This document shows, in pieces, positions 1-64,000 of a stretch of DNA of 64,000 nucleotides. The notes below the pieces were generated by a model, which was not told the origin of the DNA, searched no databases, and worked only from the letters and a program-made list of their open reading frames with translations. The stretch comes from a virus (lineage: Duplodnaviria > Caudoviricetes), in the IMG/VR virus record IMGVR_UViG_3300028832_000114, positions 40,465 to 104,464 of that record; one strand, 5' to 3'. How positions within the stretch are numbered: position 1 is the stretch's first letter; every line of letters begins with the position of its first letter. The position numbers and the translations under genes were made by a program.

Positions 1-1
1 T

Positions 2-721
2 CAAACAATGATGTTAGCGTTCTTATCAAATGTTAATGAAGCACATATTATATATAATAAATATGAGAACGATGAATTTGAACGCGTTATGCATGCGGCA
101 AATCTTATTAAAAACTCACCGCTTCATATAAAGAGATTACCTGACTTCAGTTTGCAAGATATTGAAAATGCAATAAAATATGGTATTCACGAATGGGGTA
201 TTAGATATGTATTCTTTGATTATCTACATACATCATTAAAAATCTTAGGTGAAGTATCATCTAAGGCAGGAATAAAGGGTTTAAGAGAAGATAATGTTCT
301 CTTTATGATAGCAATAAGATTAAAAGATTTGTGTAATGAATATGGTGTCTTTATTATGACATCAACACAGTTAAATGCAGAGTATACAACAGCACAACAA
401 TATGACCAAAACTTATTGCGTGGTGCAAAATCTATTGCAGATAAGATTGACTACGGTGCGATTATGCTACAAACTAGTCAAGAAGATAAAGAGGCATTAA
501 AGCCAATATTAGTTAAGCAAGGCTTCCCTGAACCAATTATTAAAATGTCTGTTTATAAGAATAGACGAGGACAATATAAAGACATATTATTATGGTGTAA
601 AGCAGATAGGGGTACTTGTAGAATAGAACCTATGTTTGCTACAACATATCAATATGAACTTGTTGATTTACCTGATTTAAAAATTAAGATAAATCCTAGT
701 ATGTCAGCAAGTGCATTTTAG
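2..721 (+). CDS. dnaB: Replicative DnaB-like helicase, C-terminal part (5' truncated by window)
   Basis: Motifs YVFFDYLH, TSTQLN, LRGAKSIADKID and VYKNRRG; directly upstream of the primase; ends TAG. Confidence 0.85.
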   Translation, partial: QTMMLAFLSNVNEAHIIYNKYENDEFERVMHAANLIKNSPLHIKRLPDFSLQDIENAIKYGIHEWGIRYVFFDYLHTSLKILGEVSSKAGIKGLREDNVLFMIAIRLKDLCNEYGVFIMTSTQLNAEYTTAQQYDQNLLRGAKSIADKIDYGAIMLQTSQEDKEALKPILVKQGFPEPIIKMSVYKNRRGQYKDILLWCKADRGTCRIEPMFATTYQYELVDLPDLKIKINPSMSASAF

Positions 722-738
722 GAAAGGAGAGTGCGGCA

Positions 739-1839
739 ATGGATGATAAAGAACAATTAGAGCAAATAAAAAATAATTTATCTATTGACCAGATATTTGA
801 TTTGCTTATATCTTTAGGTGCGGATCCTGTACTTAAAGATGATATAATCATGTGCCGTACAATCTGTCATGGCGGTGATAGTCATAAATTATACTATTAT
901 GATAACACAAAACTATTCCGCTGTTATACAGAATGTAGTGATACCTTCGATGTATTTCAACTCGTGGTTAAAGTACAATCGACCGGCGGCCGCACATTCT
1001 CATTACCGAAAGCTGTCAACTATATAATTAATTATTTTAATTTAAGCGTAGAAACTAAAAATTTTCCTGATGATAAGGATAAACTATCTGATTGGCAAAT
1101 TTTATACAGGTATGGCAAAAATTTAAAAGAAGAGGATAGCGAAAGAAAAATTGAGATAAAGTTTTATGATGATAAGATTTTATCATTCTTACCGCGTCCC
1201 CGCATTTTACCATGGGAGGCTGAAGGGATTAGTAAGGAAGTTATGAATTATCATAATATATGTTATAACCCTTCGTCTCAAGCAATAGTAATTCCTCACT
1301 ATGATGTTGAGGGTAGATTAGTGGGAATCAGAGAAAGAACTCTTATAAAAGAGAATGAGATCTATGGTAAATATAGACCTATGTATTTGAATAAACAAAT
1401 GTATAATCACCCGCTAGGATTTAATCTATATAATCTTAATTATAGTAAAGAAAATATAAAGCAAACTAAAAAAGCAATTATATTTGAAGGTGAAAAAAGT
1501 TGTTTATTATTTCCTAGTTATTTTGGACAAGAGAATGATATATCTGTGGCTGTATGCGGCAGCTCGTTATCTAGTTATCAAGTTCAACTATTATTAGATT
1601 TAGGAATTGAAGAAATGATTATTGCTTTTGATAAACAGTTTCAACAACTTGGTGACAAAGAGCATCAAGGTTGGGTTAAAAAATTAAAAGATATTAATAA
1701 AAAATATAGTAAATATATAAAAATTAGTTATATTTTTGACAAAGAAAATCTTTTAGGTTATAAGGATTCTCCTATCGACCGAGGTAAGGAGGTATTCTTA
1801 GAATTATTTAATAAAAGATTTAGTTTGGAGGAGGAATAA
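739..1839 (+). CDS. dnaG: DNA primase (Zn-binding N-terminus plus TOPRIM)
   Basis: CRTICH...CYTEC Zn motif, IIFEGEKS and IAFDK TOPRIM motifs; GGAG RBS. Confidence 0.85.
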   Translation: MDDKEQLEQIKNNLSIDQIFDLLISLGADPVLKDDIIMCRTICHGGDSHKLYYYDNTKLFRCYTECSDTFDVFQLVVKVQSTGGRTFSLPKAVNYIINYFNLSVETKNFPDDKDKLSDWQILYRYGKNLKEEDSERKIEIKFYDDKILSFLPRPRILPWEAEGISKEVMNYHNICYNPSSQAIVIPHYDVEGRLVGIRERTLIKENEIYGKYRPMYLNKQMYNHPLGFNLYNLNYSKENIKQTKKAIIFEGEKSCLLFPSYFGQENDISVAVCGSSLSSYQVQLLLDLGIEEMIIAFDKQFQQLGDKEHQGWVKKLKDINKKYSKYIKISYIFDKENLLGYKDSPIDRGKEVFLELFNKRFSLEEE

Positions 1840-1843
1840 AAAT

Positions 1844-2053
1844 ATGAACGATAAACTCGAGTTATGAATAAAAACTTGAGACAACCCTACGTTTACGTTC
1901 TTTGGTTGAGTAACCGAGGCGGGACAATATTCCGCTTTAAGTCAGCTTGATGAAAATCAAGTTAAAGAAGCTATTATTATAGCTCGTGGAGCCAACGACC
2001 AAATACGTATGGTTAATTATCGAGACTATGAAAACAAAGGCAAGGTGAGATAA
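1844..2053 (+). CDS. Hypothetical 69-aa protein (3 in-frame TGA=Trp)
   Basis: GGAGGA RBS; with TGA=W reads MNDKLELWIKTWDNPTFTFFGW...KGKVR-TAA and fills the dnaG-recJ gap. Confidence 0.7.
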
Positions 2054-2054
2054 A

Positions 2055-3860
2055 ATGAAATATAAATTAATTAAAGAAGTCGATCCAGCCCTAAGTCCTA
2101 TTCAGCAAATATTGTTGAATAGGGGTATTAAGTTAAGTGATATGCATCATTACTTAAATACAACAGACGCAGATATTTTGGACGCGGAGATGCTCGGTTC
2201 TGAGAGCATCAAAGCGGCCGCTGCCGCATTAATTTTAGCGATAAATAATAATTCAAAAACATTAGTATTGGTAGATTGCGATTGCGATGGTTATACATCT
2301 GCCGCAATACTTATAAATTACTTATATGATTTATTCCCTACTTTTGTAACAAATAATTTAAAATATTATTTACACGAAGATAAAACACATGGTTTATCAG
2401 ATTGTATAGATTATATAGAAAAAAATGATTTTAAATTAATTATTATCCCTGATGCTGCAAGTAATGATTATGAGTATCATCACAAACTAAAAGAAGAGGG
2501 TCGTACAATTATTATTCTAGACCACCATGAAGCACCAATGGTATCTAAAGATGCTATTGTGCTTAATAATCAATTATCAAATTATCCAAATAAACAATTA
2601 TCAGGAGCTGGTGTCGTATGGCAGTTTTGTCGTTATTTAGATAAGATACGTGGTGGACATACAGCAGATGAATATATAGATTTAGCCGCATTAGGAAATT
2701 GCGGCGACATGATGAGTTTACGCTCAATCGAGACTAAACATATTATAACCAAGGGTTTCCGCAACGAAAATATAAAGAACCCATTTATATATGGTATGGC
2801 TGAAAAGAACGCATACTCATTAGGAAATAAAATAACCCCAATAGGTGCAGCATTTTATATAGTTCCTTTTGTTAACTCAATGGTTAGAAGTGGAACTCTT
2901 GAAGAAAAAGAAATCTTATTTAAATCAATGCTTAAAAACGAAGCATTTAAAATGATATTATCTAATAAGCGTGGACATAAATTAGGTGAAGAAGAAAAAT
3001 TAGTTGACCAAGCGTTAAGAACTGCGACCAATGTAAAAAGTCGTCAAACAAGAGAACAAGATAAAGGTATGGCTTTAGTAGAAGAGCAGATAGAAAAAAA
3101 TAATATGATGCAACATAAAGTATTAATTTTCTTATTAGAACCAGGACAAATTGATCCTAATATTGCGGGATTGATAGCTAATAAAATAATGGCTAAATAT
3201 CAAAGACCCGTATTAATGCTAACAAAAGTAAAAGTATTAAATCAAAATATGATATTAACATCTAATCCACCACAACCTTATTATGATACTTATTACAGGG
3301 GTAGTGCGCGTGGATACTCTAAATCAGGAATTGAAAATTTTAAAGATATATGTCAAGAAACCGGTTTGGTAGAATACGCAGAAGGACATCAAAATGCTTT
3401 TGGTATTAGTATTTTATCATCTTATATTGATAGGTTTATAGAATTAACAGATGAAGCATTAAAAGATTTACAAAGCGAACCTTTATATTATGTTGATTAT
3501 ATTTTCAAAGGGGTTGATGTTCAACCCAATACAATTTTAGATATAGCCAATCTAAGTGATATATGGGGACAAGATATGGATGAAAGTTTAATTTGTATTG
3601 AAAACTTAAAGGTTGTAAAAGAAAATTTAACTTTGATGAGTCCTGATAAAAAGCCAACATTGAAAATAACTTTACCAAATAAGATTAGTTTAATTAAGTT
3701 TGGTAGTTCACAAGAAGAATATGATAAATTATTAACAGATGGATATATAGAATTAAATGTCGTGGGTAAATGTAATGCAAACGAATGAATGGGAAATATT
3801 ACACCACAAATACTTATTGAAGATTATGAAGTTATAGGACAAAGTAAATATAATTTTTAG
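2055..3860 (+). CDS. recJ: RecJ-like single-stranded DNA exonuclease (DHH family)
   Basis: DCDCDG, LDHH, RGSARG and GHQNAFG motifs; TGA at 3786 falls in the C-terminal N-E-W-x-G motif; true stop TAG at 3858-3860. Confidence 0.9.
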
Positions 3861-3889
3861 TTGATAAATATTTAAAAATATAATATAAT
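3861..3889 (+). promoter_or_regulatory. Sigma70/SigA-type promoter
   Basis: TTGATA-N17-TATAAT upstream of the helicase gene. Confidence 0.75.
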
Positions 3890-3912
3890 ATAAATGAAAG
3901 TGAGGGCAGCAG

Positions 3913-5115
3913 ATGATTCAATTAAACGATAAACAACTTGAAGGTTTAAATCTTGCAGTAGCCAGATATAGAGATGGTGAAAAGACTACTATTATATCAG
4001 GTTATGCGGGAACTGGAAAGTCAACCTTAGTTAAATTTATTATTGCCGCCCTAAATAATGACGGTATTGATCCAGATAAAGATGTTGTATATACATCGTT
4101 CACTGGTAAAGCAACTCAAGTATTACAAAAAAAAGGAAATAAAAATGTTAGTACATTGCACAAACTATTATATGAGTATTTTCCTAGAGCAGATGGCACA
4201 TTCTTTAGGAAACCAGTATTAGATATACCATATAAAATTGTTATTGTAGATGAATGTAGTATGGTGCCTAAAGAATTATTAATGCAACTTGCAAAATATA
4301 AAGTTCATATAATTTGTTTAGGAGATCCAGGCCAATTGCCGCCAATAAATAAAGATGAAGATAATCATTTACTTGACAATCCACACGTATTTCTAAATGA
4401 GATTATGCGTCAAGAAGAACAAAGTGAAATAATAAAACTTACTATGGATGTCAGAGCAGGAAAACCTTTAAATCATTTTATTGGAAAAGAAGTTCAAATA
4501 TTAGATAAAGATGAGCTTACAACAGGTATGTTAATGTGGGCAGACCAAATTATTTGTTCTACCAATGCAACAAGAATAGCATTAAATAAACAAATGAGGG
4601 CTTTATTAGGTCGCTGTGATAATCCTGAAGATGGAGATAAAGTAATTTGTCTTCGTAATTATTGAGATATATTAAGCGAAGATAAATCACCACTTGTAAA
4701 TGGAACAATTGGAACATTAAAAAATAGTTTTGAAAGTTTCTTTAAATTACCTGGATATATTACAAATTATAGAATATCACAGATACCAACTGTTCTTGCA
4801 ACTTTTGCATCAGATGATGGTATAACTACATTTAATAATTTAACAATGGATAAAAAAATGATTTTAGAGGGTGAACCAACATTAACTTCTAAAGAAAATT
4901 TTAAATTAAGTAAAAATAAAAAATATGTAAATAGTATTCCATTAAGTTTTACTTATGGATATGCCATTACTTGCCACAAAGCACAAGGTAGTGAATGGGA
5001 TAATGTACTTGTTATTGAAGAAGGCTTTCCTTTTGATAAACAAGAACATATTAAATGATTATATACAGCCGCAACTAGGGCTGCTAAAAAACTAGTTATA
5101 ATAAGAAAGATATAG
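3913..5115 (+). CDS. RecD/Dda-like SF1B helicase (2 in-frame TGA=Trp)
   Basis: GYAGTGKS Walker A, VDECSM, GDPGQLPP, YAITCHKAQGSEW, and K-W(TGA)-LYTAATRA motif VI; joins ORFs 3913-4665 and 4846-5058 in one frame. Confidence 0.9.
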
Positions 5116-5127
5116 GAGGAATAATTA

Positions 5128-5418
5128 ATGAATAATAAGTATACAGTGCAAGGAGTTATGAATGACAGATGAGTTATTTGGTATAAAGATTTAAAGAAAA
5201 AAGGTAATAAAATAGGTGTTTATAAAATAATTGATTTAAATGATGGCAAAAAGACAGCAAGATTTGCAGTAAGATATAAACCAAGAGAGAATCAAACTCA
5301 AGAAGTTTCAGATTCATTAATTATATCTAACTGTATTGCAAATTTTTATAAACATTCTTACACAAATCCAAGAGTAAGATCTAGGGGCGGAAGACGCAGT
5401 TCATTCGTTTCAGGATAG
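5128..5418 (+). CDS. Hypothetical 96-aa basic protein (1 TGA)
   Basis: GGAGGA RBS; open with TGA=W to TAG at 5416-5418. Confidence 0.65.
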
Positions 5419-5426
5419 GCGGCCGC

Positions 5427-5894
5427 ATGAAACTTAGGTTATCTTACTTTTATCAAATAAGAAATTTTAAACCTAATATGATACCAATGTCAACTGCAAT
5501 GTCAGATCCAGCCTGGTATCATGATTTTAAAGACTCAACTCATATCTTCACAGATAAACGAGGAATATTAAATGGACTTAGGTTACTCCCTATTATAGTT
5601 CAAAATGCAAATGGTGAAGTTCACTGTCCATGCGAACATAGAGATGCAACTAGATGTCCACTAGCTCATGATTATGAGGCGGCTCTTGAAAAAGTAGACC
5701 TCCCTAAATTAATGAAAGGCGTAAAATCATTTTGTGATGATTACTGCCAACAAAATAAAATTAAAGAAGAGCCTATTGCAGTATTAATGGTATATGAAGC
5801 ACCTAATAATCCTTGCAGTGAAAGATATAGTTTATTAAAATATTTTAATTCACACGGAATTGAATGTAAAGAACTAGACTACCCTATAGAGTAG
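5427..5894 (+). CDS. Hypothetical protein, DUF488-like
   Basis: N-terminal SYF and C-terminal LMVYE..NNPCSER resemble the DUF488 LxCxE...CHR motif. Confidence 0.45.
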   Translation: MKLRLSYFYQIRNFKPNMIPMSTAMSDPAWYHDFKDSTHIFTDKRGILNGLRLLPIIVQNANGEVHCPCEHRDATRCPLAHDYEAALEKVDLPKLMKGVKSFCDDYCQQNKIKEEPIAVLMVYEAPNNPCSERYSLLKYFNSHGIECKELDYPIE

Positions 5895-5899
5895 TCTAT

Positions 5900-5930
5900 T
5901 TGATTTTTATTTAATTTTTTAGTATAATAT
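5900..5930 (+). promoter_or_regulatory. Possible SigA-type promoter for dnaE
   Basis: TTGATT, then TATATAAT starting 17 nt later. Confidence 0.5.
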
Positions 5931-5960
5931 AAATATATAGGTATGAAAGGAAGGGAAGAT

Positions 5961-8900
5961 ATGAGTAATAGATTTGAAGTTCATAGTCATACAATGTATA
6001 GTAATTTAAGACTTTTAGATAGTATTAACCGTCCGAAAGATTTAATTAATAAAGCAATTGAATTAGGATTAGCTGGTATAGCAATCACAGATCATGAGTG
6101 TATAAGTTCTCATCCTGAAATAAATTTTTATCAAACAGAAGTTCAAAAAGAACATCCTGATTTTAAAATAGCATTAGGAAATGAAATATATTTAACTGAC
6201 ACAAGAGATAGTGGTCAAAGATATTATCACTTTATTTTAATAGCAAAAAATAAAATAGGTCATCGCGCATTAAGAGAATTATCTTCAAGAGCGTGGATGA
6301 ATAGTTATTGGAATCGAGGTCTTGAACGTGTTCCAACATTAAAAGATGATTTAGAAGAAATATTAAAAAAGTATCCGAATAGTTTAATTGGAACAACAGC
6401 ATGTTTAGGTGGGGAATTAAGTATTAATACATTAGAATTAATAAAATGTGAAAAAACTAATGATAAAGATGGTGCGGCAGTTGCACATAATAATATAGTA
6501 AAATTTTTGTTATGGTGCAAAAATGTATTTGGAGATAATAATTTTTATATTGAATGTGCTCCTGGTACAAGTCGTGAACAAATCTTAGTTAATAAAAGAT
6601 TTCCCGCAATTGCAAAAGCATTTGGATTAAAAATGGTTATTGGAACAGATGCACATTATCTTAAAAAAGAAGATAGATATGTTCATAAAGCATATCTTAA
6701 TAGTAAGTTTGGAGAGCGTGAAGTAGATGAGTTCTATGAATTTGCATATCTTCAAAATAACGAAGAAATAATAGAACATTTAAAAGCATCTGATTTTAGT
6801 AATGAATTTATAGATGAAATGTTTCAAAATAGTTATGAAATATATGCAAAGATAGAAAATTATAATTTAGCTCATGCGCAAACAATCCCTCATGTTGAAG
6901 TAGAAGATTATCCTATTATAGAGATTGAATCAGAAGAATTTTTAGATAAGTATCCAGTTTTATCTGATATGTTTCAATCAAATGATCAAATAGAAAGATA
7001 TTGGGTAAACAAATGTTCAAATAAATTAAGAAAATTGGGTTTAAGAAATGAAACTTATCTAAGTAGATTAGAAGAAGAGGCGGATATTAAAAGAACAATT
7101 AGTGAAAAATTAGGAACTAATATGTTTGCATATCCAGTTACACTTCAACATTATGTAGATTTATTTTGGAATTGTGGAAGTATAGTAGGAGCTGGTCGTG
7201 GTTCAAGTTGTTCAGGTTTAAATCATTATTTATTAGGTATAACTCAACTTGATCCGATACAATGGAATCTTCCATTCTGGAGATATTTAAATAAAGAGCG
7301 TGTTGAGTTAGGTGATATAGATTTAGATTTATGTCCAAGTAAGCGTCCTAAGATTTTAAATGAAATTAAAAAAGAAAGAGGACAAAATTTTAAGGCGGAA
7401 ATAGATGATTTAAGTAGAAAGAATCTTGGTTGTACATTAATAGCAACATTTGGTACAGAGGGTACAAGATCAACAATATTAACTGCATGTCGTGGTTATA
7501 GGAATGAAGAGTATCCAGATGGTATAGATGTTGATACAGCACAATATTTATCATCATTAATCCCAAGTGAACGTGGGTTCTTATGGCCGCTTAATGATGT
7601 TATTAATGGTGATGAAGAAAAAGGTAGAAAGCCAATTAAAACATTTATAAATGAAGTAAATATGTTTCCTGGATTATTAGATATAATGTCTGGTATTGAA
7701 GGTTTAGTAAATAAAAGAAGTAGTCATGCTTCAGGAGTTATCTTATTTGATGAAGATCCATATGAGTTTGGTGCATTTATGAGAACTCCAAAAGGAGAAA
7801 TTATCACAGCGTATGATTTGCATATGTGTGAAGCATGTGGTATGACGAAATATGACTTCTTAGTAACAGAAGTTCAAGATAAATTAACAGAAGCAATTAA
7901 AATGTTGCAAGATTATGGAGAAATTGAAAGTGATTTAACATTAAGAGAAGTATATGATAAATATTTTCACCCAAATGTTCTTCCTATTGAAGATAATAAA
8001 TATTGGAAAGTATTGCAAGATAATAGTGTTTTAAATATCTTTCAGTTTGATAGTGATGTTGGAGGTCAAGCCGCAAAAAAGATTAAGCCAACAAATATAA
8101 TGGAAATGGCGGATGCAAATGGTTTGATGAGATTAATGACTGCGGAAAAAGGTCAAGAAACTCCAATGGAAAAATATATAAGATTTAAGAATAATATAAA
8201 TTTATGGTATAGAGAAATGGACTCATATGGTCTAACAAAAGAAGAACAAAAAGTATTAGAGCCATATTTTAAGAGTTCACATGGTGTTCCTCCAAGCCAA
8301 GAGCAGTTAATGAGAATGTTAATGGATGAAAAGATTTGTAACTTTACTCTTGCGGAAGCGAATGCCGCACGTAAGATAGTTGGTAAGAAACAAATGAATA
8401 AGATCCCCGCATTAAGACAACAGGTATTAGATCAAGCGTCAAGTCCATGTATGGGTAATTATATATGGAAGTGTGGTGTTGGTCCGCAGATGGGATATTC
8501 ATTTAGTATCATTCACGCGTTAGCATATAGTTTCATTGGTTTTCAAACAATGTATATAGCGACAAGATGGAATCCGATATATTGGAACACAGCGTGTTTA
8601 ATAGTTAATAGCGGAAGTCTTGAAGAAGATAGTGATTTTGAAGAAGACGAGGATGGATATATAGTTGAGAAAAAAGAAAAATCAACAGATTATAGTAAAA
8701 TAGCAAAAGCGTTAGGAGATATAATTAATAAAGGAATTAAAGTTAGTTTAGTTGATATAAATAGGTCAGATTATAGTTTTCAACCAGATGTAGATAATAA
8801 TGAAATATTATTTGGTATGAAAGCATTAAATAATGTTGGCGGTCCGATTATTGAACAAATAAAAGCAAGTCGTCCTTATGCGGGAATCGCAGATTTTATG

Positions 8901-9914
8901 GCAAAGTGTCCGTTGAATAAGAGTGCAATGATTAGTTTAATTAAGGCGGGTGCATTTGATAAAGTAGATAGAGATAATGCGGCGGCCGCAGGTGTAGAAC
9001 CACGAATCTGGACAATGGTATATTATTTAAGTAAGGTTTGTGAAGCAAAGAAAAGATTAACCTTACAAAACTTTAATGGTCTATTGCAACACGAACTTAT
9101 TCCTCAAGAATTAGATTTTCAAAAAAGAACTTTTGTATTTAATAAATATTTAAAAGCAAATCAAAAAGTTGGAAAATATTATGTATTTAATCCATCTTGC
9201 GAAGAGTTTTATAATAAGTTTTTTGATGCTGACCAGTTAGAAGTAATAAATGGTTTAACTTGTATTCTTCAAACAAGATGGGATAAGATTTATCAAGATG
9301 TTATGGCGGAAGCCCGCACATGGTTACAAGAACATCAAGAAGAAATGTTAAAGAAATTTAATATGATATTATTTAAAGAATATTGGGATAAATATGCACA
9401 AGGAAATATTTCTGCGTGGGAAATGGAATCATTATGTTTCTATTATCATGAACACGAGTTAGCACATGTTAATACATATAAATATGGAATTGCAAATTTC
9501 TTTGATTTGCCAACAGAACCTCCTATTGATTCAATGTTTAAGAGAAATGGTAAAGACATTCCAATCTATCAAACATTTAAAATAATAGGAACAGTAATTA
9601 ATAAAAATGATGTAAAAAGTTCAATCACAATATTAACGACAAAAGGTATCGTAACTGTCAAATTTACAAAAGAATATTATGCAATGTATAATCGTCAGTT
9701 AAGCGAAATCCAAGAAGATGGAACAAAAAAGATAACTGAAAAAGGTTGGTTCACAAGAGGAACAAAAGTTATGATAACTGGGTTTAGAAGAGATGATATG
9801 TTTGTTGCAAAAAGTTATACAAAAACACAAACACATCAATTATATAAAATATTAGAAGTAGATGGCGGCAATATGAAACTCGAACATGAAAGAAAAACAG
9901 CCGCAGAAGAATAG
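5961..9914 (+). CDS. dnaE: DNA polymerase III alpha subunit (family C, PHP domain)
   Basis: HSHTMYS/AITDH PHP motifs, GRGSS, DIDLD, SHASGV and YSFSIIHA; start placed at the GGAAG RBS; no TGA codons. Confidence 0.95.
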   Translation: MSNRFEVHSHTMYSNLRLLDSINRPKDLINKAIELGLAGIAITDHECISSHPEINFYQTEVQKEHPDFKIALGNEIYLTDTRDSGQRYYHFILIAKNKIGHRALRELSSRAWMNSYWNRGLERVPTLKDDLEEILKKYPNSLIGTTACLGGELSINTLELIKCEKTNDKDGAAVAHNNIVKFLLWCKNVFGDNNFYIECAPGTSREQILVNKRFPAIAKAFGLKMVIGTDAHYLKKEDRYVHKAYLNSKFGEREVDEFYEFAYLQNNEEIIEHLKASDFSNEFIDEMFQNSYEIYAKIENYNLAHAQTIPHVEVEDYPIIEIESEEFLDKYPVLSDMFQSNDQIERYWVNKCSNKLRKLGLRNETYLSRLEEEADIKRTISEKLGTNMFAYPVTLQHYVDLFWNCGSIVGAGRGSSCSGLNHYLLGITQLDPIQWNLPFWRYLNKERVELGDIDLDLCPSKRPKILNEIKKERGQNFKAEIDDLSRKNLGCTLIATFGTEGTRSTILTACRGYRNEEYPDGIDVDTAQYLSSLIPSERGFLWPLNDVINGDEEKGRKPIKTFINEVNMFPGLLDIMSGIEGLVNKRSSHASGVILFDEDPYEFGAFMRTPKGEIITAYDLHMCEACGMTKYDFLVTEVQDKLTEAIKMLQDYGEIESDLTLREVYDKYFHPNVLPIEDNKYWKVLQDNSVLNIFQFDSDVGGQAAKKIKPTNIMEMADANGLMRLMTAEKGQETPMEKYIRFKNNINLWYREMDSYGLTKEEQKVLEPYFKSSHGVPPSQEQLMRMLMDEKICNFTLAEANAARKIVGKKQMNKIPALRQQVLDQASSPCMGNYIWKCGVGPQMGYSFSIIHALAYSFIGFQTMYIATRWNPIYWNTACLIVNSGSLEEDSDFEEDEDGYIVEKKEKSTDYSKIAKALGDIINKGIKVSLVDINRSDYSFQPDVDNNEILFGMKALNNVGGPIIEQIKASRPYAGIADFMAKCPLNKSAMISLIKAGAFDKVDRDNAAAAGVEPRIWTMVYYLSKVCEAKKRLTLQNFNGLLQHELIPQELDFQKRTFVFNKYLKANQKVGKYYVFNPSCEEFYNKFFDADQLEVINGLTCILQTRWDKIYQDVMAEARTWLQEHQEEMLKKFNMILFKEYWDKYAQGNISAWEMESLCFYYHEHELAHVNTYKYGIANFFDLPTEPPIDSMFKRNGKDIPIYQTFKIIGTVINKNDVKSSITILTTKGIVTVKFTKEYYAMYNRQLSEIQEDGTKKITEKGWFTRGTKVMITGFRRDDMFVAKSYTKTQTHQLYKILEVDGGNMKLEHERKTAAEE

Positions 9915-9922
9915 GAGAATAT

Positions 9923-10276
9923 ATGAAAAAAATAATTGAACATGGTTTTATGAGTTATATGGAAACTACCTGTCCATACTGCGGTTGTAAGTTTTCATTT
10001 GAATGGGAAGATGTAATTAGCCCAACATGAGGTCCTACTTGAAGATATGATAATACAAATATTACAGTTAGTGGTTGTTGTATTACTACAGGAACGGCTC
10101 AAAATTATGAAATTTTCTGCCCTGAATGCAAAAGAAAATTTCCTATTTTAAACTGGTCTTTCTCATATCCTAGAGGTAATTGTCCTTTTACTTATAGTGG
10201 AGAATGGAAAAATACATCTGTAACAAAATGTGACACAGAATGTACGTGTCATAAGTGTTCAGACAAAAATGATTAA
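9923..10276 (+). CDS. Cys-rich zinc-ribbon protein (2 TGA)
   Basis: GGAG RBS; CPYC...CPEC pair plus C-terminal CxxxCxCxxC; open only with TGA=W. Confidence 0.7.
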
Positions 10277-10350
10277 TCATATTAAGCAAAAATTAAAATT
10301 GTCATAGAGGTTAAAATCCTTGAAATAATTTAAATACTAAGGAGGAGACT

Positions 10351-12606
10351 ATGAAAGTCATTAAACGTGATGGTCGCTTGGTTGTTTTTGACCCAGCGAA
10401 AATCGAGAGAGCTATTCTCGCAGCATTCGAGGATGTAGATGGTGAAATATCTGACTACGCTAAAGATAAAGCTGAAAATATAGCAAGTTATATTGAAGGA
10501 TATTATTTAGATGTTGATGAAACACCTAATATTGAAGATATCCAAGACCTAGTAGAAAAAGGTCTAATGGCAACAAAAAGAAAAGATGTTGCAAAAGCCT
10601 ATATTTTATATAGGGAAGAAAGAAATAAAATTAGAAATTCCAATAGCCAATTAATGAAGGCTATTAAGGAAAAGATTGAAGCATCAGATGTTCAAAATCA
10701 AAATGCTAATATTGATGAATATTCTTTCGGCGGCCGTATGGGTGAAGCCCGCAGTGAGTTAATGAAAGATTATGCATTAAATTATTTAGTATCTGATATG
10801 GCAAGAGAAAATCATTTAAATAATGAAATTTATATTCATGATTTAGATGCTTATGCTGTTGGTATGCATAACTGTTTAACCATTCCTTTTGATAAACTAT
10901 TAGCAGAAGGATTTAACACAAGACAAACAGATGTTAGACCAGCTCGTTCAATTAACACAGCATTTCAATTAGTTGCAGTTTTATTTCAATTACAATCACT
11001 TCAACAATTTGGAGGAGTTAGCGCAAGTCATTTAGATTGAACTATGGTTCCATATGTTCGTATGTCATTTAGAAAACATTGGATTAATGGTGTAAAATAT
11101 ATTGAAGATAAAGTTAATGAAATTCCTGTTCAATATTTACCAGAAGAAACATCTATTGAAGATGAAGATTATCAAATGTTTCCAAGAGCATATCAATATG
11201 CAATGGATATGACAACAAAAGAACTTATGCAAGCTGTTCAAGGTATGTATCATAATCTAAATACACTACAATCTAGAAGTGGAAATCAATTACCTTTTAC
11301 TTCTATTAACTATGGTACTTGTACTTTACCTGAAGGTAGAATGGTTACAAAAGCATTATTAGAAGGCTCTATTGAAGGTGTAGGAAAAGTTAGAAAAACT
11401 CCTATATTCCCATGCGGTATATTCCAATGTATGAAAGGTGTTAATCGTAAACCTGGAGACCCTAACTATGATTTATTTAAGTTAGCATTAAAATCAACAG
11501 CTCAAAGATTATATCCTAATTATGTTAATATAGATTGGTCTACTAACGCGGGATATGATATTAACGATCCTAAAACATATGTTTCAACTATGGGTTGTAG
11601 AACTTATAATGGTGCGGATATTAATGCTGAACCTGGCACAAATCCTCAAACTAAGGACGGCCGCGGCAATATATGTCCAGTTACTATTGTAATGCCAACA
11701 TTAGCTATGGAAGCTAAAGAAGAAGCTGAAAGATTTAGAGAGGGAGCAGATGTATATTTTGATAAAATTGAATTATTTATGACGCTATTAGATAAAAAAA
11801 TCCATGAAGCTAGAGATATGTTAGTTGAAAGATATAAATGGATTATTAGTCAAAATCCTGAATCTGCAAAATTTATGTATGAAAATGGATTAATGCTTGG
11901 CTATGATGGTAAGACAGTTGAAAGTGCTATGAAACATGGAACTCTTGTAATAGGTCAAATTGGTATGGCTGAAACATTACAAATTTTAATTGGTTGCGAC
12001 CATACAGAACCTAGAGGAATGGAATTAGCAAAAAGAATTGAACAATTATTTAAAGATAGATGTGCTGAATTTAAAAAAGAATTACACTTAAATATTGGTG
12101 TTTATTATACACCTGCTGAAAATATGTGTTATACATCTATGAAAAAATTTAGAAAAAAATATGGAATTATTCCTAATGTAAGTGATAGAGATTATTTCAC
12201 AAATAGTATTCATGTTCCTGTATGGAAAGAAATGAGTCCATTTGAAAAAATTGATATTGAAAGTCAATTAACTGGATATAGTAATGCAGGATGTATTACT
12301 TATGTAGAATTAGAGGGCGGAGTTAAAAATAATTTAGACGCTCTTGAAACTATTGTTAACTATGCTATGGATAAAGATATTCCATATTTCGCAATAAATG
12401 TTCCAAATGATATATGTTTAGATTGTGGCTATACTGATGAATTCAATGATAAATGTCCAATGTGCGGAAGCACGCATATTCAACAACTTAGACGTGTTAC
12501 TGGATATTTAACAGGAGATTATAAAACAGCATTTAATAAAGGTAAACAACAAGAAACTGAACAAAGATATAAACATAGTAAAAAATTGGAGAACTGGCAT
12601 GATTAG
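10351..12606 (+). CDS. nrdD: Anaerobic (class III) ribonucleotide reductase with ATP cone
   Basis: VIKRDG ATP cone, IYIHDLD, MGCR, TPAE, CxxC...CPMC and RRVTGYL glycyl-radical motif; a single TGA at 11038 gives SHLD-W-TMVPY. Confidence 0.95.
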
Positions 12607-13096
12607 AATTGCTGGGTTAAATGGAAATGATTTTGTCAATGGAGAAGGTGTAAGCGTTAGCTTATTCCTTCAAGGTTGTCATTTTCATTGTAAAGGATGT
12701 CATAATCCTGAAACTTGGAATCCTGAAGGCGGAATTGAAGTTGATGAAGGAGATTTAATTCAACAAATTTTAACATTAATAAATGCTAATAATATTACTC
12801 GTAATCTTAGTATCTTAGGTGGAGAACCACTTGATACCGAACAAAAAAGATATTTTTTAAGAGAATTAATAATACGAGTAAGATATTATTATCCAGAAAT
12901 TAAAATTGTGCTTTGGACAGGATATAAATATAATGATATAAAAGATAAAGAAGATTTTAAATATATATTAGAAAATATAGATTATTTGATTGAAGGCCCT
13001 TTTATATTAGAGGAACGCGACATAACGCTTAAATGGCGCGGCAGCCGCAATCAAAATATAAGAAATATGAAAACAGGAGAAAACATCAATGATTAA
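12599..13096 (+). CDS. nrdG: Anaerobic RNR activase (radical SAM)
   Basis: GCHFHCKGCHNPETW, LGGEP and RGSRNQ motifs; overlaps the nrdD stop. Confidence 0.95.
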   Translation: MIRIAGLNGNDFVNGEGVSVSLFLQGCHFHCKGCHNPETWNPEGGIEVDEGDLIQQILTLINANNITRNLSILGGEPLDTEQKRYFLRELIIRVRYYYPEIKIVLWTGYKYNDIKDKEDFKYILENIDYLIEGPFILEERDITLKWRGSRNQNIRNMKTGENIND

Positions 13097-13250
13097 TTTT
13101 TTAAAAATATTTTTTCCAGCTCTTATGGTAACTGGAGCAGTTGGTAGCTGCGTTGTAAATCTTGTTACAGATAAATCTAATTGGCCTGTAACATTGCAAT
13201 GGTTTGGAGCTGCATTGCTATATACAGCATTATTATTTAGAAACAAATAA
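13089..13250 (+). CDS. Small 53-aa membrane protein (two hydrophobic segments)
   Basis: GGAG RBS; MINFLKIFFPALMVTGAVGSCVVNLV...WFGAALLYTALLFRNK. Confidence 0.6.
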   Translation: MINFLKIFFPALMVTGAVGSCVVNLVTDKSNWPVTLQWFGAALLYTALLFRNK

Positions 13251-13255
13251 AAGGT

Positions 13256-13299
13256 AAGGAGGTAAGTTATAATTTATTAAAATAGCTTACCTCCTTTTT
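13256..13299 (+). terminator. Rho-independent terminator
   Basis: AAGGAGGTAAGTTAT / ATAGCTTACCTCCTT stem followed by a T-run. Confidence 0.75.
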
Positions 13300-13320
13300 C
13301 TTATTTTTCAGGGGGTAATC

Positions 13321-14253
13321 ATGGAAAGAAAAGAAATATGTGATAAGATTTATTACATGACTAAAAAAAGAAAATCTTTTAAAACCGTTTGTCAAGAATT
13401 AAATTTAAAAGATTATGAAGTTATAGGTTTAGTAACTATAATGGCACAAGAGGGATATAATATTGATTTTGTAGATGGAGAGCTTATTATTAGAAAAGTT
13501 CCTAAACAAAATCAAGATGTTTATGAAATTCCATATAATTTAGAACATTTAAAATTATTATTAATTAGTGATACTCATTTATGTTCTAAATATGATAGAT
13601 TAGATATTTTAAAATATTTATATTCAAAAGCAGAAGATAAAGGTATTCAACATATATTACACTCAGGTGATTTTACTGATGGTCGTTCAAATAGACCAGA
13701 ACATGTATATGAATTAAAAGAGCATTCTTATGAAGGACAAGTTGATTATTGTGTTGATAGATATCCTCAATTTAATGGAAAAACATATATAATTTCAGGT
13801 AATCATGATGACTGGTGGTATAAATCTGCAGGAAGTGAAATTGTAAAAACAATAGCTAAACAAAGAGAAGATATGGTTTATTTAGGTCCTGATGTTGCAG
13901 ATTTAAAAATTGGTAAATTAAAAATTAGATTATTTCATGGAATGGGCGGCGGCGCATATGCTAAATCTTATAAATTACAAAAATATTTAGATAGCATTCC
14001 AACCGCAGAAAGACCTGATATTTTACAAACAGGACATACTCATCAATCATTCTATATGAAACAAGATGGTACACATTGTTTTCAAACCAGCTGTTTAGAA
14101 GATCAAACGCCATATTGTAGAAGTATGGGTATGGGAAATGATAAATCATGTTGATGAGTTGATGTAGACTTTGATGATAAGGGAAATATTTATAGTATTA
14201 AACCTGAATTAGAAACATTTGGAGACAAGAAAATTTATACTAAAAGGAAGTAG
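13321..14253 (+). CDS. Calcineurin-like metallophosphoesterase with HTH-like N-terminus
   Basis: ISDTH, HSGDFTDG, SGNHD, FHG and GHTH motifs; tandem TGA-TGA (WW) at 14152-14157, stop TAG at 14253. Confidence 0.85.
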
Positions 14254-14258
14254 TTTTT

Positions 14259-14678
14259 ATGAAAGATGTTACACAATGAATGATAAACAGCTATGGGTTA
14301 GATGATAAGGGCTATGATTTTATGGGTTATACTTTTACAGATCAAAGACAATTAAGCTTTCATCATCTCATCGTTCCTAAAAAAGATTGCCCTAAATTAA
14401 GATTGGGCAATGGATACTTTTTATGAAATGGAGCTATTTTAAAACAACTAACCTCACATAATTATTTACACGTAATAGAAAGAATAGATAGAAATACTTT
14501 TTTAAAAATTACACAAATATTAATAGCAGAAAATCAAACAGGAGAAATAAATATAGAATTATTAAAACAAATTAGATTTTTATTAGAACATTTTGAAAAA
14601 GAGCATTATGATGAAACTGATAAAAAAGGCAAAATTTTAATTAAATCGAAATATATAACAGAAAGGATCCCGCTATAA
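14259..14678 (+). CDS. HNH-like nuclease-fold protein (2 TGA)
   Basis: SFHHLIVPK...G...WNGAIL...SHNYLH pattern; fills the gap exactly up to the next ATG. Confidence 0.55.
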
Positions 14679-14960
14679 ATGACAATAGAAGAAAAAATAC
14701 AAAAACATCAAGAATTATTGAATATCCTACATGAAGTTTATATTGCAAAAAATCATGATTATGGGGATAGTGTTCATGATACTTATAATAAATATGGAAT
14801 AGTTTCTTTTTTGGTAAGACTTGAAGATAAATTAAATAGAGCTAGAACAATTAGTTCTAAATCTCAAATGGTAGAAGATGAAAAATTGAAAGACACTTTA
14901 TTAGATATGGCAAACTATGCTATTTTAGCAATTTTAGAGTTGGAGGATAATAATGGATAA
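14679..14960 (+). CDS. DUF1599 / nucleotide-modification-associated domain 1 protein
   Basis: KNHDYGDS...VRLEDKLNR...[12 protein letters not shown] signature. Confidence 0.8.
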
Positions 14961-16182
14961 AAAAATAAAAGAAGCATTAGAAAAAGAAATTATAAGACAA
15001 CAACAAAATATTGAATTAATTGCGAGTGAAAATTATGTATCTAATGATATATTAAAATTACAAGGAAGTATATTTACAAATAAATATGCAGAAGGATATC
15101 CCTCTAAAAGATATTATGGGGGATGTGAAAATGTTGATACTGTTGAACAATTAGCTATTGATTATGTATGTAAATTATTTAATGTAAAATATGCAAATGT
15201 TCAACCTCATAGTGGTAGCAGTGCTAATATGGCGGTATATAGAGCATTATTACAACCTGGTGATACTGTATTAGGCATGAATTTAAGTTCCGGTGGACAT
15301 TTAACACACGGATATAAATTAAATTTTAGTGGAAAAGATTATAATATTATTAGTTATGATGTTGATTATAATGGATATATTAATTATGATAATATTGAAG
15401 AATTAGCACTACAATATAAACCTAAAATGATTATAGCAGGCGCTTCCGCATATCCAAGAAAAATAGATTTTGCAAGATTTAAAGATATTGCAGATAAATG
15501 TGGTGCATATTTAATGGTTGATATGGCACACATAGCTGGATTAGTTGCGGCAGGTTTTCATCAAAATCCTTGTGATTATGCAGATGTAGTAACTTCCACT
15601 ACACATAAAACACTACGTGGACCTCGTGGAGGAATTATATTAACAAATAATAGTGAAATTAGTAAAATAATTAATAAAACAATATTCCCAGGTATTCAAG
15701 GTGGACCTTTAGAGCATGTAATCGCCGCAAAAGCTCAGTGTTTTTATGAGGCACTACAATCCGATTTTAAAGAATATCAAAAACAAGTATTAAAAAATAT
15801 TACAGCAATGGCTGAAGAGTTTCGTTCACTTGGGGTTTCTTTAGTAAGTGATGGCACTGATAATCATTTAATTTTAGTTGATGTATTTCACTCTTTTGGT
15901 TTAACAGGGGCGGAAGCAGAAATAATTTTAGATAAAATTCATATTACAGTTAATAAAAACACTATTCCAGGAGAAACATTAAAAGCAACTGAGGCAAGTG
16001 GTATTAGAATTGGTAGTCCTGCTATGACAACTAAAGGACTTAAAGAAGAAGATTTTAAAACAATAGCAGATATTATTTATATGGCTTTATCTTTAAGAAC
16101 TGATAAAAATGCATTAGAAAGACAAAAAGAAAGGGTATTAGAAATTACAAATAAAATTTATTATGAGCAAACTAATTTTTAG
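14953..16182 (+). CDS. glyA: Serine hydroxymethyltransferase
   Basis: [34 protein letters not shown] and FPGIQGGP motifs. Confidence 0.97.
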
Positions 16183-16738
16183 ATATAGTGCTATGAATAG
16201 TGGCAAAACAACCAATTTGTTACAAGTAGCACATAATTATGAAGAACGCGGGTTTATGGTTAAAATAGCTAAACCTGAAATAGATACAAAGGCGGATGAC
16301 CGTGTTTCTAGCCGCATTGGACTAGAACGAAAGGTAGACTACCTAATACCGCCGCAAGGAGAAATATCAATAGATCTAAGAACTAATGTGCTATTGATTG
16401 ACGAAGCACAATTTCTAAATAAAGAACAAATAGATCAATTATATGAAATATCAAAATTATATAATATTTTAATTATTTGCTATGGTTTAAGAACGGATTT
16501 CCGCATGCAAGGATTTCCTGGGGCTACTCGTCTACTAGAAATAGCTGATGAAATTGAAGAATTAAAAACTATTTGCTCTTGTGGCAAAAAGGCTACATTT
16601 AATCTTCGTCTAATTAATGGTTTTCCAACATTTGAAGGAGACCAAGTGTCTATTGATAATCAAGAAGAAATAAAATATGATAGTATATGCGGGGATTGTT
16701 ATTTAAAATTAAAACAAGGAGCTAAAAATGGATTATAA
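16163..16738 (+). CDS. tdk: Thymidine kinase
   Basis: [22 protein letters not shown] and CxC...C Zn sites. Confidence 0.95.
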
Positions 16739-17351
16739 AATTGAAACTAAAATTACTGATTTTGATATTAATTGAAAAAAAATAAAATCAGCATGTATGA
16801 CTACTATATCAAAAGAAGCTGGAGATAAAGAACCATCAAGTGAATGAAAAAGAAAATTATTATTATGTGAGCATAGTCCTATTCGTCGCGGTACTGTAAG
16901 TTGGAAGTGAGATGCTATTCCCTATGCAATTTCAACTCATTTTGTAAGACATCATGAAGGTGTAGAAAAATGGGTAGGCACTCAAAGAGCTGATAGAACA
17001 GAAGTAAAAGATAGAAGTGAAAGAAGCCAAATGAATCCAGTCCCTATGGAGATGGAAGCTAATATTCAAGCATTAATTAATATATCATATAAAAGACTTT
17101 GTACTTGTGCAGATCCACTTACTAGAAAATATTGGGAAAATACTTTATTAGCAATTAAGGAATATGATGAAGATATATTCTGGGCTTGTGTTCCTCAATG
17201 TATTAGATGTGGAGGATGCCCTGAATATAAAACTTGTGGATATTATGAACAATTTGCAAAAAATCTAACAATGGAAGAACAAATAGATATTCATAAAAGA
17301 TATGATAAATATAATGAAGAAAGAGCTAAAAGACTAACTTTGAAAAAATAA
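16728..17351 (+). CDS. thyX: Flavin-dependent thymidylate synthase (ThyX-like; 3 TGA)
   Basis: With TGA=W gives EHSPIR, STHFVRH..TQRADR, RLCTCA and VPQCIRCGGCPE; extends ORF 17031-17351 by 101 aa. Confidence 0.8.
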
Positions 17352-17368
17352 AAAAAATATATTATAAT
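17340..17368 (+). promoter_or_regulatory. SigA-type promoter
   Basis: TTGAAA-N17-TATAAT upstream of def. Confidence 0.75.
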
Positions 17369-17402
17369 ATTTATATATAAAATAAGAAAAGAGGTAAAAA
17401 AT

Positions 17403-17888
17403 ATGATAAGACCAATTTTAACATATCCTGCGGATAAAGAAATATTAACACAAAAAAGTGTTGAAGTAACAGAATTTAATGATGAAATAAAAGAAATTAT
17501 AACCGATTTAATTGATACATTAAAAAATTCAACTGGTGCAGGCATTTCCGCAATTCAAATTGGAAAACCTTATCGTATTTGTGTTATAAATTGGTGTGAT
17601 ATTCATGTTTTAGTTAACCCAAAAATAACTAGAACAAGAGGAACTCATTCAATGAGGGAAGGCTGTTTATCAGTTCCTGGATTATTTGTTGATCATGAAC
17701 GAGCTCAAAAAGTATGGATCACTGCACTAAACGAAAATGGTGAAGAATATGAATATGCTGAGGGCGGCAATGGTAGCTATATTGCTCAACATGAATTAGA
17801 CCATTTTGAAGGTACTTGTTCATTATTCCAAGCATATGATGAAATAGAAAAAAATATAGGGGTTGAAAAGAAAAATGAAAATAATTAA
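17403..17888 (+). CDS. def: Peptide deformylase
   Basis: GAGISAIQIG, EGCLS and QHELDHFEG motifs. Confidence 0.95.
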   Translation: MIRPILTYPADKEILTQKSVEVTEFNDEIKEIITDLIDTLKNSTGAGISAIQIGKPYRICVINWCDIHVLVNPKITRTRGTHSMREGCLSVPGLFVDHERAQKVWITALNENGEEYEYAEGGNGSYIAQHELDHFEGTCSLFQAYDEIEKNIGVEKKNENN

Positions 17889-18378
17889 AAGATTTTTATT
17901 AAATAGAAAATTAAAAAAAGAATATAAAAGAAAAATATTAGAACATAAAACAAAATTAATTCAAATTTTTAGAGAATTATTACAATGAAAAGATTGTGAT
18001 TGGATAACTAAAGACTTGGATGTAATGAATAATTTATGGTATAGAATATTAGAACATGATGATAGTCTATATGATAAAATAGAAATGAAAATATTTAAAA
18101 ATCCTGATGGGAATTATTCTCAAGAAGAATATGACGCCGCAGTTCAACATCACATAAATAATAACGACCATCATTGGGAGAATAGAGTAGATGACCAAAT
18201 TTTAACCTTACAAACTAAGCTAGCCTGTGTTGAAAATCTACTAGATTGAATGTCTTATAAAACAGCTCCTTATGAAGAATGATTTACATTCATTGAAAAT
18301 ACAAAACTACCAGAAATACAAAAAAACTTCATGAAAGAATTTATGTGAGTAATAATAAATAATAAAATGGAGGTATAA
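17875..18378 (+). CDS. HD-like phosphohydrolase, DUF5662-like (4 TGA)
   Basis: HK...HDDS...HHINNNDHHWE...ENLLDW pattern. Confidence 0.55.
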
Positions 18379-18380
18379 TT

Positions 18381-18557
18381 ATGTTATGGTTTTGGATATT
18401 AGTTGGAATAGTAGTAGTATTAACAATAATATTTGTAATCTGCGCTATTATAACTGGTAAAAGTATGGAAGCATATTACACAGGACTAGATGACGAAGAG
18501 AGGTATTTAAATGATATTCCAGAAAAACAAGAAGAAAAAATTAAAGAAGAAGAATAG
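18381..18557 (+). CDS. Small single-pass membrane protein
   Basis: GGAGG RBS; hydrophobic N-terminus MLWFWILVGIVVVLTIIFVICAII, acidic tail. Confidence 0.6.
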   Translation: MLWFWILVGIVVVLTIIFVICAIITGKSMEAYYTGLDDEERYLNDIPEKQEEKIKEEE

Positions 18558-18963
18558 CACTGTTGAAATGGGAACTTCTCTTTACGAAGTAAATAAAGGG
18601 CTTGTAGAAAAAAATGTTCCTGATTTAACAGATGAAGAAATGCAAAATAAAAAAACATTAATAATTGATTTTATAAATAATACAAGTAATCAATATTATA
18701 TGTTATTATGCAATGATAAAAAAGATTATACAATATTTAGAAGAGAAACGAATGAAAATAAAGATTTCTTAGACAATCTTGAAACTCCAGACCGCGATAG
18801 ATTATGGAATGTATTAATTGATGAATGTCTTCCTAACCGCGGCCGCACAAAATCAATAGAATTAACTGAAAATCAAGATGCTGTTGAGATATGGATCTCA
18901 ATTGAGAGCGAAAGTTATTGCTATATGTTTTTTCCATATGATGCAGCTATCATTGAATGTTAG
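18511..18963 (+). CDS. Hypothetical protein
   Basis: 150-aa ORF, GAGG RBS, ends TAG. Confidence 0.7.
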   Translation: MIFQKNKKKKLKKKNSTVEMGTSLYEVNKGLVEKNVPDLTDEEMQNKKTLIIDFINNTSNQYYMLLCNDKKDYTIFRRETNENKDFLDNLETPDRDRLWNVLIDECLPNRGRTKSIELTENQDAVEIWISIESESYCYMFFPYDAAIIEC

Positions 18964-18972
18964 GAGGATAAA

Positions 18973-19239
18973 ATGACAATTATTGCAAATGTAAAAGGTT
19001 TTACTTTAGCACATCCAGTTATGGTTGTTGATAATGATAAAGTCGTTTATGCAACAAAAGCATCTTTAAAAGATATGCCTGAATTACTTTCTCATTTTGC
19101 TCAAACTTATAATTGTAATCATATTACTTTTGTAGGTAATCAAAAATTTGCTGAGAAAATGGCAAATCAAACTAAAGATATTTTTAAAGCTAAATATAGT
19201 AAAGAAACTGAATTAGAAATTGAATACATTACTAAATAA
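18973..19239 (+). CDS. Hypothetical protein
   Basis: GGAGG RBS, 88 aa. Confidence 0.7.
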   Translation: MTIIANVKGFTLAHPVMVVDNDKVVYATKASLKDMPELLSHFAQTYNCNHITFVGNQKFAEKMANQTKDIFKAKYSKETELEIEYITK

Positions 19240-19255
19240 TAGTAATGTTTTTTTG

Positions 19256-19284
19256 TTGAAAAAAATAAAAAAATAGAGTATAAT
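19256..19284 (+). promoter_or_regulatory. SigA-type promoter
   Basis: TTGAAA-N17-TATAAT. Confidence 0.75.
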
Positions 19285-19316
19285 AAAGTATAAAGGAAAG
19301 AAAAGGAGATAAAATT

Positions 19317-19568
19317 ATGAAATATTTATTAGAAACAACTGAATCTTATAGAGTTAGTACTGAAGAAGAAGTAACTCAATTAATAGAAAATGCAAAAAAA
19401 GATAATCATTATATATTAAAAAAACACACTTCACAAATTAAAGAGCGTAAACAAAAAGGTGAGGTTGTTGATATGTGGTATAAAGTAACCTTAACAAAAT
19501 ATTTTACAAGTGAAAAAGAACCTGAAGGAACAACAGAAATTGTTTATAATGAGGGGAGCGCATTTTAA
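19317..19568 (+). CDS. Hypothetical protein
   Basis: AGGAG RBS, 83 aa. Confidence 0.7.
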   Translation: MKYLLETTESYRVSTEEEVTQLIENAKKDNHYILKKHTSQIKERKQKGEVVDMWYKVTLTKYFTSEKEPEGTTEIVYNEGSAF

Positions 19569-19570
19569 TT

Positions 19571-20005
19571 ATGGAAATAAAATATAAAAAATTAGATTCA
19601 AATGCAAAAGAACCAACTCAAGGGAGTCCATATGCAGCAGGATATGATTTATATGCAGCAACAGATAAAGCAACAGGAATTAGACCGCATACAACAGTAA
19701 AGATTGGAACTGGTATTGCTATTGAGTTACCTGAAAATACCTTTGGTGCTATTTTTGCTAGAAGCGGACTTGCTACAAAACAAGGATTGCGTCCTGCAAA
19801 TTGTGTAGGAGTAGTTGATTCGGATTATAGAGGAGAAGTTATTGTAGCATTACACAATGATACAGATAATATACAAGTTATTTCATCTGGTGATCGTATA
19901 GCTCAATTGGTAGTTATGCCTTATATACCTGTTAGATTTATTGAAACAGAAGAATTAACAGATACTGTCCGTGGTGATGGTGGATTTGGTTCTACAGGAG
20001 TTTAA
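19571..20005 (+). CDS. dut: Trimeric dUTPase
   Basis: AAGYDL, ARSGLA, GVVDSDYRGE, RIAQL and RGDGGFGSTG motifs. Confidence 0.97.
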   Translation: MEIKYKKLDSNAKEPTQGSPYAAGYDLYAATDKATGIRPHTTVKIGTGIAIELPENTFGAIFARSGLATKQGLRPANCVGVVDSDYRGEVIVALHNDTDNIQVISSGDRIAQLVVMPYIPVRFIETEELTDTVRGDGGFGSTGV

Positions 20006-20006
20006 T

Positions 20007-20210
20007 ATGTTTGCAGCTCTAATGGGATTGCTTACAGCCCAAAACAATCTTAGAATGACTCAAGCAAGATTAATAACTCATCATATACCAATTAATAATA
20101 ATGATATTGAAAAAGAACAAAAAGAAAAAGAAGAATATAAACCAAAGCATGAAGAAGAATTTTATAGACCTAAACATGCTAGTGAAATAGATATGTCAAT
20201 ATCAATTTAG
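20007..20210 (+). CDS. Hypothetical 67-aa protein
   Basis: GGAG RBS then ATG at 20007; short YKPKH/YRPKH repeat. Confidence 0.5.
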   Translation: MFAALMGLLTAQNNLRMTQARLITHHIPINNNDIEKEQKEKEEYKPKHEEEFYRPKHASEIDMSISI

Positions 20211-20218
20211 GAGGAAAA

Positions 20219-21145
20219 ATGAAATATTTAATTACAGGTAGCGGTTATTTGGCTAAAAATTTAATAGCTAGATTGTTAAACCACCCAGACACTGAAAAAA
20301 TTAAAATCTTTTCAAGAGCAGAAAAAGAACAATGAGAAACAAAAACTCTTTTTAATAATGATTCTAGATTAGAATTTATTATTGGAGATGTTAGAGATTA
20401 TCAAGCAATTTGTACTGCTTTTGTTGACGTAGATCGTTGTATTCATACTGGCGCAATTAAAAGAATTGAAGTTGCAGAAAAACAACCAATGGAAGCAATT
20501 AAAACTAATGTAATTGGTAGTATGAATGTTATAAATGCGGCAATCGCTAATAAAGTTAAAAAACTTATACTTATCTCAACTGACAAAGCGACTTCCGCAA
20601 CCACTTGCTATGGCAGTACTAAATTCTTAATGGAATGTATGGCATATGCAAACGAAAGTGATACAGATATTATTTGCACTCGTTATGGAAATGTATTTGG
20701 TTCAACCGGCAGTGTTGTTCCAATATTTGATGAATTAAGCAAACAAGGTAAACCATTAACTATTAGAAATGGAGAAATGACTCGTTTCTTTATGGAAGTA
20801 AGTAAATGTGTTGATATTATTATAACTGCATTAGATTGTGGGAAAAATGGAGAATTATGGATATATGCTAGTAAAGCCTGTACAATTAAAGATCTAGCCG
20901 ATGCTTTTGGCGGAGAACAAATTATTACTGGTGTAGAAAACATTGAAAAAAATGATGAAGCCCTTATTACTATTAATGAATTAAATCACAGTATAAAAGC
21001 TGATGAATATTATATTATTCGTAAAGATTATAAAAGTGACATTGAATATACAGAGCCGTTAACAAGTTATACAGCAGAAAGATTAACACAAGATGAAATT
21101 AAACAAATGATTAAGAATTGGAGGATGGCAAATGATAAAAGTTAG
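20219..21145 (+). CDS. UDP-GlcNAc 4,6-dehydratase/epimerase (PseB/CapD/FnlA-like SDR; 1 TGA)
   Basis: YLITGSGYL Rossmann start, FSRAEKEQW, IGDVRD, ISTDKA, YGSTK, RYGNVFGSTGSV and MTRF motifs. Confidence 0.85.
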
Positions 21146-21716
21146 TATCTTAATGCCAGCCTTCAATGCTGAACGTTTTATTCGAAATGCTTTAGCAAGC
21201 ATTCCAAAAACTGACGAGATAGAAATTATAGTTGTTAATGATGGCTCTACAGATAAAACTGCGGCAATAGCTAAAGAATTTGATGTAAAATTAATTGACC
21301 GTAAGAAAAATATGGGCGTTGGTTATTCGCGCAAAGAGGCGCTTGCCGCCGCACAAGGTGAATACATAATGTTCTTTGATAGTGATGATACTATTAATAC
21401 TGAAAATTTTAAAAAAGTAGTAGAAATGTTAGATGGAACTGATATAGTTTATTACGATATGATAAATAATAATGGAGAAATATATCATTTAAATGATTAT
21501 TATAAAACAAAAGTTGTAGGAATGGTTAAATTTATTAGAAGAGAATATGCAAATAAATTTGATTATCCAGCACTACCAAGATACGAAGACGTAACTTTTA
21601 ATGAAATGTTACAAAGTCTTCCACATACAGAAAAATTTTCTAATTTAATTGTAGTAAACTATAATAACCCTAGATATGATAGCACTAGCGCAAAATGGCT
21701 TAGAGGTGAATTATAA
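21132..21716 (+). CDS. GT2 family glycosyltransferase
   Basis: VSILMPAFN, VNDGSTD, FFDSDD and YEDV motifs. Confidence 0.9.
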   Translation: MIKVSILMPAFNAERFIRNALASIPKTDEIEIIVVNDGSTDKTAAIAKEFDVKLIDRKKNMGVGYSRKEALAAAQGEYIMFFDSDDTINTENFKKVVEMLDGTDIVYYDMINNNGEIYHLNDYYKTKVVGMVKFIRREYANKFDYPALPRYEDVTFNEMLQSLPHTEKFSNLIVVNYNNPRYDSTSAKWLRGEL

Positions 21717-21717
21717 A

Positions 21718-22530
21718 ATGAAAATCAAATTATATTCACAATATCGTAGGTTTAATGATTTTCAAGAGCCAAAATATATTCAATGAGATCCAGACGGACA
21801 AATAGAAGCATATCATGATGTTTTTATCTCGGCGGCAATTCATAATAAAAATAACGGAAAAAAGAAAATTGCAATTATAACAGAACCAAGATGTGTTTGG
21901 CAACATGTTTTTGGAAACTTTGATATAGAACTATTTTTAAAAAGACAATATAATCTTTTTCAATATATATTTACATTTGATAATGAAATATTAAAATTGC
22001 CTAATGCTAAACCAATAGGTTTTCCTGGAATATGATATTCAGGAGACGAAGAAAAAACAAAAAATATCTCTATGTGTTGTTCTAATAAATCTATGTGTCC
22101 ATCACATCTTAAAAGAAAAAAAGTTGCAGATAAATTAAAAAATAAAGTTGATATATTAGGAGATTATTTAGGAGAAGCAAGAGCTTCAACAAAAGACATA
22201 TATAGTCAATATAAATACAGTGTTGTGTTAGAAAATGATTGCTCTTATTGATATTATACAGAAAAAGTTATTAATGCTTTTGCTAATAAATGTATTCCAA
22301 TTTATTATGGTACGCCTAGAATATTAGAACTATTTAATCCAAAAGGAATAATTTTTGTTGAAAATTTAGATAAAATAGAAGAAATTATTGATAATCTAAA
22401 CCCTCACTATTATGAAGAAAATATAGACGCAGTAAATGAAAATTTTGAACTAGCAAAAAAATATAGTTGTTATGAAGATTGCCTATATTTAGATTATCAA
22501 AAAGAATTGGAGGACTTATGAAAATATTAG
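21718..22530 (+). CDS. GT10-like (alpha-1,3-fucosyltransferase-type) glycosyltransferase; invisible in code 11
   Basis: With TGA=W gives YKYSVVLEND..WYYTEKVINAF..CIPIYYG, matching the GT10 motif. Confidence 0.75.
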
Positions 22531-24857
22531 TTTTAAGTTGTGATAAGTATTCATATTTATGACCAACTTTTTTTACATTGCTAGATAAGTATTATCCAAA
22601 TCATCCAGAGGTATATCTTTCAACAGAACAAAAAAATTGTAAATATTGTAAAACAATCAATACTAAATCTGAAATATGAACAGATAGATATCAAAATGCG
22701 TTAAGACAAATTCCTGATGATTATGTTTTAGTTTTGTTAGAAGATTTTTTTATTCGTGGACCTGTTGATGAAGAGCGTATTAATCAATCATTAGAACTAA
22801 TGAAAAACAATAAAAAAATTGCAGTATGTAATTTTGAATTACAATATAGAAAAGGAATTGAAAATGCATATCCTGGATATGATATTCAAAAAAATAATCA
22901 AATATATTTAAACTCTTGTCAACCTAGTTTGTGAAATAGAGAAATATTAATTAATAGATTACAAACACCTCAAGATGCATGAGCATGAGAGACAACTCTT
23001 ATTAATAGTCCATATCTTCATTTAATTAATAATACAAATAAATATATTATTGATATTGGATATAGACACCAAGCCATAACTGGAGATGGTTGAGGAGTAA
23101 CAAGAGGCAGATTGTCTCAAGAGTGTCAAGACTTCTTAAAAACAGAAGGTTTAGAAATTAAAAAACATAAATTAAGTATTATTACACCCTATTACAATGT
23201 CTTAAACTATACCAAAGAGTTGGCGGCAGCACTTGAACCGCAATTAACAGATGCAGTGGAATGAATTATTGTAGATGATGGTTGTAATGAGACCGAATTA
23301 GATAAATTAAATGCTCAAGTTATTCATTTAAAAGAGAATAGCGGCGGCGCTAGTGTTCCACGAAATGAAGGAATGAAAATTGCAGATGGCGATTATACAG
23401 TATTTATAGATGCTGATGATTTAGTTCAACCATATTATATAAAAACAATTTTAAATAAAATTGAAAATAGTACATTTGATTATTGCTATTTTGGCTGAAA
23501 GGGTATTGGAGCATTACCTGTAAACATAATGATTACTGATCAACCGCCAGAATGGAACACATCAATATGAAATTGTATTTATAAAACAGAAAATATAAAA
23601 AATATTCAATTTGATCCTGCGCTATGTATGGCTGAGGATTATGAATTTAATAAGCTAGCCCGCATAGGAAAATGTGAACACATAAATAAAATAATTTATA
23701 TTTATAGGGCTGGTGTTGAAAATGGATTAACAAAACGTGGAACTAAATATAACCCAAAATATAATAAACAATATGATTATAGTAATGTATTTTATTTTTA
23801 TAAATTATCTGAAATTGGTGGTGTTGAAACATTTATATATCAACTTGCAAAAAAATACCAAAATTTAGATATAACAGTATTTTATAAAGAAGCTGATTCT
23901 CAACAATTAGCACGATTAAGCAGATATGTTAGTGTTAAACAATATACAGGACAAAAAATTACTTGTAAAAAAGCATTCTTTCACTATGATAGAAGTGCTA
24001 TTGATACAATACAAGCTGATGAATATTATGGTATGATACATGCAGATTATCTTAATTTTAGAGCTGCTCCTCCACCAACACATCCTAAAATTAAAACATA
24101 TATTGGAGTAACTCAAGCTGTTTGTGATGCATTTAAAAAACGCACTGGTAAACCTTGTGTTTGCTGTTACAATCCTTTAGTAATAGGAAATCCACCTAAG
24201 GTATTAAGATTACTTTCCGCAACCAGATTTACATATGAAAAGGGTGCTCAAAGAATAGAACAACTTGCAACAGCTTTAGAACAAGCTGGTATCCCATATG
24301 AGTGAACTATTTTTTCAGATACGGTATTTCCTGCAAAAAAACATAATATTATATTTAGAAAACCTCGTATGGAAATTTATGATGATCTAAGAAGAGCAGA
24401 TTATGTAGTTCAATTAAGCGATACAGAATCGTTTTGCTACACAATGGTTGAAGCACTATCTGTTGGAACTCCAGTTATTGTATGCCCATGACCATGTTTA
24501 AAAGAACTTGGAGTTAACGAAACAAATTCATTTATTTTACCATTTAATATGAAAAACATTCCCGCAAAAGAAATTTATGAGAAAAAATTTAATTTTAAAT
24601 ATACTGTTCCAAAAGATATGTGAAACACATTCTTAACTCAAGATGAATCAACCTATGCCCAAGAGCGTAGTAGATTATATTTAGTAGAGGCTCTTGATAC
24701 TTATGAAGAAATGAAGTTAAAAGACGGTGTTTTGGGATATCTACCTAAACGCGGAACAAGATGAACAGTAAATAAAGATAGATTAGATTATTTATTAGGT
24801 CAAAATCCTAGACATGTAGCATTTGTTAGAATTATTCCAGATGATGAATCAAAGTAG
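22518..24857 (+). CDS. 779-aa fusion: GT-A-like domain + GT2 + GT4-like domain + C-terminal small domain (13 TGA)
   Basis: LVLSCDKY..W/LLEDFF; LSIITPYYN/VDDG/IDADD; IGGVETF/SATR/SDTESFCYTMVEAL; one continuous frame to TAG at 24857. Confidence 0.85.
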
Positions 24858-24865
24858 GAGGAATT

Positions 24866-25435
24866 ATGAAACTTAGTATAATTACTCCTTACTTTGACGC
24901 TTTGGATTATACAACAGAATTGGCAAACAAACTTATTCCTCAATTAAATAAAGATGTTGAATGAATTATAATTGATGATGGATGTCATGAAAAAGAACTT
25001 AATAAATTTTCTAAAAAAGTATTACACTTAGCTCAAAATCGCGGCTGCGCGGGATTACCGCGTAATATAGGTTTAGATGCCGCCCAGGGCGAATATATTA
25101 CATTTGTTGATGCTGATGATTTAGTGGCGGACAATTTTGTTGAAGCAATTCTTAATAAAATAAATACCTCAACATTTGACTATTGTTATATGAATTGAGA
25201 AAGATTAGATAAATTATTTCACACAAATGTAAAAAAGGGTCGTCCTGAATGAAATTGTAGTGTATGAGGAATTGTATATAAAAAAACACTGATAAACTCT
25301 CATCGTTTTAATGATAAAAAAATTGCAGAAGATTATGATTTTAATAAAGAAGTATTAAATGGAACGCAAGAAATTATTACTGATTTTCTATACTTTTATA
25401 GATTAAATAAAAAAGGAATTAGTCGTAACTATTAA
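24866..25435 (+). CDS. GT2 family glycosyltransferase (4 TGA)
   Basis: LSIITPY, IDDG, RNIGL, VDADD and AEDYDFN; paralog of the middle domain of the fusion protein. Confidence 0.85.
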
Positions 25436-25447
25436 TAAGGAGGTATT

Positions 25448-26548
25448 ATGACTACAACGTATTCAAATATATATTATTTTAACAATATTTGTGCAATAGG
25501 AGGAACAGAAACCTTCTTATATCAATTAGCAAAAAAATATAAAGATTTAGATTTAACGATTGTTTATCGTGATGCTGATATTACACAATTAAATAGATTA
25601 AAACAATACGTAAGATGTATAAAATTTACAGGACAAAAATTAAAATGTAAAAAAATATTTTTTAATTATCATTTTGATATTATTGATAATGTTGATGCGG
25701 AAGAATACATTTTAGTTGTTCATGCAGATTATGCCGCATTAAAGAAAACAATGCCTAATTTAAAACCACCAATACACAACAAAATTACAAAATATATCGG
25801 AGTAAGTAAAAATGCTTGTAAAATGTTTACTCAATTTACTGGTAAACCATGTGAATTATGTTATAACCCATTTACCTATGAAAAACCTAAAAAACAATTA
25901 AAATTAGTAAGTGCAACTAGATTATCAAGAGAAAAAGGTAAAAATAGAATTATTGCATTAGCAAATTTATTAGATAAAGCAAAAATAGATTATGTATGAA
26001 CAATTTATACCACAGATAAGAAAGCAATAGAAAACCCGCACATCATTTATAAAGATCCAGTATTAGATATAGAAAAATACATTGCGGATGCTGATTATCT
26101 AGTTCAATTAAGTGATAATGAAGGTTTTTGTTATTCTGTAGTTGAAGCATTATGTTCAGGAGTTCCTGTTATAGTAACACCATGTCCAGTATTTGAAGAA
26201 TTTGGATTAAAAGATGGTATTAATTCATATATAGTGCCTTTTGATATGAAAAATATTGATGTAAAAAAATTCTTAAAAGTACCAAAAAACTTTACTTTCA
26301 CGCCACCTAAAGATAGTTGGAAAACATTTTTAGATAATACTCCAAGTACATATGAAAAAGAAAAAAAAGCTATCTATTTAGTTGAGGCATTACCTATTTA
26401 TCATGAAGGAAAACCAATCACTGATAGTCAATTAGGTAGAGTACCTGAAGTTGGAGAACGTTGGGAAGTAAATAAAGAAAGATTAGATATATTGCTTGGT
26501 AATAATCCAAGACATCAAGTTTTTGTTAAAGTAATAAATATGAAGTAG
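25448..26548 (+). CDS. GT4-like glycosyltransferase with C-terminal small domain (1 TGA)
   Basis: IGGTETF, SATRLSREKG and SDNEGFCYSVVEAL; joins ORFs 25448-25999 and 26234-26548. Confidence 0.85.
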
Positions 26549-26572
26549 TTAATTAAATTAACTACTTTTTTT
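26543..26572 (+). terminator. Rho-independent terminator
   Basis: AAGTAGTTAA / TTAACTACTT stem plus T-run. Confidence 0.7.
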
Positions 26573-26586
26573 ATTTTACAAAAATA

Positions 26587-26615
26587 TTGCGTTCTAAAAA
26601 ATTTTTGTGTATAAT
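26587..26615 (+). promoter_or_regulatory. SigA-type promoter with extended -10
   Basis: TTGCGT-N17-TATAAT with TG upstream of the -10 box. Confidence 0.7.
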
Positions 26616-26642
26616 GAAAGTAGAGAAAAGTAGGTGTTGATT

Positions 26643-27152
26643 ATGAAAATACTTAGTTTAGATTTGTCTACTAAAAGTTCAGGATGAGCAATATTTGAAA
26701 ATGGTATGTTAATGAAATCTGGATGTATTACATCTTCATCTTTAGATTTAATTAAAAGAATTAAGATAATGACTGCAGGAATCCACGATCTTATAAATGA
26801 AAATGGCCCAATTGATAAAATCATTGCTGAAGAAGTTAGACCAGAAGGGACTGGATATGGTGTTGGAAATCAAAAGACACACAAAGCATTAATGTATCTT
26901 CAGGCGGCAATTAATTTTATGTTATATGATGATTTCGATAAAAAAGAAATGGAACTTATATATCCTAGCTCTTGAAGGGCGGCTATAGGAATTCACACTG
27001 GCCGCGGTATTAAAAGAGCTAGTTTAAAAGAAAAAGATATTCAATTTGTAAAAGAAAATTATAATCTTGATGTTAATGATGATGAAGCGGATGCTATCTG
27101 TATTGGATACTCTTGCTCTCACGATGAAGAAACCGATATAAATTGGGAATAA
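26643..27152 (+). CDS. RuvC-like Holliday junction resolvase (2 TGA)
   Basis: ILSLDLSTKSSGW, IIAEE, PSSWR and DDEADAICIG catalytic motifs. Confidence 0.85.
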
Positions 27153-27225
27153 AAATTTTATTCCTTTACGATACTTTTTATCATAAAAGTATTTTTTTTA
27201 CTCTACAAGTCAAATTTTAAGCACA

Positions 27226-27262
27226 AAAAAATAGCACAGGTATAAAAACCTGTGCTTTTTAT
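27226..27262. terminator. Bidirectional terminator at the convergence of the two transcription arms
   Basis: A-run, AGCACAGGT-loop-ACCTGTGCT, T-run. Confidence 0.8.
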
Positions 27263-27264
27263 TT

Positions 27265-30123
27265 TTATAATTTTGTTTGAACTTGAGTTGCTGATATACT
27301 CATTGTTCCATTTATATCTAAAGGTATAGATAATGAATTCATCATAAAATCTCCATGAATATCAGCTTCATTAGATTGTATCGTAACTCTTGTATTGGGT
27401 TCAAGATGATAAATAGGCATTAATGAAATATTAACATTTGAATTATATTTTGTATATTCTCATAATAAATTTTTAATTTCATTAAAACAACTATTGTGTA
27501 ATCCACCGACACTTATACCAGAATAAATATTAGAACTTACTTGGCAATAATCTTGATTTCTTCTTTCGCATTCTTCTCTTTTTGCCTCTGCAGAATCTCC
27601 GGTTTCAATAATAACAATATCTGGAATTTCAGATTCAAACACACAGTTTAAATCATTACTACTTTTAGCAAGACTTCTACGACCAATATTATTTACATTT
27701 AATTCACTAATTTCTGCGTCACTATCTATAAAATCTAACCAATAATCGACATTTCAAGGATTAGTTAAAACATCTTCATAAAATGCTCCTGTATAAATAA
27801 TTTTACCATTACTGTCTGTATAATAATCTGCTTGTAAATTATATAATTTAGGTCATTCAGCTTCTAATTCAGCATAATAATAATTTGTTTCCAATCCTAA
27901 TGGGGCAGCAGTAGCTCCTGATAAGTATAATTCAGAACGTCAATCTGTAGCTTGAACATTAACCATAGGATGTTCTTTATATCTAACATATTCATTTTGA
28001 GAAAATAATAAACTGCTTTTTGTTGTTTCATATGCTTGCTTAATTGTTTCAATATCATTTTCATATTGCGTAATATGATGATTTTCTATAAGAATATGTT
28101 GTTCAATTTCTGCTACTTCCATTTCATAATCTTGTAAATATTGCTGTCTAATTAATGCTTGTTGTTCTTCATAAGTTTGAATTTGAGTTGCTAATTGTAA
28201 ATTTGCTAATTCAGTTTCTTGTTCACTAATTTCAGTAGAAATTTCTTGTACCGTCGCTTGAGCGGTTTCTAAAGCATTAGTATATGCAAGAATTTGAACA
28301 TTAAGTTCTGCTAATTTTGTTGTATCTGTTTCATTGTTTATTTGTCCAGATACAACAGTTATATCTTGTGCTTTTTTCATTGCCGCATCTTGTTCTTTTG
28401 CAGCTTGTATTCTCAATTCGTTAATCTCATCATCATATTTTTTTTGAGTATCTTTACAAGATTGAATTTTTGTACTAAGACTTTTTACTTGGGTTAAATA
28501 TTTATTAAATTGTTTATCTAAATCTTCTATTTGTTTTTTATAATTTGAAATATTTTTATTACATTGATTAATTAAATTTTGTTTAGTTTTTATATCTGTA
28601 TTATAATTAATTTCCATAATTTTTAATTGATTAGCCACTGCTTTATAATGAGTACTACCTGGATTTAATGTTCAAATATATTTTTTAGTAGTAGATAAAT
28701 CTACATATATCTTGTTAAATTCTCCTAAATTTGGAAAATTATTTATAGTAGAATATTCTTCATATGTATAACCGTCAATAGAAACATACCTTTGATTTGT
28801 TCCATCTCATCTATAAATTGCATTTGTACTAGTGTCTAAATAAAATGTTTCTTCAGCTCCAATTTCTGGAAATAAAGCTTTTGTTTGATATTTCAATGGA
28901 CATTTAGCTTTTCTTAATCCATCATTTGGATCGTCATAAAAGAAAACCTCATATATTTTACCTATTTCAGGTTTTGTATCAATAGCCAAATGATAACGAA
29001 TAGGTAATTTTAATCCTGTTGTAGTTTCTCTAATTCCCCATACTACAAAATCATTTTTAATTTTAGTATATTGTGGACTGTTAGAAAAATTTATAACTAA
29101 TTTATTATCGCTAAAATCATAAACAGATTTGCCATCTGTAATATTAATTACATAATCATCATTGTTCATATTGGCCAAATCAACAGTTGCTTGTGTAGTA
29201 TTTAAATAATTTTTAATTTCTTGAAATACAAAATTTCCATCGACATCATAAAAATATTCAAAATTACCTAATAAATTTTTAATTTTATCTAAAATAGTGC
29301 ATACATTATCTCCTGCATTAGCAGTTAAATCTTTATTACTTCAAACAAAATCAGTATAAATAAAACCAACATCTTCTCCATAATTAAATTGTTGAATAAC
29401 CCCACCGGTTTGTTTTGCATTAGCAAAAGATGTTGTAAGCGTATGAGACTCTCCTTTGCTTGTTAAATAAATTGGATTATCTCCTAATCAACGCATAACC
29501 ATTTTAATTCTTTCTTCAATATCGTTTATTACAATTTTTGTTAAATCTTCTTTTCCAAAATGATTAACCAATTCTTTAATAATTGTTGTTAAAGTTGGTT
29601 GAATTGTAATCATCTCTCCTGTTAAAGTATCAATTGTATCATATTTATCAAAAACAACAGATGATGTAATTACTCCTCCACACTCTCCATTTAATAAGCA
29701 CATTTTATCTTTTAATTGGGCGGAAAGATTAGTTCCAGAACCAAGATCTGTGTTTACACTACATTGAGTAAAAACAAAAGTTCCTTGTGGATATCATAAA
29801 ATATCATAATTTGTATATTTATTCGTTCTATTAACAATACCAATTTCTACATATACTTTTTTATTAATAGAAATTAAATTTTTTACATCGGTAATTTTAC
29901 CTGTTGAAACATCTTTAACTGTCATAGATAAACTACAGGTTCTACGAATGGCAGAACTACCATTAATTGAAATAGTTCCGCCAGTTGCAATACCTTGAAT
30001 TTCCTGTAAAGGATTTTCATCTCAATCTAATAATGTCAATTTAATAAATTGAGTTTGTAATCTTTGTGTGTCTGCCAGATATAAAAAACTAGTATCTTTT
30101 AAATAAGGATAATCTCTTTTCAT
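27265..30123 (-). CDS. Minor tail/baseplate-type protein (DUF5048-like), 952 aa, with internal coiled coil
   Basis: ORF fragments at 27460, 27940, 28807 and 29488 share one frame; N-terminus LLDWDENPLQEIQG..GSSAIRRTC, YFYDVDG, C-terminal PIYHLEPNTR. Confidence 0.7.
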
Positions 30124-30124
30124 A

Positions 30125-32488
30125 TTATTCCTCCATATAAGGAATAGATATTATATCATATTCTCCTGTAAGTTTATTTCATACATATAAATTTTCATTA
30201 TCTGTATATAAACGATTAACTACTCCATTTAAATCTATATAATTTGGATTTGATGCATCTCATAATGGAACAGAAATAAGTTTATATTTTTGTTCATCTT
30301 CTATTCATACATAAATATCTTTATTATAAATATATAAAACTTTTTCTTTGCCAGGTGAAGGAAATTCACTTTCATTATTAATAAATACAACTCTTCTAAT
30401 TGGTGTTAATGTATTATCTCCATCATCTTCAAGAACTTTATCATCATAAACTCTAGTAAATATATTATATTTTTCATAATTATCAAGATTACATTCATCA
30501 ATTTCATATGCAGTAGCAGAAAAACTCCATAACCTACGACCAAGTGTTTGATTTGGTTGATAATTAACATCCATTAATTTAATTAAAATATTTCCTTCTG
30601 TTGGACTGCGAAATAATTTAACATCATCCGCCTCTAAGAAATCTTTAACTTTATCTCTAAAGAATTTTTCTCATACCATATCCTGATAATCGCTAACATA
30701 ATTTTCAATATTGTATTGATTATAATTATCTACATAATCTTTATAAGCCTCTTCTTTAGTAAGAAATAAACCATCTTCATCCATTGCTGAAGATATCATT
30801 CCACCAATAGGAAATTGAACATAACTCATATATCCATTTCGTTTTACATATGGATATTTACTTCCAATTGTATCAACTTTTGTTTCACTAATGGTACGTT
30901 TAAATGAAGATATATTTGGATTAAATTTTAATTTTAATTGTTTATCTTTACAAGTCAAAAACATATGTTCAAAATTTATCATAATAGGTTCTTTAAACAT
31001 ATCCATTGGAGCTCTAGCACCCCTAGCATCGACAGCTTGTATTCCATATAAATAAAATACACCACTTTCTATTGTATAATCATATCATACAAAATCTATA
31101 TATGGTGCATGATCAAATGTTGAAATATACATATCTTCTCATTTTGCAAAGTTATCTTGCGCAGTTGCTCTTCTAATAATAATTTTACCAGTAAATTTAC
31201 CATGAGATCTAGATCTATTAATATGCATACCAATACGACCATTTTCTTCATCTTTATATGCTATAATTTGTAAATTTAAGTCTGGTACTTCCGCAGAAGA
31301 AACTGTAAATTCATATTTATGAGTTTCTGTATATAAATTTTGAGTTACATAAGTTAATGTAAAATAATATTCATGATCTGCTCTGAATCAATAATTCATT
31401 TCATAATTAAAATTATTAATATCAGTAAATTCATTAGCATAAATATCGCCACTATCTAATAATAATTTATCTTCTCCATCTTGCGCTGGCTCATAAGCTT
31501 TAATTCTATAATTTCTTAAAGTTTCAGTTTCATTTCTACTAGCAAAAGTAATTTCACCAATTACTTTTGTATTTATAATTGTATCTCAAATATCTGTCGC
31601 AGAAGACTCGTCAAAATCTTGCAAAGTAATTGTTGGAACAGAAATTCCTCGTACTAAACATACTGTAGATCATTCACTAAAATATTGTAAATTTCTACTT
31701 AACCAGCCATCAATTGCTTGCACAGCATCCCCATCATTTAAATCAATACCTGAACTTGGTGCATTACTAGATGTAAATCTAATTTGCACTTTATAATATT
31801 GATCAATAGTAAAATTACATCCATTTAAATCTTCTGGCTTAATATCAATAAAATATTTATCCCTAGCTCCCGCAGCTTCCTTTGCAGGATCTAGTTGAAC
31901 TGATTTTAACATTATATCACAAGGATATTTAATTTTATGTAAAACAGATTTATTTGTTAATTGACTTCTTACAGTAACTTGTGCATTAGCAATTTCTGAG
32001 ATAGAATTAAATTGAGATAAAGAAAAATATACTCTACAAATAAATCTTCTATCTGTTGTTGGACTAGTTGTTGTTTTTACATTTGTCGTAACAGAACTAA
32101 CAACAATAGTTGGTTCTGGTTCAAAAAACACATTTTCCGTAACATTTGCAGTAGATGAACCAGATATTAAATCCATTAAATAAACCTGATAAGTTTTTCT
32201 TAATTGTAACTCTAAATCAATACGAGTTGGATCTGTTGGATCTGGATATTGTGCTGCAATACTTGCAAGAGCAGCATCATATTGATTTTTTAAATCAGAT
32301 ACACCATTAATACTTGAATTAGTAATATATTCATCATATGCATTATTATAAGCATCTAAAGCTGCATAAGAAGTTTTAATATAAGTTTTTGGTATAGTTT
32401 TTACAGATACGCTTTTAATTAAAAAAGCTGGCATGTACGTATCCACAATAGGTGGGTATAAATTATTCGTTACAGCCATATCTCTCAT
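30125..32488 (-). CDS. Minor tail/baseplate-type structural protein, about 787 aa
   Basis: Fragments at 30305, 30671 and 31670 share one frame; DTIGSKYP and KLFRSPTEGN motifs seen in large-phage tail genes. Confidence 0.65.
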
Positions 32489-32554
32489 CTCCTTTTATCT
32501 CTGCGGAAATAGTAGATCTAATAATTCCTAGACCGGGCTCCCGCAATCTATATT

Positions 32555-33049
32555 TTATTCTCTATTTTCGTTCTTTAAACAAATTCCACTTTTTTTAGGT
32601 AAAGCGCGGATTTCTTCCATAAGCTCATCAATAAAACTATTGCCGCCTTCATCTTTATAATGACTATATCTTTTTTCAATACAATCTAAACTATAATCAT
32701 CTATATATCCAACTTGATAGCAAAAATAATGATGTTTTTCAGTTATCCAAGCTTTAATATCATCTCTATCTGACGCTTCTAATAAACTTACAGATTTTTG
32801 AATATCTGCTATTGTATTTTTAATTTGTATTTGACAACCTTCAATTTCATTCTTCATACTTTTTTGTTCTTGAGTTAAATCATCAATACTTTTTTTCATA
32901 GCCTCTTGTTCATTAAGTTTACCAGCATGTTTATTAATTTTATCTTTAGCTCAGTCAATTCATGTAATTACACCTTTTACTGCAGCACTTAATAAAACGA
33001 TAAACATAACGATTTCATCAACAGAGTATGTATTTAGCAAATCTTTCAT
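32555..33049 (-). CDS. Holin-like membrane protein (N-terminal TM, coiled coil, YxxYxxxGGN)
   Basis: Joins ORFs at 32960 and 32555 through two TGA (ITWIDWAK); KRYSHYKDEGGNSF. Confidence 0.6.
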
Positions 33050-33086
33050 ATTATCGTCTCCTTTTCTTCCAAAGATACTTCTTTTA

Positions 33087-33133
33087 CTATTGTATATTAA
33101 AAACTGTTTAAGGGAATGATTTATTTTAGGCCA
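33087..33133 (-). promoter_or_regulatory. Putative phage late promoter
   Basis: TGGCCTAAAA...TTTTTAATATA with the same spacing as the copies at 45221 and 51392. Confidence 0.55.
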
Positions 33134-33137
33134 AAAT

Positions 33138-33171
33138 AAAAAAGAAAGCAGAGTATCCAACTCTACTTTCT
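33138..33171 (-). terminator. Rho-independent terminator
   Basis: AGAAAGTAGAGT-TGGAT-ACTCTGCTTTCT plus T-run. Confidence 0.75.
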
Positions 33172-33606
33172 AGGTATTTTCATAAAATAACAATAAACTT
33201 TTTCATCAATAGCATCTGGATCTATAATAAAATCTTTACTAAATTTAGCATACCATTCTATATTTTCTTCAAATAAATCATGATAATCATTATATGCAGA
33301 ATTCATTACAATCCAAAAATCAACAGGTCTAATATCTGAATAACCATAATTACCTCTAACTCCTTCGGTATCGGTTAAAGTTCATTTCATTCCATAAGGT
33401 TTCATATCTTCAATTATTTCTTTAGCCATATCTTCATTTAATACTTTACCTTCTGCTATTTCATATAGTTTTTGTTCTACTTTTTCTAACTCTCTATCGC
33501 CAACCATATCAATGATATACTCCATATATTCAGACATTTCTTCAATTTTATCTGTATCACCAGAGCTTAAGATTTTTGTTATATATTTTTTATAATCCAT
33601 TTCCAA
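33163..33606 (-). CDS. Conserved hypothetical protein (1 TGA)
   Basis: Read-through gives GMKWTLTDT...DFWIVMNSAYNDY...FIIDPDA; stop TAG at 33163. Confidence 0.7.
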
Positions 33607-33790
33607 TTTTTTCCACCTTTCTTAATATTTCATTTAACAATCTATTTTGATATTCTAATTTATGTTCCATATCAAAAATAATTGTATCAAGTTTTCTACT
33701 TTGAGATTCGTTTTCTTCATAAGAATGAAGAGAAATATAAGATAAAAGCACAGTTAATAAATCTAGTGCATCAAGATTACGATCATTCAT
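33590..33790 (-). CDS. Small hypothetical protein
   Basis: 66-aa ORF coupled to its neighbours by overlapping start/stop. Confidence 0.65.
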   Translation of the reverse strand: MNDRNLDALDLLTVLLSYISLHSYEENESQSRKLDTIIFDMEHKLEYQNRLLNEILRKVEKIGNGL

Positions 33791-34143
33791 TAAATACTCC
33801 CAACTGTAATTGTTTCACTTTTTGGATTTACACAAGAAGTGATAACAAATTGTCCATCTTCATAATTATCATTCCCATTACCATACATAATAGGATATCT
33901 TACTCTAGTATTTAATTGATTTGCATATATTGTATTTCCTGCTTTACATAAAACAGGTATATTTCCTATCTCAGTTTGAATAAATACAGGTAAGTTGGCA
34001 GTTGCGGCAGCATTATTACAAATAATTAAACCATAAGTTTCTGTATTTACTAAATTTTTAACTGTTCTATTTGGGATTAAAATAACCTCTTCATCGGTAG
34101 TTTCAACAGTTGAACAATACATTGTTTGACAGCTATAATTCAT
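33790..34143 (-). CDS. Hypothetical beta-rich protein
   Basis: GGAG RBS before MNYSCQ. Confidence 0.7.
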   Translation of the reverse strand: MNYSCQTMYCSTVETTDEEVILIPNRTVKNLVNTETYGLIICNNAAATANLPVFIQTEIGNIPVLCKAGNTIYANQLNTRVRYPIMYGNGNDNYEDGQFVITSCVNPKSETITVGSI

Positions 34144-34162
34144 TTCAATCTCCTTTCTAAAT

Positions 34163-34191
34163 AAAAAATGCGGAAGCACCTAGCCTCCGCA
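34163..34191 (-). terminator. Internal terminator
   Basis: TGCGGAGGC-TAGGT-GCTTCCGCA-TTTTTT. Confidence 0.7.
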
Positions 34192-34223
34192 CGTCAACTT
34201 GCAAAAGCAAGGATTAAGTTAAA

Positions 34224-34793
34224 CTAATATAAAGAATTGCATCCACAACCAGTGTAGCAAGGTGGATTTAAAACATATCTACCTTGTAAATTTAAAATTG
34301 TGTCTGTTGAATTTTGTACAGCTGCAGTTAAAGCGGCAGTTTGATTTGCATTAGATAATGCATCTCTAGTAGTTTGAAGTTTATCACTTAATTCTCTGAT
34401 ATAATTATCTTGAATCATTTGTCTTGTAGCATTATTTTCAGTAGTAACTAAATTACCAATTGCGGCAATACTATTACTAATTTGTTGTTGAATATCTTTC
34501 ATAGAAACTAAATTATTATAGTTACTAGTTAAAACAGTATCAGTTAATGCACATTGACCATTAGCTAAACCTCTAATAGCAGCGTCTTGTGATTGGAAAT
34601 ATAAGCTATTTTGAAGGTCGCTTTGTCCTAAAGCTGTAGCTCCATTATTCCAGAATCCACCATTTCCGCCAAATAATAAAATGAAAATAATGATTAATGA
34701 GAAAATACCCATTGAACCACCAAATAATCCATCATTACCGTCTCTTGTTAATGCTAATACATCAGCAGCTGACATTCCAGTATTATCGTTCAT
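34224..34793 (-). CDS. Membrane-anchored Gly-rich/coiled-coil protein with Cys-rich tip
   Basis: TM segment IFSLIIIFILLFGGNGGFW, helical QQQISNSI...IRELSDKLQ, C-terminal PCYTGCGC. Confidence 0.75.
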   Translation of the reverse strand: MNDNTGMSAADVLALTRDGNDGLFGGSMGIFSLIIIFILLFGGNGGFWNNGATALGQSDLQNSLYFQSQDAAIRGLANGQCALTDTVLTSNYNNLVSMKDIQQQISNSIAAIGNLVTTENNATRQMIQDNYIRELSDKLQTTRDALSNANQTAALTAAVQNSTDTILNLQGRYVLNPPCYTGCGCNSLY

Positions 34794-34850
34794 TCTCTTT
34801 CCTCCCTTTCCTAAAAATATATTTTTTATAATAAAAAGCTAGTCACGTGC

Positions 34851-35075
34851 CTATCTTTTATTACCATTAATTAAATTAATCATTTGCATAAATTGTTCTT
34901 TTGTAATCCCTTTTTCATTACACATTTTTGCAATACTTTCCGCCTGTTTTTCAGTGGGTTGACTACTTAGCGTATTAAAAAGTTGTAACTGTTGTGGATT
35001 TAGTAGACTTGTTAGGGCTTGTTGTGGTTGACTTGACATCAACATTTGTGACAACAGGTTCTGTATGTTTATCAT
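34851..35075 (-). CDS. Small Gln/Met-rich hypothetical protein
   Basis: GGAGGAG RBS; AKMCNEKGIT motif. Confidence 0.7.
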   Translation of the reverse strand: MINIQNLLSQMLMSSQPQQALTSLLNPQQLQLFNTLSSQPTEKQAESIAKMCNEKGITKEQFMQMINLINGNKR

Positions 35076-35433
35076 TCAATCTCTCCTCCAATTCTTTTAA
35101 TTTATTTTCTAATTCATCAATTTTTATATCTTTTGCATCTTTAGGAATTATAATTTCATAATTCTTAGAAATTGTTCCATCTAATTCTTTAACACATATT
35201 CTATGATTTGTTTCGTCGATAAATAATGTTTTTTTAGTTATAATAACATTCTTTATATCCTCTTCTGGTTTTAAATATCTTACTTCAGTATCAGAGGAAT
35301 TAGATGTATTAATAATATTTTGAATTGGAGTGGTTTGATTAGCCATACCTTGATATTGATTTATCATATTTTCAATATTTTCTTTTTGTCTATAAAGTTG
35401 TGTCATCATACCACCATAATTATTATAAGGCAT
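34975..35433 (-). CDS. Hypothetical protein, first gene of the six-gene module
   Basis: GGAAGGGA RBS, 152 aa. Confidence 0.7.
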   Translation of the reverse strand: MPYNNYGGMMTQLYRQKENIENMINQYQGMANQTTPIQNIINTSNSSDTEVRYLKPEEDIKNVIITKKTLFIDETNHRICVKELDGTISKNYEIIIPKDAKDIKIDELENKLKELEERLNDKHTEPVVTNVDVKSTTTSPNKSTKSTTVTTF

Positions 35434-35460
35434 TCTATCCCTTCCTTTCTTTAATACAAC

Positions 35461-35508
35461 AAAAAAAGCCGCGCAATAGGAAACGAATTATCTCCTATTA
35501 CGCGGCTT
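35461..35508 (-). terminator. Leader terminator/attenuator hairpin upstream of the module
   Basis: AAGCCGCGTAATAGGAGAT-AATTC-GTTTCCTATTGCGCGGCTT plus U-run; G-U pairs form only on the - strand. Confidence 0.75.
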
Positions 35509-35532
35509 AAAATGTCGTAATAATAATTTCAT
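35488..35532 (-). CDS. Putative leader peptide MKLLLRHFKPRNRR (or MDWMKLLLRHFKPRNRR from 35541)
   Basis: AAAGGA upstream; the ORF runs through the 5' arm of the terminator and stops at the stem/loop junction. Confidence 0.45.
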   Translation of the reverse strand: MKLLLRHFKPRNRR

Positions 35533-35595
35533 TCAATCCATTTCCTTTTTATAATTCTAGTAAAGATGGCATACAATAACATTGTATCTTCATCC

Positions 35596-35645
35596 TTACA
35601 TATATATTTAATTTTTATCTCAAATCAATTATACTCTTTGTCCCA
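35596..35645 (-). promoter_or_regulatory. Putative late-type promoter variant
   Basis: TGGGACAAAG...TTAAATATATATG resembles the other three copies with slightly shifted spacing. Confidence 0.4.
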
Positions 35646-35660
35646 AAAATTTTTTCAATC

Positions 35661-36608
35661 TTATCTTCAACGACCTATTGCTAACCAACAAAATCTTAAT
35701 GGCGAACCATATAATGCTGTTTGCCCTGCATCTGCAGGAGGTAAATAAGAATACCTTCTATAAAAACAACAATTTGTATTGTTGTTAGGTGTTGGAATAA
35801 TATTTGTCGCTAAAATATTTGCCTGGCCAACTGAAGATGCACTAATATATGCTGGATTAGAAATAACTGTAACATAAGAATTAGTACAAAAAGGTTCAGG
35901 ATATGTAACTGTTAAATAGCTATCAGGAACAGCCTGCCCACCACTAGAGAACGTTGCTATTCCTCCCTCAAGCATTAAACCGCCATCAAATTTTATCCAG
36001 TAAGTATAATTAGATCCTCCATCTACTACTTTTAATCCACTGGTATATCCTAATGCTTTTCCAGGTTTATAAGTAGTCGCCTCTCTAACTTCAAATTGTA
36101 CATTATAATTATTTTTAAATCATTCTCAAGTCTTATCTGAGTCAAGAACATAAAATTCAATAGCAATGTATTTCATTGTACCTGTTGCACCAGTTGGTTT
36201 TAAATTAATTTTAGATTGACTAATAGCAAGGGTGCTTGATGTTTGAGATGCTTTTAAATAAGCACTTGTTCTTGCCATTGCTTGTCCATTTTCATTAAAT
36301 CCAACAATATAATATGAACAAACTCCTATTGGTAACCCAGAAAAATAATAAGTTCCATTAACTGTTCAATCAACTGGAATTAAATTTGAACATAACGCAG
36401 ATGAAGAAGGAGAACCTACTAAAGTATCTGAATTATATCCCCAATAATATCAACCTGTAATTAAATTTTTAGTATGAATTTCATCTATATATATGGGAGC
36501 TGTAATTGGTCTTCTTCCAATTAAATAACTTTTTAACATGTAATGTCCATGTGCAATTCCATCACTATCTAAAAACATTGAATCATTAAATTTAAAAGCT
36601 TTTGACAT
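35661..36608 (-). CDS. Tail fibre/receptor-binding-type protein, 315 aa
   Basis: GGAGG RBS; continuous with TGA=W; C-terminal YWIKFDGGLMLEGG...YPEPF...FCWLAIGRW resembles gp53-like fibre tips. Confidence 0.6.
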
Positions 36609-36622
36609 AATTTAACCTCCTT

Positions 36623-38494
36623 CTACCATTCATCCACAACAGTATATTCTAATATTGTTTTATCATTTATTTTTATTGTTCCCATAGAAGTTGTTCCATT
36701 AATATAATTATTTAAACAAGTTGCGCTTGGATATTCATTATTTCAATTTGAACTTGAAGTATTTAAAGCATTAACTTTATTATCAATAACTTCTGCTGAG
36801 AATCTTAATTTATCTTTTAAGTTATCTTGATAAATAATTATTACTGTTAAATCCATATCTGATCCAACAAGTTCTTCAGTTCCATAGTTAGAAACTTTAT
36901 ATGTATTAGAGTTGTCTGCTAAAGTATAAACAACTGTTTCCACTCCATAATAAATATAATTACTATCAAACATATAAGGAACATCTAAAGCTTGTACGGT
37001 TGCAAGATTTGAAGCACTATATGGTAATCTAGCAGTTCTTTTATAAAATTTTCCATCTGTTAAATTAAGTTCATCGTAATATTCTTCAGTATCATCAAGA
37101 TTAACTAATCCATAATCTGTAATTACAGTTCCATTAGCATCAGAATATGGAATATTAAATGAATATTCATAATAACTTTCATATACCCCTTCATTAACTC
37201 CTTCCCAAGTTAAATGACAACATAAATCTGCAATATTTGGAGTTGATACACAAAGGTATCCTTCATCTTCAACAAGAACATGTTGTCTTGTAGTATTATT
37301 AATTAAACTATCAGCCCATTCTGAAGAACTTACTGCAGTTAATAATTCTACTGAGCTTGATGTTGTTGGTATTGTCTCAATAAACCCAATTTTTCCTAAA
37401 GTAGCTGCACCAGTTGTTACCAATTCGATAGTGTAAGTTTCTGGGGTTACTTTAAAATAAACAACATAATTATTTGATGTACTAACAATATCTCCATTAT
37501 TATCAATACTGTATCCAGAAAAAATCTTAGTTCCATCTTTATCAAATTGATTTAAACCAATTGATAATAATTTAGAAGGATTAGAATTTAATACTACACC
37601 AGTTTGTTGTGCAATATAATTAATTTCAATAATATCATCTACCGTTACAGTTCCACTACTAATTGCGATACCATAATTACTTAAAGTAACAGAAGTGTTA
37701 TTTAATTGCCATTCATTTGCAGTATAACTTATAACAATAGTATCTCCAATATTTTCTCTTGATGTTGTTGTAATTCCATATTCAAGCATATCAACCCATG
37801 TACTTCCATATTTTCATTGATTAGCAACATAATCTACAACAATTTGATCATCTTGAACTTCTTGTCCAGTAGTTGTAATTCCGTATTGACTCATTGTTAC
37901 TGTCGTACTGTTTAAAGTTCAATTACTACCATTATAAATAAAAATATATGTTCCTGTCGTTTGATTTACTTTATTAACAAAGGTATTTTTATTAATATCC
38001 CCAGACATTCTAGAAGATTGATCATCTACAAGAAGACTTGCATCAAAAGTAAAAGTATAAGTATCAGTAATCATTTCTACTTTTTTTGCAAAAGTAGATT
38101 TATCAAGTAAATAAACATCTGTAGAGCTTGTACTTATAATTGGAGTATAAATAAAATCATATATTCCAGAAGTAGAAATTTGAGTTTTAAATGTTGTAGA
38201 ATTAACACTAACTGTTAGTGTTTCTGCGGAAGTTACTGTTGTTGTTAAACTTTCTTCTATAGTAGAAGATTCACTATGTCCAATTAAACTAGATAATTCA
38301 GCATAACCATCAGAGATATCTAACTCTCCACCGGAAGTTCTATATTGCCAAGTATCTTCATCAGTGATACCTTCTTCAGAAGTAAGGTTATCTGCTAATC
38401 CTACTGTTACTCCAGGATAATTTCCATCTGGATTAATTTCAGGATAAACTTGATTAGTTTTCGCAGCATCTTGATAAAATTTTATTTCAGCCAT
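36623..38494 (-). CDS. Virion structural/tail-associated protein, 623 aa
   Basis: ORFs 37919-38494 and 36743-37789 share one frame; internal repeats W.L...V.L..YGI. Confidence 0.65.
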
Positions 38495-38518
38495 AATTTA
38501 TCTTTCTCCTTTCATATT

Positions 38519-39313
38519 CTAATTAATAGAATAGAATAAACCAGTTGTAATTTGTTCACCATCAATGGTTCCAACACCACGTGTTTTTCCTGATTCTCTT
38601 TGATAAGTAAAACCAATAGTATGCATTTCTACATTACCAGTATTTTCTACTCCAATTAAACTATAACTTGTATCTGTTGTAGATATAGAAACAGTCACTA
38701 TATCTGCTACAAAATCATTAAACATTGTATTGATTTGAGTTTTATTATAAAAACCACTCAAATCATCTCCTAATTTTTCTCAACCATTATTTATATAAAA
38801 ATATTCATCAAATCTTTTGACTTCTGTTGGATTAGGAGTATCCATAACATAAAATGTATCATTACTAATATCTGTAGTAGGTAATACATTTACATATTGA
38901 AATTTAACAGACCCCATTTCTCCCTTAGGACCGCGGATATTAACTGTTTGTGGATTTGGCAATCCTTTATCATTCGTTCAAGATATATTTCCATTAGAAT
39001 CAACAGAAGGAGTAAATACAGCACCATTATCTCCATCTGTACCATCAACGGCAAAATAAGATATTGAATAACTAATTAATGAAGTATCATCATTATATTT
39101 TAATGTAATTCTAGTTCATAAATATTGTCCCTGTGTAACTACAGGAAAATCAGTTGATCAAGTTCCACTAGGGATAACAGTTGCGCTGGTTGATGCTTGA
39201 TATTCAACAACTTGATCATAAATACCTCTTCCATCTTCACCTCTAGCATATACTTCAACATCAATTGTATCATCTGTAGATAACATGTTACCCATTGCAG
39301 TTGTTCCAGCCAT
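38519..39313 (-). CDS. Tail fibre-associated protein, 264 aa
   Basis: Joined through TGA: PSGTWST...GQYLWTR...FTPSVDSNGNISWTNDKGLPNPQTVNIRGPKG. Confidence 0.7.
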
Positions 39314-39314
39314 A

Positions 39315-39683
39315 TTATATACTACCTCCTTCTTCACTACTAATAGCTTCAGGATATAAAATTAATAATTTAGGTCCATCATTATCATATCCTACTAAAG
39401 TAGTATTTCCATTTAATTCTATTTCATATCAATATGTTTTTGGTTGACTTTTTAAAGGCTCACCAATTTTCATCTCTTCTGAAGTAAAATCTAAATCCAC
39501 CGAATCAGTGTTTTCATTGATATTAAATCGTTTTTCTAATAAAACTTCCCTTAAATCATTTTCTTTGCAAATATAAAATGTAATATAATCACCAATTCTA
39601 AAAGTGTCACTATTATTTACCAAATGAATTGTAATTTTATCTCCTCTATTTACATAAATTATTTTATTTTTTATTTTATACAT
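39315..39683 (-). CDS. BppU-like baseplate adaptor-type protein
   Basis: IYVNRGD...TYWYEIELN...GPKLLILYPE. Confidence 0.5.
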
Positions 39684-39698
39684 ACCATATCCTCCCTT

Positions 39699-41198
39699 CT
39701 ACGAAATCTCATAATGCAGACCAAGAACAACTTCTCTATCATCTACATATAGAGATCCTCCCTCTGCAGAAGTAGATGTTTGATATTTTAATCCAGTAAA
39801 TGTATTAGACAATCTAGTATTATATATTTGCGATCCAGATGTTGCTGTGGCTTCTTGCACACCTGTTAAATAATAAGTTTGATTTGCAGAAACCAATTCA
39901 GTTGATACAGCTCCTGGTTGTGGTGCATATAATGTAATAGCATTATTATCTCCAACCTTAATTGTACCAACAGTTGCTCCACTTTGTTGAACTGGAGTAA
40001 TTGTAATATCAGCAGCATTAAGATAACTTTTTCCTTCAACAAAGCTTGCAACAGCTTGAGATGTAGGTAATTTAGTACTTGTACTTGCTGCGGAAATACT
40101 TGAATCAACATCTTTATATGCTGCATTATCTAATCCATAAACCGCAATATTTTGTACACTTCCGCTAGATGGTGTTACTTTAATTTGACCATTTGCATCA
40201 CCAGTAGCAAAAGTATAAGTTGTATCACTACCAGGAATTCCTAGTCCAGTAATATCAGATTTACCAACTGCGGAAACTGATTTAATATGTCCCTCTGCAG
40301 TAGTTGCTAATTTATATAAACCTTCAGACTGAGCAGTTGTTAATCTATTTGAATCTGTTGCATGATCATATGCAATTTTACCACGATCTCCGCGATAAGC
40401 AGTTGAACTAGTTTCACCTAAAGCAAGTGTTTCACTAATAACTACAAATCCACTAAGATTTCCTCCCCATCTATAAGTTTTTTCAGTGGTTATATCAACA
40501 TAAATTTTACCAGTCTCACCAACAATTTCTGTTGTATGAGCAGCTTCTTTATAAAATTTATTGTTATAATAATATCCCTCAATTACATCATCAACATAAC
40601 TTGGTAATTGTAAACTAGGCACTTTACCATTTGCATCTAATTCTGCTAAACCATTATTAGAACCTTTTAATGAAGTATCTAACTTATTAGCAAGACCTGC
40701 ATTAACAGCTCCAGAAGTAATTAGTTTTGTACTAGAAGCAGTTCCTCCAACAGAAATATCAATTCCTTTTGTTGCTATTGCACTGATTCCACTACCAATT
40801 AAAACTTCTCCAGAAGTAAATGTTCCAATCCCAGTACCGCCTCGTGAAACAGGTAAAACTCCAGTTGTAATATCTGATGTATCTACTACAGATTTAAAAG
40901 CTAAATCTCCTAATCCATAAACCGATATTTCCGCATTAGTACCATTAGTATTTACTTTAATTGTACCATTAGTTGTACCAGTTTCAATAGCTCTAACACC
41001 AGCATTTGTAATATTTTTATTAGTAATTGTAATACCATTAGAACCAGTATAATTTATACCATCTATTTGAATTCTATGAGTACTATCTTTATCTAAATAT
41101 AATTTTTGAGTATCTTGAACAAAAATAATTTGTCCTTCTACTATATCAAGAGAGGATAATTCAGAATTATTTATTTTTCTAAATCTAACTTGTACCAT
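39699..41198 (-). CDS. Fibre protein with Mtd-N-like anchor domain
   Basis: EGQIIFVQDTQKLYLD N-terminus; AELDANGKVP, LALGETSSTAYRGDRGK; Ser/Thr/Gly-rich. Confidence 0.7.
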   Translation of the reverse strand: MVQVRFRKINNSELSSLDIVEGQIIFVQDTQKLYLDKDSTHRIQIDGINYTGSNGITITNKNITNAGVRAIETGTTNGTIKVNTNGTNAEISVYGLGDLAFKSVVDTSDITTGVLPVSRGGTGIGTFTSGEVLIGSGISAIATKGIDISVGGTASSTKLITSGAVNAGLANKLDTSLKGSNNGLAELDANGKVPSLQLPSYVDDVIEGYYYNNKFYKEAAHTTEIVGETGKIYVDITTEKTYRWGGNLSGFVVISETLALGETSSTAYRGDRGKIAYDHATDSNRLTTAQSEGLYKLATTAEGHIKSVSAVGKSDITGLGIPGSDTTYTFATGDANGQIKVTPSSGSVQNIAVYGLDNAAYKDVDSSISAASTSTKLPTSQAVASFVEGKSYLNAADITITPVQQSGATVGTIKVGDNNAITLYAPQPGAVSTELVSANQTYYLTGVQEATATSGSQIYNTRLSNTFTGLKYQTSTSAEGGSLYVDDREVVLGLHYEIS

Positions 41199-41213
41199 AT
41201 TTTATTCTCCTTT

Positions 41214-43292
41214 CTATGATATATCATAATAAAAACCTGTTGGCACAGGTTTATCATCTACATATAATGTTCCACCACTTGCAGATGTTGAAGTTTGATA
41301 CTTAACTCCTGTAAATGTGCTTGACATCCTAGTATTATAAAGTTGTGTATCATCAGATGAACTTGTACTTTGAACACCTGTTAAATAATATGTTTGATTT
41401 GCATTTGATAATGGAGCAGAAACACGTCCAGAATCAAGTACTTTATAAGCACCGCCATTAACATAAACATTACCCGCATAAAATCCATTTCCAGATCAAT
41501 CGAGTGCATACGCATTAGAACGTGCGTTCTCTGCAGTTCCATTTCCAACAATATCTAGAAAAGTACTATTAGAATCTACTATATTATATCTACCTTGAAC
41601 ATGTTGATAATCACTTGCTGCAACAGTATACTCACCTTCAGCATGAGATTTTTGTCCTGATGCTGTTGTTCCACTACCTTCAGCATGAGAAGCATAATCT
41701 GATGCTGTAGTATAATAACCTTCTGCATGACCATATTTTCCTGATGCATTAGTTGAACGACCTTCTGCATGTGCATATTCATTTGATGCAATAGTTGAAC
41801 GACCTTCCGCATGAGAATACTTTCCGGCAGCTTTTGTAGAATATCCTTCTGCAAAAGCATATTCACCCATAGTATAACTAGCACTTTCCTCATCTGTTCC
41901 AATTGCTCTTAAGCTTCCTGTCGTAGAACCATTAAGTAAATTACTATTTACTTCACTTGTCAAAGGTGTAATTGAATTACTACCAAGAGTAATAACACCA
42001 TTATTTATTTTTGCATCTGTAATACCATAACCACTTAATGTTGTAGGATTTGTACCTGCGGTAATATGACCAGTATCATTAACAGTTACAGAACGATATG
42101 TTCCTGCTGTTATTCCAGAAGTTGCATGTGAAATTGTGCGGCTACCACTTGTTGTAATTGCAGAACTGCTATCTATTGAAATAGGGCTAGTTGCATTAAT
42201 TGTGATACTTGTTACTGTTCCACTAGGTTCGTCTCCTGATGGAATTAGTTCCCATGTATTTGCATTGCTTGTCTTAGTTAAACAAATAAATGTATCTCCA
42301 ACTTTTGCTGCTTTAGAAGCATATGTTCCATCTGTAATTACCTTATAAGTATCACCCACATTAGCAGTTCCATCAACAGGTAATGAAGTAATTGTACCAC
42401 CAGTACCTAAACTACCCTTAAATATCATTGGTTCTGGTAAATTATCAATAGCAGTATCAACATATGCAGTTGTAGCTATCTTTGTAGAATTATCTCCTTG
42501 AGTTTGGGTGGTTGCAGTAACACTACTTGGAATAGCTCCACTTAATTGTGTTGCATCAAGAGTTGAACTTGATGTTAATGGAGTAATTGTATTACTTCCT
42601 AAAGTAATAACTCCACTATCTATTTTCGCATCAGTAATTCCATATCCACTTATAGTTGTTGGATTGCTTCCTGCTGTAACATGTCCTTGAGCATCTACTG
42701 TAACACTTTTATATGTACCAGCTGTAACTCCTGATGTTGCATGATTTAAAGTTATTTTTCCACTAGCTCATGTACTAGAAAGAGCTGTTCCTGCCACAAC
42801 TTTTGTATAATTTTCACGAACAGTAACAGATCACGTTCCACCATTAGCATTTGTTAATTTATATACATAAGTTTGATCTCCTTGTTGAGAATCACTATGT
42901 GAACTTACACTTCTATAATATTGAAATTCAACATTTGTGGGATTTGTTTCATCACTAACATATGCCATAAATGCCATACGTGTTTGACTTCCACTTGCTG
43001 GATTTGCATTTGAACTAGCACGACAATAAACTACATGTTTATTAGTATAAGCAGTAATAAAATCTTGTCAAGTAGAACTTCCATATTTTAAAATTGTCAT
43101 ACCTGACATAAAATTACTATCATTAATTAATTGACTTGTTTTTGTTGGACTTGGACTTAATTCTATTCTATTTGTACCATCTTCATCTAAATACACTTTT
43201 TGTGTATCAGTAGTTACAATAAATTGTCCTTCTGAGACAGAGAGATTTTCTAATTGAGAAGACTCAATTTTATAAGGTTTAAACTTTGCCAT
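41214..43292 (-). CDS. Fibre/adhesin protein, 692 aa, with phage-fibre repeats and YadA-like HAEG repeats
   Basis: ORFs at 43068 and 41496 join in frame; duplicated AGTY.SVTV..GH.TAG.NPTT.SGYGITDA block. Confidence 0.75.
41600..41865 (-). repeat. About six 42-nt (14-aa) HAEG.xT.AS repeats (YadA head-like beta-roll)
   Basis: FAEGYSTKAAGKYS HAEGRSTIASNEYA HAEGRSTNASGKYG HAEGYYTTASDYAS HAEGSGTTASGQKS HAEGEYTVAASDYQ. Confidence 0.85.
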
Positions 43293-43330
43293 ATAATTCC
43301 TCCTTTTGTCTCTTTTATTATTTTTATATT

Positions 43331-44701
43331 TTAAATACTTGTGCTAATAGTTTCTCATTCTAAAATGCTATCAGCATAAGCTTTAGCACCATAAATTGTA
43401 TTAGCACTAGCAGTATCACTTACACTACCAATTACAGTACTTTGTACAGTACTTGCACTACCAGCCGCATCAAAATCAGTTGTTGCCGCATAAGCCGCAC
43501 TGTCTAACCCATAAATACTAACAGCTATACTTCCAACTTTAAATGTTCCATTTGTTGTACCAGTTGTAATATCACTAGGTTGAACTGCACTATCTGCTAA
43601 TCCACCTTGAGCTGCAGTAGCATAAGCACTACTTGCAGTATAAGCTGCGCTATCTAAGCCATAAACGCTAACTGGACTACCATCAACTTTAATAGTTCCA
43701 TTAGTAGTTCCTGTAGTTACACTTTGAACAGCTGTATCTGCTTTACCACCTTGTGTAGAAGTAGCATAAGCGTCACTATTTGTATAAGCAGCACTACCAA
43801 GACCTTTAACTTTTACAGTAGTATAATTAGTTCCATTAATAGTATATTTAATTTCACCATTAACATCACCTTGTGCAATACTTTGAACAGCAGTATCAGC
43901 TTTTCCTAAACTAGCTGTAACTGCGTCTGCTAATTTAGCACTTGTAACAGCTTTACTATCTAATTTATCAGTTGTAACTGCTCCATTAGTTAATTCAGTT
44001 GTTCCAATACTACCGGCAACAATAGTTGCACTAATTACATTATTATTATCAATAGCTAATTGTACTTGAGTTGCACTTGGTTGAGCAGTATAAATATCAA
44101 CTAAATCTTTTGCGGCAATATAAATTGTATCACTAGTTGCATTAGCAATTACTAATTTAATATATTTACCAGCATTTGCCGCACTTGCAGTTCCAGTTCC
44201 AACAATTTTACTTGTTACATCTGTTGTTCCATCATATAATTTACCATCTGATGAATTATAAGTAATATCAACAACAGTTCCACTTTCAACTACCATATCT
44301 TTAGGAATATCAATATTAGCATTTAATCCAGTAGCACTTTGTACTATATTATATCTTTTTGAATAAGGATCTGAACTAGAGCCTGAAGTTTCAGTAACCG
44401 TAACAGTATAATTTGTTGCCGCAGGCACACTTACATAAAGACCTTCTTCACCAGAACCAGTTTGTAAAGTAATATTATTTCCTACTTTTGATGAAATTTG
44501 TACTCCAACTTGATTGTTATTTGTAACTATAATTGATTTATCTTTAGCAACAACTTCAGTTAAATATCCAGGGATATCTGTATTTGATAATTCTATTTCA
44601 CCTAAATAAAACTTATCAGTATCCGTTAAATAATAAAAATCATCAGCACTTTTTGTTAATAAAGCATATTGCTCTGAAGTACACTTATAAAATTTTATCA
44701 T
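43331..44701 (-). CDS. Fibre protein with three ~50-aa repeats
   Basis: Repeats of G.ADTAVQ...G..NGTIKV.G..V.VYGLDSAAYT; extends past TGA at 43355 to TAA at 43331. Confidence 0.7.
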
Positions 44702-44723
44702 AATTCTTCCTTCCTTTCTTTAA

Positions 44724-45158
44724 CTACTGAGTTATTTCTTCTCATGCGGAACCTCCGCTGATTTCATCATAACTATTAGTTAAACTATTCCAACGATATA
44801 AAGTCGTTGCTTCAACATATAAAACTTCATTTTCTCCTTCACTTGGAAGTCCACTATCAGAGAATACTAAATTAGACTTTTGACCAGTCATTTGTGTTCA
44901 TAATCCATTATAATAATTCCATAAAGCGTTTTCTCTTCTAACATAATAGAAACCCTCAATTGGAGATTTCATGGCCTGTCTAGTGGCATCGTCTACAATA
45001 GTCATAATATCTGCGTAGGTTGTTCTTTTTCCGTCTACGTCTAAATATATTGCTCTATCATCAGTTGTAAAGATTAATTGTCCAGCTTTAAGACCGATTT
45101 TGTCTAGCTTGTCGGATGTAGTGGCAATAAATTTCATTATTATTTTATTATTAGCCAT
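44724..45158 (-). CDS. Short fibre-anchor-domain protein, 144 aa
   Basis: GGAGG RBS before MANNK; AGQLIFTTDDRAIYLD. Confidence 0.65.
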
Positions 45159-45174
45159 ATTCGTATCCTCCTTC

Positions 45175-45221
45175 TGAATATATACTAAAAATAGCATAAT
45201 CTTATTTTTCGCTTTTGACCA
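45175..45221 (-). promoter_or_regulatory. Putative phage late promoter
   Basis: TGGTCAAAAG...TTTTTAGTATATA. Confidence 0.55.
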
Positions 45222-45234
45222 TAATAAAACAAAT

Positions 45235-45267
45235 AAAAAAAAGATTAGTTTATACAAAACTAATCTT
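45235..45267 (-). terminator. Rho-independent terminator after holin
   Basis: AAGATTAGTTT-TGTAT-AAACTAATCTT plus T-run. Confidence 0.7.
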
Positions 45268-45562
45268 CTTTTACTTCCTCAGTAGGAATTTCTTCTTGAA
45301 TAGGTTGCTCTTCAATTTCAGGTTGAATTTCTTCAGCTTCATCTCTTTCAATTAATTCTTCTTCCATATCAACTTCTGGTAATCCAGCAACTGATGTTAA
45401 GATAGATAATAATGCGGCTAGTGCACTTGTTCCTAACACTGTTAGCCAACTAACTTCATTAATTGAAATTCCTGCTGGAATTAATGCTAAAGCTGTTTGT
45501 GCAAAAGTTTTAAGAGCTCTAACTAATGCACGTCTTAACCATACTTTAAAATTTGTTCTCAT
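45260..45562 (-). CDS. Holin (r1t-like) with acidic C-terminal tail
   Basis: WLRRALVRALKTFAQTALA...SILTSVAGLPEV. Confidence 0.85.
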   Translation of the reverse strand: MRTNFKVWLRRALVRALKTFAQTALALIPAGISINEVSWLTVLGTSALAALLSILTSVAGLPEVDMEEELIERDEAEEIQPEIEEQPIQEEIPTEEVKED

Positions 45563-45563
45563 A

Positions 45564-45863
45564 CTATTCTTTTTCCTCCTCTTTTTCTTCAACTATTTCA
45601 GCCTCTCCTGATTGAACTTCATCAACTGGCATTGATGGCAATGTTCCAGAAGCTAACGCGCCCAATAAATCTAAAACAGGATTTTGTTCATTAATAGCCT
45701 CTGTTGATTCTTCTTCTTTATGTTCCTCTTGTTTGATTGCTTCTTGATATTGATTTGCCATCATAGAATAAATATCAAAAACTGCATAATAACTTTCTTC
45801 AAGAGATGCTTTTGAATTATTAATTAAATCAATAATTTTATTTTTTAAATCATTAATTTTCAT
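45564..45863 (-). CDS. Small acidic hypothetical protein
   Basis: 99 aa; paralogous to the next gene. Confidence 0.65.
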   Translation of the reverse strand: MKINDLKNKIIDLINNSKASLEESYYAVFDIYSMMANQYQEAIKQEEHKEEESTEAINEQNPVLDLLGALASGTLPSMPVDEVQSGEAEIVEEKEEEKE

Positions 45864-46101
45864 TTATTTCTTCCTTTCCTTTCTCTTCTTGCTCTTTTAT
45901 TTCTTCGGTTTCCTGATTTTGTTCTTGTTTTCCTTTTAAATCAAATTCAACTGTCTCATTTTCTTCATTTTCAAGTTGTTTATTATATAAATCAACAACC
46001 TCTGTCATAATATCTCTTAATACAAAATATATACAATCAATTGATAAATTTGATTGAATGATTGTATCAGTAATATTTTTTCTTAAATCATTTAATAACA
46101 T
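45853..46101 (-). CDS. Small acidic hypothetical protein
   Basis: 82 aa; NDLRKNITDTI versus NDLKNKIIDLI in the neighbour. Confidence 0.65.
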   Translation of the reverse strand: MLLNDLRKNITDTIIQSNLSIDCIYFVLRDIMTEVVDLYNKQLENEENETVEFDLKGKQEQNQETEEIKEQEEKGKEEINEN

Positions 46102-46131
46102 TTTAAAATCCTCCTTTTATTTCCTTTTATA

Positions 46132-49100
46132 TTACGTTGTTAAAGTACAGGTTGTAATAATTCCTTTCTTAATAACAAAATGAATATTTGCATAATCACC
46201 AGTTCAAAAATCTTTTGAAACACCTGCAGTGCCATTAATTCTCAATTCTCCGTCTGGATTTAAATTTACATAGGTTCCTGATTTAATTCCCACTGCGCTA
46301 CCAGCATCTATATTCATATTTACATTTGCATACACACGACCAGAGCCACCAGATCCAAATGAAACGTAACCAATTTGATTACCCGCACCAGTTCTTGAAC
46401 TTGCACTACGGAACGAAATTGATGAAGTCCCACTTGATCCAGATCCAGGATCTGCAGTTGCACTTGCAACATTTAATCTACTTACATATGGATGACTTGT
46501 TCATCCAGATGATGCAAATCCCATTCTTAAAAATCCAGTACCATTATAAACATCTAACATACCAGATGAAATTGTATTAGCACTAACACTTGTAATATGT
46601 CCACTACTAATTTTTAAATCTCCATTACTATCAATAGAACATCCTCCAATAGTTCCAGCGGTTGCTGTAATAGTTCCACCTACTGTGGCATCACTTAATA
46701 CAGCATTTTTAGCATAAATAGTTCCAGTATTAGTTACACCAAAATTATCTCCAGCCTTAAATACTATATTAGATCTGTTTGTTCCACCGATAGTTGCAGT
46801 TATTCCAGTATTACCTAAATATAATGCATTGCTGGCTGTATAAAGTGCATTTGCACCAAGTGTCCATCCAGCAATCTCCCCAGATGTTGCAGTAATTGCA
46901 CCAGCTTTAGTTACTTTAAATGTAGATCCAGTACCAAGTGATATACCATCTTTACCAATATATACACCTTCAGTATTTGCCGTTAAACTAGATTTACCAT
47001 TATATATTGCATCTGCAGTAACAGTTCAAGGCCCAATTGTGCTTCCAGCACCCGCACTTAATGTTCCACTAATTGTAGCACTTTTTGCAGTTAAAGCTCC
47101 TGCAGTTGTTACTTGAAAAGCACTTGTTCCATCTGCAACAGCTCCTAGTGCAATACCATTTGTTCCAATGTAAAAACCCGATGCATTTGTATTAAAATTA
47201 GATTTTCCATAATAAATAGCACTATTAGCATTTCCAGTCCCATTAGTACCTATTGTAATTTTATTTGTTCCGTTTCCAAAAGTTCCTGCGGTAGCATTAA
47301 TTGTACCACTTATAGTTGCTCCAGATGAATATAAATTACCAGATGAGTCTACTCCAAAATTAGAGCCAGATATAAAACGTCAATTAGCAGCCGCATGTCC
47401 AGCTATTGTTTTATTAGCGCCTAAATTAGCAGTACCTAAATATAATGTTGGATTATCAACTGACCCGCCATACCATAATTTATTTGTTTCAATTTTTCAA
47501 TTTGCAATAGTTCCAGATTTTGCAGTTAATGTTCCTGTATTAGTAACTGAGAATACAGAGTTAGCTCCTAAAGCAATTCCATTTGTTCCTATGTAAACGC
47601 CATCTTTAGCATCTGCTAAACCTGTTTTTGTATTATAAATATATGTATTTTTAATTGTTCATCCGCTAGCACCATTTCCAATATATCCTGAAGTTGCGGT
47701 AATTTTTCCTTTTAAAATTACATTATTAGCATATAAATTACCACTATTATCAACTTGAAATATAGATTTAGTAATAGATTCACCATTAACACCTTCATAG
47801 GTAGTTGTTTTTCCTAAACCAATACCTTCTTTTCCAAGATAAAAACCATCACTATTAGCATCTAACGATTTTTTAGTTGTATATACTTGACCTTTTGTTC
47901 CATTTAAAAATAATTGATTATTATATAATACATCGTCAGAACCATCCTTTCCAATAGTCCATCCTCCAATGTGTCCGCCGCCTGCAGCAGTTAATTCACC
48001 ATTCTTATCTACTTTAAATTTTCCACTACCAAATCTAATTTCAGGTGTAGCTAAATCAATAAGCATACCGGCAGGATTTTCATTATTTTCAGTATAATTA
48101 ATTGGTAAACCAACATTTTCATCATCAGTATGATAACTTTTTCAAAAATTATTACTATAAAGTAATGCTTTATCTGTTTGTGGGTCTACAATAATTTGTC
48201 CACCGTTTCCACCCTTACCAAAAATGGCAGAACCATTTTTACTATTTAAAAATAAACTTCTAATTCCTTTATGGTACCCTATTAATCCTACATCTGAATT
48301 AGTTCTTCCTCTTTCACGAACAGCACCCATATATACACCAGTAAAAGTTCCATCAGATTCTTTTAAACCTGCTCCGGCTTGCGGAGTTAAAATTCTACCA
48401 GCAGCATTATCTATTGAAATTGAATTTCCATCTCAACTTTCAATTCCTGCTAATCCATGTCTATTTAAATAAAAATGGACAGGAATATGAATCTTTGCAA
48501 TTTGTATATCATCTTTATCTTTAATTTTGACTTCTATCGCATCGGTTAAACATTCTCCATTATAATCATCCTTTGGAAAATAAATTTTTGAATTTTCCAT
48601 TAAATTATTTTTTGGAATTAAATGTTTATCAGATATTCAAGAAGTACCATTTTTAACTCTTCCTTGTGTAGACCATACATAAGTTACCCTATAATCATTA
48701 GACACTGTAGAAATATCTTCAACAAATCCATTAATAACTTTTGTTACTTGTAAAGTAAATGGCTCAGCATTATCATACATAGGGTTACGACCATCACTAG
48801 AATAACATACATATCTAAAACCAGTATTTTTAATTAATTTTACAGCATAATCAGAAGATGTTTCCGCAGTAATAATTGGCATTGTGCAATAATAACTAAT
48901 TCCTTGATAAGTTACAATACCTTGAATAATATTTGCAGGTTGATCATCTTGATATTTATCTCAATTAAATTCATATTTATGATCATTTGTTTCTTCAATT
49001 ATAATAGAAGAGCTATCTTTTGTTACTGTGTCTGGCGTACCATTTAAAGTATTATATTTATTTTGTAAAACTTTTCATTCCACAGTAAAACTACCGCTAC

Positions 49101-51309
49101 TATCAGTTCCATCAAATATTTTTTGTCCGTTTTCTCATAATTGAATTCTAAATCATTTTTTTGGAGTAGCAACACCATAATTCATAATACCATTTAAAAC
49201 CATTGGATAGTCATCAAAATTACTATTATTTGTATTTGGAACTATTTTACATATAATGTCACTACCATTAGTTCCAGGTTCACCCTGTTTTACAAAAATA
49301 AAATTAGTTTTTGCTTCTAAAGTTAAATTTTTATATTTAACTGTTAATTTAATATCATTATTTGTTTTATTAATATTATATTCATCCACAATTCCATATC
49401 TCAAGCTTAAATTATTAGAACTTTCTCCAACTAATAAAGTATTTTCAGTTGGAACTTCCCATTGAACATCACATTCTTCTAAAACAATGTCACTTAAAAG
49501 ATAACCTAAATTATCTGTAATTGTAAATGTTAATGGCTCAATAGTAATTGGTCTTTCTAATGAACTATTAACAGGTGAAACACCTAAATCATCATAAGTA
49601 AATACTTGAGTTCCATTAATAATATTTAAAACATATTCACCTTCAGTCAATAGTCTATTGTGAAGAGTAATTGCGGCAGTACCTACAACTAAATCTTGTT
49701 TTTTAACCAAACATTTAAAAGTTGTATAATTAGTTACTTGACGCATATCTATTTTAATAAGTTTATTTTTTTCAACCCTTTGAATATTATCATATTTATC
49801 TACAATTACTTGAAGCGCGTCCAAGTCTGCTTGAACGGCCGCAGGCATTATTTCTTCAGTTGCAATCTTTGCTTGTATTAAGTCACGATCTGCAATCGCT
49901 TCATTATATTCAATATTTTCATCATAAGTTTCTAATAATTCAGTTACGGTACCATTAACATCAACCATGCTTCATGAATAAGTATAATCTTCTAAATTTT
50001 CTTCTTTATCAACATAGCAAGTCAATGTTGGTCTTCCATTATCAAAATAAAATTTTGTACCTAAACTACTAATAATACTAAGTTCTGTGTTACCTTCATA
50101 AACATAAATACATATTTCATCTTTCGCAAGTATCTCTTCTCTTTTAACAACAATACATTTAATATTAGTACAACTACTATTACAAAAACTTCTTGTAATA
50201 ACACATTTATCATTTTGAGTTAATCACATTTTAGTTTGTTCATCAACGATATTATATTCATTAATACATTCCCACCCCTCACCAGCATAATTTATATAAT
50301 TAACATCATTAATTTTTACTTCATTGTTTTCTCTAAATCAGTAATATTGAATTTCTGTATTATTAACAATCTTACCATCGTTTCTTAGTACACTTTCAAT
50401 AGTAACAGTATCGGTAGGTAAACTAAATTCATTAAAATATCCTTTACCAGGTTTACTTAACACCAATGTATATCCATTACTATTAGATAAATCTCTTAAT
50501 CCATATAATTCAAAATCTTTAATAAAAATATCATTTTTTAATAAATTATCATTAGTAATAATATAAGGAAAGCCCTTTTCAAAAATGTAAATAGATTTAA
50601 CCTGAATAAAATTTTCATTACTAATTTCAAAAATATCATATTGTTTAGTATAATCTTTTTGATCATATGGAGAACCTGTCATCCTGTTAACATCAACAAC
50701 AAAATCTTTTTGAATAACATCACCGGTAATATTATCCGTAAATTCCATAGTGACACCAAATCCAAAATTACCACTTTTTTGTTGTTCTACTGGTAAATCG
50801 GTTTTAAACTTAGCTCCACAAAGTATCATTCTTGTTTCAGCAATAGATTCAGAAAAAACTATCGGGTCAAAATTAATATTATTAACATTATTTTCTACAT
50901 CATATAAATATAATTTATTATTATCTTTGTAAGAACATAATTCAAATTCTTGTATTGCGGAAATTGAATTTCCAACCTCTATTTCATATTGTTCATCTTC
51001 TTCCTTAATAATATTTCTTTCTATTGCTTCTTTATCAACAGTATCAAGAATTGTTTTTGTTTTACTAAAATCATTATTAGGAATTGTAATGTATACTAAA
51101 GTTCCTTCTGGATACTTTATATCAATATTACTAGAATATGCTTCAATTTCACTATCTTGGTATTTTATTTTATATTTTCCAGTTTCCGCATCTTCAAGTG
51201 AAATAATTGTCCCTTGAATTGTTCTATCATAACCAGCTTTAGACACTGCATTATCTACCATAGTTTCAATAGCATCAAGAATTTGATTTTCATAATTAAC
51301 ACTACTCAT
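46132..51309 (-). CDS. Large tail tip/central fibre protein, 1,725 aa
   Basis: Five ORF fragments (50338, 49153, 48637, 48142, 47659) share one frame; C-terminal Gly/Thr-rich G.I.ATSG.I..W.I beta-repeats. Confidence 0.8.
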
Positions 51310-51344
51310 TGAAACACTCTCCTTTTCTCTCTTCTTTTATTCTT

Positions 51345-51392
51345 CTAAAATAATATAAAAAATTATTAAATTATATTTTCTTTATTGGGCCA
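51345..51392 (-). promoter_or_regulatory. Putative phage late promoter
   Basis: TGGCCCAATA...TTTTTTATATTA. Confidence 0.55.
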
Positions 51393-51395
51393 AAT

Positions 51396-51434
51396 AAAAA
51401 AAATAGGTAGTTATTATTTTAACTACCTATTTTC
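51396..51434 (-). terminator. Terminator overlapping the tape measure stop
   Basis: AAATAGGTAGTTA / TAACTACCTATTT plus T-run. Confidence 0.75.
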
Positions 51435-54400
51435 CATTACCCTTTGTGCAGCAACATTAACTAAATTATTTAACGCCTCTTCAATTTCTCTTGCATTACG
51501 AACATTAGGGAATGATGCGTCAATGTGAACATCTTGTTCTAATAATCCATTGCCGCCACTAATATTTGTATAACCAGAAGCACTTGCATTTGCTAATTTA
51601 GATAATACTGTACTACCAAGTGAATATGTTAATCCTCTCATTACTGAAATAGCATTTAACATATTTTTAGTATCTGATTGATTTAAAACAAGTTCTTTTT
51701 GATGTAGAGTTGCTAAACGACCTTGACCACTTCAATTGCCAGTATAACCACCAGTATCATATCCAGAAATATCTTTAATTTTAATCCATCCAACTCATGA
51801 ACTACTCTTACTAAAATCAGGACTTGTTCCAACATGAACTCAACCCTTACTCTTATAATTTGTATTTTGGATATATAATTTTGAACCTTTTTTATAATAT
51901 GGATTTTTTATGTAACCGCTTCCAACAGATGTTGCATAACTAGAATTAATTGTAACTTTATCTCCAACATCAACTTGTCCATTGCCTTGAGGTTCTACTT
52001 TTGTAGGTTCTTGTTTTTCTTCAAGAGTTTCATTATTATTTTCATTATTGCCTTGATTACCTTGTTGACCATTTTTTTCTTCATCTTCAATTTCATCTAT
52101 TTGTTTATTCTTTTCTTTATGTTCATATTCATAAGCTGCGGTTGCCGCATTTTTTGCAGCCTCTTCTGCATCTTTATATTGTTTTGTTAATTTAACAACT
52201 TCATCATAAACCTTTTTAACATATTTTAATTCTTTTTTATAACAGTCAATTAAATCTTTATTATCTTTTACTAAAGTTTCTGTTTTAGTAATATCTTCAT
52301 CAAGACCATTTTTAATTTCTTCAAATGTTTTGCCAGATGATTTTTCTAAAGCCGCTATATCAGATGAATATGTTTTTTGAGCTTTAGTAATTTTTTGTCA
52401 ACTTTTTTTAGTAACAGTAGCAAAACCACTTTCTCCATTGAACGTATCGTTCATATTGTTTGTATTATCAACAATATTTTGTGCAGCTTCTTGAAAACTT
52501 TGAGACATTTCATTAGTTTTACTTTTTACAGAATTAGATGTTTTAGTAAAGGCTAAATCAATTGCCGCAATTCCACCTTCTCCATCTTCTCCTGTTAAGA
52601 AGTAATCAAGCATATCTGAAACACCAGTTTTTCAAGTTGGCACCATTTCACGTAAAATTAAATCTTTTTCAGTATTGGTTAAATTTGCAAAAGCCTCTTC
52701 AGACAAATCATTTAAATTTTTTCAATCCTCAAAAGCAGATTCTTGTAAATTATATTTTGAATCTAAATAATCTTGTTCAATTTGAACCATTAACTCATTA
52801 TATTGTTCTTGGATTAATTTTTCTTTTTCTGCACGTTTTTCTGGATCTGTAATCATTGCAGCTTCTGCCATTTTTTGCTGATATTCACTATAAATGCTGT
52901 AAGCATCATTTAATACTTGATTATATCTTTCTTTATCAAAATTATATAATGAATTAGTTAATTGATCAACTTGATCTTGCGCTTTTTGAATTTCATCTTG
53001 ATTAGCAGTATACTGATAAGTATAATTACCTTGGCTATCTCTTCTTAATCTCATTTGAGATTTATTTTGACGAGCATCTTCAAGGGCTAATCTAGCAACT
53101 TCAAGTTCATATAATTTATTTGCTCTATCTAAATCATATTGAGTTAATCTATCTTTCTCTTCTAACGTTGCTAATTGCTCATCCATAATTTTTTTCAATT
53201 TTTGTTGAGCTTTAGTATTATCAGATTTATTAATAGCATCTGTATATTTTTTCTCTAATTCTCGAATGCCATAAGTTGCATTGATTGTATCAAGATATCT
53301 GTCTGCATTTTTATTAATTAGTTCTCATTGTTCATTTACAAAATCCAATCCTTTTCCACCCGTTACTTCATTATTTAAAGCTTTAAAAATTCCATTAATA
53401 GCATTTTGAAATTTATCAACTGCATTTTGCAAACTTTCTTCTAATGTTTTGTTAAGATCTTGGGCTGCAGTTTTTCAATTTTCAGTAACAGCTTCAAGTC
53501 TCTCTTCTGCATCTAAATACTCATCTTGAACTTCTTTTCATTCTGTACTATTTTCTTCTAATGTACTTAATTCTTTTTGTAAATTATCAACTCTTGTTTG
53601 TTCTGCGCTCATTTGTTCTGCTCAGAATTGTTTTTCTTGTCTTTGAAAATCTAATGTATCATTATAATTTTCTTGCTGTCTTGTATAAAATTGGTCTAAC
53701 TCTTCATATGAGTCTTCTCCATAAACTAATTGAATAATTTTTTTATCATGTTCTATTAAATCATTTAATAAATTATAATTATCAATTTGTTTATCAAAAG
53801 CTTCTTGAGATGCAGCTATTTGATCTAATACCGCTTGATGTAAATCTCTTTCAACTTGTTCAGCATCTTCAATAGATTGCATTAAAGCAGTATATTTATC
53901 TTTAAGTTCATCTAATGCTTTAGCTCGATCATTAACAGTAGTACCATCTGCCGCCTTAGCGCTATAAACGGAACTAAGACCACCTTCATCCATAATTTTT
54001 AATTCTCTAAGAATTGATTGTACTTGTGATGTTTGAGCTTGAATATCTCCACGACCATTTGCCGCATAATATGTTTGAAGATCTGCTTTTCTAGCTTTAG
54101 CATTACCTAAAATATCGCTTTCTCTAATACCTTGAATATTTTTCTTTTTTCATGCATTTCAATCTCTTGTTGCTTGATTCATATCAAGAGTAATTTCTAA
54201 TTTTAAATTAAATTTTTGAATTTGAATTTCTATTTGTTTTTCTAATGCATCTAATCTACTTTGTTCTAATTCTGGAATTAAACTAACTGTAACTTCATCA
54301 TATCTATCAATATCAGATTTAAATTTTTCATATTTTTCTTTTGCTTTACTTAAAATTTCATCATCGTCTCATTTTTCTTGCTGAGCTTTAGTTAAACCAT

Positions 54401-57400
54401 TATATTTATCTACTAATGCATTATATTCAGCTTCTGCAGCATCTAATGCTTCTTTATAATTAGAAACTGTTTTATCACTGTTAAACACAACACCCCGTGC
54501 AGCTAATTTTTTAGCTAACTCATCTTGTTCGCCCTCAGCAATTTTTAATTTTTTAGTATAATTATTAACTTGAGTATTTAATAAACTCCATTGTTGATTT
54601 AAATTTTTTAATAAATTACCACCAACAAGTTTATTTTGTTGAGATTCTAATTTTTTTAATGAATTATCAATTTTTGTAATCTGAGTATTAATTTTATGAT
54701 ATCTATCTACTTCATCATCTATATGTTTTTCTTTTTTAGGTTTTGATTTTGATCCGCCGCCAGATTTTCCTTTTCCTGTGTCTGTTGGTGGTTTATATTT
54801 AAAATTACCAACATTTGCACCTTTAAACTTAGTATTACCAGCATTAATTACAGGAATATTGATTTGTCCCTGAACATCTGTAGTTGCTTTATTAGTAAAT
54901 GTTTTTGTTTCTCCTGTCGTTGGGTCTGTATATTGGTATGTTGCGGTTTCAGAGTTAACCTCAGTAAGAGTTGCTGGAACCGTATCAATTGTAGGATTAT
55001 AACCAATACCAGCTAAAATTTCATTAGCCTGTTCTTTAGTAATATCAAAATTTCTTAATAAAATATTTAATTTTTCTGCTAGTTGTGGATCAATTTCAGT
55101 TCCAATTTGTATCTTTTCAAGATCTAATCCCTGAATATAATTTACCAAATCATTAACTTCATTTGGTAATTTATCTTTTCAATCTGTTTTTAAATTAACA
55201 ATAAAATCTTTTGTTGCAGCTTTTTGTAAATCATCTAAAACCTTTATATCACCACTTGCTAATTTTTGTATTTCTTTTAAATGATCTCTAACAAAATCTT
55301 CTGATATATCTTTTCCTAAAATATCTTTTACTGCGGTAATAGCTTTACCAACCTGTTCCATTTCATCTGGAGTAAGATTTTGTCTTTTTTGTCATTTCTT
55401 AAGACTATCTTCTCCATCTTTTAATGCCGTATTTAAAGTATCTAATTTTTTACTTAATTTATAATGATGTTCTGCTGCGGTAATAGCAAATGAATCATTT
55501 TCTTTTAAAGCTTTGCTATTTTTTATTAATTCTTGAGTATATTTATAAAAACCATTAGCATCAGCTTCAATTTCTTTAGCTTTTGCATTAGATTGAGTTC
55601 TAAAACTTTGATTTTGTAAATCTTTTAATTCTCCAGCTGTACTTGTTTTTGAGCCTTTAATAGCATTAAGAAATTCTTTCATTGATGGAACACCATCAGT
55701 TTCATCAATTTTAATACCCAAATCTTTTAATGATTGTTCTAAATTTTGATCTGCATCAATAATTTCTTTAATTTTATTAATATCTTCAGGAGTTAAGCTA
55801 TCAACATCACGAGATAAAATTTTATCTGCCAAATCAGAATCAATATTGTATTTTTGACTAACTTTTCCTCTTTCTTCATTTGCTCTTGTAATAATTTCTT
55901 CTTGAGAAACAATTTCTTTATCCATTTCTTCAAGAGCTTTTTGTCATCTTTCTATATGATCTGATTGATATAAATCAAATTGTCCTCCTTGTTGTCTATA
56001 CGCAGCAATAGAAGCCGCCATTTCATCTGCGGTATATCGTTGACCATTATATTCATACTGTCTTTCTTCGTCGCCATAGTCAACATTAGTAAATTTTGCT
56101 TGAGAAAATTCTTCTCCTCGAGACTCAAGAAACATTTTCATAAATGTTATTGCGTCTACATCAAACTCTTCACTGATTGTATCGACTCCAGATCTCTCAG
56201 CTTCTCTAACAGTTTCTTGAATCTTTGGTAATTTACCTGCTTGTTCTCCTTGTCATAGTACTGATCCATAGCGACCGCCCTGTTCTTTAACTTTATCTGG
56301 TACTATAATCTTATTAATATTATTAACATTAGTATCTATACTTTTTAAAGTCTGCGCAATATTTTGAAAAGTTCCCTGTTGATCTTTAAGAGTTCTTTCT
56401 ATAGTCGAAGTATAATAATTTTTATTACTTCCACCATTTTCATTAGCATATTTTTCTGCAATTTGAGAAACTAAAGCTTCATAATCTTTTTTAGATAAAC
56501 CTGTTTGTCCTAATTTTCTTTGCTCTTCTTCAGTAAGATACGTTGACCAGATTTTAGTATTAGAATTTCTACTATCATATCCAGTGTTTTTAGATCGTTC
56601 TGCAACAGAGATACGTACAGTTTCTAAAGCTCTTTCTCTATCTTTTCCATATAAAGTTAATTGATTAATATATTTAGCATATTTAGTATTATCTAATGCA
56701 GCTTCTTTTTTTTCTATATATTCATTTAATTTTTCTTCATCAAAAGATAAATAATTTCCAGAACTTTTTATAATACCTTCTATATTTAATAAATCTGGAT
56801 ATTTATCTAAAATAGATTGTACTTCTTCATTAACCTTTTTTAATTGCTCATTCCATTCTGAAGAATAAGTAATACATCCATCTAAAGTATTTTTAGCATC
56901 TTTGAAAGAATCCCAAGATTGTTTTAAATCATTTAATGAAGTCGCTAATTCATCTGCGCTTTTAGTTAAATTTTCTTGTGCCTGTTGTAAAGTTTTATAT
57001 TCTCGTTCATTCTTTGTTACGGATTGATAAATTGCATAAGCAGCAACACCAATCGCTGCGCCAATAGCAATATATGGAGCTAATGCCAATAACGTTTGTC
57101 CTATTGCTGCTGTTAAACCTTTAAATGTTGCAGCAGTACTAATATTAGCTGTAGTTAATTTTCCTTGTGAAGCTGCATATTCAACATTCGTAACAACACC
57201 ATTTTGTTTTACTTTATTATTAAGCGCAACCGCCGCAGTTTCTTTTGCTTTTGTTTTTGCTGCCTTTTTTGCTGCCGCTTCTTCAATATAATAATTAACC
57301 GCTATTTTTTTTGCAGTATCAGCAATAACACCAATATTTTCTTTAATTAATTTCATGCTATTGCCAAACATAGCTATACTTGTTGCTAAAGCACTTATAA

Positions 57401-60065
57401 TTTGAATTATTTTTTCTCCTGCAGATAAACTATCATTTTTAAAAATGTTTCAAATATTTACAAAAGAATTTAAAGCAGTTGAAGCTTGTCCAACAGCAGA
57501 CGCTAATTTTACTCATTGTTCAGTATTAATCGTTTGTTTTGCTACATCAACAGCCCCTTTAATTTTTTGACTTGTATTATCTATATCATTATTTAATTTC
57601 TTTGTTGCTTTTTCATGTTCTTTACTTGCACTTTCTGAAATTTTTTGAGTAGCAGTATTAATTTGTTGTTGAGCTTTGCTTGTTGCATCTTTTAAATCTT
57701 TAACTAAAGGATCATAAAATCCAGTAGTAATATTTTTATTAAAACTAGTTCTAGCTTTTTTATTTGATGAGCTTTTAACTTTATAAATATAATTAGCTTC
57801 ATTACTCAATTGTTCTCTTAAAGCTTTAACTCTATTAAGTATGTTATTTTTTTCTTCTTCTGTTAATGCTCCAGATAAATTATGGGCAAAAGTTTCTGCT
57901 TGATCTGCGGCTGCTAGCATATTTTTTCTGATATTTTCAATATCATCTTTCATGACATCGCCCTTATTTTTTGCTTCTCCTGTTTGTTTATCTTTTTGTC
58001 ATTTTTTTGAGCCTCAGTTTTCTTTTTTTGTATCATAATCTTCTTGCATTCTTTTTTGAGCTTTTTCAACAAGAGCTAAATATTGTTCGTATCCACCAAT
58101 AAGTTTATTTTGTTCATCTACAGAACCTTTTATATTTTCAGTTAATTTTTTTTGTGCATTTGCAGCTGCTTCAATAGTTGCATTTTCATCTAAATCTGTT
58201 GCTTTATCTATATTTTGAACACTTTTAATATAATCAACTGCACTATTAAGTTCTTCTTCTTGTTGAGCTCTTTGATTTAAAAGTTCTTCTAATTGAGTTA
58301 TTCATTGTGTAATTTGATTAATAGAATCTTGATCCATTTTTGTCATAACAGATTGAAATTCTGCTATAACATCTTTTAATTCTTTTCACACTGGATCATT
58401 TTGAATATCTTTATTTTCATTTAATAATTTTAAATTGTCAATTGCTGTTTCTGCATCCATTGCAGCTTGTTTTGTCTTTTGTAAATTTCTAATTGTTGTA
58501 GTAAGACCAGTAGCAATTTGATTGCTAAATACTTGAGTTCCAATAGAACCAAGCATTAATAATGCATTTCCGCCACCACCAATACCTTCAACAAAATTAG
58601 ATACTAATTTAACAATATTTGTTAAACTATCTATTAAAGAATTGATACCTTTATTATCAATAAAACTACTCATTAATCGTTCTGTTGCAGTTGATAATTG
58701 AGTTAAATGAGCTTCTGTACTTTCTAAATAAATATCTTGTTGTTTTTGTAAAGTACCAAGTGAACCACTAGCAGTAGAAATATTTGTTTGAACTTTATCT
58801 CAATTATCAAACAATGCTACTAATTGAGTATATTGTCTTGTTCCAGCAACATTTTCTGCCAAAGCAACTTTTTGAGCTTGAGATAATGTTTGTCATTTAG
58901 CACCCATTTCATTCAAAATGGTATCCATTTTCTTTAATTCGCCATATTGATCTTTTATATTAATACCAACTTTTTGTAATGCTTCTGCATAAGTACCTAA
59001 AGTAGTTCCATCTTCTAATGTTTTTCCAAGCTCTAAATCTTGAATACGAGCAAAAATTGTTTTAAATGCAGTACCAACAGTATCTGCGCTTTGACGAGTT
59101 TGAGCAACTACAGTAGCTAATGCGGCAGTAGCATATTCATAACTTAAACCTACTGTTTTAGCTACAGAAGCAAACTTTTCTAACCCCGTTGCGATTTCCT
59201 CAGAACTTGCAGCTGTACTAGCTCCCAATGCAGTAATAACATCGGCGAAATACTCTAATGATTTACTACCAGTATCAAAATTATTTCAAATAGCAGTCAT
59301 GTAATCAGAAACTTCTTGTGCAGATGCTCCTAATACATTAGCCATTTTTACCGTAACTTCTGCTCTTGCACTAGCTTCTTCCGTTCCTAAACCTTGTTGA
59401 AAATAAATTAAAGAAGCTTTTGCAAAATCTAATGTACTTGCTCCTAAAGATTGGGCTGCTCTATTTGCTTGAATTGCAAATTTTTCCATTTCTTGAGCAG
59501 ATTGTCCACTAACAATTCTAATATCATTTAATGCTGAATCTAAATTTTTAGCATAACCTCAAGCTTTTTGAAGAGAACCTGCTAATGTATTATAAACACT
59601 TGATGAAATTCCCCATTGTACAGTATTTTTTAATGATGTCGCCATCTTATCTAATAATTTATGAGATTCTTTCATCTGAATATTCATAGTTGTTAAACCA
59701 GTTGCTAAACTTCTAAATGCAGTTGTTCCTGCTGGACCCAAGCTTGTTAAATCTTTATATAATTTAGTTAAATCTACTCCTTTTAATGACTGACTAAATT
59801 TAGTAATATTAGTTGTTCCTAAGTTAGCGTTAAAAGCTTTTTCTAATGCGGTTTGAACAAGTGCAGCTTCTTTTTGAATTTCAATTAATTCTTTACGAGA
59901 TTGTGCTAATGATTTATTTTTTGACGTATCAAAAGTTGCTTTTTGATATTGTTCTGTTGTCATAGCAGAAATTTCTTGTAAACTCTTTTTTAAAGTTTGT
60001 AAACTTTGATTATCAATAGAAAAACCAACACTATATTCAATTTCTCCATATTTTTGACCAGCCAT
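51423..60065 (-). CDS. Tail tape measure protein, 2,880 aa
   Basis: Fourteen code-11 fragments share one frame, separated by TGA; TP901-like core (TRQSADTVGTAFKTIFARI), long helical heptads, C-terminal YDTGGYTG/LHQKELVLN. Confidence 0.9.
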
Positions 60066-60175
60066 ATCCTTCTTCCTCCTTTTATTTCATAAAAATTATT
60101 CCAAAATAAAAATTCCCTCTTATCTATTTATGATAAAAAGGAATAATCTATTAATCTAATCTACCCATTGTATTT

Positions 60176-60712
60176 TTATTTAATTGGACGACCACCATTA
60201 GAAGCTTTAACAAAATCTAATACATTTTGATATTTAGTTAAATCAAAATTATTCATTATTTCTGTCATTTTTTCAGCCTCAATTGGTAATTCTTTTAATA
60301 AACTAGATACCATACCTGCTGCAGTTGTACTATATTTTAATTCATTTTCAATTTTTTCATTTGTCATTTTTAATAATTCATTATATTCATATTCAGGAAT
60401 TGCCGCAATAATTTCATTAATTAAACCATTGCTTTCCATAGCATCATATAACTTTTCTTCATCTTCTCTTTGCTTCTCAGTAAAAGTAAGATTAGTATAA
60501 AGATAAATTAAATGTAAATGAAAATACATATTCACTTTTAATGGATTATATAATTTTTCTTCTTTTGATTTTTGTAATGTAATATCAACTAAATCAATTT
60601 TATCACTAATTGATAAATATTGCTTAACTTCAATTTTATATTCATTAAATTGAATTTCTTTTATATCTTCTTTTGTTTTTAATTTTAAACTTGAATAAGT
60701 TATTTTACTCAT
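60176..60712 (-). CDS. Probable tail assembly chaperone
   Basis: Directly upstream of the tape measure; GGAGG RBS before MSKIT; IEVKQYL. Confidence 0.5.
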   Translation of the reverse strand: MSKITYSSLKLKTKEDIKEIQFNEYKIEVKQYLSISDKIDLVDITLQKSKEEKLYNPLKVNMYFHLHLIYLYTNLTFTEKQREDEEKLYDAMESNGLINEIIAAIPEYEYNELLKMTNEKIENELKYSTTAAGMVSSLLKELPIEAEKMTEIMNNFDLTKYQNVLDFVKASNGGRPIK

Positions 60713-60903
60713 AACAAATTCCTCCTTTTTTCTCAAACATTATGAGGAAAAAGAAAGTAATAAAATATATAAAACATTTTACACATTTAAAAGATTAAAA
60801 CTAAATCCCTTCAAATTCATTATTTTAATGTTTTAAATAATATTTTTATATTTTATTCTTTTTCTTTCTTTAAACTCCTCCTATTATTATTATATTAAAA
60901 TTT

Positions 60904-62295
60904 TTAAAGATTATCAACATTATACGCAACAGATATATTAATTCTATGAATTTGATTTAAAATATTTTCAATACGATATTTACTACCACCATCATTCATT
61001 TCATTTGTTAAATTAGGATTTGTTAATCCTTCTGCATGGGATAATTTAAAACTCTTTTCTCGTAAAGCATCATTCATTAATATTTCTGCAGTATTGATAA
61101 CTTTTAATGTACCAGTTTTACTATCCATTAAAACAAAAACATTAGCAGTATCTGTATTGGTTTTTAACGGATTTCCTTTTACAAATGCATCATAAATTAA
61201 TTCAAAACGCACAGTTTGATCAACATCCTCTTTAAAACCATTGGCTACATGGACCGGTTGTACGGCCGCCGCATGTAAATTAATTCAATGATTAGTATAA
61301 CCAGAATCTAACATTGCCAATAAAGTATAAATAAGTCTTTGTGTTTGTAAATGAATTCCAAATTTTTTTAACCCCTCTCATTTTAAATTATAATTTTTAA
61401 CAGATGCATAAACATCTTCTCCTTTTACTTGTATTTGTACATCAACTTTATCTTGACTAGCACCGATAGAAAAAGTACCATTCTCTGTATCAACATTCTT
61501 TATAAAATTTATTTGAGAAGTGTTTAATCCTTCAAAATTATGCAAAGAGACTGTAATATCGCTCTTTTTTTCACCTTTTACAGCATCTTGTATTGCTTTT
61601 GCTGCCTCACTTTTAGATTTTTGATGAATTCCATCTGCACAACTCGCAACGAAAAATTCTCCAAATTTACCTCTAATAGCACTTTGAGTAGTATTAAAAC
61701 TATATGCTTCAATTTCATCTTGTAATTTACCTAAAGCACTTTTTAAATTTCCACTTTGATAATTTTGAAAATTTCCAAACTTTAAGCTACTATTAAAAAA
61801 ATCTTTATATAATTCTTGCAATTGTTGTGCTTTATTTTCAAAAGTATCTTGTCTCATAGTTTGATTTTCTTGAAAATATTTAATTAATTCTTTAATTTTT
61901 TGTACTTTTTGTTTTCTTTGCGTTAATTCAGCAGTTTTTTCTGTAATACCAGAAAGATTTAAAGAAGGTTGCGCAATATTACCATATAAAAATTTCTTAA
62001 TATTTTCAGTTGAAGTAGTTTCTGCTAATAAATCATATGTATAATCTAAACGTTTTTGCCTTTCAGTGTTTACTATTTGTTTATCTAAATTTTCTTGAAA
62101 ATCACTATTTTCTCGCAATCTCATTTCTAATTGACTAATAGTACTAGTAGAAATAGGTTTAACACTACCTAATCTCTTTTTTTTATAAGCTTCTAATCCC
62201 ATAATATTAAAATCTTGACCTTGTCCATATCTATTAGTTCCATATTTTAAATAGTTTTTTGTTAATAAATGAACATAATCACCTATAGCACTCAT
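60904..62295 (-). CDS. Hypothetical tail-region protein, 463 aa
   Basis: ORFs at 61378 and 60904 join through TGA; KVDVQI...SVKNY resembles a PD-(D/E)xK-like motif. Confidence 0.6.
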
Positions 62296-62322
62296 TTATA
62301 TCACCTATTTTCTCTATAAAAT

Positions 62323-62356
62323 AAAAAAGAGGAGACTATTTTTTTATAGCCTCCTC
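62323..62356 (-). terminator. Terminator after the major tail protein
   Basis: GGCTAT-AAAAA-ATAGTCTCCTC stem plus T-run. Confidence 0.65.
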
Positions 62357-62382
62357 CTTCATATTTAATTTTTATTTTTAAA

Positions 62383-63330
62383 TTAAATTGTAGAACCTGT
62401 GATTTCGCTATCTTCATCAGAATCTTCATTAGAATCGTTATTATTTGTAGGGATAGCAATTTCAGCAGTATGTTTCATAACTGAATCAATTTCTTTTGTA
62501 GCAGCTTCAGAATCTTCAACTACTTGGAATACACATAATACTTTGTGTTTGTTATCAAAATAAGTATATCCAGGGAATGCATCCATAGTGAATGTAAATG
62601 TTGAAGGATCTCCTGTAGATGCCATAGAGAATGTAAAGTTAGATTGAATTTTTACATTTGGTAATGTAATTTCTGCAGGGAAATCTTGTCCAGTAGCTTG
62701 ATCTCTAAATAATGTAGAAGCTTCAACATAATAATATCCACCAAAGTTTTCTGCATCAATTTGTAATTCAGATACATTTAATGAATTTTTAACTACATAG
62801 AAATCAACAAATACAGTTCTTCCTGTATAGTCAGTAGCTCCTTCAATTTTTTTACCATCATCAGCAACTGTTAAGTTTTCAATAATTTCTCCTGTAACAG
62901 AACCATCAGATTCAGTAACTACTACAAATACTGGAGCAGTTCCATCAATCTTTTCATTTGTTCCTAATGCATCTGTTAAATCAATTTTTCCATTTGCATC
63001 AACGTTAGCAGCTGAAGTTGTATGTACATGAACTTCTTGTCCTTCTTTTTTGAATAATCCAGCACCAGATAATACTGAGAATCCAATTGGAGATAATAAA
63101 GCATCTTCAACAGTGAAAGTTAAAGTCTTTTCACCTTCCCATGCGATTAAACGAGTATTTCCTCTACCACCTTGTGCATATACAGTAGTAGCTGCACCTT
63201 CAACAGTAGAAGTCTTTGCTGTATCAATATATAATACTGGTTGTCCAGCTTTAAAAACTGTGTTTCCAATTCTAGTGTCAGCTTTAGCTTTGAAAACTAC
63301 ATTACATATTTCTCTTACACCAAATTTCAT
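62383..63330 (-). CDS. Major tail (tube) protein
   Basis: MKFGVREIC, VYAQGGRGN.RLIAW and SMASTGDPSTFTFTMD; position upstream of the tape measure. Confidence 0.75.
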   Translation of the reverse strand: MKFGVREICNVVFKAKADTRIGNTVFKAGQPVLYIDTAKTSTVEGAATTVYAQGGRGNTRLIAWEGEKTLTFTVEDALLSPIGFSVLSGAGLFKKEGQEVHVHTTSAANVDANGKIDLTDALGTNEKIDGTAPVFVVVTESDGSVTGEIIENLTVADDGKKIEGATDYTGRTVFVDFYVVKNSLNVSELQIDAENFGGYYYVEASTLFRDQATGQDFPAEITLPNVKIQSNFTFSMASTGDPSTFTFTMDAFPGYTYFDNKHKVLCVFQVVEDSEAATKEIDSVMKHTAEIAIPTNNNDSNEDSDEDSEITGSTI

Positions 63331-63407
63331 AATTTTCCTCCTTTATAAATTTTTATTTTTTCCTTTTACCACTTAATAAGAATTGTTAAAAATTCTTATT
63401 TTGTTTA

Positions 63408-64000
63408 TTATCATTTATTATTAGAGTTTTTTAGAACTCCGTTTTCATCAACATTAGAGTGAATATCTTCCATCCAGTCGTCGACTTCTTGTAGATCCTT
63501 TGCACCAGCAAGTTGAGCTTTTAAATGCACATCTCAGCTTATTTTTAATTGATACCTTTTAAACTCATCAAATAATTGATAAGTGGTATAATTAAGCAAA
63601 GAATTCATGTCTTTATTTTCTCCTACTGCAAGAATTGAAACATATCTACTCAAAATAGCAATTTTCTGATTATCCATTCCCTTTGCGGCCGCAAGTTTAG
63701 CTTGTCGGTCACGAAGTTTATCAGCAATTTGTCTTGCCAAGCTTCCAGATGGCTTATAATCAGAACTGCCGCCACCTAAGCAAAGTATTTCATTCAAAGC
63801 TTCAATAAATTTATCATAATTATCTTTATTTAACTCAAAAGTTAAATTATCTTTCTCTTGAGTAAATATAATTTTTAGATTTTCTATATCAATTTGAATT
63901 TGATAAGTAGGAAATAATAGAGATAATACCATTTGGGCACAAGTTTTATTTATTTGTACACTTGGATTTTTTTCTCTCATTATTGACATTATTATTTCAA
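63408..64000 (-). CDS. Tail-region hypothetical protein (5' truncated by window)
   Basis: TYQLFDEFKRY..KISWD..LKAQLAGAK...DWM; ends TGA-TAA. Confidence 0.65.

Follow-up and report, generated by a model that had tools for sequence, protein, structure and literature searches.

Uneven use of TGA in phages of the kind described here was already published in 2021-22, and in the model of Borges et al. (bioRxiv 10.1101/2021.08.26.457843) translation is in the standard code early and is then switched to another code. In the same study, phages of recoded hosts carry the recoded codon in about 90% of their genes or open reading frames (ORFs), and standard-code relatives are more than 90% identical in nucleotide sequence to recoded phages. 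The TAG-to-Gln crAss-like and Lak phages (Peters et al. 2022, PMC9523058) offer a parallel, with the reassigned stop mainly in late genes, standard-code hosts and a phage-encoded suppressor tRNA; for this code, code 15, proteomic proof exists. They differ from the phage studied here in stop codon and amino acid, in their Bacteroidota hosts and in belonging to unrelated lineages. In-frame TGA also encodes an amino acid in Mycoplasma and Spiroplasma phages and in the code-25 phages of Absconditabacteria, but there the code is shared with a host that lacks RF2 and nearly all genes (about 90%) use TGA. Unlike in those phages, half of the ORFs here avoid TGA under selection, TGA aligns with Trp and not Gly, and wall hydrolases are present.

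The phage contig IMGVR_UViG_3300028832_000114 is 104 kb long, about 70% complete and 30% GC. The 64-kb stretch of it analyzed here (the window) recurs across many studies, in runs that sequenced the bovine gut and rumen. The phage is probably of the same kind as the Agate-like phages of Borges et al. It resembles them in genome size (the four relatives that form our comparison set are 120-136 kb at 80-91% completeness), in its occurrence in the guts of cattle and other animals, in a predicted standard-code Firmicutes host, and in TGA as Trp with a phage-encoded suppressor tRNA. The same model of early standard-code translation followed by a switch has been proposed for them. The clade sensu Borges et al. 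is delimited on a tree of the large terminase (TerL), with at least 95% bootstrap support; the contig is without TerL, which is present in the relatives. Unlike in the Agate phages, the glycosyltransferase cassette here is recoded as heavily as the tail genes, the head proteins of the relatives avoid TGA, and one of two peptidoglycan hydrolases is without TGA. The work of Borges and colleagues reportedly appeared later in Nature Microbiology.

Four blocks can be distinguished: an early tRNA/sigma block (A), a replication block (B), the glycosyltransferase cassette with RuvC (C) and a tail block (D). The features of the window are as follows, in window coordinates, with names in the replication block from PHROG/Pfam annotation.

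2..20005, plus strand: distal part of block B, replication and nucleotide metabolism, TGA-poor; the block starts at genome 26 kb
2-721, plus strand: DnaB C-terminus
739-1839, plus strand: primase
1986-3860, plus strand: RecJ
3913-5115, plus strand: Dda/RecD-like helicase
5943-9914, plus strand: DnaE, DNA polymerase III alpha, 1323 aa, 0 TGA/19 TGG (phrog_405, E = 4.6e-208)
10351-12606, plus strand: NrdD
12599-13096, plus strand: NrdG
13321-14253, plus strand: phosphoesterase/exonuclease
14953-16182, plus strand: methyltransferase-like protein
16163-16738, plus strand: Tdk
16728-17351, plus strand: ORF with only an RHH...QR motif resembling the ThyX motif
17403-17888, plus strand: Def
17863-18378, plus strand: DUF5662 protein
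19571-20005, plus strand: dUTPase
20219..26548, plus strand: six-gene sugar-nucleotide and glycosyltransferase cassette (20219-21145, 21093-21716, 21676-22530, 22467-24857, 24866-25435 and 25448-26548), TGA-rich and without a sigma-A-type promoter (PHROG)
22467-24857, plus strand: multi-glycosyltransferase fusion within the cassette, 14 TGA/1 TGG (PHROG)
26634..27152, plus strand: RuvC-like Holliday junction resolvase (phrog_827/159)
27233..27256, no strand: terminator-like hairpin, bidirectional, where the plus-strand block and the tail block converge
27265..63989, minus strand: tail and virion block (D), TGA 72% of Trp codons (PHROG)
27265-32488, minus strand: 952-aa and 787-aa proteins of block D
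38519-39337, minus strand: fibre-like protein (PHROG)
46132-51309, minus strand: 1725-aa protein of block D, 16 TGA/6 TGG
51423-60065, minus strand: tape measure, 27 TGA/6 TGG (PHROG)
62383-63330, minus strand: virion structural protein, 0 TGA/1 TGG (PHROG)

DnaE shares about 39% identity with its counterparts (YorL) in SPbeta and in Enterococcus phages. The ORF at 16728-17351 had been read as ThyX with an inactivating TGA at codon 16; it does contain three TGAs (codons 16, 40 and 61), but its identity as ThyX is not confirmed, as it has no Pfam, PHROG or PDB match.

Several lines of evidence bear on the meaning of TGA. Called with code 4, the sequence gives tiled long ORFs, whereas with code 11 the late genes are fragmented; the tape measure is one 2880-aa ORF in code 4 and about ten ORFs of at least 100 aa in the code 11 listing. 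All three TGAs of RNase H fall at conserved Trp positions, and across the relatives the alignment partners of TGA are TGA (126), TGG (93), Tyr (22), Phe (11) and Gly (3). At NrdD W230, a TGA codon, the aligned residue is Phe. The alignments thus identify TGA as a Trp codon in this phage, as the sequence-only reading had proposed. At codons 278-279 of the phosphoesterase, a TGA-TGA pair was considered as a tandem stop; this was rejected, since the relatives have TGG-TGG there and the pair is therefore sense Trp-Trp. Recoding of TAG was likewise rejected: TAG is the terminator of 31 of 84 ORFs, and joining ORFs in frame across it succeeds no more often than chance predicts.

The two Trp codons are very unevenly distributed. 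Counting ORFs of at least 100 aa, block A has 9 TGA and 58 TGG (TGA share of Trp codons 13%), block B 29 and 88 (25%), block C 27 and 9 (75%) and block D 96 and 38 (72%). These differences are significant for A versus D (p = 1.5e-15), B versus D (p = 8e-14) and B versus C (p = 9e-8), and a permutation test confirms the heterogeneity (p = 5e-5). For every other A/G codon pair, 74-97% of the codons end in A, whichever the block. In total only 51% of ORFs contain TGA. The earlier per-gene counts were right and lie far beyond chance (DnaE, tape measure and the glycosyltransferase fusion as listed above), and a trend by functional class holds across the genome and the clade. That TGA use is graded, as had been suggested, is correct only in so far as it differs by class. 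TGA use changes by a step at window position ~20.2 kb, with heterogeneity from gene to gene, and does not follow a smooth gradient; within the replication block no positional gradient was found (Spearman rho = 0.09, p = 0.34), and DnaE differs from the remainder of block B (p = 0.003).

Primase (0 TGA/3 TGG), NrdG (0/3) and Def (0/2) are, like DnaE, TGG-only. DnaB is so only within the window; codon 246, which lies a little 5' of the window, is the single TGA of the complete gene. RecJ has two TGAs, one probably 5' of the true start, the RecD/Dda-like helicase two, NrdD one (codon 230), and RuvC two, at W18 (from a GTG start; W15 from an ATG start) and W114. The DnaE of one relative has six. 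Given one TGA in DnaB, three in RNase H, one or two each in RecJ and the helicase, and six in the DnaE of a relative, the boundary is leaky and lineage-specific. The proposal that the core replisome is made first, without read-through, was too strong given DnaB and RNase H.

Comparison with the four relatives, in which the TGA-poor/TGA-rich pattern is conserved, bears on how this distribution is maintained. In blocks A and B, TGG is kept at 86-90% of conserved Trp sites, whereas G-ending Lys, Glu and Gln codons, which serve as a control, are kept at only 24-54% (p from 1e-13 to 1e-24). For blocks C and D the corresponding figures are only 17-59% for TGG of a relative and 12-21% for the control codons, and TGG and TGA exchange freely in the tail block. 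The retention of TGG far above that of silent G-ending codons indicates that TGA is selected against in the early and replication genes, about 54 early and middle genes. Neutral AT drift cannot account for the spared TGG codons, as the sequence-only reading had argued.

Nor is dnaE a recent import, an origin that had been raised as an alternative. Of 32 relatives at 64-93% identity, 24 are likewise without TGA in this gene, and the trend extends across the genome and the clade. More broadly, the early and replication modules, or dnaE alone, could be newly imported from an AT-rich standard-code phage and not yet have accumulated TGA. In its favor, phage genomes are mosaic, the same A-ending bias with TGG only would be expected of modules from an AT-rich code-11 donor, and Borges et al. 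report standard-code relatives that are nearly identical to recoded phages. Such an origin is nonetheless highly improbable. The same modules, order and TGG retention are found in relatives at 50-90% protein identity, in which only 24-35% of G-ending codons at silent A/G sites persist as against 86-90% of TGG, and the ortholog table already points to early and late modules that are congruent and similarly diverged.

As host, a low-GC bacterium of the Bacillota with a cell wall, in which UGA is a stop codon, is the most likely. The phage encodes a PG_binding_1 protein and an NlpC/P60 protein, peptidoglycan hydrolases that imply a walled host, and the bacterial NrdD proteins nearest to its own belong to Erysipelotrichaceae, Bacilli and Clostridia. 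The release factor 2 gene prfB is present in all 13 candidate host genomes: five of five metagenome-assembled genomes (MAGs) with related phage contigs (phage contigs binned into MAGs being weak host evidence), five of five genomes of the order of those MAGs, and the three Bacilli with the tRNA-Trp most similar to the phage tRNA. A search of 505 Bacilli genomes turned up a single full-length copy of the tRNA, and the genome that has it also has prfB. These hydrolases and prfB make a code-4 host unlikely, in line with the earlier premise of a standard-code host. As to the host species, a BLAST search of window positions 1-20000 against the five MAGs with related phage contigs gave no convincing CRISPR spacer, returning phage contigs and short 25-26-nt near-threshold matches only. 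A feedback in which the suppressor shuts off RF2 by decoding the in-frame UGA of a host prfB that relies on frameshifting is not supported, because the prfB match spans 2 to 353 without an internal stop in most candidate genomes.

Were the host itself to use code 4, the phage would simply share its UGA = Trp assignment and no switch would take place. The low GC, the near-minimal tRNA set (one anticodon per amino acid) and the phage tmRNA tag of the relatives, which ends in ...SFA and which we take to resemble mollicute tags, are compatible with such a host. However, the strong purifying selection against TGA in the early and middle genes would then be without cause, TGA use would not be expected to be so class-biased, and the share of ORFs with TGA is well below that reported for phages of recoded hosts (Borges et al.). 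Moreover, the bacteria known to use code 4 are either Mycoplasmatales, which have no wall, or endosymbionts of insects, and in RF39 UGA is a stop codon. Together with the hydrolases and the prfB survey, this makes a code-4 host very improbable.

Read-through is supplied by the phage, as had been proposed, to the extent that it carries its own tRNA(UCA). This gene adjoins tRNA-Trp(CCA), lies 3' of a host-type TTGACT-N17-TATAAT promoter and is common to the contig and all four relatives. A tRNA(CUA) is also encoded here and in one relative. Neither an RF2 inhibitor nor a release factor or TrpRS was found in the ~70% complete contig; Rfam gave no match to an HDV-like or theta ribozyme beside the suppressor tRNA, or to a group I intron in the insert by which tRNA(UCA) is interrupted in one of the relatives. 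The tRNA and the promoters are located as follows.

Genome 18093-18188, outside the window, minus strand: tRNA(UCA) (Rfam tRNA model, 61.6 bits)
Window 3861..3889, plus strand: sigma-A-type promoter TTGATA-N17-TATAAT upstream of the helicase
Window, ends at 5928 (DnaE), 17368 (Def) and 19284, plus strand: similar sigma-A-type promoters (promoter scan)
Window 60889, minus strand: boundary of the -10 hexamer of a sigma-A-type promoter in block D (promoter scan)

Co-oriented intergenic sigma-A-type promoters number 33 in the TGA-poor 60 kb (A and B) and one in the TGA-rich 44 kb (C and D), a contrast that is only borderline after normalizing to intergenic length (binomial p = 0.052). The anticorrelation between promoters and TGA is repeated in the relatives. 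From the promoters and gene function only, we infer which genes are expressed early and which late. In late genes, T follows 15% of sense TGA and 26% of TGG codons, orthologues not being independent counts, and real stops favour T at the next position; this avoidance of T is suggestive of competition with RF2.

Given the above, we consider a mutation-selection balance, in a phage with its own tRNA(UCA) and a standard-code Bacillota host, to be the best explanation, and a reasonably probable one when taken as a whole, including that the phage is siphovirus-like, AT-rich and of the virulent type and infects bacteria of the cattle gut or rumen. Under this scenario, AT-biased mutation would drive TGG to TGA throughout the genome, and purifying selection would clear TGA from those genes that host RNA polymerase transcribes via sigma-A-type promoters, which would need translation before the suppressor outcompetes release factor 2. 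The cleared genes would be the tRNA/sigma/RNA-repair block and most of the replisome, and also those for the high-copy head proteins of the relatives. TGA would be tolerated, and would drift to its neutral frequency, in late genes for low-copy products, namely the tape measure, the fibres, the remaining tail proteins and the glycosyltransferases. The outcome would be a translational lock atop a transcriptional programme. Proteins whose genes carry as many as 27 UGAs in frame would be completed only once per-codon read-through is well above 90%, a threshold likely set by tRNA accumulation against RF2.

In both the sequence-only reading and the model of Borges et al., the code switch is instead an adaptive timer. 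Under such an explanation, TGA would be positively selected in late and lysis genes, and the switch, not transcription, would time virion and lysis proteins and guard against premature or host-forced lysis. Beyond its agreement with the published model and its gene-family statistics, this is favored by the presence of at least one TGA in seven of seven genes of the glycosyltransferase/RuvC block and in 71% of tail-block genes, and by a putative endolysin (genome 19041-19862, with a strong RBS and two PG-binding repeats). The endolysin gene lies inside the early tRNA transcription region and has one TGA (codon 30) among 7 TGG, kept in the closest relative, and one early stop is exactly what a gate would need. 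However, the endolysin homologue of a more distant relative and the NlpC/P60 hydrolase both have 0 TGA. The TGA share in late genes (72-75%) is below the A-ending share of other A/G pairs (88-97%), and TGG/TGA turnover there looks near-neutral, so that nothing indicates that TGA is positively selected. As transcription already separates the late genes, and late head genes of the relatives avoid TGA, we think a timer of this kind rather unlikely, and the codon usage may be a consequence of the programme and not what sets it.

The head genes deserve separate mention. In the relatives, head core proteins have 1 TGA and 33 TGG versus 125 and 105 in tail genes (p = 2e-9), and these head genes are late by promoter class. 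Expression time is therefore not the sole variable, and protein dosage counts too. It is possible, and we suggest it only tentatively, that read-through in this clade is never complete and that TGA use is set by translation time and by the number of copies needed, early and high-copy head genes being kept TGA-free and low-copy virion proteins and glycosyltransferases being TGA-loaded. As far as we found, this dosage axis is not in the published model.

Phages that switch codes in mid-infection are among the few natural cases of two codes in one cytoplasm, and are also a source of orthogonal suppressor tRNAs. Annotation of such contigs needs code 4, as otherwise the tail genes and the glycosyltransferase cassette vanish. 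The window reveals no new principle but is a clean case. Its useful features are the silent-site control, which indicates that early-gene TGG is held by selection, and the map of 33 host-type promoters coincident with the TGA-poor region, analyses that we did not find in Borges et al., along with the TGA-avoiding head genes of the late promoter class in the relatives, which point to dosage as a second constraint. If the dosage reading is true, recoding would be, beyond its role as a timer, a built-in translational attenuator that helps set virion stoichiometry.

When TGA is read as tryptophan (code 4), the window is tiled with long ORFs, while with TGA as a stop (code 11) its right-hand 44 kb is fragmented. 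It covers bases 40465-104464 of one 104,464-bp virus contig, which has a GC content of 30%, an estimated completeness of 70% and no terminal repeat. Based on PHROG and Pfam searches, the contig can be divided into four blocks:

Genome 1-26 kb, minus strand: block A, with 24 tRNAs, tmRNA, ROOL RNA, a sigma factor, RNA ligase, phosphoesterases and two peptidoglycan-hydrolase-like proteins
Genome 26-60.7 kb (window 2-20005), plus strand: block B, with polynucleotide kinase, RNase H, topoisomerase II subunits, NAD-dependent ligase, a Sak4-like protein, DnaB, primase, RecJ, a Dda-like helicase, DnaE, NrdD/NrdG, Tdk, Def and dUTPase
Window 20219-27152: block C, a sugar/glycosyltransferase cassette of six genes, and RuvC
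Window 27233-27256: bidirectional terminator where blocks C and D converge
Window 27265-63989, minus strand: block D, tail genes, among them a tape measure of 2880 aa

No head module is on the studied contig; one is found in relatives, of which four contigs of 120-136 kb were taken from IMG/VR for comparison. The ORF at window 16728-17351, taken for ThyX in the sequence-only reading, contains the motif RHH...QR and is Cys-rich in its C-terminal half; the ThyX assignment was dropped, as searches of Pfam, PHROG and PDB gave no sequence match.

The per-gene counts of the sequence-only reading were all recovered to within one codon. In ORFs of at least 100 aa, TGA/TGG counts are 9/58 in block A, 29/88 in B, 27/9 in C and 96/38 in D (Fisher tests: A versus D, p = 1.5e-15; B versus D, p = 8e-14; B versus C, p = 9e-8; C versus D, not significant), with heterogeneity supported by a permutation test (p = 5e-5). 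DnaE (0/19) differs even from the remainder of block B (29/69, p = 0.003). Since the A/G codon pairs of Lys, Glu, Gln, Leu, Arg, Gly and Thr are 74-97% A-ending in all four blocks, base composition does not explain the TGG-rich blocks. The use of UGA had been described as graded; the differences between blocks and genes hold, but no smooth positional gradient exists within block B, and TGA use instead steps up at the B/C border and differs from gene to gene.

Comparison with related proteins shows that TGA codes for tryptophan in this phage. In RNase H, all three TGAs coincide with the GGW and W..W positions that are conserved in solved RNase HI structures, and the codons or residues opposite phage TGAs in the four relatives are TGA (126), TGG (93), Tyr (22), Phe (11) and Gly (3). 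An apparent tandem TGA-TGA at phosphoesterase codons 278-279 is TGG-TGG in one relative. At NrdD codon 230, also TGA, the aligned position holds Phe.

The sparing of TGG extends beyond the studied contig. A DnaE search of IMG/VR retrieved 36 related loci at 64-93% identity; among the 32 scored, DnaE lacks TGA in 24, has one in four, six in one lineage (two loci) and two or three in two loci scored on a partial ORF (~740 aa) only. When orthologues of the four relatives were paired with the studied genome, several families were TGA-free or nearly so across the five genomes, including a 597-aa early protein (TGA/TGG 0/46), ligase (0/45), topoisomerases (1/20 and 0/13) and phosphoesterases (0/30 and 0/18). 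The corresponding counts in late families are 64/21 for the tape measure, 97/62 for a 1725-aa protein, and 25/1 and 30/3 for glycosyltransferase genes.

As a silent-site control, conserved Lys/Glu/Gln sites with a G-ending codon in the relative were compared with conserved Trp sites with TGG. In blocks A and B the G-ending codons were kept at 54%, 35%, 27% and 24% of sites, falling with divergence, while TGG was kept at 88%, 86%, 87% and 90% (p from 1e-13 to 1e-24 against the control). In blocks C and D, TGG was kept at 17-59%, near the 12-21% of control codons. This contrast shows purifying selection on TGG in early and middle genes and almost free change in late genes. It rules out neutral AT drift as the cause, as the sequence-only reading had held, and likewise the idea that dnaE or the early modules were recently imported. 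Against the closest relative, block B has 13 sites with TGA here and TGG there and one reversed: TGA is creeping into the middle genes of the studied lineage. Another lineage independently gained TGA at 17 such sites, six of them in DnaE. Late genes show no TGA excess over the neutral expectation (72-75% versus 88-97%). The data locate selection against TGA and give no evidence of selection for it.

The promoter map is consistent with temporal classes and backs them independently, in support rather than proof. A scan for TTGnnn-N16-18-TATAAT (at least 10 of 12 matches), counting intergenic sites co-oriented with genes, found 19 sigma-A-type promoters in block A, 14 in B, none in C and one in D. 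The 33 sites in the early and replication 60 kb are near-identical (TTGATT, TTGATA or TTGAAA, N17, TATAAT). The spacer is 17 nt long in 31 of them, and sites in the opposite orientation number just two or three. The block B sites inside the window are:

Window 3861-3889: sigma-A-type promoter
Window 5900-5928: sigma-A-type promoter directly before DnaE
Window 17340-17368: sigma-A-type promoter
Window 19256-19284: sigma-A-type promoter

Once site numbers are scaled to the little intergenic DNA that the late blocks have, the contrast is only borderline (p = 0.052). All four relatives are TGA-poor where they are promoter-rich. Transcription of the late blocks presumably uses a phage sigma factor; block A encodes one, and a second sigma family adjoins the head genes of relatives. 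This family, phrog_5767, which is not on the studied contig, lies beside the terminase gene in the head modules of three relatives, G002, G004 and G005 (e.g. L045:14784-15848), and its genes carry TGA (1/2, 4/7 and 6/1).

Timing does not account for all of the pattern. Where relatives carry the head module, it is without sigma-A-type promoters, yet TGA/TGG is 1/33 in its core proteins (the portal, a capsid-like phrog_4088 protein and a 464-aa protein), versus 125/105 in the tail orthologues from those genomes (p = 2e-9). TGAs thus sit in low-copy long proteins, not high-copy ones, which fits incomplete read-through with a cost scaling with product amount. However, DnaE, ligase and the topoisomerases are low-copy yet TGA-free, so expression level alone is insufficient, and time and dosage both seem to act. 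The proposal that a standard-code replisome is made first is only approximately true, as DnaB codon 246 and three RNase H codons need read-through. The best candidate for a deliberate gate is a putative endolysin in the early tRNA region, with a strong ribosome-binding site, seven TGG and one TGA at codon 30 that is kept in the closest relative and missing in a distant one.

Read-through would rely on a suppressor tRNA encoded outside the window:

Genome 18093-18188, minus strand: tRNA(UCA), 96 nt, between tRNA-His and tRNA-Trp(CCA)

It is present in all four relatives, which also keep its extra arm, a further hairpin that resembles an anticodon arm and has the loop CUCCAAA (CCA). Because a TTGACT-N17-TATAAT promoter lies upstream of the tRNA, host RNA polymerase can probably make it as soon as infection begins. 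Neither a release factor nor a TrpRS gene was found on the ~70% complete contig. In relative G004 (L060:2986-3288), the one with most TGA in replication genes (DnaE 6/13), tRNA(UCA) is split by a ~207-nt insert exactly between anticodon positions 34 and 35. Like group I introns in tRNA-Leu(UAA), the insert has U before it and G at its end; an Rfam search found no matching family, and its fold z-score is -2.6. The tRNA array also holds a tmRNA (genome 13570-13988, minus strand; Rfam 89.9 bits), with tags ANKVKSLF...SFA in relatives, and a ROOL RNA (genome 11661-12265, minus strand; 174.5 bits). Speculatively, with the suppressor at work, the tmRNA could rescue ribosomes running past the UGA stops of host genes. 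An amber suppressor, tRNA(CUA) (genome 16294-16370, minus strand), occurs here and in relative G001; no evidence of TAG recoding was found, TAG terminating about a third of phage ORFs.

More than ten studies have metagenomes of bovine gut or rumen in which the stretch occurs. Its DnaE is ~39% identical to those of SPbeta-like Bacillus phage and Enterococcus phage, and the nearest bacterial NrdDs (64-68%) are from Erysipelotrichaceae, Bacilli and Clostridia metagenome-assembled genomes (MAGs). NrdD matches above 70% lie on phage-like contigs binned in MAGs, mostly labelled Bacilli or Clostridia and in a few cases otherwise (e.g. Methanobrevibacter). No CRISPR-spacer match (window 1-20000 against five MAGs with related phage contigs) or other direct tie to a host was obtained. 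On the combined evidence, the host itself is unlikely to read UGA as tryptophan. The gene for RF2, prfB, is in every candidate genome tested: all five of those MAGs, five further genomes from the order of one of them, and three Bacilli with small genomes (0.7-1.3 Mb), in which tRNA-Trp(CCA) shares 91-92% identity with the 3' part of the phage tRNA. Among small-genome Bacilli with RF2, chromosomal tRNA-Trp(CCA) matches the 3' part of tRNA(UCA) at 83-92%; the full-length two-hairpin tRNA has one copy among 505 Bacilli genomes, again in a genome with prfB. Furthermore, the phage encodes PG_binding_1 and NlpC/P60 proteins, whereas known bacteria with UGA as tryptophan are wall-less Mycoplasmatales or insect symbionts (in RF39, UGA is a stop). 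In late genes T follows 15% of sense TGA versus 26% of TGG (p = 0.0015), and real stops favour T as the next base; such avoidance is in the direction expected if RF2 competes. Related-phage contigs of 70-130 kb occur in public MAGs labelled Bacilli, Clostridia, Clostridium, Treponema, Bacteroidaceae and Methanobrevibacter (L072-L151). They are phage contamination of these MAGs, which can mislead both taxonomy and genetic-code calls.

A standard-code host with phage-induced read-through of later genes is also the model that Borges et al. (bioRxiv 10.1101/2021.08.26.457843) published for TGA-recoded 'Agate' phages, which are ~127 kb in size, come from cattle and other animals and are predicted to infect Firmicutes. 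The order proposed there is early standard-code translation, production of the suppressor tRNA and then late genes (bioRxiv 10.1101/2021.08.26.457843), the same as in the sequence-only reading. Since Borges et al. already propose it, the finding is a rediscovery of their model, probably in the same kind of phage. What the present analysis adds is the silent-site control, the map of promoters and the head genes that lack TGA.

Follow-up and report, generated by a model that had tools for sequence, protein, structure and literature searches.

In E. coli, words related to the Dcm site are over-represented through very-short-patch (Vsr) repair, and in the Pasteurellaceae and Neisseriaceae the DNA uptake sequences (USS/DUS), words of 9-12 bp, are tied to natural competence. 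The Chi site of AddAB in B. subtilis is 5'-AGCGG-3'. Phages normally avoid short restriction-type sites. The gp4 primase of phage T7 recognizes GTC with flanks, and we know of no case in which primase sites are enriched genome-wide. In T5-like phages the localized nick sites, quoted as 5'-R/GCGCRGG-3', are few and on one strand only (PMC3517423). Full-text searches of the literature did not find CCGC enrichment described in phages.

The DNA analysed here, which we call the window, is a stretch of 64,000 nucleotides (positions 40,465 to 104,464) of the Caudoviricetes contig IMGVR_UViG_3300028832_000114, which is 104,464 bp long and ~70% complete. An initial annotation had proposed that CCGC/GCGG is strongly enriched in this AT-rich DNA, and recounting bears this out. 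The first 3 kb hold 12 CCGC and 10 GCGG, the 22 words that it had counted. The plus strand of the window holds 103 GCGG and 115 CCGC, a sum of 218 or ~3.4 per kb, against 58.6 expected at zero order and 99.9 under a maximal-order Markov model (z=16). At 2.2x over the maximal-order expectation, GCGG/CCGC is the top 4-mer in the window. All six reported positions of GCGGCCGC are exact (Table 1), and the estimate of fewer than 0.1 copies in 64 kb is sound, the zero-order expectation being ~0.01 at 29.3% GC. In the whole contig there are 10 GCGGCCGC sites, where 0.03-0.07 are expected under Markov models of order 1-2, 0.7 at order 3 and 5.0 at order 4. TGCGG (49) and CCGCA (63) recur in both arms of the window, as had been noted. 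The remark that CCGG and GCGC look scarce was right for CCGG (0.48x) but not for GCGC, which stands at 1.23x relative to base composition and is low only relative to the Markov expectation (0.54x). About 27% of all CpGs fall in the CCGC/GCGG context.

Table 1. Coordinates of the GCGGCCGC sites and associated features in the window.
Feature	Position	Strand	Context
Dispersed GCGG/CCGC field	1..64000		218 words; density higher over 1-27 kb (replication arm) than over the late arm
GCGG	733..736	+	Spacer between ribosome-binding site and primase ATG (739)
DnaG-type primase gene	739..1839	+	phrog_47
GCGGCCGC	986..993		Within primase gene, frame 1 (Gly-Gly-Arg)
GCGGCCGC	2214..2221		Within RecJ-like gene; Ala run, rare codons GCG and GCC
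GCGGCCGC	5419..5426		Fills the gap from stop codon to ATG (5427), 3' of an AGGA ribosome-binding site
GCGGCCGC	8982..8989		Within DnaE (Ala run); preceded by overlapping GCGG at 8979
GCGGCCGC	18839..18846		Within ORF 18511-18963; overlaps CCGCGG
GCGGCCGC	63685..63692		Within minus-strand ORF 63408-63989 (Ala run)

The enrichment acts at the DNA level and not on the coding sequence. We swapped synonymous codons within each gene over the whole 104-kb contig under code 4 (TGA = Trp), keeping the protein, all dipeptides and the codon usage of each gene, and the excess, whose loss under such a shuffle the annotation had named as its refutation, persists, with 343 GCGG/CCGC against 156.9±9.9 (z=18.8). 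Longer words behave likewise under the same shuffle (GCGGC 3.2x, TGCGG 2.8x, GCGGCCGC 8 against 0.6). Codon choice creates GCGG/CCGC in all six frame-orientation combinations with odds ratios of 3-20 (GCG|G 3.3, GGC|GG 6.3, GCC|GC 5.5, TCC|GC 6.2, CCG|C 7.5, C|CGC 20 and G|CGG 5.0), while matched controls are flat. The synonymous-codon and codon-permutation shuffles and these frame-by-frame odds ratios rule out a coding artefact. The need for a directional force is supported at 4-fold degenerate sites, where the motif-completing base reaches an equilibrium frequency 3-10x that of control contexts. Relative to the shuffle, counts are raised 2.5-2.8-fold across the replication arm and 1.4-2.1-fold across the late arm. 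Non-coding DNA has 32 GCGG/CCGC against 9.3±3.1, but ~10 of the 32 belong to a structured GC-rich region or to coding sequence that was overlooked, so this is thin evidence and weaker than at first sight. GCGG sits in the spacer between a ribosome-binding site and a start codon in four places in the contig, including the one ahead of the primase gene.

The word itself is sharply defined. Among the ten NCGN contexts, CCGC/GCGG alone is above expectation (3.86x), and all three-of-four matches are at or below 1.03x. Under the synonymous shuffle AGCGG/CCGCT is at 0.93x, and the other seven single-flank forms (NGCGG, GCGGN) are at 1.5-3.2x; because AGCGG is not enriched, we write the full word as BGCGG/CCGCV. 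Its strongest forms are GCGGC/GCCGC, GGCGGC and the head-to-head doublet GCGGCCGC, and GCGG that is not followed by C is still at 1.8x. Doublets exceed the level for independent sites (10 GCGGCCGC against 0.7 at Markov order 3, CGGCCG 7.3x), and a spacing analysis showed no helical periodicity, the sole departure being a surplus of doublets that overlap or adjoin. A longer hidden motif was considered and rejected, with no information past ~5-6 bp; 5-7-mers containing GCGG are at 0.69-1.25x of the Markov expectation from their own sub-words. Recognition is all-or-none over 4-5 bp, a pattern that looks like recognition by a site-specific protein rather than additive neighbour effects.

The binding site of a phage protein, one of the options raised initially, is for us the leading option, and we tentatively propose that CCGC/GCGG is a dispersed recognition word on duplex DNA for a sequence-specific protein of this phage clade. 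Enrichment differs only modestly between the genome arms, an observation that we counted against this reading. The phage replisome (DnaE, primase, RNase H, ligase) might also create the excess through a context-dependent mutation spectrum, with no site-specific reader, but we consider this unlikely. In its favour, the clade encodes its own complete replisome, and every member shows the bias, which extends over the whole genome and has a rapid turnover. A mutation spectrum would, however, have to depend on four to five fixed positions and yet leave three-of-four matches unaffected, and 2.2x over the maximal-order Markov expectation seems to us extreme for a 4-mer. Enrichment is also 2.6 in the replication arm against 1.9 in the other arms, and a syntenic Enterococcus phage that has a homologous replication module, and the same GC and CpG level, lacks the signature (GCGG/CCGC 0.72x).

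The signature is specific to the phage clade. It is present in 36 of 36 related phage contigs (64-93% DnaE identity) at 2.6-5.6x. GenBank phages include no close relative at the DNA level, the nearest by DnaE having 39% identity. A link to TGA recoding was ruled out, since the carriers include TAG-recoded as well as TGA-recoded members and members of equal density under codes 11 and 4.

We surveyed 401 candidate host-order genomes, where GCGGCCGC reaches at most 8 copies per ~1 Mb and is missing from 277, whereas the phage has 10 in 0.104 Mb (~96 per Mb versus at most ~8 per Mb). A search for the host through CRISPR spacers, with a 20-kb query against the same 401 genomes, returned only short chance matches and no repeat arrays. 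Two bacterial genomes with the nearest SHMT have a weaker GCGG excess (1.6x) with a different flank preference, AGCGG being dominant, and a host contribution is possible because of this excess. The same 1.6x could speak for a secondary effect, whether host oligonucleotide mimicry, avoidance of other words such as GCWGC and GATC, or codon-pair preference, as could the depletion of GCWGC (0.65x) beside the enrichment of GCSGC. However, the gain of 186 GCGG is far above the loss in neighbour words, a large relative change against a small one, and GCGG that does not precede C, all frames and both orientations share in the enrichment. As for mimicry, the candidate host-order genomes that were sampled have far fewer GCGGCCGC and another flank rule. 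The secondary-effect reading is largely refuted by the shuffles, the frame tests and the 401-genome survey, and we consider it most improbable.

A Chi-like signal had also been suggested, either one that tames a host nuclease of the AddAB/RecBCD type or one for the RecD-like/RecJ-like machinery of the phage itself. Its occurrence in both orientations would then follow from the exposure of both DNA ends. It is short, GC-rich and dispersed and contains GCGG, like the 5-nt Bacillus Chi AGCGG, and the phage encodes a RecJ-like nuclease, an SF1 helicase, a Sak4-like ATPase and a RuvC-like resolvase. The strand data nevertheless disfavour it. On the G-rich strand the ratio of GCGG to CCGC is 1.31, versus ~2.2-2.5 for words of the same composition (GGCG 2.46). 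Both orientations are present in all three arms with no arm-specific orientation, TGCGG and CCGCA are balanced on the sense strand (81 and 86), and AGCGG is the form at 0.93x. In two candidate host-order genomes GCGG is likewise less strand-skewed than control words. We therefore regard a Chi function as very unlikely.

Individual sites turn over quickly. Most of the 23 sites in DnaE are common to 0-8 of 25 relatives and three to 10-14, the alternatives being synonymous. Of 21 relatives, none keeps the GCGG half (8982) of the DnaE GCGGCCGC and 4 keep its CCGC half (8986). This lack of conservation rules out a position-specific function, and from the fast turnover at synonymous positions it follows that density, not position, is maintained. 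Retention of CCGC/GCGG is nonetheless 3-6x that of other CpG 4-mers. Protection from AT-ward mutation, as first suggested, is insufficient alone: in the closest pair, loss is only modestly slowed relative to controls, and gain must therefore be raised as well. Eight of 13 resolved gains are the two CpG-creating transitions GCAG to GCGG (5) and GTGG to GCGG (3), ~2x background in small numbers; polarized by three-taxon parsimony with under half of the differences resolved, they give weak support only. Gains and losses would look the same under biased repair, which was also counted against the recognition-word reading.

Such a repair process, in which modification- or repair-linked biased conversion similar to very-short-patch repair accumulates CCGC without a function of its own, is possible but doubtful. 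The actor would be a site-specific enzyme that restores or protects the CpG cytosines in CCGC, with T:G mismatches resolved towards C:G; a methyltransferase with a T:G nuclease or glycosylase could serve, whether encoded by the host or belonging to an unrecognised family of phage proteins. The excess is strand-symmetric and all-or-none over 4 bp, as is the specificity of Type II enzymes, the remaining CpG contexts are depleted or at most 1.03x, and the prevalence of CpG-creating transitions among the gains agrees. A subclade of the relatives additionally enriches GCGC (4.5x), as though the specificity had shifted, and among the products of the contig are a DenV-type glycosylase domain and a GIY-YIG protein without an assigned role.

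The gene searches speak against biased conversion. No C5 methyltransferase (PF00145), N4/N6 methyltransferase (PF01555) or TGT/DpdA (PF01702) was detected in the contig or in four related records that are 80-91% complete, and the sequence-specific base modification proposed at the outset finds no gene support in this search. Only ~70% of the genome is covered by the contig, and an enzyme of a new family may exist. Vsr (PF03852) was detected neither in the contig nor in four candidate host-order genomes; a C5 methyltransferase is present in 2 of 5 candidate host-order genomes and lacking in one that has the weak GCGG excess. Of the deamination products, the transition neighbour GCAG/CTGC is only mildly depleted (0.92x, z=-3.2) and GCWGC stands at 0.65x; the shuffle itself forces some compensation, which makes both values harder to interpret. 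An excess of doublets is not predicted either.

We considered and rejected the SHMT cluster as a cytosine-modification pathway. For the ORF at 16728-17351, searches of Pfam, PHROG and PDB gave no match and the predicted fold was poor (pLDDT 56), and PF00303 and PF02511 were not detected in the contig. The nearest ESM Atlas neighbours of its homologue P0002 (97% identical) are viral ThyX-family clusters (score 0.99), which makes ordinary dTMP supply the likely role of the SHMT cluster.

To return to the recognition word, we infer that CCGC has a protein reader, that this reader is phage-encoded and that the force on the word is selection rather than biased repair. In the mechanism that we propose, a clade-specific protein would read CCGC/GCGG (as BGCGG/CCGCV) on duplex DNA, single sites would be dispensable and turn over synonymously, and density would be held 2-4x above expectation. 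A weak directional force with Ne*s of ~1, a figure that like the faster gains depends on assumed stationarity and small counts, would hasten gains (GCAG or GTGG to GCGG) and slow losses. We favour a phage-encoded factor over a host process; such a factor would gain from many sites in either orientation, and its role might be to mark phage DNA, to coat it, to load onto it or to prime there. Only if it primes would the DnaG-type primase be a candidate reader. On the sense strand, the presumed lagging-strand template, CCGC is at 3.15x and GCGG at 1.80x, with a similar absolute excess (99 versus 88). A more specific version, which we hold to be rather unlikely, is that CCGC is the 'self' word of the clade and that a protein of an undescribed family writes or reads a mark there (a modification of C or G, or a protective coat). 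The word, kept dense by selection, would tell phage DNA (~3.8 CCGC/GCGG per kb) from CpG-poor host DNA (~0.8 per kb in two candidate host-order genomes).

A clade that accumulates a restriction-type word while avoiding the usual palindromes implies an unrecognised system acting at the DNA level. These are abundant stop-codon-recoded phages of the gut and rumen, large and AT-rich, with CCGC/GCGG at 2-4x the expected level, and the word offers a concrete experimental handle on the conserved proteins of the clade that have no assigned function. Should biased repair prove to be the cause, these phages would offer a new case in which a repair system has shaped the signature of a viral genome.

Compared with known systems, the phage word shares features with several. 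Like the Vsr/Dcm words, which arise by biased restoration of C in one context, it is a strand-symmetric 4-5-bp excess of the methyltransferase type with fast turnover; in contrast to them, no C5 methyltransferase or Vsr gene was detected in the clade, the excess is larger (2.2x versus Markov) and the transition neighbours appear barely depleted. USS/DUS, whose accumulation is driven by a protein reader, are likewise dense, in both orientations and mostly intragenic, and keep their density while positions drift, but the phage word has no conserved core of at least 9 bp, its information ending at ~5-6 bp, and the genome is that of a phage. The Chi of Firmicutes AddAB is also short, GC-rich, dispersed and over-represented with a GCGG core, and its many copies are each dispensable and lie within genes via synonymous codons; Chi is strand-polar, whereas the phage word has no polarity and AGCGG is its one non-enriched flank variant. 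The enriched words coincide exactly with restriction sites (CCGC for AciI, GCSGC for TauI, GCGGCCGC for NotI). The phage avoids GATC, GTAC, ACGT, CATG and GCWGC (0.46-0.77x) and yet enriches CCGC, which, unlike avoided restriction sites, is 2.2x over-represented. Phage primase sites resemble CCGCV as 4-5-nt template words with a discriminating 3' flank, and CCGCV would template a GCGG primer. The nick sites of T5-like phages are also GCG-centred words in an AT-rich lytic phage, and their reader is an unidentified phage enzyme (PMC3517423). In contrast to those few sites, CCGC/GCGG occurs in hundreds of copies and on both strands.

The GCGG/CCGC word, counted on both strands, is the most over-represented 4-mer in the window, with 218 occurrences versus 99.9 expected under a maximal-order Markov model (z=16). 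This bears out the enrichment claimed in the initial annotation, which was also exact in its count of 22 in the first 3 kb and in all six positions of GCGGCCGC, the 8-bp NotI site formed by a head-to-head doublet of GCGG and CCGC. The word is 3.7x over base composition, and 27% of all CpGs on the contig (the whole record, of which the window is a part) lie in a CCGC/GCGG context versus 4.4% expected. We counted 10 copies of GCGGCCGC on the contig, where 0.7 are expected from 4-mer and 5.0 from 5-mer frequencies, and six of the eight intragenic copies encode Ala runs via the rare codons GCG and GCC. Two copies upstream of the window are followed by about 25 bp of similar sequence, perhaps as part of a repeated element or of paralogous small genes in the early/tRNA region.

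Genes were called with code 4 (TGA read as Trp) and synonymous codons were shuffled within each gene, preserving the protein, all dipeptides, and per-gene codon usage. The initial annotation had allowed that the enrichment might vanish under a shuffle of this kind, and it stayed. Codon choice builds the word in all six combinations of frame and orientation while matched controls are flat, with odds ratios of 3.3 for GCG|G, 6.3 for GGC|GG, 5.5 for GCC|GC, 7.5 for CCG|C, 20 for C|CGC, and 5.0 for G|CGG. Together with the shuffle, this rules out a coding artefact as the cause, and we regard an origin of the excess in secondary effects as highly implausible. Non-coding DNA holds 32 words compared with 9.3±3.1 expected, but this excess is suggestive only, since part of it comes from missed coding sequence and from a stretch that is GC-rich and structured. 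One GC-rich non-coding stretch near the start of the contig carries seven GCGG/CCGC inside a ~900-bp gap free of ORFs and may be a structured RNA. Across the whole contig, the same shuffle revealed ordinary avoidance of GTAC (0.58x), GATC (0.60x), ACGT (0.46x), CATG (0.77x), and GCWGC (0.65x), so the phage DNA appears to be exposed to restriction. AAAAAA/TTTTTT is also rarer than expected on the contig (0.79x).

Word counts under the synonymous shuffle, and positions of features on the window or the contig
Feature	Position	Strand	Observed	Expected	Enrichment
GCGG/CCGC			343	156.9±9.9	z=18.8
GCGGC/GCCGC			135	42.8	3.2x
GCGGCCGC			8	0.6	z=9.8
GCGGCCGC, window copies	window 986, 2214, 5419, 8982, 18839, 63685				
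GCGGCCGC, alike downstream	contig 22987, 25877				
GC-rich non-coding stretch	contig 4399-4623				
tRNA genes	contig 11396-22007				
GIY-YIG protein	contig 35939-36865				
207-aa ORF	window 16728-17351	+			
Glycosyltransferase cassette	window 20219-26548	+			
2880-aa ORF	51423-60065				

The word is recognised in an all-or-none manner: CCGC/GCGG alone among the ten NCGN contexts is above expectation (3.86x), and contexts matching three of the four bases all fall between 0.23x and 1.03x. The flanks matter as well, with AGCGG at 0.93x versus 2.8x for TGCGG, 3.1x for GGCGG, 3.2x for GCGGC, and 1.5x for GCGGT, so that the fuller form is BGCGG/CCGCV. The highest 6-mers are CGGCCG (7.3x), GGCGGC (6.5x), and GCGGCC (5.9x), and 5-7-mers held no information beyond that of their sub-words. 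The spacing of sites is unremarkable except for a surplus of doublets, whether overlapping or adjacent, and we found no helical phasing. Relative to expectation, the word stands at 2.5-2.8 in the replication arm and at 1.4-2.1 outside it. CCGC on the sense strand reaches 3.15x and GCGG 1.80x with similar absolute excess (99 and 88), and the strand skew of the word is below that of same-composition words. A Chi-like signal, one of the options raised in the initial annotation, we consider very unlikely.

Individual sites turn over. DnaE contains 23 sites, the majority of which recur in only 0-8 of 25 relatives and three of which recur in 10-14; where the word is absent, synonymous alternatives such as GCAG or GCTG stand in its place. 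It is still better preserved than similar words: at a nucleotide identity of about 76%, 27-42% of its sites coincide, compared with 0-20% for other CpG 4-mers. At 4-fold sites with conserved neighbours, the base that completes the word occurs at 14-21% versus 6-8% in controls for GCN|G, 13-26% versus 2-4% for NCN|GC, and 42-67% versus 7-9% for GGN|GG. In the closest pair, retention exceeds that of the controls by only a modest margin (0.76 versus 0.60-0.69), so, assuming stationarity, gains must be raised too. By parsimony polarisation, on small numbers, GCAG to GCGG and GTGG to GCGG changes run at about twice the background rate. These dynamics are what weak selection or biased conversion would be expected to give. 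That a mutation bias of the replisome accounts for the word seems unlikely to us. The earlier suggestion of positive selection or protection from AT-ward mutation therefore holds in part, as weak selection fits the pattern while a mere shielding of sites from loss would not be enough to generate it. Biased conversion linked to repair or modification fits it too, and we consider this explanation conceivable but rather doubtful.

A DnaE search of IMG/VR gave 36 related loci with identities of 64-93%, the longest contig among them measuring 144 kb, and the excess is present in 36/36 (2.6-5.6x, with 17-38% of CpGs in a CCGC/GCGG context). In the relatives checked context by context, CCGC/GCGG exceeds expectation either as the sole CpG context or jointly with GCGC. 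GCGC is enriched 4.5x in a subclade of four loci (L014, L015, L017, and L037) at about 80% DnaE identity, and the 135-kb record of L037 yielded no C5 methyltransferase; the range for GCGC in the rest of the clade is 0.28x to 2.5x. Reading TAG as sense raises coding density in two relatives (0.96 versus 0.73 in L030, 0.87 versus 0.72 in L033), which thus appear from their sequences to be TAG-recoded, so TGA- and TAG-recoded members seem to coexist in one clade. Several other relatives have equal density under codes 11 and 4. Since the signature is present in all of these, it is independent of recoding. By DnaE, the cultured phages that come closest, at 39% identity, are SPbeta-like phages of Bacillus and phages of Enterococcus. 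Enterococcus phage VRE9_3 has in common the gene order Sak4, DnaB, primase-like gene, RecJ, helicase, TK, DnaE, and its GC and CpG levels are those of our phage, yet CCGC is at 0.72x and the 44 kb examined contain no GCGGCCGC.

The phage SHMT is 67-75% identical to that of uncultured gut/rumen 'Bacilli/Tenericutes' genomes, most of which are strongly depleted in CpG (observed/expected 0.2-0.5); GCGC is almost absent from many of them. Under the same shuffle, GCGG is at 1.6x in the two nearest genomes and unenriched (1.07x) in a more distant pool, and in those two AGCGG predominates, the single variant that is unenriched in the phage. Among 401 sampled genomes of the candidate host order, GCGGCCGC reaches at most 8 per ~1 Mb and is absent from 277, versus 10 per 0.104 Mb in the phage. 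A CRISPR spacer search of the 401 genomes gave chance matches only. Mimicry of the genomes sampled does not account for the signal in the phage.

All-or-none recognition of 4-5 bp, strand symmetry, the excess of doublets, and confinement to a single clade speak for a protein that acts sequence-specifically on duplex DNA. We tentatively read the word as a functional dispersed site for a putative phage-encoded factor, at somewhat less than even confidence. The initial annotation had proposed a search for a methyltransferase; no C5 or N4/N6 methyltransferase and no TGT/DpdA was found in the contig (~70% complete by CheckV) or in related records that are 80-91% complete, nor was Vsr found in the contig. 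Several ORFs conserved across the clade could be assigned to no family, and clade-conserved proteins of unknown function are encoded at window 5427-5894, 14259-14678, and 18511-18963. The 207-aa ORF, with three in-frame TGA and a C-terminal Cys cluster, has 1193 metagenomic homologues and no Pfam, PHROG, or PDB match. The nearest ESM Atlas neighbours of a 97%-identical homologue (P0002) are viral ThyX-family clusters (score 0.99). This divergent ThyX-like ORF lies in a cluster with SHMT, DUF1599, TK, and dUTPase that looks like a dTMP supply. No canonical ThyA or ThyX profile matched anywhere in the contig.

The contig is a linear IMG/VR viral sequence of 104,464 bp, of which the window takes up bases 40465-104464, and window GC is 29.3%. 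TGA is a sense codon in this phage: reading it so raises coding density from 72% to 95%, and there are 200 in-frame TGA versus 221 TGG. TGA is scarce in replication genes and common in late genes, with 27 in the 2880-aa ORF. The 24 tRNA genes upstream of the window include tRNA-Trp(UCA) and one with a CUA anticodon, and ARAGORN also called a tmRNA on the contig. The window encodes a DnaE-type polymerase, a DnaG-type primase at 739-1839, a RecJ-like nuclease, NrdD, and SHMT, and upstream of it are gyrase subunits, NAD-dependent ligase, DnaB-like helicase, RNase H, and a sigma-70 factor. Also encoded in the upstream 40 kb is a protein with a Pyr_excise domain (E=2.6e-18), a pyrimidine-dimer glycosylase of the T4 endonuclease V type, which is an odd activity to find in a phage whose habitat is dark and anaerobic. 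The glycosyltransferase cassette combines a Polysacc_synt_2/epimerase-type enzyme with several GT2, GT1, and GT10-like domains, and includes a 796-aa ORF with 14 in-frame TGA. Our literature search found no published description of such a word enrichment. The 'Agate' phages (Borges et al., bioRxiv 10.1101/2021.08.26.457843) are similar to this phage in their size, habitat, and pattern of recoding, which is a likeness only.

Follow-up and report, generated by a model that had tools for sequence, protein, structure and literature searches.

The window analysed here is a 64,000-nucleotide stretch of a 104-kb viral record from a phage of the cattle gut in which UGA codes for tryptophan. With TGA translated as Trp, positions 20219-26548 resolve into six contiguous plus-strand open reading frames (g1 to g6, Table 1), just as the original prediction had drawn them; under translation table 11 the same interval yields fragments only. 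Pfam and structure matches bear out the predicted content of one sugar-nucleotide (donor-modifying) dehydratase and seven glycosyltransferase (GT) domains. Intergenic gaps range from -14 to +12 nt, and a GGAGG Shine-Dalgarno sequence precedes every gene. TGA codons fall on Trp columns that are invariant in the respective families (g6 W184; g4 residue 54), so that the genes are intact and TGA is read as Trp. The cassette lies on the early (replication) strand, as had been proposed, flanked by nucleotide-metabolism and recombination genes, with SHMT, thymidine kinase and NrdD/G nearby. A promoter-like site, recognised by consensus match alone, is a possible start of a transcription unit spanning 19317-27152. 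A blastn comparison of the cassette with 50,697 phage records returned 0 matches.

Table 1. Genes, domains and flanking features of the glycosyltransferase cassette (positions counted from the first nucleotide of the window).
Feature	Position	Strand	Evidence
Promoter-like site (putative)	19256..19284	+	11/12 consensus matches; consensus match alone
dUTPase, left border of variable island	19571..20005	+	Pfam dUTPase 5.9e-30; kept as left flank in relatives
g1, FnlA/CapE/PseB-type UDP-GlcNAc 4,6-dehydratase, 308 aa, 1 TGA	20219..21145	+	Polysacc_synt_2 7.6e-64
g2, short soluble GT2, 194 aa, 0 TGA	21132..21716	+	PF00535 4.9e-30
g3, GT10-like (fucosyltransferase-like) GT-B enzyme, 270 aa, 4 TGA	21718..22530	+	PF00852 1.5e-9
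g4, 779-aa fusion (GT-A domain, GT2, GT4, C-domain)	22518-24857	+	
g4 N-domain, GT-A-fold transferase (predicted), 6 TGA, 0 TGG	22518..23165	+	no Pfam model; fold from homologue model
g4 middle domain, GT2	23166..23780	+	PF00535 1.2e-17; FIDADD motif
g4 GT4 (retaining GT-B) domain	23781..24632	+	PF00534 5.9e-8
g4 C-domain	24633..24854	+	alignment A4; profile matches
g5, GT2, paralogue of g4 middle domain, 4 TGA, 0 TGG	24866..25435	+	PF00535 1.1e-16
g6, GT4 + C-domain	25448-26548	+	
g6 GT4 catalytic part	25448..26320	+	PF00534 5.8e-12
g6 C-domain	26321..26545	+	hhalign vs S. suis phage head-module proteins: probability 96.9%, E 1.5e-10
RuvC-like resolvase, right border of island	26634..27152	+	phrog_827 1.5e-18; kept as right flank
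Terminator-like hairpin, bidirectional, between converging plus- and minus-strand units	27233..27256	.	

The g1 product scores 216 bits against Polysacc_synt_2 (PF02719, extended SDR 4,6-dehydratases; gathering cut-off 20.2), and its nearest solved structures are the FnlA-type 4j2o, CapE and FlaA1/PseB. PDB entry 4j2o aligns to residues 4-278 (1.8e-53). The S-T-D-K and Y-x3-K catalytic motifs of these inverting UDP-GlcNAc 4,6-dehydratases are kept as STDKA and YGSTK, in register with those of 4j2o, in a protein that is shorter at both ends. It falls below the NCBIfam equivalog cut-offs for both PseB (TIGR03589, 222 vs 408 bits) and FnlA (TIGR04130, 204 vs 730 bits) and is thus a relative of both and the equivalog of neither. 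The pathway partners PseC/H/G/I, FnlB/C and CapF/G are absent from the phage, and none of the downstream enzymes of pseudaminic acid or L-FucNAc synthesis (aminotransferase, acetyltransferase, synthase, reductase, epimerase) is found among g2-g6 or the flanking genes; the host possibly supplies them. By itself, g1 yields no finished donor sugar.

The GT2 encoded by g2 (105 bits against PF00535, cut-off 23.3; motif DSDD) matches phrog_841, which PHROG labels 'GtrB-like O-antigen conversion', through the catalytic part alone (positions 3-126 of 309), and is matched weakly by SunS-type peptide S-glycosyltransferases. For g3, the C-terminal nucleotide-binding domain of GT10 enzymes (PF00852) scores 38.2 bits (cut-off 23.9), residues 157-233 match H. 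pylori FucT (2nzw) at 2.7e-12, and the N-terminal half has no family match. The enzyme is GT10-like; GT10 fucosyltransferases proper have an N-terminal acceptor domain of their own type and GDP-fucose as donor. Both genes resemble parts of a single protein, P0368, in which a g3-like GT, a g2-like GT and a C-domain are fused (34% identity between g2 and its GT2 part, 35% between g3 and its GT10-like part).

Two of the GT domains in g4 belong to familiar families: the middle GT2 (65 bits against the PF00535 cut-off of 23.3; motif DADD) and the GT4 (32.9 bits against the PF00534 cut-off of 26.4). No Pfam or CAZy family can be assigned to the N-domain, and PDB sequence searches with this domain, its profile or the C-domain profile gave no usable match. 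We read its fold from the model of a natural stand-alone homologue (L005, 54% identical), which adopts a GT-A fold with a pLDDT of 90.9 and which Foldseek matches to B4GALNT1, BoGT6a, LgtC and TarP (1e-6 to 1e-4). D76 of a DD/ED-x-F-I-R motif is invariant in the N-domain family. On the strength of this model the N-domain is predicted to be a GT-A glycosyltransferase of a new family that has no Pfam model.

Directly 3' of g4, g5 (GT2) and g6 (GT4 plus C-domain) form a split paralogue of the fusion, with g5 (62 bits against the PF00535 cut-off of 23.3; motif DADD) 47% identical to g4 residues 218-412. The GT4 of g6, from a family of 1846 clusters, scores 45.9 bits against the PF00534 cut-off of 26.4, and its E-x7-E residues E225 and E233 are invariant; its model (pLDDT 87.7) matches the structures of HepE, BshA, GtfA, TarM and SdgB. 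Recent tandem duplication in place was considered as the origin of g5 and g6 and rejected. Since g6 is nearer to proteins of other phages (58% identity to L012, 81% to P0008) than to the g4 GT4 domain (49%), the second set was probably gained by recombination.

Both GT4 domains end in the C-domain, a 57-aa (about 57-70 aa) module that belongs to no Pfam or PHROG family; a possible YqbF-like relation is unsupported by Pfam. A profile search recovered 291 proteins, in which the C-domain is carried at GT4 C-termini, in other GT fusions, or as many stand-alone proteins of 57-134 aa. The stand-alone protein of S. suis phages is a homologue (hhalign 97%), and its gene in Streptococcus phage Bonnie lies directly 3' of the major head protein gene; phages of the L049 and L052 types have theirs ~2.2 kb upstream of the capsid gene. 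Stand-alone forms carry DNA-binding-type tails (Rho_N/HeH or AT-hook-like), so that the stand-alone C-domain fits a link to DNA as well as one to the capsid. For a stand-alone C-domain (L043) paired with that phage's own capsid protein (L074), complex prediction scored 0.14 against a mark of 0.32, which counts neither for nor against an interaction.

The core of the cassette, namely the GT-A domain, GT2 and GT4 plus C-domain, often accompanied by the dehydratase, occurs almost exclusively on phage-like contigs. The N-domain family comprises at least 1094 clusters, none of them named. It appears in 6 of 185,579 species genomes, every time on a short MAG contig, and two of these contigs (L030, L031) have terminase genes next to the cassette. 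Across the same genomes the core families are practically absent and never lie in a wall-polymer locus. Fusion states vary, from N-domain plus GT2 (L006) through GT2, GT4 and C-domain (L025, L047, L048) to GT2-GT2-GT4 plus C-domain (L003), and the recurrence of the core as a unit in so many states argues for one pathway. Four small standard-code phages with three different terminase families (L003, L030, L031, L043) have the cassette on the strand of their terminase large subunit and portal genes, 0.1-2 kb upstream of these. Taken together, these comparisons point to a large, widespread, unnamed system found almost only in phages.

Within the clade of this phage, the cassette is swapped at a hotspot between the dUTPase and RuvC genes. 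In the relative L006, RuvC is 92% identical to that of this phage and GT4 33%; L015-L018 have no cassette at all. Extra island genes in relatives encode a methyltransferase-GT2-GT8 fusion, a Stealth phosphotransferase or a nucleotidyltransferase, and also SPFH/flotillin. Such swapping between close relatives is what one would expect if the glycan were exposed and under selection. A search of the clade for the PF05065 capsid family gave no match.

No product of g1-g6 contains a TM-like segment, and no open reading frame with three or more such segments occurs in the 104-kb record, so that a polytopic membrane protein was not found there. Neither the cassette nor the record encodes the initiating phosphoglycosyl transferase, flippase or transporter, or polymerase of a Wzx/Wzy or ABC-type capsule/EPS locus, and the GtrA flippase, membrane-anchored GtrB and polytopic GtrC of a serotype conversion set are likewise not seen. 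The prediction that flippase, polymerase and GtrA/B-type membrane parts are missing thus holds over the whole record.

TGA accounts for 21 of the 23 Trp codons in g3-g5 (91%), compared with 30/119 (25%) in the plus-strand replication genes (Fisher p=2.6e-9) and 97/136 (71%) in the minus-strand virion genes. The late-like TGA density predicted for several genes of the cassette is therefore real for g3-g5 and does not extend to g1, g2 and g6 (2/7), where the timing argument is weak given so few Trp codons. The same contrast is seen in L006 (17/19 in GTs, 3/23 in early genes, 79/88 in late genes) and is weak in the more distant relatives L013 and L014. On the view given in PMC9523058, which cites Borges 2022, genes that depend on a recoded codon have their translation confined to the late phase. 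With Trp encoded almost only by TGA, g3-g5 should be translatable only once the UGA-reading tRNA is active, alongside virion proteins, and from this codon usage we infer their late expression. Exchange of genes with phages that are not recoded also confounds the timing argument, g1 sharing 79% identity with the gene of an unrelated standard-code phage. Nor can late timing separate a DNA target from a virion target, DNA glycosyl transfer being described as a late event too (PMC13326640).

Our leading explanation, advanced tentatively, is late cytoplasmic glycosylation of the phage's own particle proteins, most likely those of the head. Host UDP-GlcNAc would be converted by g1 to a 4-keto-6-deoxy-HexNAc nucleotide, the entry to L-FucNAc, QuiNAc or Pse-type sugars, which host enzymes may complete. 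The GT domains would then attach sugars singly, straight onto the acceptor and without a lipid carrier. Two diverged core sets (the g4 fusion; g5 with g6), together with g2 and g3, lead us to expect that this phage makes two glycans, or one that is branched or longer. The C-domain would act as a docking module that brings the GTs to their acceptor; its relation to small proteins encoded beside capsid genes makes it most likely that the system sugar-coats the particle, with g3-g5 made late, together with the virion proteins, when the UGA-reading tRNA is active. The original prediction of virion glycosylation gains indirectly from the near-confinement of the system to phage-like contigs, the head-module homology of the C-domain, the terminase/portal adjacency and the search for a base-hydroxylating enzyme, which found none, while the acceptor is still something we infer. 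Its candidate acceptors, the Ser/Thr-rich fibres, receive no specific pointer, and the link we find leads to the head/packaging module. A Ser/Thr-tailed 152-aa protein, compared with the cassette for co-occurrence, has homologues only in L009, L012 and L013 among the DNA compared.

A more far-reaching version is speculative, and we would regard it as somewhat doubtful. Here the C-domain would be a capsid- or procapsid-docking module common to a large undescribed toolkit of exchangeable GTs in phages whose hosts are Firmicutes-type bacteria of the gut and rumen. Hotspot swapping would produce strain-variable head glycans, and in UGA-recoded lineages the code switch would time the system, with the dehydratase translatable early and the transferases only with the suppressor tRNA active.

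It is unlikely, in our estimation, that the GTs instead attach sugars to a modified base once the phage DNA is replicated, either ahead of packaging or in its course, shielding the DNA from host nucleases, with the C-domain binding DNA or the packaging machinery. The setting is suggestive: the cassette sits between dUTPase and RuvC near the nucleotide-metabolism genes named above, its homologues adjoin the terminase gene in small phages, stand-alone C-domain proteins carry the tails already described, g6 has a net charge of +11, and in Butyrivibrio phage Arawn a related GT adjoins SSB and a gene annotated 'CMP glycosidase'. However, we know of no DNA-glycosylation route that dispenses with a ThyA-family or TET/JBP enzyme to make the acceptor hydroxyl. 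Both ThyA (PF00303) and TET/JBP (PF12851) are absent from the six records searched, namely that of the window and five genomes with a cassette and a completeness of 91-100% (G003, G004, G007, G012, G014). The TET/JBP negative is unvalidated, since the control genomes, too, gave no match above the family cut-off. Six further records likewise have no PF00303 match, among them G001, G002, G011 and G013, which have a cassette homologue, and G005, which does not. A ThyX noted earlier was not reproduced, as neither PF02511 nor PF00303 matches the record of the window; among relatives, PF00303 is absent from G001-G005 and PF02511 from G001, G003 and G004. Moreover, the DNA glycans known to us are mono- to trisaccharides at most, against seven GT domains here and additional sugar methyl- and phospho-transfer genes in relatives. 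In favour of a DNA target, TarP-, BshA- and MshA-related phage GT-A/GT-B enzymes do glycosylate 5hmC, in clusters that adjoin terminase and structural genes (bioRxiv 10.1101/2023.12.21.572611). In the same work ~65% of GT contigs are without any base-modification partner, a proportion that we count against a DNA target.

Remodelling of the host envelope seems quite improbable. Soluble GTs would in that case decorate a wall polymer (teichoic acid, capsule or S-layer glycan) from the cytoplasmic side, blocking superinfection or the sticking of progeny to debris. TarP-, TarS- and TarM-type enzymes work without a flippase of their own, and the nearest characterised relatives are TuaG, TarP, TarS, TarM, SdgB, GtfA and WaaG-type enzymes. 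The PHROG label of g2 and the Stealth and SPFH/flotillin genes in the islands of relatives point the same way, but g2 lacks GtrB's membrane portion, the hallmark C-domain is one of phage head-module proteins, and the core families have the near-exclusive phage distribution described above, away from any wall-polymer locus. The TGA-rich GTs imply late translation, which would leave little time for cell-surface remodelling, and the annotated genes of the record offer no lysogeny context.

Least probable of all is another acceptor: a protein of the phage or host outside the virion, or else a peptide or small molecule such as a metabolite or a glycopeptide of the sublancin type. A variant of this reading takes the cassette for a moron, drifting and exchangeable, that has no set role. 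Small-molecule enzymes (BshA, MshA, SenB) do occur among the GT4 relatives, g2 has its weak SunS-type match and the island is dispensable. Against this, the genes show no decay, since every catalytic motif and invariant Trp position is retained; neither a precursor peptide nor an export gene is found in the vicinity; and the conserved adjacency to head and packaging genes in unrelated phages would go unexplained.

Glycosylation of particle proteins, the reading we favour, has a close parallel in mycobacteriophages, where glycans are reported at the C-termini of capsid and tail-tube subunits (Freeman et al. 2023, Cell Host Microbe 31:1216, via PMC12619734). As those systems (Che8, Corndog, Myrna) are outlined in PMC12619734 and PMC11256854, they share with the present cassette soluble phage GT operons that border the structural operon or stand apart from it, variability among relatives, independence from a lipid-carrier pathway and virion proteins as the proposed acceptors. 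By contrast, the present phages are of Firmicutes-type rumen and gut hosts, their glycosylation is predicted from genes, and their cassettes add a GT-A family of their own, a head-module-related C-domain on the GTs, up to seven GT domains, an FnlA/PseB-type dehydratase and translation tied to UGA recoding. Phage DNA hypermodification clusters (T4 alpha/beta-GT; MT/5mYOX- or ThyA-linked GTs, bioRxiv 10.1101/2023.12.21.572611; arabinosyl-5hoC in RB69/DLP3, PMC13326640), as portrayed in these sources, resemble the cassette in GT-A/GT-B folds near TarP and BshA/MshA, sugar-nucleotide tailoring genes, a DNA-metabolism or terminase neighbourhood and late action; they differ from it in their ThyA or TET/JBP partners and in having far fewer GT domains. 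The prophage or host wall teichoic acid enzymes TarP, TarS and TarM and the serine-rich-repeat protein GTs GtfA and SdgB, all soluble cytoplasmic GT2 or GT4 enzymes with polymer or protein acceptors, are among the best structural matches. No sequence-level membership in their families was found; the families here are phage-restricted and have a C-domain in place of a trimerisation or DUF1975 domain. In chlorovirus PBCV-1, multi-domain cytoplasmic GT fusions of the A064R type build the capsid glycan without host ER or lipid-carrier machinery. The multi-domain GT fusions here are alike, and the methyltransferase-GT-GT fusion of L013 follows a similar logic; PBCV-1 is a eukaryotic virus with no sequence relation found, and the analogy is one of architecture alone.

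What is new here, as far as sequence comparison can tell, is the spread of the core system, the dUTPase-RuvC hotspot, the adjacency to terminase and portal genes, and the occurrence of the C-domain on other GTs and as a stand-alone protein. Such a system would matter for annotation, since names are lacking for the C-domain and for over 1000 protein clusters in the N-domain family. The cassette also makes a clean natural test of whether stop-codon recoding times accessory enzymes. Should the target be DNA, this would be a glycosylation route without a known base-hydroxylating partner, and equally new. To our knowledge, actinobacteriophages and some giant viruses are the only viruses with demonstrated virion glycosylation. 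If the reading we favour is true, it would be extended to major phage groups of the animal microbiome, in particular with a GT-A family of its own and a docking domain related to the head module, and would bear on how phages are recognised by immune systems, mucus and host defences, and on the design of phage therapy.

Translated with table 11, window positions 20219-26548 fall into fragments; with TGA read as Trp, the same interval resolves into six contiguous plus-strand genes, g1 to g6, separated by -14 to +12 nt and each preceded by a GGAGG-type ribosome-binding site at its start. The TGA codons of these genes sit on family-invariant Trp columns, evidence that the genes are intact and that TGA is read as Trp. 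The parent IMG/VR virus record is linear, 104,464 bp long and ~70% complete, and GC content is ~29%. SHMT, thymidine kinase and dUTPase are encoded nearby (14953-16738 and 19571-20005), and neither ThyA (PF00303) nor ThyX (PF02511) has a match in the record or in relatives G003 and G004. In the window phage (16728-17351, plus strand) and at the related locus L014 (6664-7335), the gene after thymidine kinase invariably encodes a Trp-rich protein of 207-223 aa, for which sequence searches of Pfam, PHROG and PDB gave no match.

Features of the cassette, its borders and related loci (window positions unless a locus is named; starts of g1 to g6 are probable true starts)
Feature	Coordinates	Description
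dUTPase and 79-aa ORF	dUTPase 19571-20005	upstream of cassette
g1	start 20219	Polysacc_synt_2 enzyme, 7.6e-64
g2	start 21132	GT2 domain with DxD motif
g3	start 21718	GT10 C-terminal domain; H. pylori FucT match 2.7e-12
g4	start 22518	fusion; middle part GT2 domain with DxD motif, third part GT4 domain
g5	start 24866	GT2 domain with DxD motif
g6	start 25448	GT4 domain
RuvC-like resolvase		downstream of cassette
Bidirectional terminator-like hairpin	27233-27256	after RuvC-like gene; plus-strand unit meets converging virion operon here
Stealth CR2/CR4 hexose-1-phosphotransferase	L012:6633-7586	
MobA-like nucleotidyltransferase	L009:8015-8800	
Methyltransferase-GT2-GT8 triple fusion	L013:6901-8820	
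Stand-alone C-domain proteins	L049:7992-8225; L052:2519-2737; L055-L072 (about 7932-8240)	AT-hook-like KKRGRKKK tail or Rho_N/HeH domain; in head modules

Pfam matches, motifs and structural models bear out the original prediction of seven glycosyltransferase (GT) domains and one donor-modifying enzyme. The latter, g1, is closest to FnlA-type 4j2o (1.8e-53), CapE and FlaA1/PseB and keeps the STDKA and YxxxK motifs, scoring under both NCBIfam equivalog cut-offs. For residues 1-215 of g4, the N-domain, searches by sequence of Pfam, PHROG and PDB came back empty; a natural stand-alone homologue is modelled as a GT-A fold (pLDDT 90.9) whose best matches are B4GALNT1, BoGT6a, LgtC and TarP. The predicted model of g6 (pLDDT 87.7) matches HepE, BshA, GtfA, TarM and SdgB, and g4 residues 218-773 have a paralogue (47-49% identity) that is divided between g5 and g6. 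All six proteins lack TM-like segments and no ORF in the whole record has three or more, so that a flippase, polymerase or GtrA/GtrC-type protein is absent from the ~70% of the genome recovered, as had been proposed.

The conserved core consists of the GT-A N-domain, a GT2, and a GT4 with a small C-terminal appended domain (the C-domain), often with a dehydratase ahead. It recurs in unrelated standard-code phages (L003, L004, L005, L023, L025-L027, L047, L048) in many fusion states, which argues that its parts work together. The GT4+C-domain family comprises 1846 clusters and the N-domain family, which has no Pfam model, at least 1094; among the matches listed, the two families hold two named entries, both generic. 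A pattern scan for the N-domain across 185,579 species genomes gave six confirmed matches, all on short MAG contigs, two of the six with terminase genes beside the cassette. Closest homologs in host EPS/teichoic-acid loci had been named beforehand as one result that would refute the original proposal; by these searches, the closest relatives of the cassette lie outside such loci. In the small phages L003, L030, L031 and L043, spanning three terminase families, the genes for portal and terminase large subunit follow the cassette on the same strand at a distance of 0.1-2 kb. The GT2 gene of L005 (10614-11214) matches in two adjacent frames, 10614-10724 and 10726-11214, which suggests a frameshift or assembly error. 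The cultured rumen phage Arawn of Butyrivibrio (L028, record 25082-27506) encodes a GT4 homologue on its own that is 37% identical to g4 residues 431-705 and shows no detectable C-domain match in the tblastn alignment.

In relatives of the window phage the core occupies an island between dUTPase and RuvC whose content is swapped. L006 and L007, with RuvC 92% identical, have one core set in which GT4 is only 33% identical. The dehydratase is missing from L010, L012 and L014; L012 has an extra Stealth gene, L009 a nucleotidyltransferase and a GT4, and L013 a methyltransferase fusion and a GT4. At L015-L018 dUTPase adjoins RuvC (on the opposite strand in L016) with zero cassette genes. Among the loci compared, g2 and g3 are found in the window phage alone; P0368, a 726-aa protein from elsewhere, unites GTs resembling g3 and g2 with the same C-domain. 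The Stealth, MobA-like and methyltransferase-fusion genes suggest that the sugars of sister phages are phosphorylated or methylated. A TGA-free SPFH/Band-7 and flotillin gene of ~480 aa stands just before the GT genes of the island in three relatives (L010:6061-7524, L012:5063-6514, L013:5412-6845).

TGA accounts for 30/119 Trp codons (25%) in the plus-strand replication and nucleotide-metabolism genes, 97/136 (71%) in the minus-strand virion genes, and 21/23 (91%) in g3-g5 (Fisher p=2.6e-9 vs early genes). The late-like TGA density originally ascribed to several cassette genes holds for g3-g5; in g1, g2 and g6 the count is 2/7. The nearest relative, L006, has the same pattern (early 3/23, late 79/88, dehydratase 0/3, GTs 17/19), and the early-late contrast is slight in more distant relatives. 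Because genes with recoded codons are thought to be translatable only after the code switch (PMC9523058, citing Borges et al. 2022), the TGA richness of g3-g5 supports their late translation. The gene g1 is 79-80% identical to a gene of L005, an unrelated standard-code 44.7-kb phage, so its low TGA content may reflect recent exchange instead of early expression. Identity is 79-80% among the dehydratases of the window (20219-21145), L006 (6681-7601) and L005 (9094-10026) and only 33-56% among neighboring GT genes, which suggests that phages of different genetic code have recently exchanged the donor gene.

A C-domain profile, built from the last 57-75 residues of GT4 proteins and searched against 1.84 billion representative proteins, recovered 291 proteins in three groups: GT4 C-termini, other GT fusions, and many stand-alone proteins of 57-134 aa. 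The last begin with the C-domain and have acidic, Lys-rich, AT-hook-like or Rho_N/HeH tails; the domain itself has no match in Pfam, PHROG or PDB. Homologous 96-aa proteins occur in S. suis prophages and phages (hhalign 97%, E ~1e-10), and in Streptococcus phage Bonnie such a gene directly follows the major head protein gene. In another phage group ~2.2 kb separate a stand-alone C-domain gene from the capsid gene downstream of it, and at L043 one comes first in a GT2-GT2-N-domain cassette. Within the window phage's clade the C-domain occurs on GT4 proteins only, and none was found in a cassette-less relative.

We tentatively propose that the cassette serves late glycosylation of virion proteins, of the head rather than the fibres. 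A protein-linked or polymer glycan is a better match than base modification for the seven GT domains, for the strong allelic turnover and for the genes of sugar methyl- and phospho-transfer that relatives carry. A 152-aa protein of the tail-side module (34975-35433, minus strand) has a Ser/Thr-rich C-terminal tail (KSTTTSPNKSTKSTTVTTF) that is conserved in homologues at L009, L012 and L013; its presence does not clearly track the cassette among the loci compared, and it is a candidate glycan acceptor.

DNA as the acceptor is unlikely but stays a live rival, because nucleotide-metabolism genes neighbor the cassette in this phage, stand-alone C-domain proteins have tails of DNA-binding appearance, and the Arawn homologue lies between an SSB gene and one annotated 'CMP glycosidase'. 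Late timing does not separate the two targets, since DNA glycosyl transfer is also late. Against DNA, besides the glycan features already listed, all known DNA glycosylation requires an enzyme making a hydroxylated or hydroxymethylated base (bioRxiv 10.1101/2023.12.21.572611 and PMC13326640). The window's record and five cassette-bearing genomes (91-100% complete) yielded no such partner, whether of the ThyA family or of TET/JBP type, the latter in an unvalidated search whose controls also lacked a match above the family cut-off.

A host wall polymer is more doubtful still: TarP- and TarM-type enzymes are soluble too, but the phage restriction of the cassette families, the link of the C-domain to the head module and late translation make this target less likely. 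Other acceptors come last, at a similarly low probability, and a small share of the probability is assigned to none of these targets.

Both virion glycosylation and GT cassettes in phages are of kinds already known. Arawn would offer a tractable system for deciding between DNA and protein as targets. The new elements are a phage-restricted core, here defined, that has a GT-A family of its own; a C-domain that serves as a shared module and has relatives in head modules; hotspot behavior within a UGA-recoded clade; and a donor gene poor in TGA beside transferases rich in it.

Follow-up and report, generated by a model that had tools for sequence, protein, structure and literature searches.

In the leader-peptide attenuators of trp, his and pyrBI, mutually exclusive structures of the leader RNA decide whether transcription terminates. 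RNA-controlled variants of such leaders have been described in plasmids and in a satellite phage. In the countertranscript-driven attenuation of pT181, pIP501 and pAMbeta1, the nascent leader folds either as a preemptor (antiterminator) or as an intrinsic terminator (summarized in PMC2879508), and in the immunity of the satellite phage P4 the CI RNA pairs with seqA and seqC, which leads to premature termination (described in PMC4825925, refs 45-47). Terminators placed before genes are also overcome in other ways: (i) in the late control of lambdoid phages, with its PR'-QBE-tR' arrangement and Q (PMC9388147, PMC6606751, PMC7547250), (ii) by AlpA (PMC9371919), or (iii) as in Tn916, where an insulator terminator is overcome by the cis-acting canT RNA encoded by the element (PMC11658703).

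Here we describe a leader that precedes a gene cassette of a TGA-recoding phage and propose that it is a terminator/antiterminator switch controlled by a small RNA (sRNA). The basis of this proposal is computational throughout, and we put its probability at roughly 0.58.

The phage, its genetic code and the cassette

The window (the whole stretch of DNA that was analyzed, 64,000 nt) belongs to a phage record of 104 kb in IMG/VR, which has 29% G+C and is approx. 70% complete. In the following, G000 is the genome of this phage, WIN is the window's own leader, the other G-numbers are related genomes, and the L-numbers are loci. The recoding of TGA to tryptophan was confirmed, as the open frames lose their interruptions only if TGA is translated as Trp, and a tRNA with a UCA anticodon is encoded in the phage tRNA array. 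This array (G000:C1, approx. 11.4-22.0 kb, outside the window) contains 24 tRNA genes and a tmRNA-like gene, all on one strand. The UCA-anticodon tRNA (UGA suppressor) adjoins tRNA-Trp(CCA), and a CUA-anticodon tRNA is also present, yet the tape-measure gene (the single frame counted) is without in-frame TAG.

Close relatives (85-87% identity in a 189-aa protein) differ in code use. The standard-code relatives L004, L012 and L013 have 0 in-frame TGA versus 32-37 TGG (32 TGG in L004), while in the recoded ones compared (WIN, L001 and L006-L011) TGA represents up to 21 of the 24 Trp codons of the homologous large gene. It looks as if the recoding was gained or lost recently inside one clade. The relatives derive from rumen-type metagenomes; one is found on a contig of an Erysipelotrichaceae MAG, and a neighboring gene of one relative contains repeats, identified by eye, which we take to be CW_7-like. 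Together, these two observations point to a host of Gram-positive type.

Replication genes (PolC-like polymerase, NrdD, RecJ) are located on the + strand, and the - strand carries the gene of a 2880-aa tape-measure protein and, beyond it, tail and fibre genes down to position 35661. An RpoD/SigA-like sigma factor (284 aa, regions 2-4) is also phage-encoded, outside the window (G000:C1:2528-3382, - strand; L209:1450-2304). The leader lies in a gap of 227 nt that separates the last fibre-like gene from a series of small family-less genes. The features of this region are as follows.

35661 to 36608, - strand: upstream tail-fibre-like gene, 315 aa, 5 in-frame TGA, weak phrog_1396 match; varies among loci
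35653 to 35658, - strand: -35-like hexamer TTGAAA (P1), from the sequence and the comparison of leaders
35637 to 35647, - strand: near-invariant 11-bp box TTTGGGACAAA in the promoter spacer, from the comparison of leaders
35628 to 35633, - strand: -10 hexamer TATAAT (P1), from the sequence and the comparison of leaders
35599 to 35611, - strand: second -10-like hexamer TTAAAT and conserved ATATATG, from the comparison of leaders
35560 to 35599, - strand: 5' hairpin H1, predicted by folding; variable in sequence and missing in short-type leaders
35488 to 35541, - strand: uORF, 17 codons by code 4, or 14 codons from a second ATG at 35532; unconserved
35466 to 35508, - strand: intrinsic terminator stem-loop, 19 pairs of which 8 are G-C, with a T-run (7 T) at 35467-35461
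34975 to 35448, - strand: gene 1, 152 aa, no family; SD at 35448-35437, ATG at 35433
33143 to 35075, - strand: rest of the cassette, genes 2-6 and two terminators
34851 to 35075, - strand: gene 2
34224 to 34793, - strand: gene 3, transmembrane segment plus coiled coil
34192 to 34168, - strand: internal terminator before gene 4
33790 to 34143, - strand: gene 4
between gene 4 and gene 6, - strand: gene 5
33163 to 33606, - strand: gene 6, DUF7841
33171 to 33143, - strand: end terminator

Searches of PHROGs, Pfam, NCBIfam and the ESM Atlas for a function of the cassette yielded only the DUF7841 assignment of gene 6, the remaining matches being weak and unconvincing. TGA is avoided by the first four cassette genes. 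Right after the cassette (32555-33049, - strand) there is a gene for a 164-aa membrane protein, which has a weak match, below the cut-off (E = 2.6e-7), to the Mycoplasma 'MAG0865 DivIVA-related' family. A homologue of this protein is encoded upstream of the leader in L012 and L013, and the gene order around the cassette is therefore permuted.

Additional strong terminator-like hairpins are placed directly upstream of ribosome-binding sites in the window, all on the - strand: before cassette gene 4 (34168-34192), after gene 6 (33143-33171), before the 2880-aa tape-measure gene (60112-60144) and in the gap between the tape-measure gene and a 1725-aa gene (51398-51435). Terminators right before genes may be a general trait of this phage. 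Four putative late-promoter sites have only a loose TTTGGnC...TATATA pattern in common.

The promoter region and the leader terminator

An earlier note on this DNA had described an attenuator leader composed of a promoter-like motif, a 5' hairpin, a uORF (ATG-GAT-TGA-ATG) extending over the 5' arm of a terminator, and the 19-bp U-tailed terminator itself, about 30 nt before the first gene. All four elements are present on the - strand: the promoter has the form TTGAAA-19 nt-TATAAT, the hairpin spans 35599-35560, the uORF ends in the terminator loop, and the terminator ends 32 nt before gene 1. What stands of the attenuator is a leader that has a promoter of its own and, immediately before a conserved cassette, a terminator that looks regulated; the idea of a peptide as the sensor is not retained, for reasons given in the next section.

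The 19-nt spacing of the -35 and -10 hexamers in the window is suboptimal, versus 17 nt in the 97%-identical L002. A -35-like hexamer (at least 4 of 6 positions) at a spacing of 16-19 nt was found in 20 of 27 leaders, against a background of 22%. The box TTTGGGACAAA is placed within a spacer of 17±1 nt, between the -35-like hexamer and a -10 of TATAAT or GATAAT; together with the adjoining -10 it occurs as a single copy in the genome, and it is a candidate protein-binding site. The second -10-like hexamer, 14-21 nt past the -10, is also conserved and may represent a further promoter (P2, with a start near 35600) or, alternatively, a conserved element of the initially transcribed region. Transcription would accordingly begin either approx. 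7 nt after TATAAT or at approx. 35600, right at the 5' hairpin, and the latter start would match the geometry of the sRNA gene described below (-10, 7 nt, hairpin beginning UGUA). Hairpin H1 is likely a 5' stabiliser. The folding energy of the intergenic RNA is -60.8 kcal/mol (z = -7.4; none of 200 shuffled sequences folded as well).

A family of strong promoters recurs in these phages, composed of TTGACA, an A/T-palindromic spacer (AAAATTTTT) and TATAAT (L240, L243, L239, L237 and the sRNA promoters), and its palindromic spacers suggest a shared DNA-binding regulator or bent DNA.

The layout of the promoter region resembles the PR'-QBE-pause-tR' arrangement, with a sigma-70-type promoter, a near-invariant 11-bp box, a -10-like element approx. 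16-21 bp past the -10 and a strong terminator approx. 100-250 bp downstream, before the genes. Protein-dependent processive antitermination of the lambdoid Q/AlpA type, in which a factor bound at the spacer box would load onto a polymerase paused at the second -10-like element and render it resistant to the leader terminator, and RNA pairings would be secondary, could account for this arrangement and would be compatible with a coexisting RNA switch. However, searches for PF06530 (Q), PF02357 (NusG) and TIGR01637 (ArpU) found no homologue in the 70%-complete genome, the box may equally be a repressor operator, and such a mechanism leaves unexplained both the covariation within the leader and the co-varying sRNA seed that are presented below. 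We consider it unlikely.

Homologous leaders were collected with the conserved 189-aa cassette gene as a query, which gave 16, later 19, viral loci, 1 MAG contig and 50 metagenome loci; 28 distinct leaders were drawn from those viral and metagenome contigs. A strong terminator (-18 to -30 kcal/mol) is kept in these 28 leaders, while the leader is absent from distant relatives (47-66% identity). In the alignment of the terminator, 92.8% of the cells are paired and 13 of the 17 pairs show compensatory changes. The element is thus a G+C-rich stem-loop with a U-run, kept by compensatory change, as is typical of an intrinsic (Rho-independent) terminator. It is the strongest terminator-like site in the scanned parts of the window (1-20000 and 26001-64000; three regions), and the hairpins and the terminator are conserved and far above chance. 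The terminator loop was also considered as a mimic of a UCA anticodon loop, and this candidate was dropped, since the window's own loop reads UUCG.

The hairpin might be an ordinary terminator that ends the fibre operon and/or a stand-alone non-coding leader RNA, with the cassette being transcribed by constitutive leakage. A terminated leader would indeed be sRNA-shaped, and at most loci the upstream gene is without a terminator of its own, for which reason the hairpin probably also stops upstream transcripts. However, the upstream gene changes from locus to locus (fibre variants, small genes, a holin-like gene) while leader and terminator stay with the cassette, and in L006 a separate, extra terminator is found upstream of the promoter block. 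These observations assign the leader to the cassette rather than to the fibre gene, contrary to the alternative, raised in the earlier note, that the hairpin serves only to end the variable upstream gene. In addition, the terminator ends (where measured) 23-37 nt before the ATG of gene 1, which leaves no room for another promoter. As a conserved antiterminator pairing and a co-varying sRNA would also remain unexplained, we regard an ordinary terminator as an improbable interpretation.

The uORF and the proposed antiterminator motif

According to the earlier note, ribosomes translating the uORF would block the terminator, and read-through of its UGA would report the use of code 4. The geometry in the window fits this interpretation: the sequence reads AAAAGGAA-ATG(35541)-GAT-TGA(35535-35533)-ATG(35532), with the TAA (35490-35488) inside the terminator loop, and the phage is TGA-recoded and carries the UCA-anticodon tRNA. 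We tabulated the open reading frames beginning in this motif in 15 homologous leaders. ATG-GAT-TGA is present in 11 of them, but past 'MDW' the leader peptide is unconserved, as its sequence, length and stop site all vary. Some frames end before the stem, by at most 39 nt (39, 24 and 14 nt in L011, L148 and L001, respectively), others as late as past the terminator, and indels that shift the frame separate even the close pairs WIN/L002 and L011/L158. No regulatory codons and no stop consistently placed relative to the alternative structures were detected among the 15 leaders.

An in-frame TGA is missing in 4 of the 15 leaders. In the standard-code relative L004, the motif is identical, including ATG-GAT-TGA, and is followed by the same terminator; the motif is identical in L005 as well, and both L004/L005 and L012/L013 keep the leader. 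A second ATG of the WIN type, which the earlier note had favored on account of spacing, is found elsewhere in L002 alone. The first ATG, in turn, follows the SD-like GGA/GGG at a distance of just 2 nt. In Firmicutes of the Bacillus type, transcription and translation are weakly coupled, which we also counted against a leader peptide.

Being unconserved, the uORF appears to be no more than a chance reading frame. The conservation of ATG-GAT-TGA is attributable to two RNA-RNA pairings that account for the letters of the motif (with the terminator apex and with the sRNA seed). The UGA-sensing leader peptide, attractive but in our judgment wrong, was thus removed by the comparison of code-11 with code-4 phages, and we consider it extremely unlikely. 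As the motif is SD-like, occupancy by a ribosome or a 30S subunit may possibly act as a modulator.

The elements involved in the first of these pairings are the following.

35532 to 35545, - strand: motif M, GGAAATGGATTGAA, the antiterminator strand and predicted sRNA target, which includes ATG-GAT-TGA
35477 to 35490, - strand: apex of the terminator, made up of the loop and the upper 3' arm; complement of motif M
35495 to 35523, - strand: inner antiterminator hairpin, in which the spacer (35523-35516) pairs with the mid 5' arm (35502-35495)

The 14-nt motif GGAAAUGGAUUGAA is the best partner of the apex within the leader in 27 of the 28 distinct leaders, and the resulting helix comprises 12-14 bp (-10 to -15 kcal/mol). 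The apex is conserved while the lower terminator stems vary. In the alignment of motif and apex, 93.1% of the cells are paired, versus 39-67% in slid controls, and the mean energy is -13.3 kcal/mol for own pairs versus -11.4 kcal/mol for cross pairs (permutation p<1e-4, an optimistic value, as the genomes are related). Several changes occur on both sides of the helix: (i) an extra A opposite an extra U in L011, L158 and L189, (ii) a 2-nt insertion in L182, (iii) a 1-nt deletion in L206, and (iv) a rewritten pair in L012, L013 and L194. Both the terminator and the structure that excludes it are therefore conserved, and both show covariation in the computed alignments.

An exact-motif scan of IMG/VR gave at least 119 chance matches, and among the loci screened from the matches listed, the leader architecture was found only in this clade.

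When prefixes of the leader were folded, the motif:apex pairing was the minimum free energy (MFE) structure in each of the 15 leaders examined at lengths that expose 3-11 nt of the 3' arm, and the terminator prevailed only after 9-15 nt of this arm. Since the pairing is the favored fold until that point, motif M behaves in these folds as an antiterminator, and as part of its pairing is with the loop, nucleation does not have to await the 3' arm. In the model, the motif:apex helix and the inner hairpin form a nested antiterminator; equivalents of the inner pairing were found in L002, L004, L007 and L153 when the motif:apex helix was enforced. Once complete, the terminator is favored over the antiterminator fold by 5-18 kcal/mol, so the decision between termination and antitermination would be kinetic, as judged from MFE folds of prefixes only. 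In leaders with a long spacer, a pseudoknot that keeps the lower terminator stem is possible.

The short-type leaders L006, L008, L171 and L178 are without the 5' hairpin and have a strong cis anti-motif over the -10/+1 region (-13 to -16 kcal/mol), which gives three competing strands (upstream anti-motif, motif, terminator). This anti-motif is significant in these four leaders only and not in the long type to which the window belongs. As it would be present only in transcripts that enter from upstream, the terminator of the short type may insulate against upstream transcription and spare transcripts from its own promoter. Another variant, L009:3101-3365, is a leader with three copies of a GGAUUGA-type motif, and the ribosome-binding site of its gene 1 (GGAAGGGGAUUGAA) is itself complementary to this seed in 13 of 14 nucleotides of the sRNA.

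A terminator/antiterminator pair is also the platform of riboswitches, and a small-molecule riboswitch (e.g. a relative of the trpB motif) was considered, as was a switch set by a protein that binds the RNA at the motif. The Rfam scan of the window gave nothing at gathering thresholds, and permissive scans of the leader gave weak matches driven by its architecture only; one such match to RF04312 (trpB motif) extends across the leader (29.1 bits), and a second weak match was found in L009 (28.4 bits). The former is approx. 30 bits under the gathering threshold (59 bits), with the conserved motif in an alignment insert, and RF04312 matched 2 of 9 leaders and none of the other 7. Moreover, what is conserved amounts to an ordinary Watson-Crick helix of 12-14 bp, without pocket-like conserved unpaired nucleotides, and the short-type leaders have nearly no room for an aptamer. 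A switch of this kind is very improbable.

A candidate small-RNA gene and its predicted pairing with the leader

The sRNA gene was first spotted as a near-copy of motif M on the opposite strand (G000:C1:11181-11194), which is the complement of the seed.

G000:C1:11153 to 11234 (L018:1473 to 1554), outside the window, - strand: candidate sRNA gene of approx. 80 nt, with promoter, hairpin, seed and terminator

In G000, this gene consists of a promoter (TTGATA-17-TATAAT), a 5' hairpin, the unpaired seed UUCAAUCCCUUUCC and an intrinsic terminator, and it follows closely on tRNA-Met, where the tRNA array ends. It was identified in six related genomes including G000, in five of the six just downstream of same-strand tRNA genes, at a distance of 58-65 kb from the leader. 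G000, G001, G003, G004 and G005 share a promoter of the form TTGnnn-17-TATAAT, a 5' hairpin and an invariant seed that is unpaired, along with a terminator whose sequence varies. The seed is the same while the hairpin sequences differ in G001, G004 and G005; in G003 the seed is shifted, and G002 has a longer form. Four candidates were folded, with z-scores of -6 to -8 and the seed unpaired.

The sRNA had no family match in Rfam, where a permissive scan gave weak, architecture-driven matches only, and an architecture-aware scan of IMG/VR detected the gene in this clade only. A seed search revealed no sRNA in G006 and G007 (70-74% complete) and G009-G013, on contigs that are 17-74% complete, and none was found in G008, which is without the leader. 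Second-copy matches in L213 and L215 lack the anatomy of the sRNA gene and were judged to be chance. A search for further sRNA genes by the promoter-spacer pattern yielded only ordinary phage promoters of the same family.

The seed is complementary to motif M at 13 of 14 positions, with a conserved U-C mismatch in the duplex, and motif M is the only contiguous 13/14 complement of the seed in the genome. By duplex energy, the motif ranks 6th among the sites of G000, or 5th when the antisense strand of the sRNA gene itself is left out. The seed also pairs with the 3' UUGAA of the motif, which is mostly unpaired in the motif:apex helix, and this would explain why these nucleotides are invariant. 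Co-folding with the nascent leader replaced motif:apex by seed:motif pairing in 4 of 5 genomes, so that the terminator can nucleate; with full leaders, the gain was -12.6 to -17.6 kcal/mol and the terminator was complete or nearly so.

The flanks of the seed co-vary with those of the motif lineage by lineage, which is a covariation between two distant loci. The native seed-motif assignment was the best of 120 permutations, and the best of 720 with G002 included, for samples of 5-6 genomes whose relatedness makes the corresponding p-values optimistic. The altered, short-type motif of G002 pairs with its own altered seed at -23.2 kcal/mol, versus -11.3 to -14.8 kcal/mol with foreign seeds.

The core of the seed is anti-SD-like and is also complementary to a number of ribosome-binding sites, one of them in front of cassette gene 3. 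Those with a GGAAAGGGAG-type sequence pair with the seed core at -20 to -22 kcal/mol (window 34786, - strand, gene 3; G000:C1:2390, - strand; G000:C1:7059, - strand). These matches suggest that the sRNA may have further targets and may repress the translation of several phage genes.

From these structures and pairings we infer the following order of events, including the production of both RNAs and the start, timing and direction of the regulation. A sigma-A-type promoter with an invariant spacer box would start a leader RNA of approx. 135-160 nt (35461-35660 region). As the terminator emerges, motif M would pair first with its loop and then with its upper 3' arm; this would pre-empt the terminator hairpin, and RNA polymerase would read through into gene 1. 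The sRNA (approx. 80 nt), transcribed from the end of the tRNA array, would bind M via its seed, the apex would be released, the full terminator would form, and transcription would stop 32 nt before gene 1. The cassette would thus be off while the sRNA is in excess.

It is conceivable, although distinctly speculative and on balance doubtful, that the leader reads the state of the tRNA/suppressor array in trans, i.e. that the sRNA, if co-expressed with the array and titrated by leader transcripts, acts as a threshold timer tying a cassette that avoids TGA in its first four genes to the code switch, via RNA and without any decoding of UGA.

Comparison with known regulatory systems

The sRNA-controlled switch proposed here shares with pT181, pIP501 and pAMbeta1, and with RnaG/icsA, the principle that a small RNA bound to the leader lets the terminator form and turns the downstream genes off. 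As in pT181 and pIP501, the regulatory RNA is complementary to the antiterminator (preemptor) strand, which in our case is indicated by the 13/14 match, the co-folding and the two-locus covariation. In contrast, regulators of the pT181 type are cis-encoded, overlapping and fully complementary, whereas the candidate sRNA is encoded 58-65 kb away and would pair through a seed of 14-19 nt. Furthermore, the antiterminator strand targets the loop and 3' arm of the terminator, and not the 5' arm as in the pT181 type, and the controlled unit is a phage gene cassette instead of a replication gene.

The resemblance to P4 CI consists in a phage-encoded small RNA, short complementary sites on the nascent leader, and termination before the downstream genes. 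However, CI arises by processing of the leader transcript under its control and serves prophage immunity, while the candidate sRNA has a distinct gene beside the tRNA array, under a promoter of its own. The two RNAs are unrelated in sequence.

Like lambdoid PR' and AlpA-controlled regions, the locus combines a promoter that contains a conserved element, a leader RNA that is short and terminated, and a strong terminator before the genes, which is a resemblance of layout only. No member of the Q, NusG and ArpU families searched for was found in the 70%-complete genome, and the evidence favors RNA-RNA competition over modification of the polymerase; membership in the Q type is unsupported. The leader also falls outside the trpB motif family and the leader-peptide attenuators, as it has, unlike trp, his and pyrBI, no conserved translated leader frame and no regulatory codons. 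With Tn916 it shares a terminator at the edge of a mobile module that blocks incoming transcription and is overcome by an RNA feature of the element, but canT is processive and acts on several terminators, including heterologous ones, whereas the antiterminator described here is specific to one terminator by base pairing.

RNA-controlled attenuation has so far been described mainly for the cis-antisense RNAs of Gram-positive plasmids and for P4 immunity. In the large, uncultivated rumen phages analyzed here, a trans-encoded, seed-type sRNA apparently controls an intrinsic terminator. If confirmed, this would (i) place a separately controlled cassette beside the tail-fibre genes and a holin-like gene in TGA-recoding phages, (ii) provide one of the rare examples of phage RNAs that co-vary between two loci, and (iii) add to the known systems a regulatory design in which a loop-first antiterminator is combined with an sRNA acting in trans.
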